From: Eledone cirrhosa
Taxonomy: Eukaryota
NCBI GenBank assembly: GCA_964016885.1
Contig: OZ024746.1
Location: forward strand, 45,136,001 to 45,200,000
Length of the DNA: 64,000 nt
Direction of reading: 5' to 3'
Part shown: positions 1 to 64,000 of the stretch, one piece after another
Layout of the letters: the number at the start of each line of letters is the position of its first letter
How positions within the stretch are numbered: position 1 is the stretch's first letter
The notes under the pieces: generated by a model
What the model was told of the DNA's origin: nothing
Database searches by the model: none
Seen by the model: only the letters and a program-made list of their open reading frames with translations
Program-made: the position numbers and the translations under genes

Positions 1-319
1 TAACCTCGTCTATAATTATATTCCAAACAGTTGTGCCATTACACCAATGTAGAAATCATTATAGTCCTTACAGTGATATGCAGGCATGTAATTAGATTTA
101 ATAAAATTGTTCATTCTACATATAGATGTATACACGAAAACACATGCACATAGACAAATACACATACATAGATATATATATAAATGTAAATATATACACA
201 AATATTGGTTCACCCAACGAGACACTTAAACACGGGTTCATAGTTTCAAGACTCAACTTCGGGGAAGGAATGTTTTTTTTTTAGATGTATATATATATGT
301 ATTAACGGGGGTATGTGTG

Positions 320-356
<37 letters not shown>

Positions 357-838
357 GTGTGTGTGTGGTCACCAAATCCCTCGACGTTCACAAAGATCTA
401 AATTCCCGTTTATTCACACCCTTCCATGATATTAATGAACACATTACATATGTTAACTAACACTCTACGAGAGTATAAACGTTGATCGCTAGAAGTCCTT
501 GAGATGATGACAAAAAGAGATCTATTAAACGCCAATCACAGAATCTTCAATTGCCAACATAAATCTTTAAACACTGTCTATAAATATAATCCATGTTTGC
601 ATATATATCCAAACTTACCAACTAACCTCATATGCACATCTCCTTAACTAAACACGACACCCCCAAAACCTTAATAAACACAGATTATATATAAGTTTAC
701 AGTTATACACACAATCGCTACTCCATTATGGGACAAATAACAAGGGCGATGGAACTGGGGGCTGCAGAGGTATTTATATTATTCTCCCCAAACTACCAAA
801 AACACATCTATGTGTACATGTTATGTAGAGACAAATGA

Positions 839-1430
839 GAGAGATAGATAAAGATATAGAGAGGAGGAGAATGGTCGGTAATTGAAAAATAGAGGATGAT
901 TGGGAGAGTATGTTGTATATTAAATTTAGAGAGGGTGACAGATTAATGTTTATTGACATAGAGAGATTAATTTGAAGAGAGTTCCTTGTAGTAGATATAA
1001 AGAGGAGGAGAGGTTAGCGCTAATGATATAGAGAGAGGGAATGGAAGAAATTTCGGTATAGTAGATATAGAGAGGGAGAGAGTTTGGTGCTAATTAATAT
1101 AGAGAGGAGGGTTGGAAGAGAGATCCTTGTATTAGATATAAAGAGGGGAGAGTGTGGTGTTAATTGATATAGAGAGAGGTATTTTAAGAGAGTTCCGTGT
1201 AGAAGAAATAGAGAGGGTGGTGATAGATAGAGTGAGAGGGAATGAGAGAGAGTGTATATGGTAGATACGGAAAGGGGGAGTGTTTGGTGCTAATTGATAC
1301 AGAGATGGGTGTTGGGAGAGAGTTCCATGTAGTAGATATAGAGAGGGGGAGAGTTAGATGTTTATTGATATACAGATTGTGATTGGAAGAGAAGTCCGTG
1401 TAGTAGAAAGGGGGAGAGTTTAGTGTTAAT
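839..1430. repeat. Degenerate purine-rich minisatellite, ~70-bp unit
   Basis: Recurring unit TAATTGATATAGAGAGAGG...GGAAGAGAGTTCC(T/G)TGTAGTAGATATAGAGAGGGGAGAGTTTGGTG(C/T). Unit starts near 951, 1021, 1091, 1161, 1291 and 1361. Confidence 0.8.
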
Positions 1431-1553
1431 ATATATATATAGAGATGAAAACATTGGGTATAATACCAGTTTCTTACCAAATGCGAAGATACCCGCTATA
1501 TTAAACCCTTAGCAAATAGCAGACCATAATTTTTTGAAAAAACAATATATGTA

Positions 1554-1790
1554 CAGTGGCGGTGTAACAGGGGGGGGGGGATACACACTCCAATAATTAA
1601 GTTTTTTTTCCCGAAACTACCTAAACACACATCTGTTTGGATATGCGCTAAATTTATGTAGATGTTATGTTTAACGCATATCGAAATGTTCTGAGCATTT
1701 TAGAGTGTAAAGAACTAAACTAATCAATACAACTAAATTGTCCAAATTTGCCCACCCACTCCTAATTCAAAAAGGCTTCCACCACCCCTG
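1554..1790. mobile_element. Possible hAT-type MITE
   Basis: Starts CAGTGGCGG and ends CCACCCCTG (imperfect TIR). Flanking 8-mers TATATGTA / TATAAATA match 6 of 8. Confidence 0.35.
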
Positions 1791-2770
1791 TATAAATAAC
1801 ATTAAAATGTAGGTAATAATCCCAGCAATACATAAATTACAAGCTATTTTAACCGTGTACGCTTTGACCTCAAATTCCACTCAGACGCATCTAATGTAAA
1901 CTGAACGTTTTACCAAATAATACGACAATACATGATTCAATCCCATAATATTCTCACTTTCACCTATTGTTAAACCAAAACTTACTTATACATTGAACAA
2001 GTTTACTCCATACTCCTTCCTAAAAGGTATCTTACCACAGTCACATATCTCTCTATATCTAGACTTCAATAAGTCACCGCTTGCATTGTATCACAAGCCG
2101 ATATATACAACATTTAGACGCCTATACAACATGTTATCTTTATTCCATACCAGTCGTTTCACTAATTTCTTCAACACTTCAAAGCTCCATAAATCTCTCA
2201 TTGTAGTGTTAATCTTTAGCCCTTCCTATATACACCATCTCCATTACCTCTAGGCTTTCCTTTTTTATTGTAGTTGGATACTCGCTCTCCATTGGTTTAG
2301 TGCGTCAATATGATATATTGTTTCAACACTGACTGGACAAATGCCAACAAATTTACTACCAACTTCATACGACATTTTACTAACTACAAGCACAACATTT
2401 AGCAATGGTTTTCTAACTATAACGGCTCCACTTATAACCAATGATACACCTGCACTACTCACTGGCGAATCTCAAGCACATTGACCATCCCAACTCGAAT
2501 TTATTTACACTGGTTAACATGCGTAGCTAATGCGGAATTATAAGCGTGGTTGCAGGTACAAACGAATATATGTATGAATATACGCGTGTGTATGTTACTA
2601 AAAGAATGTATTCCACACGTATGCGTGGATCGATGGACATGTGTGTGGCTCTGTGCGCAAGAAGTTGTATATAAACTTGAATTTACGCGTCTTTAGCATC
2701 AATCTCTCCTGGATTTTCCCTAAAGATGTATGTCGAGTACTTTTGAACAGTGAGGAAGAATGGGTTATGT

Positions 2771-2889
2771 AATAATTGCTTCTACTTTTGGCACAAGGCC
2801 AGCAAATACCCAGTGCATTACTGGTACTTTATTTTATCGACGCCATAAGGATGAAAGGCAAAGTTAACCTCGGCGATTTACACCAGAAC
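2771..2889 (-). mobile_element. tRNA-derived SINE, 5'-truncated
   Basis: Reverse complement contains CCGAGGTTAACTTTGCCTTTCATCCTTATGGCGTCGATAAAATAAAGTACCAGT...GGCCTTGTGCCAAAAGTAGAAGCAATTATT. The same core recurs about a dozen times in the window. Confidence 0.8.
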
Positions 2890-3671
2890 ATGCCTCCTGT
2901 TATTTTGTAATAATAATCAACTCCGTACTCGCACCACCAACTACACAAACGAAGACAGGTGGTTGCATTACGTTGAGTGCTTTCCATAACATTACATCGT
3001 GGCTGACCACAGAGAATGACCAGTTCTATCCAGTGATGTACCAACAAACCCAAATATATGTCTAAATATATATACATATATCCCTATGAATTTAATATAT
3101 ACTCCCGTACGGTAGAGTAAAACTTTAGGCAGTATCTGGCTGCGCTTTCTAGGAGCCAGCCTAGCTACCACCTCGCCACCATTCACAACCTTCTACTCTG
3201 AAAACTAGCCATGTGATGATCCTTAGTCATTTTTGAATTAATTTCTGGCGGTGATCACTGTGGAAATTTTAGTCCAAACCTCAGGGGTCTGTTGATAAGC
3301 TCGAAGCCTCATGGGTAATACCAGGATAGGATATATCCACAAAGTACGAGCGAAACTGTCGATAGTCGGGGCTATCGAGGGATTTTGGTAAAGTTTATAT
3401 GCATTTTTTCTCCTAACTTATATTTTAGACTTAGCTCCTTTTAATTGATTATTTGTGTAGTTAATTCCTACGGGCTAAAAGGAATGACTAGATAAATGTT
3501 ATTTGACTGTTCCTCGCGGAAAATAGTCTGTATCATTTGTCTATTATTTCTTCATAGTTACATTTTAAACTTATAACCTCGTTTAAATGAATATTTATCT
3601 GGTTGATTTCTACGGACTAGGGTGATGAAAGACTGGGTATATTTTATCTAATAATTCTTCAAACTTGCAAT

Positions 3672-3742
3672 TATATATATACATATATATATATATATAT
3701 ACATATATATATGCTTGTGGTACCTATCTGAAAACATCTCTT

Positions 3743-3822
<80 letters not shown>

Positions 3823-3823
3823 G

Positions 3824-3880
<57 letters not shown>
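3672..3880. repeat. Compound (TA)n/(TC)n/(TG)n microsatellite
   Basis: Read directly. The overlapping YI/HT/CV ORFs are translation artefacts. Confidence 0.95.
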
Positions 3881-3883
<3 letters not shown>

Positions 3884-4423
3884 AATACTGCAAAATTCAA
3901 AATAACTGCTGAATTCATTACTCGATATATTAGAGAACGTTGCAGCTACGAAGCTTTAGTTATAGGAAATACAATTTCTTTGAAACAACAGTAAATGACA
4001 AATATATTTATATATACATTACATATATCGGTATTATCATGCATATGTGTGTGTATTTATACAACAATATGTATACATGCAGCATTAAATCAGCTTTCCA
4101 GAGCTATGCTTACAAACTACTCCACAAACATACACTTCAACGGGTGCCCATACACATATATGTATGTATTCTTTGATTCGTTTATTCATTTATAGTTTAA
4201 TTCATTACAATGTGCTTACGCCTTGAAGGGATTTGGTCGATAATATCGATCCTAGTTCTTAGTTTTTCAAGTCTAGTATATGTTTTGTCGCACTGCTTTA
4301 TACCGTAGATAAACACAGACACTGAATAAAGTAAAGGTAAACGCATGCGCGCGCATGCATACACACGCACGCAGCCTCAAGATACACACACAGACACTCA
4401 CACAGGTACACATGTATCTCTCT

Positions 4424-4425
<2 letters not shown>

Positions 4426-4463
<38 letters not shown>

Positions 4464-4514
4464 TGTGTCTGTTTGTGTGTATATATATAGTAATAATGAT
4501 AAATGTGAAGACTG

Positions 4515-4594
<80 letters not shown>

Positions 4595-4719
4595 GTTTGT
4601 ATATATACGTATGTATATAAACGTATGTGTGTGTGTGTGTGTAAAGACAGGCAGAGAGAGAAAGAGAAAGAGAGAGAGAGAGAAACAGAGGAAGAGAGAG
4701 AGAGAGAGAGAGAGCGAGG

Positions 4720-4788
<69 letters not shown>

Positions 4789-4790
4789 AG
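4426..4790. repeat. Compound (TA)n/(TG)n/(GA)n microsatellite
   Basis: Read directly. Confidence 0.95.
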
Positions 4791-5629
4791 ATATGTTTTG
4801 GGATATGTTTATTAGTATCACTGTATCGATTGTGTATTCCTATTGCGGAGCTTCAGTAGATAAATCTGTCCAAAAGATCTGTTTTTGCATAAAATACCTC
4901 TATCTCTACATGTATTCCTATAATTTTACCTTGTAGAAATATCAGCTAAGAGCAAGATACATCAGTGCACTGAGCGTTGCGTGCCGTGGCGTTGGACAAA
5001 CCACTAGAAATGAAATAAAAGACAACATAAAAGTTGGAAAACCGATCAGAAAAACATTTCAAACGAATTCTATTTATTCAATTACCTGCCTTTCCTCCAT
5101 ACTTCCATACGTCTGTCAGTCTCTTTCGACATATACACATACACACACACACATGTATATGCAGGAAAAGGCAGAGACATATGACGAGAACTATCGATAT
5201 GTTAATACATTTGCAGACTTTTAGGCTGGAGGATTCTACAATTATCATTAGAGATCTTGATTTTAATATGAGTAACTTGTGTAAATTGAGTAAATCAAGA
5301 CAAAATGGTGTATTTGTAGATTGGTGATCCGCGTTGTAATAAAAGGCAGAGGACATTTGTCTAGTGACCCTACTACATATTCTATCTTCAATTGGTTTTG
5401 TGAGATGCGTAAGAAAGACATTTATTCTTGGTGATTGTTTGTTTTCGTAAATATATCACTATTAGGTAACTATAATCGGCGTTAACGTTTTGTGAGTTAC
5501 AGGGTGTATAGTATAATACATATTTATACACTTCAAATAATTCGAGGTTTGAAGTTAATATATATATCTGTGTGGAATTCTTAACAGCTGGATAGGAAAG
5601 CTGTCAAAGGAAGGGTCTGATTTATGAAG

Positions 5630-6080
5630 CGTTGGTTGTCACAAGGCCAGTTAAATAGCTCAAACGTGGCAATGTCACTGAGGAAGATGAAATCCGATCC
5701 GAAACACAGAAGATATTATCTGGCTGACTCTTGTGTGCCTGGGGTAGTGGATCTCGGGAAGATGAAATCCGATCCTTAAACACAGAAGATATTCTCTGGC
5801 TGACTCTTGTGTGCCTGGGGTAGTGGATCTCGGGACAGTCAACTAAGCAATGGCAATCGGGAGTGATAATCGCAATTTTCACAAAGAGGGACAAGAGAGA
5901 TTGTTCCAATTACGATAAAGTCGATAGAGAGAGATTGTCGTATCCAAGTTAGCTAATGGACAGTTCAGTTTTCGCCTCGGAGGCAACACAGCTAATGAAA
6001 TGTTCACAGTGTAGCAGGTCTTTTAGAAATCGTGGGAATATTGCCAAGAGGAACATTCTTGTTTTGTCGATCTCAAAAAG
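5630..6080 (+). pseudogene. Decayed RTE-clade LINE reverse transcriptase fragment with an internal ~75-bp tandem duplication
   Basis: Manual translation gives VK*LKRGNVTEEDEIRSE, WLTLVCLG*WISGQSTKQWQSGVIIAIFTKRDKRDCSNY and QFSFRLGGNTANEMFTV*QVF*KSWEYCQEEHSCFVDLK, matching RT domain 0-3 motifs of RTE-like LINEs. Segment 5684-5758 is repeated at 5759-5834. Confidence 0.75.
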
Positions 6081-6152
6081 ACACACACACACACACACAC
6101 ACACACGCGCGCGCACCCCACCCCCCACCCTATATATATATATATATATATA

Positions 6153-6208
<56 letters not shown>

Positions 6209-6287
6209 TGTAAAAGGTAAACAGAAACAAAACAATAAAGCAAACGGAACAGTACAAGGAAGAAATATATTAGTTTAACACTTGAAA

Positions 6288-6336
6288 TAACAGAAAAAGA
6301 GTCTTAACATTTCGAACACTAGTCCTTCATCAAAAG
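6288..6336 (-). ncRNA. Degenerate minimal hammerhead ribozyme core (Penelope-like)
   Basis: Reverse complement TTTGATGA-AGGAC-TAGT-GTTC-GAAATGTT. Resembles CUGAUGA / stem II / GAAAC with core mutations. Confidence 0.35.
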
Positions 6337-6449
6337 ATAGAGTTATAAAAATAAGATAAATAGAAAGTAATGAGTTGATGAAGGAAATGGGGAAAACTGA
6401 GAAAAAATAATAGGGAGAAAAACACACGTGCGTATATATATATATATAC

Positions 6450-6511
<62 letters not shown>

Positions 6512-7779
6512 GCGCGCGCGTGTGTGTGCGTGTGTGTGTGTGTGTTGTTATATGACAATCCACCAAACCTGAACTGCCCCGGGACCCAATGTGTAAATAT
6601 CTTCCTTGTTAAAGGATGGATCTCGTAAGAGGTCTATTTCATTTACAGCAAACTGTTCGACATGAACCATTCTATGCTTCCTAAATAAATAACAAATTTG
6701 AATTATAATGCGGTCATGTGGTGAATTCTCGGTGGACAGTGACAAATTTTATCTTTGAAATGTAGCGGAACATATGTTAGTACTATTGTACAATTATCAA
6801 TTGGAGCGTGAATCATAATTTCCCAATGACACCTCCATCGATTCAGCTTGAATAACCCAGAAACTGTGTCATGGATGTGGTCAGAGCTTAATAAAGGTGA
6901 CGAGACGCAAACCATCAATTCTCAGCACATGGTTCAATTGCATATTAACTCGGTCATTTGCACCTCTTCAAACTGTCATTATCTTTGCATAAATGTATAC
7001 AAAATTAATGCATTATTAGACCTGTGTGCGTCACTGTTCAGTTTAGCAGATCACGCGAACAGATTAAGTAAAAGCCTTAGTGAAAACAATACCAACATAA
7101 ACGAAATATAATATTCAACAAAATAAACTGACAAATATTGCCATATTGTGTTGTCTGCAATGTTGTAGGTTAATCCGATTCATCACTTAATCTCTTACGT
7201 GTTCAGAAAGACATTTACATGTGAGTTGGTAGGAATATTTAAAATGTATAAGTTCAGCGCGTGTGTAATTGAGAATTATCATTACCACATCGTTTCGGTA
7301 GTCTTTATCGCTTTTTAATCATTGATCTCTTCGCTTTCTACTCCGAACAAATAAATCAGTGAACTAGATGGGAGAATGATAACAGAGAAATCATTAAATA
7401 CTATGGGATATCATAATGAAAATAACAATGCCAGGAAGTAAAGGCCTTATGCAAATAGAAAAATACTATGAAACATCCACTCTAGCAATACACTACGAAA
7501 TATCTAGAGAGGAAAAATATCTAATTTAAATCAAGGCGCACAGAAAACAAACCAAAGCCGTTCTCTGTCATCCAGGAAAACAAAACAATGAATGAAAATC
7601 AAATACTAATATGACAGAAAGTATTTATTAGAAATGGAAAATAGAATAAAATTGTGTAAGGAAGGAAAATCATCAGATGCTTTGAAAGAGCTAAATGTTG
7701 AAATGAAACATGACTACAGGGCGCCATGTGCAAAAATACCCTTCAAAAGCAAAAACTGAGAGAAAATGTTGAACAGAGC

Positions 7780-9230
7780 GAATGAAAAACTAGACAACTG
7801 GTTGTGAACTGCGGGTTCAAAGCTAAAACAGGATTCTTGATTATGGTACAAGAACTGAGGCCTTTGATCAGAAACGATCAAATAAATGTAATGAAAGAAA
7901 GAGAGCTGTCCTGTTAATTAATTGCAGAATATGGAAAAACTGCAAAGAAATATTTTATCACATTGTCACTGGCTGCCGGTCTCAGACAAGAGGCAATACA
8001 TTTACAGATTTATAAACATACACTAGAAAAGTACTCAGATAATTACAAAGAGCCTATCCTTTGGGATGTGCGAATCTACATAGACAAAGGCAATGTATCT
8101 TTTAATGAAATGAGGAAATTATCCAAATATAAAAACATTAATATAGATCTAACACAAACATGATGATGCAAAACAGGTGAACGGTTGTTAATAGATAATG
8201 GAATCGAAATATTCGTTCAAAAGCTCCGCTTGAATATCCAGGGATATCATCTTCCTGTTAGTTCCTTTCTGTATAAAACTGACCAAACATCTCGTAATCT
8301 ATTCCCAGATTCGTTGCAACTGGAAATCGGATCCAAACAAAAAGCAAATAACTTTAACATGATCATTGATTCAGTGAGTCATGGCATTGGCCGGTATATA
8401 CGTGTCTCTCTAAGTGCGATGTTATAAGTCCACAAACTTTTCATTGTTAATGGGTGACCTTGGTACCTTGGTACATTCCTTCTTTACTGTTTCAATCAAA
8501 TGTGCTGTTCTGTAATGTCACTTACTCCGTCAGTTACTGGAGAGTAGTAAAGGCTATGGGAATAAAGCAGGCAACACAAACACTACAGTCAGCTTCTTTA
8601 TATGGATGCTATCAAGCTATTTGGCAGCAATGCTGGGCAGCAAGAAGGTTTACTGCACACAGTGAAAATATTCAGTGATGGTATCCATATAGAATTTGGA
8701 CTGGACAATTGTGCAAAAGCTACATGCAAGACAGGGTCGTTCTCTAACCATAAAGATATAGTAATAAACCAACTAACCATCATAAAATAACTTAACAATG
8801 AAGAGTTCAACAAATATCTTGGAATTAATGAAGGAGATGGAGTCCAGCATGCAAGTATGAAGGAAAAGATACGGAAGGAACACATAAGGAGAGTGAGACT
8901 GGTAACAAAATGTGAGCTACACTCCTGCAACAAGTTCAAAGGCATTAACAGTGTATCAGTATCAGTGGTAACACAGCTTTAGCTTCATTAACTGGAACAT
9001 GCAAGAGCTACAAAGGATGGACACTAAGACCAGAAAATGATTGAAATCCGAAAAAATACACCCCCCTAAAACCGATGTACAGGCTGGCTATATATCTCAA
9101 AGAGAAAAGGTAGACGGGTCCTCCTACAACTGGAGGCCGCATACCATTGGATTGGATAGCTACCTCCACCATATCCGAGATGATTTTCTTAAACTTGTAC
9201 TCAAAAGGATTTGGTCTGTTTTGCAGGGGA
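7780..9230 (+). pseudogene. Old, rearranged R4/Dong retrotransposon fragments
   Basis: GFKAKTGFLIMVQE and ILWDVRIYID (7810-8090) resemble GLKSETEGLIISAQD and ILWNF of the adjacent Dong. YMDAIKLFG...IFSDGIHIEFGLDNCAKA, KYLGINEGDGVQH and KIHPPKTDV (8600-9080) mirror its RT. 8220-8540 may be an inverted piece. Confidence 0.75.
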
Positions 9231-9392
9231 ACACAGAATGCTTTACAACAAGGGCCTCGGTTTTGAAAAACGCTAAGATGCTCCCAAATTGTCTAGCCCT
9301 TGTTATATGTTGAAAAAATCTTGAAATTCACTACCGTGTGGAGCTCACAGAAGACATGTCTTCACTGTCTGACAGCCAATAATAATAATAAT

Positions 9393-9580
9393 AATTGAGT
9401 TTCTACTCTTGCACAAGGCCAGCTTTACCCCAGTGCACCACTGGTACTTTATTTTATCGACCTCGTAAGGATGAAAGGCAAAGTTAACCTCAGTGGATTT
9501 GAACTCAGAACGCAAAGGGCCATAATTATGCTGCAAAGCATGGTGTCTGAAGCTCTACCGATACTGTCAAACCACCGCCA
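9393..9580 (-). mobile_element. tRNA-derived SINE flanked by (AAT)n
   Basis: Minus strand has GGCGGTGGTTTGACAGTATCGGTAGAG (A box-like head), GAGTTCAAATCC (B box), the central GCCTTTCATCC...GTCGATAAAATAAAGTACCAG core and an (ATT)n tail. Confidence 0.85.
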
Positions 9581-9594
9581 ATAATAATAATAAT

Positions 9595-9765
9595 GATTTC
9601 TAGTATAGGCACAAGGCCAGTAATTTGGGTGGGAGGAGTCGATTAAATCGACACCAGTGCATTACTGGAGCTTCATTTTATCGACCCCATAAGGATTAAA
9701 GGCAAAGCTAATCTCGGCAGGATTTGAACTCAGAACCATGGTGTTGCCGCTCTACCGATACTGCT
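9595..9765 (-). mobile_element. tRNA-derived SINE, second tandem copy
   Basis: Same core and B box. 3' end GGCCTTGTGCCTATACTAGAAATCATTATTATT. Confidence 0.85.
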
Positions 9766-9970
9766 GATATAATTATCAAGGACCATAAAGACACTATATG
9801 TTTCTTAATTGACATGAATTCTCCATCAGGTCGTATCATTTCCTCGAAATGATAAGAAAGAAAACTGAAAAATATTTGAACCAGATACCTGGAAAGCCAT
9901 CTACAATAGATACAGAAAATAGTGCTGACTAGTATTGTACATGTTCTGAGAAAGGCATTATCAATTTAAA
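9766..9970 (+). pseudogene. R4/Dong endonuclease C-terminal remnant
   Basis: IIIKDHKDTICFLIDM and IQKIVLTSIVHVLRKALSI* match the end of the Dong ORF at 13413-13712 (IQKIVLMGTAHILRKILSI*). Confidence 0.75.
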
Positions 9971-10059
9971 TAACTTGTAAAGGCAGTTACTGATGTTTGT
10001 GCTCTTATGGCAACATCTGTATGACAAATGATTGTAAAGTGTGCGTAATATCAAATTGT

Positions 10060-13000
10060 ACCTCATGTGTCAGGTTGACAGTCGGCATGGTTTGGGAAAG
10101 CTCTAGTCTTGGTTGACATTCGTTCTAGAAGTGGTAACACGAAATGATTACCCCTTGGCGGATAAGGATAAAACGCGAAAAAATAAAGTAAATGTCTAAT
10201 GATAAAATCTCATACCGGATCGGCCGTCACCCGGGTAAAAAAGGGCCGCGTCCCTCAGAGAGGAACCAGACTGGGGTCGAAAAAAATCAGCTAATGGTTC
10301 AAACCTTCCCATCACTTCGGAGCTGGAGACCTCCCATAACCGGAATACTCCTACTGTTGGCCCTCCATGCTCACCACCAAGAAATCCAAAGAAAAAGAGA
10401 GAAAAATGGTCAAGGGAAGATAATAAAGAAGTCCTTGAGGCTTTCTACACTGCCATGTACTACCCATCAAATACATCGAATACAGAACAGACATATATCA
10501 ACTGGAATAAGAAACATCTCGAAAACAGAGGCTATATTGACAGTAACAAACTAGCCAATATACGAAGAAATATTGTAAGAAAAAAGTTACTAACTGATAT
10601 AGAAATTGATCAGATCAAGCTATTAGCACAAAGTCAGCGAAGGGAAAATGAAACATGTGTCAGTGAAAACGAGGTAAACTGTAACACTTCGAATCCCAGG
10701 GTTGGGGCGGAATCACTGGCAACAGAACAAATTAAAGAAAGGATCGAAAAAGTGGAGGGAGTGCATGCTCAGGATGAAACTCCAAATGAAAATAATGAGA
10801 TCGTACAAAATATAATACACAAGACTAACATAATTCTCAAAAACATTATCATCACAAACAAACTAAACATTACTGATTTAAATCATCTCTATTATCTATC
10901 GGCTAAAGTCACCACTTACTTATGTGGAGTGAAGATGAAAAAACAAAGGAATTCCCACAAGAAATCTACTTGGCAAGAGAACATCAATCGCCAAATAAAC
11001 CTTCTCCGATCTGACATAGAAATGTTAACAAACTATAAAGTAGGTGAACATGTTAAACAAACTAAACTTAGAAAATTGAAAAAAAAGTACAGTATAAAAT
11101 CAACATGTGACATAGACATGCTGATAGAAATAATCAAGCAAAAAAGTGTCGGCCAAAGCTGCTCGTATAAGGCGCTTTGAAAAACGATCTAGATTCTATA
11201 AGGACAATAATATGTTCAAAAACAACCAAAGAAACTTCTACAGAAAAATTGGTAAGTCAACAATAGCTGCTAAATCAATACCACCCAAGGAGGAAGTGCA
11301 AGAATTCTGGGAAAAGATCTGGGCCGAAGAAAAAGTTCATAACATACATGCCCCATGGATAGACAGACAAATGAAAGATACAGCTCACCTTGAGGAACAA
11401 ACATGGGAAAATATAACAGTTGAACAGTTGCGCTTGGCTCTAAGAAAAACCAGCAAATGGAAATCCCCAGGAAAAGACAAAATACAAAACGTTTGGATAA
11501 ATGCCTTCACAGAGTCTCATGAGCTGTTAGCCCAACTTTACAATGAAATAGTTAAGGAGCCAGAAAAAATACCTTCATGGCTAGTTAACGGCATTACATT
11601 CCTGCTTCCGAAGAATGATGAGATAAACAATCCCAAAAATTACAGACCGATAACTTGCTTGACCACAATGTATAAAATTTTAACATCAGTCCTAACTGAA
11701 TACACATATGACCACCTGATAACAAATGACCTATTTCCTATTGAGCAGAAAGGGTGTAAACGAGGCTCATATGGCTGTAAGGATCAGCTTCTGGTTAACA
11801 AAATGATACTGGAAGATTGTCATAATAGACACAAAAATCTATCGATTGCTTGGATAGATTATAAAAAAGCATTTGATAGTTTGCCACACAGTTGGATTGA
11901 AAAATGTTTAGAGATTTTCAAAGTATCCCCCGTTGTCAGGAGGTTTTTGTCATTCAGTATGAAGACATGGAAAACGACACTCCTTTTGAATAGTGAAACA
12001 AAATCACTGGAAGCTGGAGAAGTTAATATTAATTGTGGAATTTTTCAGGGTGACTCTTTATCACCGCTTTTATTCTGCATCGCCCTTATACCATTAAGTA
12101 AAATGCTCAATGAAACAAAACATGGATATAAAGTCTATGACAAAACCATTAATCACCTGTTCTACATGGATGACCTGAAACTATTTGCAAATAATGATGA
12201 ACAATTGCAAGGGCTATTATCCACTGTGAAGCAGTTCAGTGATGACATTAAAATGGAGTTTGGACTAGATAAATGCGCCAAAGCAACGTTCACAAGAGGA
12301 AAGCTGCTGAAGAGTTCAGACATTAATCTTGATTGGGGGAACGTGATAAGAGAACTTGATCAAGAAAAAACTTACAAATATCTAGGTGTTTGTGAAGGAG
12401 ACGGAATCAAGCACTCGACAATGAGGGAAAAGATAAGGAAGGATTGTTACCGCAGAGTAAGAGCAATCTTAAGAACGGAATTGAATGCAAGGAATAGGAT
12501 CGATGCCATAAACACGCTTGCCATACCATTAGTAACCTACAGTTACAATGTCATCAACTGGTCGAGCACAGAGATCCGTAGGCTCGATACAAAAATCCGA
12601 AATTCTTAACCATGCACAGAATGCATCACCCTAAGGCAGACATAGATAGAATATACCTCCCTAGGAAAGAAGGAGGACGTGGGTTAATCCAGTTAGACAT
12701 TGCGTTGAAAACTGCAACAATTGGATTGTCCACATATCTAAGGGAATCACATGATTGGATGATCAAACTCGTTTTGAAACACGAAAGCACCAAAAGATCA
12801 TATTCCATTACAAAAGATGCACAAAGATACAGTAATGGACTACAAATTTCAGAAGTCCCATTTACTGCTGAAATGGAAAACACAGAAAAAGCAAAGCAGG
12901 TAAAAGTAACTGCAAAGAAAGAACTGCTACAGAAACTGGCTAAGAAATGGCAAGAAAAGCCTCTGTATGGAAAATACCCAGAGCGAGCTAACAATCCTGT

Positions 13001-13854
13001 TGTTGACAAAACTTTAACCCATCAGTGGTTGGCATCCTCTGGACTGAAATCGGAGACTGAAGGACTGATTATATCGGCACAAGATCAGTGTCTGCCAACA
13101 AAAAATTACCAAGCCAACATAATAAAAAATGGGTGCAGCCCATTATGCCGTGTATGCAAAAAACAACCAGAGACCATTGACCATATAATTTCAATGTGCA
13201 GTCCTATAGCTCCAACCGAATACCTAAACAGGCATGACAGAGCTGCACAATACATACATTGGATAATGTGTAAGCATTTTGACCTGCCCCATCAAAAGAA
13301 TTGGTGGGAGCATCAATCACCTCCCATACTTGAAAAAGATCACATCTCAATCTTGTGGAACTTTAGCATCTAAACAGACCGAAAAATAGATGCAAGCAGA
13401 CCTGATATAATATTGAAAAACTTTCAAAAGAGGGTATGCCGGCTAATTGATATGTCTGTTCCAATAGACAAGAATGTATCCATAAAAACATTTGAAAAAT
13501 TGAGCAAGTATAAGGACCTGGAGATAGAAATTGGAAAAATGTGGAAATTGAGAACTAAAACAATACCAGTGGTTGTAGGCGCTCTGGGAATGATACCTAA
13601 GGGGTCTAATGATTACATATCGCAAATCCCAGGAAACCCGCGTATAGGAGAAATACAAAAGATAGTACTAATGGGAACTGCCCATATACTAAGGAAGATT
13701 CTGTCAATATAAGTACATCACAAGTCTAAACACTAAAGATGCATGTGTGAATATGTGTGTTCTTTCTTGAACATGGCGGACCTTGTTGTCTCTTGAGGTC
13801 ACTGGTTGTGACTTGGTGATAACTCGTATGAACATAAAGCAAGATAAATGCAAC

Positions 13855-13855
<1 letters not shown>
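10060..13855 (+). mobile_element. R4/Dong-clade non-LTR retrotransposon, family A, near full length (5' boundary approximate)
   Basis: Single-ORF layout: N-terminal domain, RT, CCHC, restriction-like endonuclease, short 3' UTR ending in (AAT)n. Bombyx Dong is known to target TAA repeats. Confidence 0.92.
10239..13712 (+). pseudogene. Dong-A polyprotein (RT + CCHC + PD-(D/E)xK endonuclease), broken by two frameshifts (~11150, ~12605) and one stop (13371-13373)
   Basis: Frame open from 10239 (KKREKWSREDNKEVLEAFY). Motifs: KSPGKD, NYRPITCL, WIDYKKAFDS, GIFQGDSLSP, FYMDDLKLF, YKYLG, CRVCKKQPETIDHIISMC, RPDIILK...LIDMSVP...EKLSKY. Confidence 0.92.

Positions 13856-13911
<56 letters not shown>
13856..13911. 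repeat. (AAT)n target/tail run between Dong-A and Tx1 copy 1
   Basis: Read directly. Further runs at 19932-19955, 22665-22721, 28652-28681, 31466-31496, 36650-36705, 36896-36911, 37098-37136 and 37197-37208 separate each successive element. Confidence 0.97.
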
Positions 13912-13913
<2 letters not shown>

Positions 13914-14174
13914 TTTCTTTATTAACCACAAGGGTTTACATAAAGTAGACATTAAGGACAGTGCAGGACAATGCAGGACGGTACAAATGGGCATTTCTGC
14001 GTGTAAAAAAAACAAAAACAGAGGATGTAACAAAAATAACAATGAAAATAACAATGAAAAATTCCCCAATAGGGGGGAGACTTCCGAGGGACATTTGTGG
14101 AGAAAGCCCAGTAAAAAGCCACAATGACCCTGACCACCAAGGCAAGTGCCCTCTCCCAGTTTTCCACCTTTAGT

Positions 14175-17100
14175 TTACAGATATATACTCAGAGTCGGCC
14201 CATTCACTCGGGCCATTCTTGCTTCTCTCACCCATCTTTCAACAAAATGCTGGGAAGAGAGCACTTCCTTCTCTACTCTGATTTTCCTTTTCAAATGAAA
14301 TTTGAAAAAGTCAATCAGAGCATCACCGAAGAGGTAAGTGCTCGTCTTCAGCCCTTTCAAACGTGTCCACCATACTATCTCTTTCGCCATGGCCACCAGA
14401 CAGATAAAAACTGCCTGCCCTTCCCGGCTAAAGGAGGAGGGCGGGGCAATCCTCACGATAGACTCAGATGATAGCTGGATCCGTCCTAAACGCGACAGCA
14501 GGTGTTCGACATAAACCCACAAGTCAGCAATTTTCGGACGCTGGACGAGTGCGTGCAGGACGGTTTCGTCGCCCTGCGCACATCTCGGACATGCCCGGCT
14601 GACGGCACCTCCATGCATGTAGAGTTTATCCCGAACTGGCAAGGCTCCTCGGTAGCACTGCCAGGCCAGAGATTTCTGGAAGTTGTCCATAGGCCCTGGC
14701 CCGAAAGTCCTTCCGAAGAGATTGGCTAGTTGATTTTCGTCGACGCCTAGGGTTTCCCCAAGTACGTCGTCGCTCTTCCCCTCCACTAATCCTCTATAGA
14801 ACGCCGAGGTGGAGTTTCCACCGATCACATTGCCCGATTGGTCGAGGGCTGTGAGCGCCTGAAGACATTCCAGTCTCCAGGCGCTCCCTCTCGGTCTTCG
14901 CTTGACCCAGGACTGCAGCTCCGTCAAGGAAACGAGCTGGGGAAAAACGCGTCTAGCAAACGGCGACCACACCTGATCACCGTCGAGGAAGAGGTGGAGA
15001 TGTCGTAGCCTGAGCGCGTGCCTGCGCATCATCAGCCACGGCATGCCCAGCCCTCCACGTAGCGGGTGTTGACAACAGATGGACCGCCTGACCATCGGAG
15101 CACGTCCCTTCCACAAAAAGCGAAAGAGCAAACGCTCCAGCGCAGTCAGGCGAGGCTTAGGACAAGGTACGACGGTTAGGCGGTAGCAGATGACAGACGC
15201 GATGTACGCGTTAGCCACCTCCGCTCGAACTTTCAGGGATAGCTTCCTCTCCGCCCATTTCTGGGTGAGAGAAGCCACCCTGCTCGTCACCTCGTCCCAG
15301 TTTTTGTCCGTCTGGAGGTCCGGACCGAACCAGACCCCTAGCAATTTAACCGGTCCGTCCGTCCAGCGCCCGACGACGCTGTTGGACGGCATGGACCTGC
15401 CTCTCCAGGTGCCGAGCTGCAGGCCCACTGACTTTTCCTGGTTGATCATTGCTCCTGTCACCGCTTCGTATTCTCTTAGTGTAGTGCCGATCGCCTCGAT
15501 GTGTTTGGCGTTCGACGCCACTACGGTGACATCGTCCGCATATGCTGACACGGATCTTCCGCATCCTAGTTCGCGCGGGACTCCCCTCAACGTCTCCAGT
15601 TTGTGCAGTAATGGCTCGAGAGTCAATACGTACAAGAGGGACGAGAGGGGACATCCTTGGCGGACCGAGCGCATGATGTTGAACGGTTCCGACAGGTGAC
15701 CGTTCACTCTCACCACAGAGCAGATGTCGCTGTGCATGGCAGCGATCCAGCCTCTGAAGACGGGCCCAAAGCCAGCCGCCCTCAGGACTGCCGCTAGGTA
15801 ACGATGGTCGACCCTATCGAAAGCTTTCGACTGATCTAAATTGATCAAGGACCCACCCGTGCCAGGTTCCCTAGCTACCCTCTCTATGATGTATCGCATG
15901 AGGTGGAGGTTGTCGTGGATGGATCTGTCGGGAATGGCGCATGTCTGCGCCTCTCCCACCAGACCACCAACGACAAGCGCCAACCTCTTTGCTAGCACCT
16001 TGGCCAAAATCTTAAACTCTGTGTTTAGCAGAGTTATGGGCCGGAAATTGTCTATGTTATCCCCCTTGTTCGGATCCTTTCTCAGCAGTGCCACCGCTCC
16101 TCGGCTCACAGAACTGGGAATTCTCCCGTTCTGTTGCCAGTTGCAGTAGACGTCCGCCAAGAGGCCTCCGAACAAGTCTGGCATCTGTACGTAAAGTTCA
16201 TAGGGCAGACCATCCAAACCAGGCGATTTACCCCTTGTGCAGCCAGTCATTGCCTCCCGTACTTCAGCGGCTGTTATCGGCTTTTCGCAACACTTCGCCT
16301 CAGTGGCCGAGAGCCGCGGCAGTCCGTCGAGGTAGACACTAAAGTCCATCCCTCTACCCGGCCCCCCGCTGCCCCCGAACAGCTGAGCGAAGTGTCGCTG
16401 AAAAGCTTCACACATTTGCCCGGGATCGAGTAGCATGCGCCCGTCGTGGTCCACCAAAGACCGGATCGTGGCTTTGTTGCCACGACGCGCCTCCGCCACT
16501 CGGGCCCATTGAACGGCTTTCGTCCCCTCGTGTCTGAGAGCACGCACCCTAGCTCTGACAACGCAGCCTTCGTGCTTTGCATTGAAGAATTGGTCAAGGG
16601 CCAATTTCGCCGCAAGCACGTCGGTCGCAATGCCTTTGCTAAGCGCCTCGTCTAATTTTCTAACTAGTTCTCCCTCTGCTCTATTTTTCTCTATTGCTAA
16701 AGCCTTACTAAACCTAATCGATTCTATTCTAATCGCTCTTTTCAGAGCAAACCACCACTTGTTGTTGACGATGGCCCCCGTCAACGCCCGCTTAACTAGT
16801 TCGCTAATCCGGTCTCTGTAGGCCTTGCGCGCTGGTAAGGACGCGTTTAGCTTCCAGTAGCCGGGTCCTCGTCTATGAAGCCTATCTAAGTCAACCACAC
16901 AGATCACGAATTTGTGGTCCGTGTAGCTGACTATCTTGAATTGTGGACAGCCTATGCTAGACCTATCTATTTCCCTACAAAATACTCTATCTAGATATGA
17001 TCTGGATGACCCTATGCGATTTGTCCAAGTCCACATTGGCACATTCGGGAAATCCAATCGGTACCTGTCAGACAGTTCAAAACGCCTGAGCAGGTTGGTG

Positions 17101-17594
17101 AGGCTCTTGCACCCTCCACCCCTATCCGCTAATCCCACACAGTCCCAGCGTGCATCTAAGATCCCGTTCCAGTCGCCCACTAACACTAAAGAGCGGGACG
17201 TTCCAAGAAAGGTCTCCAGACGCCGGAAGAAATCAGGCCGCCCTGCTCCTGTCGGGGCATAGACGGCCACTAGCCTGAAAGCTTGCCCGTCTCCGCTGGT
17301 CACGTCCAGCACCACCAGCTTACCCTCTGGGTCCAGGAAGATGGCCCGTATGGCGAGATCCAAACCTCTCCGAAAAAGCACAGCAACTCCTCCACCCGAT
17401 CCAGGACGGCTGGGAGATGCGTACACATCGTAGCCGCCGAAGATCGGTGCGAAGGCCCGTGCTTCGGAGATTCTGGTCTCGCTGATGGCCACTACATCTA
17501 TGTTTAGTGACCTGAGGTCGTTGAGCAGGTGACCCTGCTTCCATGACGACCCCAAGCCACGCGCATTTATGCTGCCTATTCTGAGTGAGGTCAT
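14175..17594 (-). CDS. Tx1 ORF2: AP endonuclease + reverse transcriptase + C-terminal Cys-rich domain, intact, 1139 aa from ATG
   Basis: MTSLRIGSINARG, AISETR, AVYAP, VGDWN, SYLDRV, TDHK (APE). KSPGLDG, NFRPITLLN, LDQSKAFDRV, SVRQGCPLS, AYADDV, KLLGV (RT). CPRC...ETVLHALVQ, where the final Cys is Arg in this copy and Cys in the others. Confidence 0.95.
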   Translation of the reverse strand: MTSLRIGSINARGLGSSWKQGHLLNDLRSLNIDVVAISETRISEARAFAPIFGGYDVYASPSRPGSGGGVAVLFRRGLDLAIRAIFLDPEGKLVVLDVTSGDGQAFRLVAVYAPTGAGRPDFFRRLETFLGTSRSLVLVGDWNGILDARWDCVGLADRGGGCKSLTNLLRRFELSDRYRLDFPNVPMWTWTNRIGSSRSYLDRVFCREIDRSSIGCPQFKIVSYTDHKFVICVVDLDRLHRRGPGYWKLNASLPARKAYRDRISELVKRALTGAIVNNKWWFALKRAIRIESIRFSKALAIEKNRAEGELVRKLDEALSKGIATDVLAAKLALDQFFNAKHEGCVVRARVRALRHEGTKAVQWARVAEARRGNKATIRSLVDHDGRMLLDPGQMCEAFQRHFAQLFGGSGGPGRGMDFSVYLDGLPRLSATEAKCCEKPITAAEVREAMTGCTRGKSPGLDGLPYELYVQMPDLFGGLLADVYCNWQQNGRIPSSVSRGAVALLRKDPNKGDNIDNFRPITLLNTEFKILAKVLAKRLALVVGGLVGEAQTCAIPDRSIHDNLHLMRYIIERVAREPGTGGSLINLDQSKAFDRVDHRYLAAVLRAAGFGPVFRGWIAAMHSDICSVVRVNGHLSEPFNIMRSVRQGCPLSSLLYVLTLEPLLHKLETLRGVPRELGCGRSVSAYADDVTVVASNAKHIEAIGTTLREYEAVTGAMINQEKSVGLQLGTWRGRSMPSNSVVGRWTDGPVKLLGVWFGPDLQTDKNWDEVTSRVASLTQKWAERKLSLKVRAEVANAYIASVICYRLTVVPCPKPRLTALERLLFRFLWKGRAPMVRRSICCQHPLRGGLGMPWLMMRRHALRLRHLHLFLDGDQVWSPFARRVFPQLVSLTELQSWVKRRPRGSAWRLECLQALTALDQSGNVIGGNSTSAFYRGLVEGKSDDVLGETLGVDENQLANLFGRTFGPGPMDNFQKSLAWQCYRGALPVRDKLYMHGGAVSRACPRCAQGDETVLHALVQRPKIADLWVYVEHLLSRLGRIQLSSESIVRIAPPSSFSREGQAVFICLVAMAKEIVWWTRLKGLKTSTYLFGDALIDFFKFHLKRKIRVEKEVLSSQHFVERWVREARMARVNGPTLSIYL

Positions 17595-17627
17595 GTTTAA
17601 ATAGAGTGGAAAGATGGGAAAGACCAC

Positions 17628-19718
17628 TTACCGTACTTTTGGTAGAGGAGGGATGGTTTTTACATCCCTTTTCACTTGATCGTCTGGTGAAGGGACCGTT
17701 GAATCGTCCCTTCGGCTGGTCGTCGGCTCTTCTAAGAGAATGTCTGAATATACTCTTCGATTGATGGTTCCTCCTAGGTCCCTGAAATCACCAACTGCGT
17801 TGGGGAATTTCGTTTTAATGTTTGTGTATTGTTTCTGTGCTATTTTTAGCAGTCTTATGTTAGTTGGCGTTTTGATTGGTGCTGGTATTATGTAGTCCTG
17901 TTGTGAAATGTCTGTGTGTTCAATTATGTAAGTCATTAGTTTCTTGTGTGTGTTTATTGCCGTGCATTTGTTTTTCTGGGGGTGGGGTGTGGTTCTGCTA
18001 TTTTCTTGTCGTTGTTGCTGGGTGTGTGTGTTTTGTTGTTGTGTTTGCGATGTTGGTGCTTGTGGTGGTGGTGTTGAAGGTGTTGTTGGCGGTGGGGTTG
18101 TCGCCGGTGGTGATGGTGGTGCTGGTGTGGGTGGTGATGGTGTTGGTGGTGTTGCTGCTGTGGGTCTCTTTGCAGTAGACTTTACCCTTTTCTCATTTCT
18201 TTCCTCCCTTTTCAAAGGCGACGATGCGCTGCTTCTGCGTTTGTGCCTTCTTGCGACCTTTTGCCATCCCTCTCCCACCTCACACTCCATGTCTGATTCT
18301 GTAAGGTCGGGGAGGGGTACCAGCTCCACTCTTTCACTTGTTGTTGTTGGTGATGTTTGCACTGGAGTCTCTGTTGCAGCTGCATTTGGTATTGCTGTTG
18401 TTGTTGTTAATATTTCCACTGCTGCTGCTGTCTTTGATTTCCGTGGAGTGGGTATGGGTGCCACGGACCTATCGTTCCTGGTTGCCGCTTGTCCTGTTGC
18501 TGGTAGCCGTGGAGCCGGATTCGGAAGCAGGGGGGTTTTCTCCTTTCTCAGGGTCTTCTCGTTGCAGAAGGCCCTGAGGTGAGTCTTCGATCCACAGCGA
18601 AAGCATTTCGGGCGTTTGCCCTCAACACTTATGGGCAGTTGAGTGCCGTTATCGAAGTCTATCACATCCGGGATAGCTTCGATGCACTCCTGGTTGGTTT
18701 GGATTAGCATCTCAATGGAGGAGCCGACCCAATCTTCTCTTACTTTTTTCTGTACTTGCAGTACAGTTGTTTTGTCCTCGATTCCGACGAGGACAGACGC
18801 GGCCAGCCAAGAAGGGGTCATTCCGGGGGGGACGTGGGTCAGTTTGACCCTCACAATTTTTTGCCCGCAGTAGGAGGGCACCAACACCATTTCCTCGCTC
18901 CTTTAGGTCACTACTGATTGGGCCTTTGCCTCCTGGGGTGTGGCAAAAAGTACGTCTACGGTGGCGTATTTTTTGCCTCGGGTGATGTGCGTTTTCCTCT
19001 GCCACACAGACCCCAAGGCTTTTTGTATTTGGGCCTCTGTGGCTCTTTCCACCCTACGGGATTTTGTACTTACTGTACGGTACGTGACCGTACAGTGCTC
19101 TTGGGTTTCGAAAAATTTTTTCGCTGCCTTGCAGATTGCTCGGTGTACGTTCTTTGTCACCATCTTCTTCGCTTCCTCTAATTCCTCATTTGTTATGAGG
19201 ATTGTTTCCAAGTTTTTCGCAATACCTGCAAATGAGATTGGTTTTTCTCTGCTGTTGTTGTTGTCGTCAGAGCTGCTGGTACTTTTGTTGCTGCAGGTAC
19301 TACGACTACTGCCTCCGCCGCTGTTGCTGTGGTTGTTGTTGGTGTTGCTGCTGCTAATGCTGTTGTTGTTTATGCTGCTGGTGATGCTGTTGCGGCTGCT
19401 ACTGTTGTTTTCATTGTCACTGTTGCTGTTGTTATTACGGCTGCTACTGCTATTATTCCTGACGTCAGACGAATGAACTGGGTTTTCGTATTTCCCGCAC
19501 ACCTGTTTCGTCGCTGTCGTCGTCGTCGTGGAGAAACCTTGCACGCTTTGCACGAGACTTTTCTTTTCTTTCGTCGCTTGCGAAAGAGAAGGGAGGGAGA
19601 GAGACACATTTAAAGAAGGGAGGGAGAGAGACAATCTTCTCTCTGCTGTAGTGATGATTGAGGAAGAAGAAGACGGAATGAGTGGGAGTGACGTATGAAA
19701 TTTCTTTTTGGTAGCCAT
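17628..19718 (-). CDS. Tx1 ORF1 (gag-like RNA-binding protein), one frameshift near 18900
   Basis: MATKKK start, S/N-rich tract, ISFAGIA motif, RRM-like segments (ATVDVLFATPQEA; VRVKLTHVP), zinc knuckle CFRCGSKTHLRAFC, Pro/Thr-rich tail. Copy 3 reads through the frameshifted position (SLVTLRSEEMVLVP). Confidence 0.88.
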
Positions 19719-19955
19719 GTTTTTTTGTTTAAAATGAAATTTTGGGTACAAAACCCCAATAACTGGTTATTTAACCCCGAAGGGCCAAATAACGGACAGA
19801 AAGACCCCTCTCACGAGGACGAGGGTGTCTTTATCAACAATTTGGTTCAAGTTTTAAACAATTTACAATTGTTTTAACGGTTAAAAATTACTATACCTTA
19901 CAGAGCCGAGCCTCCGTCAACCATGGCATTCAATAATAATAATAATAATAATAAT

Positions 19956-20836
19956 GTTTTCTTTATTAACCACAAGGGTTTACATAAAGTAGACATTAAG
20001 GACAGTTCAGGACAATACAGGACGGTACAAATGGGCATTTCTGCGTGTAAAAAAAAACAGAGGATGAAATAAAATAACAAAGAAAAATTCCCCAATAGGG
20101 GGGAGACTTCCGAGGGACATTTGTGGAGAAAGCCCATTAAAAGACCACAGTGGCCCTGACCACAAGGGCAAGTGCCCTCTCCCAGTTTTCCACCTTTAAT
20201 TTACAGACACATACTCCGAGAAGGTCCATTCATTCGGGCCATACTTGCTTCTCTCACCCATCTTTCAACAAAATGCTGGGAAGAGAGCACTTCTCTCTCT
20301 ACCTTGATTTTCCTTTTCAGATGAAATTTGAAAAAGTTAATCAGGGCATCACCGAAGAGGTAAGTGCTCGTCTTCAGCCCTTTCAAACGTGTCCACCATA
20401 CTATCTCTTTCGCCATGGCCACCAGACAGATAAAAACTGCCTGCCCTTCCCGGCTAAAGGAAGAGGGCGGGGGAATCCTCACGATGGATTCAGCTGATAG
20501 CTGGATCCGCCCTACACGTGACAGCAGGTGTTCGACATAAACCCACAAGTCAGCAATGCTCGGACACTGGACGAGTGCGTGCAGGACGGTTTCGTCGCCC
20601 TGTGCGCATCTCGGACATGCCCGGCTGACGGCACCTCCATGCCTGTAAAGTTTATCCCGAACTGGCAAAACACCCCGGTAGCACTGCCAGGCCAGGGATT
20701 TCTGGAAGTTGTCCATAGGCCCCGGCCCGAAAGTCCTTCCGAAGAGATTGGCTAGTTGATTTTCGTCGACGCCTAGAGTTTCTCCAAATACGTCGTCGCT
20801 CTTCCCCTCCACTAATCCCCTATAGAACGCCAAGGT
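19956..20836 (-). mobile_element. Tx1 5'-truncated copy (3' 880 bp), fused directly to Dong-B1
   Basis: Collinear with 13912-14810. Similarity stops at AACGCCAAGGT, where Dong-B sequence CTTGCCATGGG begins. Confidence 0.93.
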
Positions 20837-22664
20837 CTTGCCATGGGATGGATAGACTACAAAAAGGCATTCGACATGGTACCTCATTCTTGGATAACCA
20901 AAAGCCTAGAGATCTTCAAAGTGACAGATAACATCAGACAGTTGTTGAGCAAAAGTATGAAGTCTTGGAAAACAGAGTTAACATCGGGCGAAGAATCCTT
21001 GGGAGGCGTTAAGATCAAGAGGGGTATCTTCCAGGGAGATAGTTTGTCCTCTCTGTTGTTTGTCCTTGCCCTGATCCCCCTGACCATTATACGGCGAAAA
21101 GTGAGAGCAGGATACAAGTTGGGAAAGGGAGAGCTTACCATCAATCACCTCCTCTACATGGACGATCTTAAGCTCTTCGGGAAAAGTGAGGAGTTGGATG
21201 TGTTTGTTGACACTGTCCGTATTTTCAGCAGTGATATATGTATGCAGTTTGGTATTAGTAAATGTGGAGTCATTGTGATGAGGAGGGGTAGGTTGAGCAG
21301 AAGTAACGGGATCCAGATACCAACAGGTGAGATGATAAATGAAATTGACTCTGAGGAAGGATACAAGTATTTGGGCGTTCTGGAGGCTGATGGCATAAAG
21401 AACAAAAAAATGAAGGAATTCTTAACAACTGAATACATTCGGAGAGTAAGGAGCGTATTGAAGTCACATCTGAACAGCAGAAATGCCATAAGCGCAGTAA
21501 ATTCCCGAGCTGTGTCTATTATTAGGTACAGTGCGGGAATTCTGAGATGGAATGTTGCTGAACAAAAAGAAATGGATAGGAAGACTAGGAAGCTATTGAC
21601 TATCTACAACATGTTCCACAAGAGGAGTGATGTCGATAGACTCTACCTAAGGAGATCTGAGGGTGGAAGAGGTCTTATCAGCATAGAGGACTGTGTTCAG
21701 ATGGAGAAAAACAACCTATACAAATACGTGACCTATAGTAAGGAGCCAATGCTCAGAACTGTACTGAAGGAGGGGACAGTAGGCCAGGGGATGTCCAAGG
21801 AGGAAATAACATCAAGGAGGAAGAGCAGCCTTAAGGGAAAATTCCTTCATAGTACCTTCTTTGAGAAAACTGAATTTAGAGATCCACAGACATGGAACTG
21901 GTTGAGAAGAGGAGACCTCAAAAAGGCTACAGAAGGAATGCTAATGGCTGCGCAGGAGCAGGCCCTCAAAACGAAGTGGTTGAAGCACCATATTTACAAG
22001 GAGGTGCCTAGCCCACTGTGCAGGATCTGTGGAGAGAGAGAGGAGACTGTGGCTCACATTGTGTCCGAGTGTAAACACCTAGCCCAGACCCACTATAAGG
22101 GCTGAAGACACGATATGATGGCAGGGTGATCCACTGGCACCTGTGCAAAGTAAACAATTTACCACATTCTGAGAAATGGTATGAGCATAGGCCAGAGGCG
22201 GTGATGGAGAACAATCAGGTGAAGGTGCTGTGGGATTTTAGGATACAGACGGACAAAAAACTGGAACACAATAGACCTGACCTGGTGGTTGTGGACAAAG
22301 AAAACAGATCGTGTCTGATTGTGGATGTGGCCTGCCCTTTCGACACGAGAGTGCAAGAGAAGGAGAGGGAGAAAATTAACCGATACCAGGACCTAAAGTG
22401 GGAGGTGAAAAGGATTTGGAACTGCCATGAAGTCAAAGTGATCCCGATTGTCATAGGCGCACTGGGGACTATCTCCAAGAGTTTCCAGGGATGGTTAAAG
22501 AATTTCGGCCCCTTCACGCTTTTTGGAACGCTTCAAAAGGCATGCTTGCTGGGAACAGCAAGAACCCTCCGATACGTCCTGAATATCTGAGGCTGCAGGT
22601 AGTGGCTTGATATTCATTCCAACGGACTTTCCAGTTAACCAACATCAATGACTGAAATTCAAGG
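20837..22664 (+). mobile_element. R4/Dong family B, 5'-truncated copy B1
   Basis: WIDYKKAFD, GIFQGDSLS, LYMDDLKLF, CRICGEREETVAHIVSEC, RPDLVVVD...IVDVACP...EKINRY. Stop plus frameshift near 22105-22125. (AAT)n tail. Confidence 0.93.
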
Positions 22665-22673
22665 AATAACAAC

Positions 22674-22721
<48 letters not shown>

Positions 22722-22723
<2 letters not shown>

Positions 22724-25700
22724 TTTCTTTATTAACCACAAGGGTTTACATAAAGTAGACATTAAGGACAGTGCAGGACAATGCAGGACGGTACAAATGG
22801 GCATTTCTGCGTGTAAAAAATAAAAACAGAGGTTGTAACAAAAAATAACAATGAAAAATTCCCCAATAGGGGGGAGACTTCGGAGGGACATCTCCCAGTT
22901 TTCAACCTTTAATTTACAGATATATACTCAGAGTAGGCCCATTCACTCGGGCCATTCTTGCTTCTCTCACCCATCTTTCAACAAAATGCTGGGAAGAGAG
23001 CACTTCCCTCTCTACTCTGATTTTCCTTTTCAAAGGAAATTTGAAAAAGTCAATCAGAGCATCACCGAAGAGGTAAGTGCTCGTCTTCAGCCCTTTCAAA
23101 CGTGTCCACCATACTATCTATTTCGCCATGGCCACCAGGCACATAAAAACTGCCTGCCCTTCCCGGCTAAAGGACTCAGATGGACTCAGATTATAGCCGG
23201 ATCCGTCCTAAACGCGACAGCAGGTGTTCGACATAAACCCACAAGTCAGCAATGCTCGGACACTGGACGAGTGCGTGCAGGACGGTTTCGTCGCCCTGCG
23301 CGCATCTCGGACATGCCCGGCTGACGGCACCTCCATGCCTGTAGAGTTTATCCCGAACTGGCAAGGCTCCTCGGTAGCACTTCCAGGCCAGAGAATTCTG
23401 GAAGTTGTCCATAGGCCCTGGCCCGAAAGTTGTTCCGAAGAGATTGGCTAGTTGATTTTAGTCGACGCCTAGAGTTTCCCCAAGTACGTCGTCGCCCTTC
23501 CCCTCCACTAATCCTCTATAGAACGCCGAGGTGGAGTTTCCACCGATCACATTGCCCGATTGGTCGAGGGCTGTGAGCGCCTGAAGACATTCCAGTCTCC
23601 AGGCGCTCCCTCTCGGTCTTCGCTTGACCCAGGACTGCAGCTACGTCAAGGAAACGACCTGGGGAAAGACGTGTCTAGCAAACGGCGACCACACCTGATC
23701 ACCGTCGAGGAAGAGGTGGAGATGTCGTAGCATGAGCGCATGCCTGCGCATCATCAGCCACGGCATGCCCAGCCCTCCACGTAGCGGGTGTTGACAACAG
23801 ATGGACCGCCTGACCATCGGAGCGCGTCCCTTCCACAAAAAGCGAAAGAGCAAACGCTCCAGCGCAGTCAGGCGAGGCTTAGGACAAGGTACGACGGTCA
23901 GGCGGTAGCAGATGACGGACGCGATGTACGCGTTAGCCACCTCCGCTCGACCTTTCAGGGATAGCTTCCTCTCGGCCCATTTCTGGGTGAGAGAAGCCAC
24001 CCTGCTCGTCACCTCGTCCCGGTTTTTGTCCGTCTGGAGGTCCGGACCGAACCAGACCCCTAGCAATTTAACCGGTCCGTCCGTCCAGCGTCCGACGACG
24101 CTGTTGGACGGCATGGACCTGCCTCTCCAGGTGCCGAGCTGCAGCCCCACTGACTTTTCCTGGTTGATCATTGCTCCTGTCACCGCTTCGTATTCTCTTA
24201 GTGTAGTGCCGATCGCCTCGATGTGTTTGGCGTTCGACACCTCTACGGTGACATCGTCCGCATATGCTGACACGGATCTTCCGCATCCAAGTTCGCGCAG
24301 GACGCCCCTCAACGTCTCCAGTTTGTGCAGTAATGGCTCGAGAGTCAATACGTACAAGAGGGACGAGAGGGGACATCCTTGGCGGACCGAGCGCATGATG
24401 TTGAACGGTTCCGACAGGTGACCGTTCACTCTCACCACAGAGCAGATGTCGCTGTGCATGGCAGCGATCCAGCCTCTGAAGACGGGCCCAAAGCCAGCCG
24501 ACCTCAGGACTGCCGCTAGGTAACGATGGTCGACCCTATCGAAAGCTTTCGACTGATCTAAATTGATCAAGGACCCACCCGTGCCAGGTTCCCTAGCTAC
24601 CCTCTCTACGATGTATCGCATAAGGTGGAGGTTGTCGTGGAAGGATCTGTCGGGAATGGCGCATGTCTGCGCCTCTCCCACCAGACCACCAACGACAACC
24701 GCCAACCCCTTTGCTAGCACCTTGGCAAAAATCTTGAACTCTGTGTTTAGCAGAGTTATGGGCCGGTAATGATCTATGTTATCCCCCTTGTTCGGATCCT
24801 TTCTCAGCAGTGCCACCGCTCCTCGGCTCACAGAACTGGGAATTCTCCCGTTCTGTTGCCAGTTGCAGTAGACGTCCGCCAAGAGGCCTCCGAAAAAGTC
24901 TGGCATCTGTACGTAAAGTTCATAGGGCAGACCATCCAAACCAGGCGATTTACCACTTGTGCAGCCAGTTATTGCCTCCCTTACTTCAGCGGCTGTTATC
25001 GGCTTTTCGCAACACTTCGCCTCAGTGGGCGAGAGCCGCGGCAGTCCGTCGAGGTAGACACTAAAGTCCATCCCTCGACCCGGCGCACCGCTGCCCCCGA
25101 ACAGCTGAGCGAAGTGTCGCTGAAAAGCTTCACACATTTGCCCGGGATCGAGTAGCATGCGCCCGTCGTGGTCCACCAAAGACCGGATCGTGGCTTTGTT
25201 GCCACGAAGCGCCTCCGCCACTCGGGCCCATTGAACGGCTTTCGTCCCCTCGTGTCTGAGAGCACGCACCCTTGCTCTGACAACGCAGCCTTCGTGCTTT
25301 GCATTGAAGAATTAGTCAAGGGCGAATTTCGCCGCAAGCACGTCGGTCGCAATGCCTTTGCTAAGCGCCTCGTCTAATTTTCTAACTAGTTCTCCCTCTG
25401 CTCTATTTGTCTCTATTGCTAAAGCCTTACTAAACCTAATGGATTCTATTCTAATCGCTCTTTTCAGAGCAAACCACCACTTGTTGTTGATGATGGCCCC
25501 CGTCAACGCCCGCTTAACTAGTTCGCTAATCCGGTCTCTGTAAGGACGCGTTTAGCTTCCAGTAGCCGGGTCCTCGTCTATGAAGCCTATCTAAGTCAAG
25601 CACACAGATCACGAATTGTGGTCCGTGTAGCTGACTATCTTAAATTGTGGACAGCCTATGCTAGACCTATCTATTTCTCTACAAAATACTCTATCTAGAT

Positions 25701-28651
25701 ATGATCTGGATGACCCTATGCGATTTGTCCAAGTCCACATTGGCACATTCGGGAAATCCAATCGGTACCTGTCAGACAGTTCAAAACGCCTGAGCAGGTT
25801 GGTGAGACTATTGCACCCTCCATCCCTATCCGCTAATCCCCCACAGTCCCAGCGTGCATCTAAGATCCCGTTCCAGTCGCCCACTAACACTAAAGAGCGG
25901 GACGTTCCAAGAAAGATCTCCAGACGCCGGAAGAAATCAGGCCGCCCTGCTCCTGTCGGGGCATAGACGGCCACTAGCCTGAAAGCTAGCCCCTCTCCGC
26001 TGGTCACGTCCAGCACCACCAGCTTACCCTCTGGGTCCAGGAATATGGCCCGTATGGCGAGATCCAAACCTCTCCGAAAAAGCACAGCAACTCCTCTCCC
26101 CGATCCAGGACGGCTGGGAGATGCGTACACATCGTAGCCGCCAAAGATCGGTGCGAAGGCCCGTGCTTCGGAGATTCTGGTCTCGCTGATGGCCACTACA
26201 TCTATGTTTAGTGACCTGAGGTCGTTGAGCAGGTGGCCCTGCTTCCATGACGACCCCAACCACGCGCATTTATGCTGCCTATTCTGAGTGAGGACATGTT
26301 TAAAATAGAGTGGAAAAGATGGGAAAGACCACTTACCGTACTTTTGGTAGAGGAGGGATGGTTTTTACATCCCTTTTCACTTGATCGTCTGGTGAAGGGA
26401 CCGTTGAATCGTCCCTTCGGCTGGTCGTCGGCTCTTCTAAGAGAATGTCTGAATATACTCTTCGATTGATAGTTCCTCCTAGGGCCCTGAAATCACCAAC
26501 TGCGTTGGGGAATTTCGTTTTAATGTTTGTGTATTGTTTCTGTGCTATTTTTAGCAGTCTTATGTTAGTTGGCGTTTTGATTGGTTCTGGTATTATGTAG
26601 TCCTGTTGTGAAATGTCTGTGTGTTCAATTATGTAAGTCATTAGTTTCTTGTTGTGTGTATTTATTGCCGTGCATTTGTTTTTCTGGGGGTGGGGTGGGG
26701 TTCTGCTATTTTCTTGTCGTTGTTGCTGGGTGTGTGTGTTTTGTTGTTGAGTTTGCGATGTTGGTGCTTGTGGTGGTGGTGTTGAAGGTGTTGTTGGCGG
26801 TGGGGTTGTCGCCAGTGGTGATGGTGGTGCTAGTGTGGGTGGTGATGGTGTTGGTGGTGTTGCTGCTGTGGGTCTCTTTGCAGTAGACTTTACCCTTTTC
26901 TCATTTCTTTCCTCCCTTTTCAAAGGCGACGATGCGCTGCTTCTGCGTTTGTGCCTTCTTACGACCTTTTGCCATCCCTCTCCCACCTCACACTCCATGT
27001 CTGATTCTGTGAGGTCGGGGAGGGGTACCAGCTCCACTCTTTCACTTGTTGTTGGTGATGTTTGCACTGGAGTCTCTGTTGCAGCTGCATTTGGTATTGC
27101 TGTTGTTGTTGTTAATATTTCCACTGCTGCTGCTGTTTTTGATTTCCGTGGCGTGGGTATGGGTGCCACGGACCTGTCGTTCCTGGTTGCCGCTTGTCCT
27201 GTTGCTGGTAGCCGTGGAGCCGGTTTCGGAAGGAGGGGAGTTTTCTCCTTTCTCAGGGTCTTCTCGTTGCAGAAGGCCCTGAGGTGAGTCTTCGATCCAC
27301 AGCGAAAGCATTTCGGGCGTTTACCCTCAACATTTATGGGCAGTTGAGTGCCGTTATCGAAGTCTATCACATCCGGGATAGCTTCGATGCACTCCTGGTT
27401 GGTTTGGATTAGCCTCTCAATTGAGGTGCCGACCCAATCTTCACTTACTTTTTTCTGTACTTGCAGTACAGTTGTTTTGTCCTCGATTCCGACGAGGACA
27501 GACGCGGCCAGCCAAGAAGGGGCCATTCCGGGTGGGGTGGGGGGGGACGTGGGTCAGTTTGACCCTCACAATTTTTTGCCCGCAGTAGGAGGGCACCAAC
27601 ACCATATCCTCGCTCCTTAGGGTCACTACGGATTGGGCCTTGCCTCCTGGGGTGTGGCAAAAAGTACGTCTACGGTGGCATATTTTTAGCCTCGGGTGAT
27701 GTGCGTTTTCCGCTGCCACACAGACCCCAAGGCTTTTTGTATTTGGGCCTCTGTGGCTCTTTCCACCCTACGGGATTTTGTACTTACTGTACGGTACGTG
27801 ACCGTACAGTGCTGTTGGGTTTCGAAAATTTGTTCCGCTGCCTTGCAGATTGCTCGGTGTCCATTCTTTGTCACCATCTTCTTCGCTTCCTCTAATTCCT
27901 CATTTGTTATGAGGATTGTTTCCAAGTTTTTCGCAATACCTGCAAATGAGATTGGTTTTTCTTTGCTGCTGTTGTTGTTGTTGTCGTCAGAGCTGCTGTT
28001 ACTTTTGTTGTTGCTGCAGGTACTACGACTACTGCCTTCGCCGCTGTTGCTGTGGTTGTTGTTGGTGTTGCTGCTTCTAATGCTGTTGTTGTCTATGCTG
28101 CTGGTGATGCTGTTGCGGCTGCTACTGTTGTTTTCATTGTCACTGTTGATGTTGTTATTACGGCTGCTACTGCTATTATTCCTGACGTCAGACGAATGAA
28201 CTGGGTTTTCGTATTTCCCGCACACCTGTTTCGTCGCTGTCGTCGTGGAGAAACCTTGCACGCTTTGCACGAGACTTTTCTTTTCTTTCGTCGCTTGCGA
28301 AAGAGAAGGGAGGGAGAGAGACACATTTAAAGAAGGGAGGGAGAGAGACAATCTTCTCTCTGCTGTAGTTATGATTGAGGAAGAAGAAGACGGAATGAGT
28401 GGGAGTGACATATGCAAATTCCTTTTCGTAGCCATGTTGATTTTTTTGTTTAAAATAAATATTGGGTACAAAATCCCAATAAGCAGTTATTTAACCCCGA
28501 AGGGCCAAATAACGGGCAGAAAGACCCCTCTCACGAGGAGGAGGGTGTTTTTGTCTACAAGTTGGTCTAGGTTTTAAACAATTTACAATTGTTATAGCGT
28601 TCAAAATTTACAGTACCTTACAGAGCCGAGCCTCCGTCAACCATAGCACTC
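22722..28651 (-). mobile_element. Tx1 full-length copy 2, disrupted
   Basis: Same 5' and 3' termini as copy 1. ORF2 pieces at 25609-26259, 23641-25269 and 23191-23412; ORF1 at 26333-28435 in pieces. Small deletions near 22890, 23172 and 25540. Confidence 0.95.
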
Positions 28652-28681
28652 AATAATAATAATAATAATAATAATAATAAT

Positions 28682-31465
28682 CAAAGCAACAGCAAATAGG
28701 GTGAGGAGATACTTGATATAAAAGGGAGAGGAAACAACAGACAAGAAAGAGCAGAACCTTGGTGGAAGAAACGACTGAGTGGTCAAATCAGGGAAATGAG
28801 AAATGACATTGGAAAGCTTGAGTCCCTACTGAATGGGACACTAAAAAACATAGACACTAAAAATAGACTGGAAATAAAGTACAAAACTAGGAGGAAAAAG
28901 CTAAATATTATCATAGAGGAACTGAAGCAACGCATTGTAGCAAAAAGTGCAAACATCAGGCGATACGAGTACAGAGTCAGTCAGTATAAACAGAACCGCA
29001 TGTTCGACAACAACCAGAAGATGCTGTTTGGACAGCTTGAAGGGAAAGAAAGAGGCAACGACCTGATCCCTGGGGTGGAACAAACTAAAACATTCTGGTG
29101 AGGAATATGGGAGCAGGATGTTAGACATAATGACCAGGCAGTGTGGATTGAGACAGTACAGAAGGAGATTAGTGAACAGGCACACCAACAAACTGATTTG
29201 AGTATCACAGTTGAAACTCTTAAAGGGCAGGCCAAAAAACTAACCAACTGGAAATCACCAGGCCCAGCTGGTGTGCAGGGCTATTGGATTAAAAATATAA
29301 CATTCCTGCACCCGAAACTAACAACCATGTTCAATGACTGCTTGATGTCAGGTGAGGTACCAGAGTGGTTGACAAAAGGTACCACAGTTCTGATAATGAA
29401 AGAGCGAATCAAGGGTAATGATGTTACCAACTATAGGCCTATCACATGTCTGTCCGTAATGTGGAAACTGTTGACGAGCATTATGTCTGAGGAAATCTAC
29501 CATCACCTCCACACAAACAACGTGTTACCGGACGAACAGAAAGGATGCCGAAAGAAGTCACGTGGTACAAAGGACTAGTTACTTATTGATAAGATGGTAA
29601 TGAGGAATTGCAAGAGGAGACACACTGATCTTGCCATGGGATGGATAGACTACAGAAAGGCATTTGACATGGTGCCTCATTCTTGGATCACCAAAAGCCT
29701 GGAGATCTTCAAGGTGGCAGATAACATCAGACAGTTGTTGGGCAAAAGTATGAAGTCCTGGGAAACAGAGTTGACATCAACTGGAGAATCCTTGGGAAGC
29801 GTGAAGATCAAGAGAGGTATCTTCCAGGGAGATAGCCTGTCCCCTCTGTTGTTTGTCCTTGCCCTGATGCCCCTGACCAGTGTACTGCGAAAAGTGAGAG
29901 CAGGATACAAGTTGGGAAAGGGAGAGCTTACCATCAATCACCTCCTCTTCATGGACGATCTTAAGCTCTTCGGGAAAAGTGAGAAGGAGTTTGATGTGTT
30001 TGTTGACACTGTCCGTATTTTCAGCAGTGATATATGTATGCAATTTGGTATTAGTAAGTGTGGAGTCATTGTGATGAGGAGGGGTAGGTTGAGCAGAAGT
30101 AACGGAATCCAGATATCAACAGGTGAGATGATAAATGAAATTGACTCTGAGGAAGGATACAAGTATTTGGGCGTTCTGGAGGCTGATGGCATAAAGAACA
30201 AAAAAATGAAGGAATTGTTAAGAACTGAATACATTCGTAGAATAAGGAGCGTATTGAAGTCACATCTGAACAGCAGAAATGCCATAAGCGCAGTACATTC
30301 CCGAGCTGTGTCTATTATTAGGTACAGTGCGGGAATTCTGAGATGGAATGTTGCTGAACAAAAAGAAATGGATAGGAAGACTAAGAAGCTATTGACTATC
30401 TACAACATGTTCCACAAGAGGAGTGATGTCGATAGACTCTACTTAAGGAGATCTGAGGGTGGAAGAGGTCTTATCAGCATAGAGGACTGTGTTCAGATGG
30501 AGAAAAACAACCTACACAAATACGTGACTGATAGTAAGGAGCCAATGCTCAGAACTGTACTGAAGGAGGGGACAATAGGCCAGGGGATGTCCAAGGAGGA
30601 AATAACATCAAGGAGAAAGAGCAGCCCTCAGGAAAAATCCCTTCATAGTACCTTCTTTGAGAAAACTGAATTTAGAGATCCACAGACATGGAACTGGTTG
30701 AAAGGAGGAGACCTTAAAAAGGCTACAGAAGGAATGTTAATGGCTGCGCAGGAGCAGGCCCTCAAAACGAAGTGGTTGAAGCACCATATTTACAAGGAGG
30801 TGCCTAGCCCACTGTGCAGGATCTGTGGAGAGAGAGAGAGGAGAGTGTGGCTCACATTGTATCCGAGTGTAAACACCTAGCCCAGACCCACTATAAGGGC
30901 TGGAGACATGATGTGATGGGCTGGGTGATCCACTGGCACCTGTGCAAAGTAAATAGTTTACCACATTCTGAGAAATGGTATGCGCATAAGCCACAGTCGG
31001 TGATAGAGAACGATCAGGTGAAGGTGCTGTGGGATTTTAGGATACAGATGGACAAGAAACTGGAACACAATAGGCCTAACCTGGTGGTTGTGGACAAAGA
31101 AAAAAGATCGTGCCTGATTGTGGATGTGGCCTTCCCATTCGACACGAGAGTGCAAGAGAAGGAGAGGGAGAAAATTAACCGATACCAGGACTTAAAGTGG
31201 GAGGTAAAAAGGATTTGGAACTGCCATGAAGTCAAAGTGATCCCGATTGTCATAGGCGCACTAGGGACTATCTCCAAAAGTTTCCAGGGATGGTTAAAGA
31301 AAATCGGCCCCTTCACGCTCTTTGGAAGGCTTCAAAAGGCATACTTGCTGGGAACAGCAAGAACCCTCCGATACGTCCTGAATATCTGAGGCCGCAGGTA
31401 GTGGCTTGATATTCATTTTAACAAACTTTCCAGTTAACTAACATCAATGACTGAGACTCAAGGAG
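28682..31465 (+). mobile_element. R4/Dong family B, 5'-truncated copy B2
   Basis: PWWKKRLSGQI N-terminal region, KSPGPAG, NYRPITCL, LFMDDLKLF, CCHC and endonuclease motifs. In-frame stops at 29099 and 29576; frameshift in the (GA)n run near 30835. (AAT)n on both sides. Confidence 0.93.
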
Positions 31466-31496
31466 TAATAACAATAATAATAATAATAATAATAAT

Positions 31497-34400
31497 GCTT
31501 TCTTTATTAACCACAAGGGTTTACATAAAGTAGACATTAAGGACAGTACATGAAAATACAGGACGGTACAAATCGGCATTTCTGCGTGTAAAAAAAACAG
31601 AGGATGTAATAAAAATAACAATGAAAATTTCCCCAATAAGGGGGAGACTTCCGAAGGAGATTTATGGAGAAATCCCATTAAAAGGCCAGTGACCCTGACC
31701 ACCAGGGCAAGTGCCCTCTCCCACTTTTCCACCTTTAATTTAAAGACACATACTCAGAGTAGGCCCATTCACTCGGGCCATACTTGCTTCTCTCACCCAT
31801 CTTTCAACAAAATGCTGGGAAGAGAGCACTTGCCTCTCTACCATGATTTTCCTTTTCAAATGAAATTTGAAAAAGTTAATCAGGGCATCACCGAAGAGGT
31901 ACGTGATCGTCTTCAGCCCTTTCAAACGTGTCCACCATACTATCTCTTTCGCCATGGCCACCAGACAGATAAAAACTGCCTGCCCTTCCCGGCTAGAGGA
32001 AGAGTGCGGGGCAATCCTCACGATGGACTCACCTGATAGCCGGATCCGTCCTACACGTGACAGCAGGTGTTCGACATAAACCCACAAGTCAGCAATGCTC
32101 GGACACTGGACGAGTGCGTGCAGGACGGTTTCGTCGCCCTGCGCGCATCTCCATGCCTGTAGAGTTTATCCCGAACTGGCAAAGCTCCTCGGTAGCACTG
32201 CCAGGCCAGGGATTTCTGGAAGTTGTCCATAGGCCCCGGCCCGAAAGTCCTTCCGAAGAGATTGGCTAGTTGATTTTCGTCGACGCCTAGAGTTTCTCCA
32301 AGTACGTCGTCGCTCTTCCTCTCCACGAATCCTCTATACAACGCCAAGGTGGAGTTTCCGATGACATTGCCCGATATGTCAAGGGCTGGAGGGCCTGAAG
32401 ACATTCCAGTCTCCAAGCGCTCCCTCTCGGTCTTCGCTTGACCCGTCAAGTAGACGAGCTGGGGAAAGACGTGTCTAGGAAACGGCGACCACACCTGATC
32501 ACCTTCGAGGAAGAGGTGGAGGTGTCGTAGCCTGAGCGCGTGTCTCCGCATCATCAGCCACGGCTTGCCCAGCCCTCCACGTAGCGGGTGTTGACAGCAG
32601 ATGGACCGCCTAACCATTGGAGCGCGTCCCTTCCACAAAAAGCGAAAGAGCAAATGCTCCAGCGCAGTCAGGCGGGGCTTAGGACAATGTACGACGGTCA
32701 GGCGGTAGTAGATAACGGACGCGATGTACGCGTTGGCCACCTCCGCTCGACCTTTCAGGCATAGCTTCTTCTCCGCCCATTTCTGGGTGAGAGAAGCCAC
32801 CCTGCTCGTCACCTCGTCCCGGTTTTTGTGCGTCTGGAGGTCCGGACCGAACCAGACCCCTAGCAATTTAACCGCTCCGTCCTTCCAGATCCCGAAGACG
32901 CTGTTGGGCAGCATGGACCTGCCTCTCCAGGGTTCATAGGGCAGACCATCCAAACCAGGCGATTTACCCCTTGTGCAGCCAGTCATTGCCTCCCGTACTT
33001 CAGCGGCTGTTATCGGCTTTTCGCAACACTCGGCCTCAGTGGCCTAGAACCGCGGCAGTCCGTCGAGGTAGACACTAAAGTCCATCCATCGATTCGGCCC
33101 GCCGCTGCACTCGAACAGCTCGGCGATGTGTCGCTGGAAAGCTTCACACATTTGCCCGGGATCGAGTAGCATGCGCCCGTCCTTGTCCACCAAAGACCGG
33201 ATCGTGGCTTTGTTGCCACGACGCGCCTCCGCCACTCGGGCCCATTGAACGGCTTTCGTCCCCTCGTGTCTGAGAGCACGCACCCTAGCTTTCGTGCTTT
33301 GCATTGAAGAATTGGTCAAGGGCCAATTTCGCCGCATCTACGTCGGTCGCGATGCCTTTGCTAAGCGCCTCGTCTAATTTTCTAACTAGTTCTCCCTCTG
33401 CTCTATTTTTCTCTATTGCTAAAGTCTTACTAAACCTAATGGACTCTATTCTAATCGCTCTTTTCAGAGCAAACCACCACTTGTTGATGACGATGGCCGC
33501 CGTCAACGATCGCTTAACTAGTTCGATAATCCGGACTATGTAGGCCTATCTAAGTCAAGCATACAGATCACGAATTTGTGGTCCGTGTAGCTGACTATCT
33601 TGAATTGTGGACAGCCTATGCTAGACCTATCTATTTCCCTACAAAATACTCTATCTAGATATGATATGGATGACCGTATGCGATTTGTCCACGTCCACAT
33701 TGGCACATTCGGGAAATCCAATCGGTACCTGTCAGACAGTTCAAAACGCCCGAGCAGGTTGGTGAGGCTCTTGCACCCTCCTCCCCTATCCGCTAATCCC
33801 ACACAGTCCCAGCGTGCATCTAAGATCCCGTTCCAGTCGCCCACTAACACTAAAGAGCGGGACGTTTCTAGAAAGGTCTCCAGACGCCGGAAGAAATCAG
33901 GCCGCCCTGCTCCTGTTGGGGCATAGACGGCCACTAGCCTGAAAGCTTGCCCTTCTCCCCTGGTCAGTCCAGCACCACCAACTTACATTCTGGGTCCAGG
34001 AAGATGGCCCGTATGGCGAGATCCAAACCTCTCCGAAAAAGCACAGCAACTCTTCCCCCAGATCCAGGACGGCTGGGAGATGAGTACACATCGTAGCCGC
34101 CGAAGATCGGTGCGAAGGCCCGTGCTTCGAATATTCTGGTCTCGCTGATGGCCACTACATCTATGTTTAGTGACCTGAGGTCGTTGAGCAGGTGGCCCTG
34201 CTTCCATGACGACCCCAAGCCCCGTACATTTATGTTACCTATTCTGAGTGAGGTCATGTTGAAATGGAGTGGAGAAGATGGGAAATACCACTTACCTTAC
34301 TTCTCGTAGAGAAAGGATGGTTTCTCCATCCCTTTTCACTTGATCGTCTGGTGAAGGGACCGTTGAATCGTCCCTTCGGCTGGTCGTCGGCTCTTCTATG

Positions 34401-36649
34401 AGTATATCCGAATATACTCTCCGGTTGAGAGTCCCTCCTAGGTCTCTGACATAACCAACTGCGTTGGGGAATTTCGTTTTAATGTTTTTGTAATGTTTCT
34501 GTGCTAGTCTTACCAGTCTTATGTTCGTTGGTGTTTTGATTGGTGCTGGTATGATGTAGTCGTGCTGTGAAATGTCTGTGTGTTCAATTATGTAAGTCAT
34601 TAGTTTCTTGTGTGTATTTATTGCCGTGCATTTGTTTTTCTGGGGGTGGGGTGTGATTCTGCTACTTTCTTGTCGTTGTTGCTGGGTGTGTGTGTTTTGT
34701 TGTTGTGTTTGCGATGTTGGTGCTTGTGGTGGTGGTGTTGAAGGTGTTGTTGTTGTTGACGGTGGGGTTGTCGCCGGTGGTGATGGTGGTGCTAGTGTGA
34801 GTCGTGATGGTGTTGGTGGTGTTGCTGCTGTAAGTTTCTTTGCAGTAGCCTTTACCCTTTTTTCATTTCTTTTCTCCCTTTTCGAAGGCGACGATCCACT
34901 GCTTCTGCGTTTGTTCCTTCTTGCGACCTTTTGCATACCTCTCCCACCTCACACTCCATGTATGATTCTGTGAGGTCGGGGAGGGGTACCAGTTCCACTC
35001 TTTCACTTGTTGTTGTTGGTGATGTTTGCAGTGGAGTTTCTGTTGCAGCTGCAGTTGGTATTACCGTTGTTGTTGTTAATTCTTCCACTGCTGCTGCTGT
35101 TCTTGATTTCCGTGGCGTGGGTATGAGTGCCACGGACCTATCCTTTCTGCTTGCCGCCTGTCCTGTTGCTGGTAGTAGGGGAGCCGGTTTCGGAAGGAGG
35201 GTGGTTTTCTCCTTTCTCAGGGTCTTCTCATTGCAGAAGGCCCTGAGGTGAGTCTTCGATCCACAGCGAAAGCTTTTCGGGCGTTTGCCCTCAACACTTA
35301 TGGGCAGTTGAGTGCCGTGATCGAAGTCTATCACATACGGGATAGCTTCAAAGCACTCCTGGTTGGTTTGGATTAACATCTCAATGGAGGTGCCGACCCA
35401 ATCTTCTCGTACTTTTTTCTGTACTTGCAGTACAATTGTTTTGTCCTCGATTCTGACGAGGACAGACGCGGCCATCCAAGAAGGGGCCATCCCGTGGGAG
35501 GGGAGGGGTGCATGAGTAAGTTTGACCCTCACAATTTTTCGCCCGCAGTAGAAGGGCACCAGCACCATTTCTTCGCTCCTTAGGGTCACTAATGATTGAG
35601 CCTTTGCATCCTGGGGTGTGGCAAAAAGCACGTCCACGGTGGAATATTTCTTGCCTCTGGTGATGTGCGTTTTCCACTGCCACACAGACCCTAAGGCTTT
35701 TTGTATTTGAGCCTCTGTGGCTCTTTCAACACTACGGGATTTTGTGCTTACTGTACGGTACGTGACCGTACAGTGCTGTTGGGTTTCGAAAAATGTTTCG
35801 GCTACCTTGCAGATTGCTCGGTGTGCGGTTTTCGTCACCATCTTCTTTGCTTCATGTAATTCCTCATTTGTTATAAGCATGGTTTCCAGGTTCTTTGCGA
35901 TACCTGCAAACGAGATTGGTTTTTCTTTCTTGTTGTTGTTGTTGTTGTCGTCAGAGCTGCTGTTACTTTTGTTGTTGCTGCTGGTACAAGGACTGCCGCC
36001 ACCGCTGTTGCTGTGGTTGTTGTTGTTGTTGTTGCTGCTGCTGCTGCTGTTGTTGTTGCTGCTGCTGATGCTCTTGCGGCTACTACTATTGTTTTCCTTG
36101 TCACTGTTGCTGCTGCTGCTGTTATTACGGCTGCTACGGCTATTATTCATGACATCAGACGAATGAAATGGCTTTCCGTATTGACCGCACACATTATTCG
36201 TCGTTGTCGTCGTCGTGGAGAAATGTTCCTCGGTTTGCACGTGCGCGAGGAAACTATCAGAAACTAAATCTTTCTTTTTCTTTACTAGCGTCGCTTGCGA
36301 AAGAGACGCGAGGGAGAGAGACACATTTAGAGAAGGGAGGGAGAGAGATAATCTTCTCTCTGATGTAGTGACGATTGAGGAAGAAGAAGACGGAATGAGT
36401 GAGAGTGACTTGTGAAAATTATTTTTTGTAGCCATGTTTTTTTTGGTTTAAAATGAATATTGGGCACAAACCCCGAATAAGCGGTTATTTAACCCCGAAG
36501 GGCCAAATAACGGGCAGAAAGAGCCCTCTCACGAGGAGGAGGGTGTTTTTATCTACAATTTGGTTAAAGTTTTAAACAATTTACAATTGTTATAGCGGTT
36601 AAAAATTACTGTACCTTACAGAGCCGAGCCTCCGTCAACCATGACATTC
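31497..36649 (-). mobile_element. Tx1 copy 3: both termini present, more diverged, RT core deleted
   Basis: Same termini; ORF1 at 34292-36435. At ~32930 the sequence jumps from the copy-1 equivalent of ~15409 to ~16196 (protein reads GLPYE-PWRGRS), removing roughly 790 bp of RT. Confidence 0.93.
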
Positions 36650-36705
<56 letters not shown>

Positions 36706-36710
<5 letters not shown>

Positions 36711-36895
36711 GTTTCCAGGGATGGTTAAAGAAAATTGGCTCCGCCCGCTTTTTGGAACACTTCAAAAGGCATGCTTGCTGGGAACAGCAAGAACCCTCCG
36801 ATACGTCCTGAATATCTGAGGCTGCAGGTAGTGGCTTGATATTCATTTCAACAAACTTTCCAGTTAACTAACATCAATGACTGAGACTCAAAGAA
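36706..36895 (+). mobile_element. R4/Dong family B, short 3'-terminal copy B3
   Basis: Matches 31277-31465 (SFQGWLKKIG...LRYVLNI* plus 3' UTR). Lies between AAT runs. Confidence 0.9.
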
Positions 36896-36911
36896 CAATA
36901 ATAATCATAAT

Positions 36912-37097
36912 TGTTTCTACTTTTGGCACAAGGCCAGCAAATACCCAGTACATTACTGGTACTTTATTTTATCGACTCCGTAGGGATGAAAGGCAAAGTT
37001 AACCTCGGCTGGATTTGAACTCAGATCGTATAGGGACGTATCTATGCTGGAAAGCATGTCCGACCCTCCACCGATACTGCCAATTCACCGCCCTAAC
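36912..37097 (-). mobile_element. tRNA-derived SINE, full length, in (AAT)n
   Basis: Head GGCGGTGAATTGGCAGTATCGGTGG, B box GAGTTCAAATCC, conserved core, tail AGAAACAATTATGATTATT. Confidence 0.88.
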
Positions 37098-37136
<39 letters not shown>

Positions 37137-37137
<1 letters not shown>

Positions 37138-37196
37138 TGCGGTGCCCCAGCATGGCCGCAGCAGGATGGCTGGAACAGGTAAAAGAGTAAAAGTGT
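37137..37196 (+). mobile_element. Short 3'-end fragment of a second retroelement
   Basis: GCGGTGCCCCAGCATGGCCGCAGCAGGATGGCTGGAACAGGTAAAAGAGTAAAAG is nearly identical to 59090-59147. Both copies sit inside microsatellites. Confidence 0.7.
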
Positions 37197-37208
37197 AATA
37201 ATAATAAT

Positions 37209-37355
37209 TGTTTCTACGTTAGGCACAAGGCCAGCAATTACCCAGTGCATTACTGGTACTTTATTTTATCGACCCCGAAAGGATGAAAGGCAAAGTCAAC
37301 CTCGGCGGGATTTGAACTCAGAATGGCAAGGGCCGTAACTCTATACGTCAAAGCA
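37209..37355 (-). mobile_element. tRNA-derived SINE, 5'-truncated
   Basis: B box, core and tail CCTTGTGCCTAACGTAGAAACAATTATTATT. Confidence 0.88.
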
Positions 37356-37374
37356 TAATAATGATGATGATTAT

Positions 37375-37465
37375 GAAGTTGATGATGATGATGACGATGA
37401 ATATGATGATGATGATGTTGATGCTGAAGATGATGAGGAGGAGTAGGATGGTGATGATAATAATA
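37375..37465. repeat. Imperfect (GAT)n repeat
   Basis: Read directly. Confidence 0.9.
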
Positions 37466-40458
37466 CTTGGAAAAGAAGGGAGATTGTAGAAAATCTCTCT
37501 GGTAATTGTATTAATTAGATTGATATTTAACATATATAACATTTCACATATGTGAATTCGTATCGTAAGATAAAAATAACCCATATATGATTGGAGATGA
37601 TGTATAATTTAATGATGTTTCTACAGAAAATCTGCTTCAGTAATATCACTATATCTGTTATGCAAATTACACTAGATTATCTACTAATTAAGTGTGAGCA
37701 GCCACACTTATTCCTCGGGAAACTGTGCAGAGAATAACTAAGTAGGAAAACACGGATCTAATTAGCATTGCGATTTCCACTGATCACGAAGTACCCATTG
37801 CGCTGTTCATTAATATATCTTGGATTTAAAGTTTTAGAAGATGAGTTTATTGGTTCTAATATATTTAATTGGTAATTACGCATAATGTGACTAGACCAAT
37901 TTACATATAAATACAGAATAGTTATTACCATAGTTTAATGAGAATGACATTCGAAATCTCGTCCATGTGTGGAGAATCAAATTTTCAAACTAAGTATTTA
38001 GTTTTATGGAAAACGTAAAGAATAATAGAAATGTATTGTAAAACAGAATTTCAAATCACGTTTTAAGGTTCAATATAAACAAAAACCATTACATTAAAAT
38101 ATTACAGTAAATTATCGTAGCTATTTCGATATTATTCATTTTGCTTATAATTATATAAAAGTTTGGATCTGAAGAAAGGATTAAAAATATAATTACAACA
38201 TTTTATGTTTAAGAGATTTTAATGATAACGGAAGGGAAATAGATGAATATAAATTGGAGAGTTTTAGACGTTGGTAGTATACTCTCAGTAAGTTCGAAGA
38301 CAAAAGATTGCATCAGTGCAGAAAAACTAGCAATGGTTGTAGGAGTTCTTCGATTTTAGAATATTAGTAAATGAAAGATTACACTGTATACTCATATACA
38401 AGTGTTGAATACATTTCCATATATGAATTTGAGGAATATTTTAAGCATATGTAGCAGGTAGAATGTTTGGTTAGGATATCTAATCATTATATCTACCCCT
38501 TTATGCCAGACACTAAACATTACACCAAATTTGTTCCCCATAAAATGTCGGCTTTCTGGAATGTTTTCCCTGCGTAATCCTTTCCTACATTAGCAATGCA
38601 ATACACATATATTCCCAATTCATTGTGCCTTTCAAATCTTTCCCTTGCCTATTTAATACTGTGTCTAGCTGATTCTTAAAAATCCTTCTTTACTTTATAT
38701 CAGATTATTCAGTAATTAACCTGCTATAATCAATTTAATGTAAAGGTAATATAGTGCCTAACTTTGTGTGACAAACACGCCGCTGTATCAAGCAAAACGA
38801 GTTTTATATCATGATCTAACTACGCCCTTTAACCATAGTTTCCAAATCTCTTCTGTTGGTTTTCTCATCAAGCACGTTTAACATCAATCCCGATAATATC
38901 CAAAAGATAATAATATAATTTAGAACAGTAATAATAGTAATAATTGTCAGCAGAATTTTGTAAATGTTTGTACATTATTTTTCTTTTACTTATCCTAATG
39001 GTAGTCATCATATCATAAAAAAATCCTCATATCATAGCCACCAAAACATAATCATGGTTAGATGACAATTGCCTGCAAAAAATGTCTCATAAATGGTTTG
39101 GAATGTGCTTTTCATCTTCGTGATTTGGGAATTTCCCCTTAGGTTATGTATATTAAAGTGATATCGAAACGATAATTCTGAAAAGCATTAAGCATCACTA
39201 AAGTAAAATAGAGCAAGTTGCCTATCATTACTATTGCTATCAATAAAATAAGTTGGAAATTATTGTACATTGTATTACAATGTACCTAGACCTATCAATA
39301 GACAAATCATGGTGAATATTATGTACACGCATTGCAGTTGGGCGTTATTCATTACAATATCATATCATTTGTAAACTATGACAAAATGTGAAAGGAAATA
39401 CCTTATTAGGCAAAGATAGTTTCGAACCAATTAAAGAAGCATTAATATATATTTCGAATATGTTTTCAGTGATTCTTGTCTGAACTAGAGCTTTGGCTTA
39501 TCACTTAATGCAAGCCATGCAAATTGCTTATGTCATTAATACTCTTGGGAAAACGGTCTCATGCACCTTTCCTTCGTTTCCAGAAAATTTCAAATCTGTA
39601 ATAATACATATGTTTGTGATCAAAAGTAAAACGAATATTGTAATTAAACAAGATATGCAGGTTAATGAGACTGAATTTGGTTTGTTTTTCTCTGGCTTAA
39701 TCGGTAGAAGACAAACAGCAGGTATGAACTATATAAAGGCTTCTGTGACTGTTGGGGAGAGTTGCTTTTAGATGAGCTGAAAACATATTAGAATAGTTTC
39801 CACTGGTTGAGATCTCACATCACTAAGGTTCAAGGTGGTCGTGCCGTGGCTGTGATGGACATCTGTCGTATTTCATGCTTCAAAAGGATCTCTTAATAAT
39901 CAAATATTAATGTCATAAGGCAAAATAATGCATTTTTTTTTCAATTTGTTTATTTGAAATTGGGATGCTTTCTCACCCGCTCAATGATGATGAAAGTAAC
40001 AGTGAAATGGTTGAGTATATATGGAATCTAGTCTGTGTATTTCGACTATGCTGAATCGTGTAGCGTTTATTTAGCTTCACTTGGTTCGCTAATACTCACA
40101 AGAGAAGCGTGATCATCACTGAAATGAATTTCTCTTTCGGGAAATGATGGGCTTGTGCTTCAGTAAGAATCAATTTGTATTTTTGCTGTAAGAAATAAAT
40201 ATATATCTCCGTGATTATTTGCGGCAGAGTTTGAAATATTGATAATAATAGGTCAGGATTCTTTCATTGGAGTGTATGGGGATGGAAGCAAATGTCGTCG
40301 CGTTTGACTGTAAATATATTTTTATTCAGGTTGGTAATATTTCACATGGCGTGTGCAGCAACTAATACTCGTGTCTACGCACATATATATATATATATAT
40401 ATATATAGTGAAAGAGTAAAGAATAACATAGTCAACAGTACAAAAAGGGTTTTATTTA

Positions 40459-40570
40459 CAGTATTAACAATTGTTTCATTGATTAAGTTGTCTAAAAATT
40501 GCTAATCACTTGAAGTTGTGTCACTCATTTTAGATACAATGTATGCTTAACCAAATCATCAGAAAAACTG
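40459..40570 (-). ncRNA. Type I hammerhead ribozyme candidate with long stem II
   Basis: Minus strand CAGTTTTT-CTGATGA-TTTGGTTAAG...CTTAATCAAT-GAAA-CAATTG-TT-AATACTG. Intact core, 9-bp stem II, palindromic stem III (ACAATTGT), imperfect stem I. Confidence 0.6.
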
Positions 40571-40634
40571 ATTAAAATTATACACGGCGTTTGTAATATA
40601 CTAGGGAAATTCAAATTACAACATCATTAATAAA

Positions 40635-40790
40635 GAAAAAGAAAAAAAGAAAAAGATTGAGAGAAAAGAAAGAAGAAAAAAGTAAAAGGATAAAGAAAAG
40701 AAAAAGAAAAAGAAAAAGAAAAAGAAAAAGAAAAAGAAAAAGAAAAAGAAAAAGAAAAAGAAAAAATAATAAATAAATAATAATAAATAA
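40635..40790. repeat. (GAAAAA)n / A-rich repeat
   Basis: Read directly. Confidence 0.9.
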
Positions 40791-41216
40791 GTTATAATGA
40801 AGAAGATAAAAAATAAATAAATAAATTTATATGTGTGCGAAGAAAAGGGAATATAATATGATTGTTGAAAATAGTTGAGGTGTTGGTGGTTAAAATATAA
40901 AGATGTGATGGTATAAAATGAAAATACTAAATATATACATATATGTATTGGTTAAATTAATAAATTAATAAATTGGAAGTTATGTTAGAAGTGAAGAGAA
41001 TACGATAGGATATAATGTAAGAGGTGAAATATATTTAGGGAAAGAGGGTGAAAGAGAGAAAAGTTAGGAGGTTATGATGTTGACTCATTGATCAGTTGAT
41101 TTATTGACAGAGTAATTCGTGGTAGAGGGATGGTCTGTAGGAATGTGTCTGTAAGTGTGTGGGGGATATTTTAACATGTTAGAAGATATTTTTCAGCTCT
41201 TGTCTTATACGGAGAA

Positions 41217-41262
<46 letters not shown>

Positions 41263-42317
41263 ACAAGTATACAATTTGCACACAGGTATACAATTTCTGG
41301 ACACACTCCAGATACATATTTGTACGCAGGTATTCCAATACGGCAAGGCCTAATGGATTCCCCTTGCAGTACGTACAATCTGGACACACTCACACACACC
41401 TTGGTATTATGCCAATACTATATATCATTTCACACCTTTTATTATTAAGGTTTTTGATGTTCTATTGAGAGAATCGATTTTACTGAAAATATAGAATAAT
41501 GTACACCATTTCACCAGTACCACAAAAATAATTACTGGTCCACCCACACACACACACACACTTTCTCACACACACACACAGACGTGTATGCGCACACACG
41601 CACATATATACACACACGCATACACACGCGTACATTAACATACAAAGAGACATATATACACACACACACACACACACATACACACACACACTTCTCCGTA
41701 TAAGACAAGAGCTGTTAAAATATCCCCCACACAATTACAGACACATTCCTACTGACCATCCCTCTACCACGAATTACTCTGCTACACAAACACACACACA
41801 CACTTGTCTTAATAGGCATTTGAACTGTCAACAGGCTGCGGTTCGCACACACATCCCTGCTGACCATTATCACAACAACGAACCTCTTTACTACTACTAC
41901 ACACACACACATATTTGTTTTGAAATACTTATTTTTTAGTGACTTCTCAATCAGCCGACACAAACCTACATTTGGCGCAAAATCAATTTTTAACATTCAC
42001 ATGACCTCTACCGACCAATCAAAATAGTTTTGACCACATTAATTTTTGCAACACGAATTGGCGCAAAACTTATTTTAATACCGCTGGAGCCACTTTTTTA
42101 ACATAAACACAGGTAGAATTTCCAAAACTAATCAGATTAGAGCAAACATCACGGACGCTCTATCTCAAAATTATTTTTGAAAAGCATTAGAAATGCGCAA
42201 CCGGTAAAACTTAAAACCAAAACTGAATACTAAACAATCCTATTACTAATTCTCACTTATTCCTAATTAAACTATTTTTCACTGTGAACAATTTGTCAGC
42301 ATTTTCTTTTCTGTTTA

Positions 42318-42388
<71 letters not shown>

Positions 42389-42393
<5 letters not shown>

Positions 42394-42501
42394 AACGAGT
42401 AGGAGCCCGACGGCTGAGCTCAAGCCGTTTCGACGGCTAATTCTGAGAATTAGCCGTCGAAACGCCTTGAGCTCAGCTGTCGGGGTCCTACTCGTTCCTA
42501 T
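42389..42501. repeat. 113-bp GC-rich near-perfect palindrome between (TA)n runs
   Basis: Arms 42389-42444 and 42446-42501 with a single-base centre at 42445 and three mismatches. Confidence 0.95.
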
Positions 42502-42577
42502 TACCCACTCTACTACCCTAAGTATTGAGTACTTTGGTGCGTTTTGGTCCACCTGGTTCCTTACCACATTTCCTTCG

Positions 42578-42644
<67 letters not shown>

Positions 42645-42760
42645 AAAGTTCTATTTAAATTCTACTTAAATAATGCAACCATTGCTGTTGGAAGCTTCAA
42701 ACAGCAATGGTTGCATTCTTTAAGGGTATGTCAATATTTATTTATAAAACTGATCTATAT

Positions 42761-42825
42761 TATATTTTATCTGATGAAAGCACACCATAATTTTACTTTG
42801 TGTCCTTGAAATATATAAAATGAAA
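42761..42825 (+). ncRNA. Degenerate hammerhead core, copy 1 of a ~130-bp dispersed repeat
   Basis: ATTTTAT-CTGATGA-AAGCACAC...GTGTCCTT-GAAA-TATATAAAAT. The repeat 42723-42860 recurs at 43841-43965. Confidence 0.45.
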
Positions 42826-43114
42826 TAAATATGGTTTTATAAATATAGTTTCCATTTGCTAATATCGTATATATATATATATATATATACAGTGGCGGAC
42901 TGGGTCTAAAAATATTGGTTGCTAGGAGATGAAGGGGGCCCACCTACATATAGAATACTATCATTTAATTTTTATAATGAATAAAATAACATTTTCAGAA
43001 AATACATAAGTGGAAACAAAACAGTGTAATCAAATTATAGCGGAAAAATATCTTACCTTCTACAATAAAAAATATTACGTATTTTGCGAAATCCAGAGAC
43101 TTTCACTAATGACC

Positions 43115-43496
43115 AGAAGTCGACCCTAAATATTACTAATAGCCCTAGGAAAGCCATGAACGACACAACATCTTTTTAACTCTGATTTTGAAAGAAAGTT
43201 TATAATTATCAATTTTCACTATGCTGTTGTCGCAGTCTCGCTGGCTTAGTCGGAGTAATCATAGATGGTGGTGATCTATTGGTTGTAAAATAAAAACTGG
43301 AAAAGGTTACATGTACCTCTTGACCAGGATTGAACCCAAGGCCAGAATCTCTACCGTCTCTAGGCCACAGAGACAACTGCGAACGTTTTCTGAAAATTCA
43401 TACTTATAAACCTACTTTCAACATGTTCAAACCAAAGTGTTGTGGTGTCGTTCATGTCTTTCTTAATGTTTTTGCTCCTACTTAAGGTCGACTTCT
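43115..43496. mobile_element. MITE-like element with ~55-bp imperfect inverted repeats and an internal tRNA-like cassette
   Basis: AGAAGTCGACCCTAA...GAAAGCCATGAACGACACAACA vs reverse complement AGAAGTCGACCTTAA...GAAAGACATGAACGACACCACA. Minus 43317-43372 has TGGCCTAGAGACGG and GGTTCAATCC. Confidence 0.65.
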
Positions 43497-43869
43497 AAAT
43501 CATTTGGGTGTTTCATAAACTACATCCTCGTTTTGTTTCTCATCTATCTAGACTATATTTTAACCTGTAATCCATATTTTATTTCTGTTGCACCACATTT
43601 CTCCCCTCTCCTCCCCCATCCCCCTTCTCCCCCTCTCTCTTTCTCTGTGATATTTGAATCTACTATGATTTTGCCTAACCTTATTCCTATATATATGTTT
43701 TTGCATGACAGATTCAAAGTTTCAATGATTGGCATTATATATATAGATACAGTGGCTAACTAGGTCTAAAAATATTGGTTGCCAGATGAAGAAGGCCCAT
43801 CTATCCAGCGAACCTTCAACCGTCAAGGTTGTTTTTCTACGGGTATGTCAACATTTATAAAACAAATTT

Positions 43870-43935
43870 TGTATTTTATCTGATGAAAGCGCACCAAAAC
43901 TGCCTTGGTTGCCCTTGAAATATATATAATAATTA
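43870..43935 (+). ncRNA. Degenerate hammerhead core, copy 2
   Basis: ATTTTAT-CTGATGA-AAGCGCACCAA-aactgcc-TTGGTTGCCCTT-GAAA-TATATATAAT. Confidence 0.45.
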
Positions 43936-45971
43936 TGGTTTTATAAATATAGTTTTCATTTATTAATATATTGAATATTTACTCCAGTAAATTTGTTGAG
44001 TGCTTTATATCAGTTATAAAACTATTAAGCTTGTTGAATCCCAACAAATTAAATATAACTTCTGCATATATATATATATATATGCGGGTGTGTGTGTTTG
44101 TGTGTCTGTATCTATATATGTATGTTTGCATGCATGAAGCTTTAGAATGTGCACCCACTGATTCCAGCTATTTGCACTATCATATATTTGGGTTTCTATT
44201 AATTCCATGGGGAATTGGTTAACCGAATGCTTTGCTTAATTGTTTTATACATTTGTTTTAAAATGTTATTCTTTCTCTTAGATATCAGGTATTTTTTGAA
44301 AGCAAAGCTTTGGCCCCTAACAGTGGGCCCTGCAATACTACTGCGGGCTCTCGCAATGCTACCTTGGGTCCCCTGGGGTCCACCTGACATTGGGCAACCT
44401 GGCAATCTGGCCAATGCGCCACTGTATACATATATATATATGTGTGTGTGTGTGTCTGTGTGTGTGCGTGCGTGCGTGTGTGTGTGTGCGTGCGTGGGTG
44501 TGTTGTTGTAAAGAAATTCATCTTCTAATTGTAACATGGTAAATATATTTAGGCCACTTGGAACTGCTGAAATCAGTTGGGTTCAAACATTATCTAAGGA
44601 GTCGAAAACATTTAATTTTTACTGTTACATACGTTATACCGTGTTTATATATGAGATGCTGAATTCTCTCTCTGCTCTCCTCAAAATTGAAATTGCTTTT
44701 CACCCAACATAGTATCAACATTAGAAAATTAATAAATGCATCTTTAGTTTCAGTAAGAATTTCGTGACGTATCAGACATAATCAATAGCAATATCATGTT
44801 TGTAACAACGTAGTTTCTACGCATTCACTCAACATGCAAAGATCATCAGATATATCGCGCTCAAATAATACTCTCTCTCTTAAGCAAAACATTTATTTAA
44901 TAATGTACTTCCTAATGTATACGAAAGTGAGAATGCCACCATTATAATATGTATTTGATCATATTTCTGCTTAATCATGATTAACCCAAGGCCAACCAAC
45001 AACTTTAAAATTATCAAGGTGAATCAAATAATTCTGTTGAAGATTTACAAAAACAAAACAAAAAAAAAACATGAATCTAATATAGCCATCATAAATAACT
45101 TAAACATGGTGAAATGAATTAATTCAATAAAACACCGATGTTACATGCGTCTGTTTGCGGCATAAGGTCTCACAGAATTTTGAAAGGAGAGAAGTCTAGT
45201 CCATAGAAAGGCTCTTTGCTGATTCATGAAATTGAATTTAATATGAAGTTCGAAGAGAAATCTGCATTTGTTTGCAATTATGAATTTAAAGGATGGTCTG
45301 CAGGAAATTCATCAAGGCTAACTTTATGAAGATTAATTTCATAAAAATAATTTGCATTTTTGAATGCATTAATGATGTATTTCTATTTTCGTTAATATAT
45401 ATATTTATAGTAGCTCTTTTTATATGAAGATTTCATATTTGATTATTGATACAGTATCTGTCAACCTGAGCAACGACGAAATGTTTACTGAATATTTTTA
45501 ACTGAAAGCATTTAACATTATTCTTTAATTTTTAAAAGTGTCAGATGACACAGGCTGATTTCCTGCAGTATGTTAATTTCTTTTTCAAATCGAAATATTT
45601 TCATTTGGCTACACATTTTCCCTAGTGGAAATATTCTGTTTGTACACAATTATTTGTTCTTTTATGTTTTGTATCGGGATTTATACATCTTCTACGTTAT
45701 AATTCTCTTCCACATTTCAATTATAAAGCGAAATTTAAAGAGATGTATTCCGGTAAGAGCATTTTTCATGCACATGTTTATTCCAATAATTCGAAAGATA
45801 ATAGTTTTCTGCTAAAATCCTTTAAAGTATAAATAGATGCATACGAATTGCCCGAAGAGAATAACTTAAATAGGAGATTAGCAAACAAAGAGGAAATGAA
45901 CAGGAAAGGATATTTGATCTAATAAAACATATCTCTTGAAACTCAAAGCATACACACACACACACACACAT

Positions 45972-46052
<81 letters not shown>

Positions 46053-46845
46053 CATATATATATACATATATATATGTGTGTGTGTGTGTGTGTATAATTA
46101 TGTTTATGTGTTTGTGTGTATATGTGTATGAGCATTAAAAATAGAATAACTATTGTTCTTTTTTTCCCATGGTTGTCAACACTTCTGATTAACGCATAAA
46201 ACGGCAAACTCCTAAACCCTGGTAAAGTGATAATATCAAAGCGGAACGTTTACTGATGTCGAAATAAAATAAAATTATGCAATAGTGCCAATGGTAAAAC
46301 ATTCTCAAATATATAGACACAAAACAAACGGGGCCGGTTAGCCCAACACCACATTGTTATTACAAATCAAGATTTTATCAAGAAGTCACTGAAAATGTTA
46401 AGTCTTTGGTAATGTATACATACGTAACAAGAGACACTGGAATCACCAACAAATTTAAAAATAAACAGTATAAATTTGAATAGCTATTTGTAAGGTACTC
46501 ATGTTTGAAACTAGTATACTAATTAGCTCATAAAATATTTACTATATGACAAAAATCTGATTTTGGTGACAAAAATCGACCTATGTTGGAGAGAAACGTC
46601 CCCTGTTACGTTAACATGAGTAATTTACTTGGATTCATTTTGTTTACGCCGGATACATAAAAAAGAAAAGAACTCGGTGATATTCGAGCTGGGAGAACGT
46701 ATTATATATTTTCAACCGATTTTGCAATCCACAGCAAGTAGTAACAAGCTACAAATTTATAGTATACCTAATCTATACTATCATAGTACTTCACTTGTAC
46801 AAGATATATGTCGAACCATACATACAAACATTATTTATAATTCTA

Positions 46846-47308
46846 TTGGCCTTGTGCCAAAAGTAGAAACAATTATTTATAATTCTATGGCGGTGGATTG
46901 GCAGTATCGGTAAAGGGTCGGACGCCATGCTTTGACGGATAGAATTATGGCCCTTACCATTCTGAGTTCAAATCCCGCCGAGTTTAAGTTTGCTTTTCAT
47001 CCTTACGGGGTCGATAAAATAAAGTACCAGTAGTGCACTGGTGAATTGCTGGCCTTGTGCCCAAAGTAGAAACAATTGTTTATAAAGGGTGGTGGTTTGG
47101 CAGCCTCGGACACCATGCTTTACGACAGAGTGTTACAGCCCTTTACATTCTGATTTCAAATCACACCGAGGTTGGCTTTGCCTTTCATCCTTACTGGCTC
47201 GATAAAATATTCACCATTAATGTACTGGGGGCGATTTATTCGATTTTCCCCTCCCTCAAACATTACTGGCCTTGAGCCTAAATCAGAAACCATTATTTAT
47301 AATTCTAT
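46846..47308 (+). mobile_element. Tandem array of the tRNA-derived SINE (tail fragment + two copies)
   Basis: Tail 46846-46880, copies ~46888-47082 and ~47087-47300. TTATTTATAATTCTAT occurs at 46831, 46873 and 47293. Confidence 0.88.
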
Positions 47309-47354
47309 TATAATATGACAAAATGCAACTGCAAAAGAAAAATTCCATCACCAA

Positions 47355-47430
47355 CAAATATCTGCTTCAATCAAGAGGATGGGGAGGTCGTGGACGACAT
47401 CACCTATCTCGGAAGCTCTATTAACAGAAT
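47355..47430 (+). pseudogene. Tiny LINE RT fragment
   Basis: Translates ICFNQEDGEVVDDITYLGSSIN (RT domain 7 YLG motif). Confidence 0.5.
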
Positions 47431-47569
47431 TGTTTCATTCGTATGAAATCATAATTACTGATGATTTCATACGAATGAACCAGTTCTAGTACTGTAGATG
47501 TCATTTCTATGTATATAATATGCCTATACTCTACCAACGTGCCTACATATCATATATGTATATATATAT

Positions 47570-47690
47570 CACCTTGATCACCTTGACCGACCAGTCTGTC
47601 GAGCGTCCATTCGGCGCCGCTGGTCACAGCACGTCGTGCTATTTTAGCCATAAGATAACGCCATCACACTGGGTAGGTGGGCAGGCCGAT
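47570..47690 (-). mobile_element. Short GC-rich retroelement 3' end in (TA)n
   Basis: Minus strand ends TGACCAG...CTGGTCGGTCAAGGTGATCAAGGTGA: a stem-loop plus tandem 9-mer tail typical of LINE/SINE termini. Confidence 0.45.
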
Positions 47691-47812
47691 ATATATATAT
47701 ATATATATATACATACATATGCATATATTTATAAATATAGTAATAATAATAATATCCCGTTAAGGGTGAAAGCAGCGATTCTTTGCTTAAACCTTAATCT
47801 GTTATTTTAATA

Positions 47813-47865
<53 letters not shown>

Positions 47866-49349
47866 GCAAAAGAGCCAGTCATTGACGTGCCCGCTTTTCT
47901 CCACTGTAAATAAAGACCACTTCTCTCCTCAACATGCCAGTCTTTACGTTTTAATTGCCTTTCAGTGATTTTGAATTCACGGCCTATTTGCTACATATGT
48001 TGGACATTTCAGTCTACTCTACAACTTTATCTAACTGGAAAGCCATTATACAATTCAATATTTATTTACTATCACGCATGTCATTTTTTGGTATTCAATA
48101 TATCATTCCAAAATGTAGTTACGCTAGTAATGATATATAATTCAATGTCATCGGGGAATAGATTACCAGTCTGATTTAAACATAACGTCTATTTGTAATT
48201 CAACGTCTATTTGTCTGTACCCTACTGGTAACAACAATCCATAACAATCAGAGGTCTGCAATGACTGTTCAACAAGAGATACCATACAGCGCAAAATTAA
48301 TTCTGACAACAAAAGAACAAGGGAAACATCGTTCACATTTATGAATATATGTAGCGAGAATATCACGACAGAATTCATGAATAAATCACCTATGAAATAT
48401 ACTTCAATGTCAACATGATGTTTAATTTCACTACGATGGGCAGATATTCTATTAGAATAATGCAAGTCTATCGTTTCAATATTTCATATAATAACAGTAA
48501 TATAACAACCATTTTGTGGAAAAATACATTGTCTGTCAAACTACTCGTCTGCTAGATACAAAAGACAAAACTCAAAAAAGAAATAGTTACAAAAGAATGT
48601 TAGGCATAACTTTCTTATACTTAATGTCACATTTACAATAGCTTGTAGCTTGATAACAATATGGAGTAATAATACAATTTTCCACATATATCTATTTGAA
48701 TTAACTTTAATACATACACTCACACACACACACAAACAAGCATATATACATACATACATAAATACGTATGTACGTTGACTGTTAAGATGTCAGGCGAAAA
48801 ACCGAATTACTGACAGTGTAAATGAATAAACATTAATCAATATATGTACCTAATTCTCATTTCAATATATACTAATATATCTATATATAGATATACGCAC
48901 ATGCACATTTTCAAACACACATACTGACACATACAATCAGGCATATACATGAATGCTTTTTTCTTCTCTTACGTAGTAGAGTTCACCTTTAGATCACCCA
49001 GTTTTACATGAATATCAGCAACAGTTATCTTCCATTGAGGGAATATCTATCTCACATCAAAAACTTCTTACTCGATTTTTCCTGATAACTGCAATTGTTA
49101 ATATACCCACACAATCCTCCAATATGAAACTGCTGGTGCAGAAACCGAATATTATGCCATCGTTTTCTTTACGTTGTTTACACACAAACACACACACTCA
49201 CACACACACCACACACACGCGCGCGCGCGCGCGCGCGCACACACACACAAGCACATACACACACAAACACATACACACACACAAACAAACAAAAATATTT
49301 TATTTTTTCTCATTTTGACCTTCAATACAATATTAACCGACATGTCACT

Positions 49350-49760
49350 GCTACATCAAGGCTACCCTATACATTGCTACAACGTTCCCAATATATCTCA
49401 TCTTCTGAATCCTACATCGCTTCAAAACAGCTTATTTGTCAAGGCTCCACGCAGCATTATTCATCATATCAAACTAATCCCAGAAATCTAAGCAAGAGGC
49501 CGAAACCTTTTTCTAAGGAATGTCACTTATCAATTCCATGTGAATAATGTAAACTACACCCTATTCAATGAACTCTGTAGCTTTCATCCATTACACAACT
49601 TCTGCAATACTACCAGACTGATGATTCGCTTAACTCCTATCAATTATGCCTAAACATCCTGTCAATACAATCAACTGCGACGGCTCCAAAAGGAATACTT
49701 TCTACATTTGTTGCTCCCTTTGTGTGTAATTCGGCAAAACTTCATACCACGTACACATAC
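49350..49760 (+). pseudogene. Possible decayed CR1-group LINE 3' end
   Basis: GYPIHCYNVPNI...SLQNSLFVKAPR resembles the C-terminal NS..GP.LFN motif of CR1-like ORF2. Weak. Confidence 0.3.
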
Positions 49761-49998
49761 ACACGAAATGTGTACAGACTTCTGGTGCTCTTTCTATTTA
49801 TTAATCTTAAACTCTTTGTAATAATGCTAATTTCTATTTTGCCAAACAAGTAAATCCTTATCTCTGTTTCACACTCTCTTTATCTCTTTATTTTTCTCTC
49901 TCTCTATCTCTCTCTCTCTGTCTCTCTCTCTCTGTCTCTCTCTCTCTGTCTCTCTCTCTCTGTCTCTCTCTCTCTATCTATCTATTTATCTATCTATC

Positions 49999-51728
49999 GG
50001 AGCCGTTCGAAATCGCGCGGTCCATCCGACAGGGGTGCCCTCTCTCCTCCCTTCTGTATGTAGTGACTCTAGAGCCACTGCTGCGGAAGTTGGAGTTGTT
50101 GCAGGGCATCCCGTTGGAACCGGGATTGCGGAAAGCGGTGTCAGCCCACGCCGATGACGTAACAGTAATGGTGTCGACGGCCTCGGAAATCGGGGCAATC
50201 GGCACCTTACTGGAGGAGTACGAAAGGTTTACAGGGGCTAAGCTGAACCGGGACAAGTCGATCGGTCTGCAACTCGGCACGTGGAGGGGCGGATCGATGC
50301 CCTCCGATGGCGTCGCCGTGCGCTGGACGGAGGGCCCGGTGAAGTTGCTCGGGGTCTGGTTCGGACCAGACCTCCAGGTGGAGAAGAACTGGGGTGAGGT
50401 AACGAACAGGGTGTTTGCACTGACCCAGAAGTGGGCCGAGTGCAAACTGTCCCTGAAAGGTCGGGCGGAGGTGGCGAACACTTATATAGCGTCCGTCATC
50501 TACTACCGCCTGACCGTTGTGCCTTGCCCAAGGGAAACGCTCGCCAAAATGGAGCGCGCACTCTTCCAATTCCATTGGAAGAAGCGGGCTCCTATGGTGA
50601 GGAGATCCATCTGCTGTCAACACCCTTCCAAAGGAGGGCTGGGGATGCCGTGGCTAATGATACGTAAACACGCATTAAGGCTACGGCACCTTCAGGTATT
50701 TCTCTCCGGTCAACCAGTGTGGGCCCCGTTTGTGAGGCGAGCCTTTCCCAGACTCGTCTCACTCACCGAACTGCAATCCTGGGTCAAGCAAAGACCGAGA
50801 AAACTGGGCGCCTGGCACACCGGGTGTGCCCAGGCGCTCACGGCTCTCTGGCAGGCGGACCCGGCTGTCAGTGGAGAATCAACTCGTCATTCTATAGAGG
50901 GCTGGTGGTTAGCAGGTGCGACGACGCCCTCGGAGAAGCCCTAGGCATGGAGGAAGACGAACTGGCCAACCTGTTCGGTAGGACATTCAGCCCGGGACCC
51001 ATGGATAACTTCCAGAGGTCCCTGGCCTGGCAATGCTACAGAAGGGCTCTGCCCGTTCGAGAAAGACTCTACAGACACGGGCGCCCGGGTAGGGACCCCT
51101 CGAAAAAGATCTGTCCCAGATGCGTGTGCGACGAGGAAACCGTTGCACACGCATTGGTACACTGCTCGGGCATTGCCGATCTGTGGGGCTATGTCGAACA
51201 ACTGCTGTCAAGGGTGGGACCGATCCGGTTGACCACCGAGTCTATTGTAACGATCAAGCCGCCTCCCCTCTTCAAAAACGAAGAAGAGGTGGTGTTTCTG
51301 TGCGTAATAGCCATGTCGAAAGAGGTTGTATGGTGGAAGCGTCTGAAAGGACTGAGGTCAGACACCTTTCTCTCTGGCCAACAACTGGTCCGTTTCTTCC
51401 GATATCATTTCGGAAGAAGGATCAGGATGGAGAGAGAGGTGCTGCACCCCAGCTGTTTTTATGAAAGATGGGTGAAAGTGGCGAGAATGGCCCGTGTGAA
51501 TGGGCCTTCACTCTACATCAGACTATAGGTGAGGAAGATGAAAGACCAAGGGAGCACCCCTTCTCTGTGCTCCTGAGGAAAAGAGTTGCACAATTTTATT
51601 TTTGTTATATTTTATTTTATTTTTATATATTGTTATTGCCTCCTCCTTATTGAGGACGCCTTGTTTTGTAAATTCCCCCCATTGTACGTGTCCCACTTTT
51701 GATGCCCTGGTGGCAAATAAAATAAACA
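49999..51728 (+). mobile_element. Second Tx1 family, 5'-truncated, inserted in (TCTA)n
   Basis: SEPFEIARSIRQGCPLSS, AHADDV, KLLGVWFGPDLQ, CPRC...ETVAHALVHC, ARMARVNGPSLYIRL: clearly homologous to ORF2 at 14175-17594. One frameshift near 50885. TATCTATTTATCTATCTATC duplicated at 49979-49998 and 51729-51748. Confidence 0.93.
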
Positions 51729-51735
51729 TATCTAT

Positions 51736-51801
<66 letters not shown>

Positions 51802-52484
51802 CCCTCTCTCTTCTCTGTCTCTATCTATCTATCTATATATCTATCTATCTAACTATCTAACGCCCTCCAAAGGATCTATCTTGCTCCAAGAATTGTATAG
51901 ATATGTTCTGACTATAGTAACAGTAAACTTTCTGTCCACGCTAAATGACAAATCTATCATTCAGACTACGCTGTTATTTTTAAGTTTTCTATTAGTATAA
52001 AAAAAAGAATGTTTGTTGTAGCATTTCCTATTTGCATGGTATAATTATCAAAACTGTCACATATAAAGAGTACTCAGATGTATAGATTTGTCAAACTGCT
52101 TTCCTCGTACTGCATGGATGTTATTCTTTGTTAATCCTTTTTTTTAGGAAATAACTGTATTAACGAAGGGTTTTGTGGTTCCCTTTCTGACCTCAATAAA
52201 TATCAATTCACCCCCATCGGATTTTAAGCTTGTAATTATGGAATCCATTACATTTAAATATTCTGTTGCGAATTCATTCAGTCGGAAATGAATAGAATGT
52301 TCAAAGCAGATATTACCGAGCTAAAAGCTTCATTGTGATGAGCACAAGCATACGTCGTTAACGTTAACAGCAAACGAAGGTTAACTGTTGAATAAACCCC
52401 AAAGTAAGTGTTTTCATTCTATATTAACTTTTTGGAAGCCAAACGGTCTTGATCGCATGTTATCATTTCGATTGATTGCTGTTA

Positions 52485-52550
52485 CCCCAAGTACCAGTAA
52501 TGCACTGGGATAATTTCTGGTCTTGTGCCAAAAGTAGAAACAATTATTTG
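52485..52550 (+). mobile_element. SINE 3' fragment
   Basis: AAGTACCAGTAATGCACTGGG...GGTCTTGTGCCAAAAGTAGAAACAATTATT. Confidence 0.75.
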
Positions 52551-52936
52551 ATAAACAACATTGCCCGAAACTAGAAGCTTCAGTTTATGTTAGATACTCT
52601 TGAGTGACACCATCAGTAACAGAGAATATGACGCCAGTAAGTTCCTTTCTGAAATTCCTAGACACAGCTCCTCCCTTTCAGACGAATGAAACAGTTCTGG
52701 TCTTCTGTCTAAAATAAATCATATATATAACGTACACTACTGCAGCATAAGGGCCTGGTTGATTTTAGAAGCATTAGAAAGTTTTTAAATTTCAAATATA
52801 GTCATCCTAATGTAGCATATTCTTATAATAGTCGATCACTATAAATAATACTATTCCCAAGGTCATCAGTCATGACGAGAGTCTTGTCTGATAAATCCGT
52901 GAATACACAGAGTAACAAGACGCTGATTTGATTTTA

Positions 52937-53115
52937 ATAATTGTTTCTACATTTGGCACAGCAATTATCCCAGTGTATTACTGGTGCTTTATTTTATCGA
53001 CCCTGTAAGGAAGAAAGGCAAAGTTAACCTCGGCAGGATTTGAACTCAGACCATTAGGGTCGTAACTCTTTGCTGCAAAGCATGGCGTCAGATCCTCTAC
53101 TGATACTGCCATTCC
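52937..53115 (-). mobile_element. tRNA-derived SINE
   Basis: Head, B box, core and AGAAACAATTATT tail on minus. Confidence 0.85.
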
Positions 53116-53145
53116 AATGTCACACACACACTCATATATATATAT

Positions 53146-53197
<52 letters not shown>

Positions 53198-53874
53198 GTG
53201 AGAGAGAGTATTTATGTATGTACGCATGTGTGTGTGTATGTGTATATATATATGTGTGTGGGTGAGTATGTATGTACGTATGTGTGTGTGAATGTGTGTG
53301 TATGTGTACATATATATATATATATGTGTATATATATATATATGTGTGTGTGAGCGTGTGTGTATGTTTGTGTATGTTTGCGTGCATGCGTATGTGTGTG
53401 TATGTATATGAATATCATATAGTACATGAATGATCAAAAAAATAACTGCTTTCTATGAAGCTTAACAAAACAGCGAAAGGTTTGATTAGAGCCGAAAATG
53501 TCATCTTTAAACAATTTAATGTTCCAAAACAATGGATCAGACAAAGACCGCATAAATCCACTATCTACCTTAAATGGCCAATCTTTAGATATCATGTTAT
53601 TTTCTACCAGACCAATTCGTCTCAGCATCTAGTGAAATCTTCATCATCAAAATTTGTAACGGCTGCAAACTTGGCCAAATAGTTTATGACTGCATGAAGA
53701 GTAAAACATGAAGTGATATCCATTATATGCTTACAAATAGTTTACAATGTACCAGAAGTATATTGATTAAAAAAGGAATTTGTAAAAGTGAACCATTTGG
53801 GTACAATAGTGAGTAAATATTTTGCAGCGTTGCCAAGAAATATTCTATAATATACTACTAGTATTCCTTTAAAA

Positions 53875-54022
53875 ATAATTGTTTCTACTTTTGGCACAAT
53901 GCCAGCAATTACTAAGTGCATTACTGGTACTTTATTTTATCGACCCCGTAAGGATGAAAGGCAAAGTTAACCACGGCGGGATTTGAACTCAGGCCATAAA
54001 GGACCGTAACTCTATGCTGCAA
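53875..54022 (-). mobile_element. tRNA-derived SINE, 5'-truncated
   Basis: B box, core and tail on minus. Confidence 0.85.
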
Positions 54023-54480
54023 AAATAATGAACGATCAATTAATAAATACAGAACATATTGTTTATTTCTTTCAATATCTGTAATATGTGTTCTCATTTT
54101 GCATATAAATGCTGTAAACCTTATAATAATCTGTGATTCGCTCTCTCTCTCTCTCTCGCTCTCTCTGTATATATATATGTGTGTGGGGGGGGGGGGGGCG
54201 TGCGTGTGTGTGTGTGTATATAAAAACGAGTGTTCTCATGACTAACTTATTAAATCACTAAACCATATAAGCTTCCTATACTGGTTCACATCATCCTCAT
54301 TATCATAGACGTGACAATGGTGTATAAGAAACATAAAGCTGCTAATATTGATTATTTCATGTGTATTATTTGAGAGAGTATATGCGCATGTATGTGTGTA
54401 TGCGTCTTAATATATTGTTGTCAGATTGATATTATGTAAGTAGTTAATCTTTCAATATATATTAACGATAAGGCATCTTG

Positions 54481-54600
54481 TAAGGCATAACCATAATGGA
54501 ATGATATCTTGAAAGGAGAAAAGTTGCTATATATATATATGTGTGTATATATAGCAAGTTTTCTCCTTTCAAGATATCATTCCATTATGGTTATGCCTTA
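54481..54600. repeat. Inverted repeat, 55-bp arms around a TA/TG spacer, next to a ~320-bp (TA)n tract
   Basis: TAAGGCATAACCATAATGGAATGATATCTTGAAAGGAGAAAAGTTGCTATATATA vs its reverse complement at 54546-54600, one mismatch. Confidence 0.93.
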
Positions 54601-54643
54601 TATATATATATATATGCCTATATATATATATATATATATAGGC

Positions 54644-54788
<145 letters not shown>

Positions 54789-54821
54789 TTATTTATATAT
54801 ATATATATATGTGTGTATATG

Positions 54822-54919
<98 letters not shown>

Positions 54920-55683
54920 AACACACACACACACATACACACACACACACATATATTTATAAAGTGTGTGTGTGTGTGTGGTGTGTGTGTGTGTGAGTAT
55001 GTGTGTGTTTGAATGTATTGTGACGATAGGAAGTAATTCAGTGGAAATATTAAGTGGAATGGAACTACACCGCCTACTTCAGTACTTACTGACATACATC
55101 AATTTTAAGGTTGACATGAGGTGATAACTGAATAACTGAATAGAGCTATGTCTCGAAAGACTCTCAGATATAATAAAGTAGTTTGGGAAAATTAATTTCT
55201 ATGTTTTCTTTTGTTAAAGGTGCTTCTTTATAAAAAAGGAATAAGTGAAAATACGATGAATATTTGATCCAATTCTTTTCGAACAATTTATCAGTTTGTA
55301 AATTCTATGTCAAGTATTTGTAAATTCCCTATTTTCTTCGTTCTTCCTATATAAGTAATTACTGATCCATATCAGTTTACAGCTTTTCGAATCCGTCTTA
55401 TCTAATTATTTCGTTAATTTCACAGGATTCAAAATCAGAACCATATCCTCTTACTATACACTATATTAACAGATCGATTCACCGAAACATTGTATGATTT
55501 TCGAACACGTGCAAATAACTTTTATACTGTTCTTTACACTTCGACATGCATTCTACACCGCTATGCTATACAACATTGAGTTTGCTTACAATGTTGAGTC
55601 TCAATCTTCGATGACTTAGTGTAGATAATAACTTGAAACTTAGCACACAGCCCTGTTTATTTTGCATAATTTTTCAAATTTAT

Positions 55684-55746
55684 TTATTGTCTGATGATCC
55701 TCTGAGTATACAGGGTACACCAGGTGAAACTCCAGAGTAACCGAAC
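55684..55746 (+). ncRNA. Degenerate hammerhead core
   Basis: TTGT-CTGATGA-TCCT...AGGT-GAAAC-TCCAGA-GTA-AC. Intact core boxes and stem III (ACTC/GAGT), poor stem I. Confidence 0.45.
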
Positions 55747-55790
55747 TCATCAATTAGCCATAATAAAGAACCTCTCTCTCACGCTATATA

Positions 55791-55858
<68 letters not shown>

Positions 55859-56439
55859 TGTGTGTGTGTTTATATATACATAATTACTCAGGCAGTTATT
55901 TTCATATACATACACCTATTTGTAAGCACGGATCTGTTTTGTCTATGTTGCTATTTGATCCCTAATGATATCAGCGGTATTAGATTTTTATGGAATGGGT
56001 TCTACTAAGGAATAAATGATATACTAAAACTGAAGTTAACAGAATTTGTGTATTTTTGAATGGGTTAAAATGATTCTTCTACGTTGTATTTGCAGAAACT
56101 TAAAGAAATTTATGTTTTTGCGGAAATTATACGTTTCAACTAATGATAATGTTTCTGTATACAATTATTCTTTTGAATGTAAAATAGATACTACCAGATC
56201 ATTGGGAAGGGTGTGTTTAATTCATATTTTGCTTGTTTTCATTTCACCAACCCCAAGATATATAAAAATAAAAATCCGCCCCTATAAAAACGGGGAATGG
56301 AACTCTACTGTGTTTTAACAGTCCTGTAATGTTCTTCCATCTTTTAAGATGACTTTACTCATTTTTAGCAAAGATACAAATCTATGATAGGTTTGGTTTT
56401 GTGGATAAACGCAGTAGATTGAATTGATTCTTTTATTAC

Positions 56440-56560
56440 ATCAGTACTTATTTTATCGATCCTGGAATAATGAAATTCAAAGCAAAAATCGTTGGAGTTT
56501 GCATTTCGAACGGAGAGAAACACATCTCAGCACTGTAATTAAAATTGTTCATCATTTTAT
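56440..56560 (-). mobile_element. Old SINE copy
   Basis: AGTACTTATTTTATCGATCCTGGAATAATGAAA matches the SINE core in decayed form. Confidence 0.5.
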
Positions 56561-57427
56561 TAAATCCCCTAATCTTTCACTTTATTTTATATACATTATG
56601 AGTCAACTTTCAACGAAATGAATTACACTCAAATAACCTTATGCAAAATAAGGCAGTCAGTTCTAAATATACTTTAGTGATACATTCATTGATCAGGATT
56701 GTCTAATATGTTTCTATTGTTTAATCATCAAGCTTCTATTCAGCCAGGATAGTTTTGAAATGCCTTTCTGAAATGTCATTTTATTTATTCAGTATTTGAA
56801 TTGCTTCATCTACTACAGGGCGATACTAATTATATGTTGTTTTTTGTATATTTTAAGTCTTCTGACTTAACAGCATTAACTGAAATCGAAATATATTCAT
56901 CTAAGTTATGAAATGGTAACTACTTAAATGTAATCTTTGATATTTGTAAATTCGTTCTAGAGAGGTCGCGATTAAAGTAACGTGATGTGTTTAAATATGA
57001 TTAAAGATTATAAATACGACCGAATCGTGTTTACCATTTGTTTTTCATTGTGCCTTAGTAAAGTGTTACTTTTCTCCGAGACCCTCTTGTTTTTGTAATG
57101 TACGCAAAACACGTTTTCTTGTTGTACATAATTTATAGTGTATTTAAAGCAATTCATTTTGGCAAAGCGCATCTCTGACGCAATAACCCTTTCCATTTCA
57201 GGGCAATATATCCCTAATCTGGGCTGCAACGCGTTGCGACCCGTTCTCCATTACCAACCTTGTTGTTTCGGCTACAAACCCGGTCACAGCCGCGCACAAA
57301 TAGGAGGAGAGTAAGATAAAGAATACCGAGCCCTGACCACTTCTTTTTCGTACAAGTCACCGTCGAGAATTCAGGTGTACTTGGTCCTCGTACAGCTAAT
57401 TACTTCATAAAATCGGAAAGACTGCAG

Positions 57428-57484
57428 TCGGTCTGATGAAGGAGCCTCGTGAGGTGGGGTGGCTGTTGCAACGAGTGTCACTGA
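57428..57484 (+). ncRNA. Minimal type I hammerhead with one core mutation
   Basis: TCGGT-CTGATGA-AGGAGCC...GGCTGTT-GCAAC-GAGT-GTC-ACTGA. Stem I TCGGT/ACTGA, GUC cleavage triplet, GAAA changed to GCAA. Confidence 0.55.
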
Positions 57485-58709
57485 GCATTCTCCTTGGCAA
57501 TGTCTTTGCCATTGTTTCCGTGGGGAGCAGCTAAAGCACCACTCACACTGGAGTGTAGAGTCTGTCGCACCCCTCTCCCTTTCTTTCCTTGCATCATTCC
57601 ACTCTTTATTCTTACTCTTTTCTTCTTTTGCTTTGTTTTTGTATTGTTTCCCTTTTGCCATCTATATTGTATTTTATAATGAAATAACCATTCTTAAATT
57701 AAAACAAATACCTTATTGTCAAATCTAAAATCCAGCTGTGTACGTTTACCATTGGGCTGTATATTATTGTCATTCACCTGTGTATATGAATCAGATTTTT
57801 CGACGTCATCGTTCCACATTTTAAAGTAATTTCACTCCTTATTATTCGAATCATTATTTCCATTAACGTATTATCACTTCGCTATTGTTCCGTTTTCTCC
57901 TAAATGATAAAAATATATAGATATATAGTTCAGTCTTAAAATGTCTGGCATGTTGGATTATCATTAGAATTCTTCATAAAAGTTGCTGGTTAAACAATGC
58001 TTTCAAGAGCAGTAATTATCTGCAAAAAAATCTTAATTTTCAACAAACTCAATTATATTCATTAAACATGCTTAATATTCTGTGTGAAATTCCCTGGAGA
58101 ATCAGAGATACCATCTTATTGAGAAAATGAATCCAATTTTATTGAATAATAGGAAATAATTTATTCTACAAAGTTCTATGTTTATTTAATTCGGCGGTAA
58201 ACATATTATTCCCTAGGGATTGGGGATTATTTGAAATAGGCTGTTGAGAGAAAATGAAGGATAATGAATGCATGATATATGAATGCATGATATACTTGTT
58301 CTTTGTTTAGGCAAATTTGTTCGATTTTTAATGACATTTTTCTGCATTAGTTAGCCTAGTTGTCAAGCTTTGCTAGTGCTATAGTCGATAAAGGCATAAA
58401 AGTCTACGAATATATAACATATACGTGTATACAACTACATCGATCATTGTTTGAGATAATTTATATGATAGGTATGATACATAATATAGCTTATAATTTT
58501 TGTACTCATTCGAATCACCAGAAGATATATGTCTAGTCCCGTAACTCCTAATAGAGTTGTAGCGACGCTGTATTGAGATACGGTGTTTCTAGGGCATTTT
58601 TTAAACCTGGAGGAATCCATATCTTCTCTAGGTCTGAATATAGCAGATTCTCTCCAGAGAAAAATAAAGAGAGTGACAGAAAGGATGTGAGAAAGAGATA
58701 TAGACGAAT

Positions 58710-58855
58710 AATCGACCCCAGTACTTGGTTGATATTATTTTATCGACCTTGAATGAATGAAAAGCAAAGTTGCTTTCAGCGGGATTTGAACTAAATGTGT
58801 AGAAATCGAAGCGAATAACATTCTATCTGACGTTCTAATTACTCTGCCAATTCGT
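58710..58855 (-). mobile_element. Old SINE copy
   Basis: ATCGACCCCAGTACTT...TTTTATCGACCTTGAATGAATGAAAAGCAAAGTT...GGGATTTGAACT...TCTGCCAATTCG. Confidence 0.65.
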
Positions 58856-59043
58856 CGACTATAGAAGATATATACTGTTCGAAATGTTATAACACACACT
58901 TTTCGTAAACATTCGAAACGACCCCAACTTATATTTGTTTTCTTATTTCTCTCCGAAACACTTCTGAGAAATAACGATAAAGTCCATATGTGGGATATTT
59001 GTCGTTGATAAAACGCTGTACAGTCAGCAAGATCCTAATTTAT

Positions 59044-59089
<46 letters not shown>

Positions 59090-59090
<1 letters not shown>

Positions 59091-59146
59091 GCGTTGCCCC
59101 AGCATGGCCTCAGCCGGATGGCTGGCACAGGTAAAAGAGTAAAAGC

Positions 59147-59147
<1 letters not shown>
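59090..59147 (+). mobile_element. Short retroelement 3'-end fragment in (TA)n
   Basis: Near-identical to 37137-37196. Confidence 0.7.
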
Positions 59148-59183
<36 letters not shown>

Positions 59184-60649
59184 GAGATGGTGATAATATT
59201 GATATATAAATCCCCTTTGTTTACACATTCTTCCTCCTTATATTTTACTATAAATAGTAAAACATATATATCTCAGGCTATGGTATAATGCAAATATAAC
59301 CTCTCTCGTAAAGGTTCATGTTATAAGAAATTACAGATAGACAACATTAAGATAGAAAGTGTAATAATAGGATACATTCATTCAATTTAATAAACCCGTA
59401 TATATAAAATGTTATCGTAAAATGACATCTGCATTCATACAGTCTCCTCATTAAACATCAACAGACGAAGAGAGAAAATATAGAATCCATTTTTATATTT
59501 CTGTTCGTATGTCGAATAGAATTATTTAAAAGTTTATATATAATTAAGAAAGCATAGATCATATTACAGTTTGTCTAAATTACTTAAAACTATCTAACTT
59601 GAATATATAGATTATACATGTTGAAATCTACATTAATCTCTCTATTCTCTGTTCCTCCCTATATTTACTAAATGGTTTCAATAAATAGATTTAACACAAA
59701 TAGTTTTTTCTTGCATAATTTCTTAAAATTATGTCTTCGTAGATTTGTTTGTCTCATATCAGGCAGCTTGAATTAGATCTTGCAGTCTGGCTTCAACAAG
59801 TTATTTCTAATGCATATATCGATATGTTTGAAGACCGCTCTCTTACAGATATAATAAAAATGAAACTAATCTCTTAAACATATGTCTCGTGAAATATTAC
59901 AATACAGATATATCCTTCACACTATTAGGAATTTGATATCGACTACTAAATTAAGACGAAAAATATTGAGACATTATATTCGTTCATCTTAATGAATTCC
60001 TATTTTTTAAATGTTATTTTAATGAAAGACTTCTTCATCCAAACTGCTTCATTATTAGACATCAAAGGAATATAGTGACTGTTGAATGTAATGATTGTCA
60101 AAGAGAGAAAGATAAAGAAGAACTAATAGCAGCTAGTACTATTTATAGTGAGACTGATCTATTACTCAAGTAATCACTACATGTCAACCAACTGTGCTAC
60201 TTAGAAGTGGTATATGTCTGAAAAAGCTAGACTGATACAGTATGCAATTTCCATAGTGAAACTAGTTGATAACAAGTATAGTTTTACTTTTTTAAATGTT
60301 TTGTTAGCTTTGTAAAAAGTTAATTCGCAGTATTCGTCTGTAATTCGATTCGTCTTTCTCTTATTCGAAAAAATTACTATACTTAAAACTGGGATGATAT
60401 TAATTGTCTAAAATAAATAAAATAGCATTCAAAATTTGAGTTAGTTAATGGTAAACATAAGACCAGAATCCCTTGTATGTTTTATCCAGCTGTGGAATAA
60501 CATTCTGTGGAATAACATTTCGTGACAAATGCATGAATAAATGAATGTACAGTAATGTTTTTGTTGCGAAACTTTCAGTACATATCATATATCTAATTTC
60601 AGAGGTCTAATGGATAAATCATTATCATGTCATTTCTTATCTGTAGAAA

Positions 60650-60856
60650 TCATGATAAAATATAAAGGAATTTTAAAGAAAGAACGGTGAACAATCTTCT
60701 CTCAATTACTCCTTTGATTGATTTGTCTGTGAAGAGAACGCATTGCCAGCAGTCTACATTGTGAACCTCGTCTTTTATATCTTGTACGTTTACTCTTACT
60801 AGCAGCGCAACAATAAATAAACGTCCGCCATTCACCGTTAAGTAGTAAATATCCAT
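60650..60856 (-). pseudogene. Possible Tc1/mariner transposase remnant
   Basis: VDCWQCVLFTDKS resembles the W..VLF(S/T)DES motif carrying the first catalytic Asp. Confidence 0.35.
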
Positions 60857-62848
60857 AGCCTTATATCAATCTACTAACAGTAGGATTAGCCAATTATAGA
60901 TTTATCATCTATCTTGTGACTTCTCCGTTTGTCGTTCTCGATTAGATAAATTACTTGCAGACAAATTTCCATGCATTCAGAGTAATGGATTTTCCCTTTG
61001 TTCCGGAACATTTTGATTATAGATTATTTCTAGATAACAAAATATATCTTTTAACTGTGTAAGTGTCATAGTGTTATCTGAAAGACTTAGCGGCCAGGAA
61101 GCCGTCACCCAATGGCGAATATTTCAGACGGAAACTATACCTATCTTTTGTGGTTAAATTTATAAGAATAAGATACAAATGAATTCTATTTTGCAACACT
61201 TCAACCAAACTTAAATGATATGAAAGCCAGGAAATGACACTCGCATGGGAAGAAGAGATATCAGTTATATTAAATAATTGTTTTATGTAAATAATCCTGT
61301 CTTACGTTTTGAATCTAAGATTTCACATTTCAATGGTAAAATTGTTTGTATTTATATACATATGTCCTTTGAATGAATTTAATATTCCAGATAGCACTAT
61401 CATATACACTATATATGTGTATTTAGAAACAGAATTATATTTGCTGTTTAAGCAAATCTCTTTGAAATAACAATGTATGTAAAAGGGGAAGAGTGAATGA
61501 GAAATAAAAGACGTTTTGTTTTGTGACATTTTATGAGTAATTTTATGGAAATCAAATCAAAATGAAATTGTAAATGATGAAACATGATTATTCTATTTCT
61601 GTTATTTGAACAAGGTAGTTTCGACGTAATTAGTCATGCTGTCATAAATGCACTACATTAGCAGGAACGTACGGAAGGCAAAATGTAGTCAGCTACTTTT
61701 CTATTAAGCAATCTGTCTTGTGCATATGCGTACAACCCTTGGCGTTCATTAGCTTGAATAATGCTTCAAATCATATTGACAGATGTTAAGCCTATCACAA
61801 TTGTTACTGTAAGAAATATTGTTCAACTGTCATTGATAAGGAAATTAATTAATAATATTGTAATTTGAAAAGGAATAATTAATCGTATACATTAATTAGC
61901 AAGAGTCCAAAATAGAAATTGATTTGATAATAGGAAAAGTCTATTTACAAATATATTCTCGATATATAGATTTTGATATATAAGACACTCTATATGATAT
62001 ATAATGTAAAATGTTTTTACTTTTTCTACTTACATATCAAAATGATAATTTCAAACATTGAAAGGAAAACAACATTAATATGATATAAACTTTTTTCAAA
62101 TTAGAAATATTGAGAAAAATAAGAACATATGTTGCCCCTTCTTTCACGCAACCAATATAGACTATTTTCCTGTTCTTATTTAAACGAATATTTATACTGT
62201 ATAGTGTCTTAATATATTATATTTTAATTTTAAGCACTATTATGTAAAAATGCCGTTACTCAGTTGTATTCAGTAATACACTTTTGACTTATGATCATAT
62301 GCTAGCAATATTCGGGAAGAAACGCAATTACGATATATGATAAATTATAAGCTAATATGAAGCAGTTAGCGCAATTGCCAAAATTGATACGTGTGAATAT
62401 TGTTGCAACATTATCGTAAATGTGTTATTAGATCCGTAATTATCAGTCAAAGAGATAATGAATAACATATTTCAAGAAGGTAAAGTCATGGCGAGTCCAT
62501 AAACCGAACTTGAATTACCGATTCCGTCACTTACACAGTTAACACATTTGTGTGTCTGACAACATAAGTAATCATACAAACATACACTTAAGGCGTTATA
62601 GGATCTGGGTAATATCTCCTCCTTAATCTTCCACGTTTCATATCAACAATTCTAAATACTCAGAATTTAGAAACATTTAAAAAGTGATCAAAATGCAATG
62701 TTTTGTTGATCTTAAAGAGTTTAAATTCAAATATCAAATCGGCTGGATTTGTACAGAGAACGTAAAGGTCCGTAATAAAACGCCACAGTCATATTTTCCA
62801 GTGTTTCACTGCTTTAGTAACTCCGTAGAAAGTGCATATACATGGCAT

Positions 62849-62940
<92 letters not shown>

Positions 62941-63911
62941 ATTAAAATTTAGGGTGTTTAAAGCCACCACAAAGGGATTATTTCGGCTATGAGCAGAGTA
63001 CAGTGCAAATGATAATATAGAACACCTAGGATATTGAGCCATAAGTGATGTGGTCTTATCGGAAATTTAAGCGACTACAACTACTTACAACAATAACAGA
63101 TATTGGAAAATATAATTAATATAAGCAGATACAAATCTTCAAGTCTCTTCCCTTCTTTGTAAACATAATACAGCGGTGATAAAAAGGCAAAAAGAAATAT
63201 TAGAGATGGTTTATATACTGTCAGAATCAGTGACTAGTAATAAAAATAAGAACTTGATAATCAATCTGAGTGATACATGCTTCGTGTCTAAGCTATTAAT
63301 CTGCCTGGACAGTTTTCTTAATGAAAAACAACACATGTCACAAGAAGAACTTGAGTAGATATTGCATGTTTTTCTATTGAAAAGAGCTTTTTATTCAATA
63401 TATCCTCAATGAAATAGATGAGCATTAGACATTGTTTTCCCTCTTTCTATCTCATTCTATTTTTTCCCAATTGTTGAAAGTAATAATATAGTGATTACAT
63501 GCGCAAACGTAGATGCAAGCTAACACACGCACAGACATACGCGCAAAGGATGTGTAACATGCGTACGCACTTACATGTATATGAAAACCAAGATACACAC
63601 AAATATTTCAAGGGAAAATAATTAACGCAGTTACACAATGAAGATGTTTTTCAACTTACTACCATAAATGGAGTGTCACAAAAGACATAAAAGTGTAGTT
63701 CAATTGATACATATCATATATGGTGTAGCTTTCATTGATTTTAGCAATAGTTCCAGTGCGTGTGTACATGAACATATACGCGAACATATACTCACACCCA
63801 CACATGATCTAATACGCTCCGACATCCACGGAAACTAACGCACTCAAGCATAAACACAGAACATACATGTATAAACACTAATTCAGAGACATATATTTGA
63901 GAGCGTGTATG

Positions 63912-63942
<31 letters not shown>

Positions 63943-64000
63943 ATTGGTGAGTGAGTAATGATAACATACTAAAATCATTAACATTCAGTTTGTTTACAAG

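Follow-up and report, generated by a model that had tools for sequence, protein, structure and literature searches.

Two unrelated LINE lineages share AAT microsatellite runs in opposite orientation in the genome of Eledone cirrhosa

How do retrotransposons of two unrelated lineages come to stand side by side, on opposite strands, across the same short repeat? The question is raised by the window, a 64-kb stretch (64,000 nucleotides) of Eledone cirrhosa DNA that holds an array of LINEs and SINEs interspersed with (AAT)n (Table 1). AAT runs of at least three units number 14 on the plus strand of the window and 0 on the minus strand, 11 of them within the array region. The sequence-only reading had placed the Dong copies on the plus strand and the Tx1-type copies and four array SINEs on the minus strand, and had assigned diagnostic motifs to particular Tx1 copies; all of these were recovered in their places. 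Its claim that an AAT run marks almost every boundary holds for most of them, with none at the 5' end of the Dong A copy (10101) or at the junction between the Tx1-like fragment and Dong B (20836). The uniform minus orientation of the SINEs stands for the four array copies; elsewhere in the window the same SINE occurs in both orientations.

Table 1 Features of the AAT-linked array and of the family X copy in the window
Feature	Position	Strand	Description
(AAT)6 run	9378..9395	+	3' side of first SINE
tRNA-type SINE copy	9396..9579	-	A/B boxes by eye; no tRNA gene by ARAGORN
(AAT)5 run	9580..9594	+	
SINE, longer form	9595..9770	-	last 7 bases equal last 7 of Tx1-like element; tail identical to Tx subfamily C tail at 17/25
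3' remnant of old Dong-type element	9776..10100	+	C-terminal motif by eye; no match among fetched loci
Dong family A, 5'-truncated	10101..13857	+	RT, CCHC finger, RLE motif; stop at 13371; frame breaks near 11134-11180 and 12582-12609
(AAT)18	13858..13911	+	common to Dong A tail and Tx1-like 3' end
Tx1-like LINE copy 1, subfamily A	13912..19931	-	full-length, 6.0 kb; CCHC knuckle in ORF1, which has a single stop near 18903; ORF2 14178-17594, 1,139 aa open, with APE, RT, zf-RVT; last 35 nt hold AATAAA and the 3' hairpin
(AAT)8	19932..19955	+	separates two Tx1-like copies in head-to-tail tandem
Tx1-like subfamily B, 3' fragment	19956..20836	-	joined head-to-head to Dong B without AAT; second subfamily with different ORF1 and 5' UTR (96.8% to that subfamily, 92.2% to copy 1)
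Dong family B, 5'-truncated	20837..22664	+	
AAC/AAT tail and (AAT)16	22665..22721	+	
Tx1-like copy 2, subfamily A	22722..28651	-	full-length, broken frames
(AAT)10	28652..28681	+	Tx1-like 5' end on one side, truncated Dong B 5' end on the other
Dong family B, 5'-truncated	28682..31465	+	RLE region 30808-31389
Tail and (AAT)8	31466..31496	+	
Tx1-like copy 3	31497..36649	-	both ends present, internal deletion at 32931
(AAT)18	36650..36703	+	
Dong B 3' stub	36707..36896	+	190 nt
SINE copy	36912..37097	-	tail in short AAT run 36897-36911; head at (AAT)13 37098-37136
SINE copy, 5'-truncated	37209..37356	-	behind (AAT)4 at 37197-37208
Family X, sister of Tx1-like LINE	49994..51727	+	followed by (TATC)n

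The minus-strand LINE encodes an ORF2 with Pfam matches to Exo_endo_phos, RVT_1 and zf-RVT, a layout of the L1-group type with an N-terminal AP endonuclease (APE), a reverse transcriptase (RT) and a C-terminal zinc finger. The best PDB match of ORF2 was L1 ORF2p (175 bits; R2, 80 bits), and APE catalytic motifs are present in this LINE, as are catalytic motifs of the restriction-like endonuclease (RLE) in Dong. An ORF1 with a CCHC zinc knuckle is a feature of the Tx1 clade; the ORF1 translation here carries CX2CX4HX4C and matched no Pfam family. Compared with Tx1-type proteins (BAC82605.1, YTX2-named), the RT scored 316-321 bits, against 175 for human L1. A quick RT tree, built with no vertebrate L1 row, grouped it with the named Tx1-type proteins at an SH-aLRT of only 87, on a branch of its own and separate from a group of named fish Tx1 proteins supported at 99. 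A protein search of the ESM Atlas returned generic APE-RT clusters only. We call the element Tx1-like and treat membership of the Tx1 clade, judged from the sequence, as a candidate assignment that is not firm. Membership of the Kibi/Koshi lineage was rejected, the target being ATT rather than (TC)n/(TTC)n and the branch lying apart from the fish group. Counted by exact sequence patterns, its 3' end has 9,671 copies in the 3-Gb genome. The motif of its sister, family X, which has 70% DNA identity to it and the same 3' hairpin, has 3,041.

The plus-strand elements show R4/Dong features in the window: a single ORF with RT, CCHC finger and C-terminal PD-(D/E)xK nuclease, and no APE. The REase match of Dong B was weak (PF18741, E 0.047), RVT_1 was the only match of full-length relatives some 1,200 aa long, and no named R4 or Dong protein was found among the 120 listed of 1,202 matches. 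Dong-like tails number 10,261 and 3,840 genome-wide for the two families. An HDV-like ribozyme at the 5' end has been shown for Bombyx mori Dong. Neither the fetched Dong 5' ends (crude descriptor) nor the truncated window copies (Rfam) gave a match to one, and isrG, the sole Rfam match, was dismissed as chance (24.8 bits, cut-off 100).

At least 124,852 copies of the SINE are present in the genome, and its core is one that we take to resemble the Deu/Nin domain. The sequence-only reading listed the SINEs and did not notice a link to the Tx1-like tail. The SINE 3' tail is identical to Tx1-like tails at 14-17 of 25 positions and to Dong tails at 4-9 of 25; the identity with Tx was matched by 0-27 of 20,000 random 25-mers, and the SINE-LINE match spans about 25-40 nt only. 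Both tails form a 4-bp 3' hairpin in which three of the four stem pairs change on both sides, the stem being read from an alignment of seven hand-picked rows. Target duplications were found in 21 of 30 SINE copies (11-19 nt in 20); all start with ATTAT, which the search pattern required at the 3' side. This insertion signature is that of the Tx family, with the same strand and the same nick-side sequence, and the majority of SINE copies occupy short ATTAT sites rather than long runs.

These likenesses suggest that the SINE is probably a passenger mobilised by the Tx1-like lineage. Another LINE, of CR1, L2 or RTE type and ending in an ATT tail, might instead move the SINE, whose resemblance to the Tx tail would then be old inheritance or chance. 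Known SINE/LINE pairs are dominated by CR1 and RTE, both of which are active in Octopus vulgaris; the predominance of short ATTAT sites also favours such a mover, as does the lack of any LINE whose stem is exactly that of the SINE (all 14 matches to one 17-nt pattern were SINE-like). Against it stand the anchored tail identity and covarying stem shared with Tx, and the common strand and nick-side sequence, and we hold a different mover to be possible but rather unlikely. Our preference, by a modest degree, is that the abundant octopod SINE would be driven by the microsatellite-targeting Tx1-like LINE via a stringent structured 3' tail, rare in the L1 group, and that LINE, SINE and Dong together would make and consume most long AAT runs on opposite strands.

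The Tx1-like LINE has a target-sequence preference. Its sense strand bears ATT repeats at both ends, and its 5' motif has 2,548 genome copies, of which 1,208 of 1,224 forward ones are followed by AATAAT; of random positions, 0.47% have AATAAT within the allowed offsets. In two subfamilies whose 5' UTRs are unrelated, full-length copies had AAT in 12/12 and 21/21 cases, while 3' ends carried at least one AAT unit in 29/30 and at least two in 26/30. For Dong, both ends are flanked by AAT/TAA repeats, read on the sense strand. Tails lay at AAT in 53/56 cases for family B and 18/19 for family A (the smaller sample), and truncated 5' ends, with dozens of different break points, did so in 67/90 (background 5.6%), the other 23/90 being without AAT. 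Most flanks were sampled within the initial 60 Mb of one contig.

The repeats could also be tails or leaders carried by the RNAs, through 3' slippage and 5' read-through, with little true target choice for one or both elements. Truncated or interrupted Tx copies had AAT on the 5' side in just 13/29 (none in 15, ATT in one), against 33/33 full-length copies, and at some Tx 3' ends there is just one AAT unit; part of the full-length 5' repeat could therefore be RNA-carried. Of the 13, two were called only weakly, and among the 15 several coincide with subfamily boundaries or were damaged later. Truncated Dong 5' ends, however, cannot carry a leader and still lie at AAT, and 13/29 is far above the 5.6% background. 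Moreover, the truncated Tx copy L108 has a 16-17 nt duplication with AATAAT at its end, and SINE duplications have ATTAT on both sides. RNA-carried repeats are thus an improbable account of the junctions, and target choice by both elements is the reading that we follow.

The two unrelated LINE lineages share AAT runs genome-wide in fixed opposite orientation, which bears out what the sequence-only reading had proposed. In adjacency counts, which cover the first 100 places listed for each motif on one contig, the identified neighbours across an AAT run were 26 Tx antisense, 25 Dong sense and three SINE antisense, with none reversed (54/54). Within 20 kb, about one neighbour pair in seven is of opposite polarity (Tx-Dong 10/74, Tx-Tx 5/41). 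The proposal that arrays grow by re-use of flanking runs was also borne out, with 38/99 gaps shorter than 15 kb against 3.3 expected.

The special alternation claimed for the array was not supported. Tx1 3' ends followed 22 of 100 Dong B tails, where run supply predicts 14.7-22.9, so that Tx1 after Dong tails amounts to 1.0-1.8 times the target-supply expectation. Alternation is no rule, and like-with-like tandems are equally common. If the families actively preferred each other's ends, a true alternating array would result, and the window itself has three alternations; with about 70,000 runs as denominator, the 22/88 Dong B tails capped by Tx exceed the 12.2 expected (p 0.005). With the 44,770 counted runs, however, 19.0 are expected and there is no excess (p 0.44), and a mild one would be expected anyway if long runs are better targets. 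Tx caps Tx 5' ends at least as often (7/22; Dong A tails, 7/43), and Dong follows Dong 25 times and Tx1 26 times. Active preference has, in our judgement, very little to recommend it, and passive re-use of runs is retained. Tandem duplication of a Dong-Tx block, or an assembly artefact, is scarcely credible: a BLAST match does span the Dong B-AAT-Tx junction of two units (20836-24131 vs 29629-32931, 90%), but every window copy has closer kin elsewhere (97-99% to copies on another contig vs 92-96% to window mates, which rank 9th-45th of 47 for Tx and 15th-29th for Dong B), the truncation points of the window copies differ and the same architecture recurs with other break points at dozens of loci, so that block duplication is refuted, in line with the sequence-only reading.

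We consider it highly probable that the array reflects independent insertion of two LINE lineages into AAT runs, with orientation fixed by opposite-strand nicking, passive array growth and the SINE as a likely passenger. The strand nicked by each is likely that given by the priming geometry of target-primed reverse transcription: the Dong restriction-like nuclease would nick the T-rich strand and the Tx1-like AP nuclease the A-rich strand, each nick priming reverse transcription. On the A-rich strand the Tx1-like enzyme would make its first nick immediately 3' of ATAAT, and the duplication would measure about 11-19 nt, as estimated from the SINE duplications and one LINE case. Each insertion would split the run and leave about 8-9 units at either end, so that old insertions would supply targets for any of the families and arrays would grow passively, in random order, with orientation alone fixed. 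The SINE would be recognised via its 3' hairpin and insert at short ATTAT sites, facing the same way as the Tx1-like LINE.

As a bolder extension, to which we give little weight, Tx and Dong cDNAs primed from both strands of one cut run might sometimes meet head-to-head, giving 5-7 of the 23 AAT-free junctions, a number without excess. Two-template twin priming of this kind was rejected as a candidate: AAT-free Dong 5' junctions had a Tx neighbour in 5/23 cases (7 including two by eye) against 26/67 with AAT (p 0.62), and the same comparison of Tx neighbours against Dong neighbours gave p 0.17. Later deletion explains AAT-free Tx-Dong junctions equally well.

Dong of the R4 clade, as described for Bombyx mori, DongAg and DongBg, targets TAA microsatellites (PMC3812793), and TAA lies upstream of the 5' end of B. 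mori Dong on the sense strand (PMC3774820). The Dong elements here resemble known Dong in TAA target, sense-strand polarity and a single ORF with RT and C-terminal RLE; they make up two families, with some 14,000 tail copies between them, and are candidate members of the clade. In Octopus vulgaris, Dong-R4 is listed as recently active (PMC13282606). Microsatellite targets are also described for Kibi and Koshi of teleosts and for the crocodilian (TTCC)n/(TTTC)n Tx1 families (PMC4494074). As described there, these resemble the Tx1-like LINE in two ORFs, APE and a microsatellite target, and their pyrimidine-rich units would agree with the T-rich sense flanks seen here, provided that those units are given in sense orientation. 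The Tx1-like LINE differs from Kibi and Koshi in its ATT target (TATC for family X), and, given its own branch apart from the fish Tx1 group, microsatellite targeting of the octopod family may be independent. Our literature search found no AAT-specific Tx1-like family; the supplement and the Figure 3 target labels of PMC4494074 may list ATT-targeting Tx1 elements.

The concepts have precedents, both for parallel RLE/APE targeting and for families that face opposite ways in one repeat. Utopia (RLE) and Keno (Tx1, APE) are described as a parallel evolution of one target, the U2 snRNA genes (PMC4640811), and their identical 3' flanking U2 sequences imply the same orientation; here the orientation is opposite, and a dispersed, self-renewing microsatellite takes the place of a low-copy gene. 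TRAS and SART are described as inserting in opposite orientation in one insect telomeric repeat and building arrays (PMC10088271). Both are R1-clade APE elements at telomeres, whereas here two nuclease classes use interstitial runs. For SINEU and Tx1-Mar of crocodilians, use of the Tx1 machinery by the SINE was inferred from a shared target, with specificity looser than that of the LINE. SINEU has a poly(A) end, and a search for a LINE sharing the SINEU-1 3' terminus found none; the SINE here numbers at least 124,852 copies and has a structured tail in common with the Tx1-like LINE. A 3' hairpin with compensatory changes is known from a monocot L1 lineage (PMC3747384), and stringent L1-clade SINE/LINE pairs from maize and Chlamydomonas; a survey of more than 800 LINEs gives only three known SINEs with L1-clade tails.

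An AAT duplex offers a simple substrate on which APE and RLE nucleases can be compared strand by strand, and the ATT- and TATC-targeting families, at 70% DNA identity, form a set for mapping a change in APE specificity. As a candidate driver, the Tx1-like LINE might account for the SINE expansion characteristic of octopus genomes, and the four-pair hairpin is amenable to mutation. Most of the long AAT microsatellites here are junctions of retrotransposons, a point that bears on marker design and assembly: in an evenly spaced 400-kb sample, 9 of 11 runs of at least six units, coming from two loci, touch Tx1-like or Dong LINEs.

Self-comparison, ORF prediction and Pfam searches of the window, which lies on one contig (C6) of the 2,996-Mb assembly, reproduced the element map drawn in the sequence-only reading. 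The + strand carried four reverse transcriptase (RT) elements in two families, Dong A and Dong B, with a C-terminal CCHC finger and a restriction-like motif; R2 was the best relative of Dong A among solved proteins. The − strand carried four SINEs and four copies of a two-ORF APE element, here called Tx-like, whose ORF2 contained APE, RT and zf-RVT domains. Its best match among solved proteins was L1 ORF2p, and its closest named protein was from Argonauta hians (73% identity), which makes an octopod host likely. The diagnostic bases were present at the copies as claimed, and the proposed AAT at almost every boundary was found in general, failing at a Dong A 5' end and a head-to-head junction (see table).

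Against named Tx1-type proteins from fish, the Tx-like ORF2 scored 316-321 bits; its score with human L1 was 175. In a quick RT tree of 46 rows, which contained no vertebrate L1, it joined the Tx1-type fish proteins (SH-aLRT 87) as a separate branch. Judging from sequence, the element works like Tx1 and probably belongs to its clade; it is neither Kibi nor Koshi. The two restriction-like nuclease families showed the structure and the target of Dong, in a comparison that included no named reference. Recently active LINEs of Octopus vulgaris include both Dong-R4 and L1-Tx1 (PMC13282606, a paper that never uses the word 'target'), and SINEs are the main repeat class of octopus (PMC8967140; insertion sites are not discussed in the part available).

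The association of both element types with AAT extended across the genome. Exact-motif searches, all of them giving lower bounds, found at least 9,671 Tx 3' ends, 2,548 Tx subfamily A 5' ends, 10,261 tails of Dong B and 3,840 of Dong A, 124,852 SINE 3' ends running into ATTAT, and 44,770 sites where an AAT run of six units begins (preceding base not T); reversed-pattern controls gave 0 for every element motif. AATAAT came directly after 1,208 of 1,224 Tx 5' motifs on the forward strand (reverse-strand matches, which were double counted, were left out). In a survey of 63 Tx 5' ends (1 unresolved), all full-length copies of two subfamilies ended at AAT (12/12 and 21/21), the second subfamily having ORF2 in common with the first and a different ORF1 and 5' UTR. 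AAT stood at the 5' side of 13 of the 29 truncated or interrupted copies, and here the case for targeting is weakest. Dong tails were AAT in 53/56 and 18/19, and truncated Dong 5' ends, with many break points, abutted AAT in 67/90 against a background of 5.6%. At 54 of these 67 ends the element on the far side of the run could be identified: it was Tx in antisense at 26, Dong in sense at 25 and a SINE in antisense at 3, and none was reversed. These flank counts and orientations indicate that the sense strand reads AAT for Dong, as in Bombyx mori Dong (PMC3774820), and ATT for the Tx-like element. The proposed shared target with fixed opposite polarity thus holds genome-wide, with 54/54 identified neighbours keeping polarity.

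This shared-repeat strategy is real and is a variation on one already known. The TAA target of Dong has been described (PMC3812793); Utopia and Keno likewise pair restriction-like and AP endonucleases on the same target in parallel (PMC4640811), and TRAS and SART likewise occupy one repeat in opposite orientations (PMC10088271). A literature search, with Repbase outside its scope, turned up neither a Tx1 that targets AAT nor a description of where octopus LINEs insert, nor any octopus SINE partnered with a Tx1 (the available part of PMC4758252 included), which does not establish their absence.

To place the window copies among their kin, they were aligned with copies taken from another contig, C1 (44 of Tx, 28-34 of Dong B). 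Every window copy had its closest relatives elsewhere (96-99%), and window mates ranked 9th to 45th. The array is therefore the product of separate insertions, in agreement with the earlier view that it is not a simple tandem duplication.

The SINE is probably a partner of the Tx-like LINE, as its tail suggests. Aligned from the 3' end, two SINE tails were identical to three tails of the Tx lineage at 14-17 of 25 positions, a level reached by 0-27 of 20,000 random 25-mers, and to Dong tails at 4-9 of 25. SINE and Tx-lineage tails had in common a hairpin with a loop of five bases on a stem of four pairs, in which 92.6% of cells paired (slid controls, 18-57%) and 3/4 pairs changed on both sides. 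Because its 7 rows were hand-picked and related, this covariation supports the link and does not prove it. A pattern search for the exact stem of the SINE turned up no LINE carrying it. Few SINE tails of L1-clade type are known (a survey counted 3; PMC3747384), and SINEU, which is linked to Tx1, has poly(A) at its end (PMC4494074), whereas the SINE here has a structured tail resembling Tx. The partnership is the most promising new lead.

The nicked strand in target-primed reverse transcription is antisense to the element, so Dong would nick the T-rich strand and Tx the A-rich strand. Target duplications are masked in pure repeats and visible at SINE insertions in unique DNA. They were found in 21 of 30 SINE copies (11-19 nt in 20) and all began ATTAT, preceded by C in 13; the search pattern demanded ATTAT downstream, which by-eye counting also found in 24 of 30 rows of an unselected sample. 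At L108, where the run is imperfect, a truncated Tx copy had a duplication of 16-17 nt whose A-rich strand ends in AATAAT. From these duplications, the first Tx nick would fall just 3' of ATAAT. Since an AATAAA signal lies only 6 nt from the Tx 3' end, the transcript likely extends into the downstream repeat and may pair with the primer.

The Tx and Dong motifs were both strongly clustered, with 38 and 36 of 99 gaps below 15 kb (~3 expected). A Tx 3' end came after the Dong B tail in 22/100 cases, after the Dong A tail in 7 and after the 5' end of subfamily A in 7. Dong B tails made up 15-23% of long runs, assuming ~70,000 (extrapolated from 7 of 11 sampled runs) or 44,770 runs, respectively, and the excess of Tx after them was thus 1.0-1.8 fold over run supply. 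Tx capped 7/22 Tx 5' ends versus 22/88 and 7/43 Dong tails, Tx-on-Tx being at least as frequent. The suggested tendency to alternate was therefore not borne out; any run with correct polarity serves as a target. An evenly spaced sample of 400 kb contained 11 runs of at least 6 units, of which 9 touched these LINEs, at only two loci, and median run length at element ends was 8-9 units (30 each). The clustering and the runs left at element ends fit array growth through re-use of flanking runs.

Family X, a sister family with 3,041 motif copies, was 70% identical to the Tx-like LINE and had the same hairpin. By a strict rule, 15/30 of its 3' flanks were TATC-type runs; most of the remainder opened with a TATC-like unit, and not one was a run of AAT or ATT. 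As the flanks of family X are also T-rich on the sense strand, such flanks look like a lineage property, and polarity opposite to Dong requires no co-evolution. Tx (ATT) and family X (TATC) form a natural pair for studying an APE target switch.

Several minor features were observed. B-type Tx ORF1/5' UTR occurred in 25 copies, and at least two further 5' types exist beyond A and B; in the three types seen (A, B, L112), G directly followed ATT. A stretch of 11 nt in the subfamily B 5' UTR (L068) matched the SINE tail hairpin, and at that exact point one copy (L088) was joined to a SINE. The 5' extension of many long Dong A copies, containing a sense-strand SINE 3' fragment and then a short AAT run, probably arose by 5' transduction and became fixed in a master copy. 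AAT-free head-to-head fusions showed no excess over neighbour frequency. The L101 stubs were duplicated along with their minisatellite array, which is a target other than a microsatellite and has the same sequence on the nick side. (GAA)n often replaced or adjoined the AAT run at element ends (L035, L040, L047, L093, L096, L098, L116), which suggests unit drift or another repeat-targeting family.

Features of the window and of sampled loci elsewhere in the genome (L-numbers)
Location	Strand	Feature
Window 6600-9377	+	Remnants of Dong-type RT, strongly degraded, upstream of array
Window, last 60 nt before 9378		Short motif common to Tx subfamily B 5' end; no BLAST match
Window 10101	+	Dong A 5' end lacking AAT
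Window 20836; L139, L105, L113, L301, L114		Truncated Tx/Dong head-to-head fusions without AAT
Window 37137-37196		60-nt repeat fragment between AAT runs, in array
Window 59090-59149		Same fragment, 92% alike, between TA runs
Window 49994-51727	+	Family X element
L123:1580-2600; L117, L127, L146, L182, L052		Long Dong A copies, many with ~900-nt 5' extension
L068:3220-9089; L077, L112, L115, L023		Tx ORF1 and 5' UTR swapped at ORF2 start
L077, ~5.4-6.4 kb from Tx 3' end		Diverged-subfamily Tx copy continuing into LTR-retrotransposon pol-like sequence (by eye)
L101		Pair of nearly identical Tx stubs (285 nt), 2.5 kb from each other, in minisatellite with unit ending ATAAT
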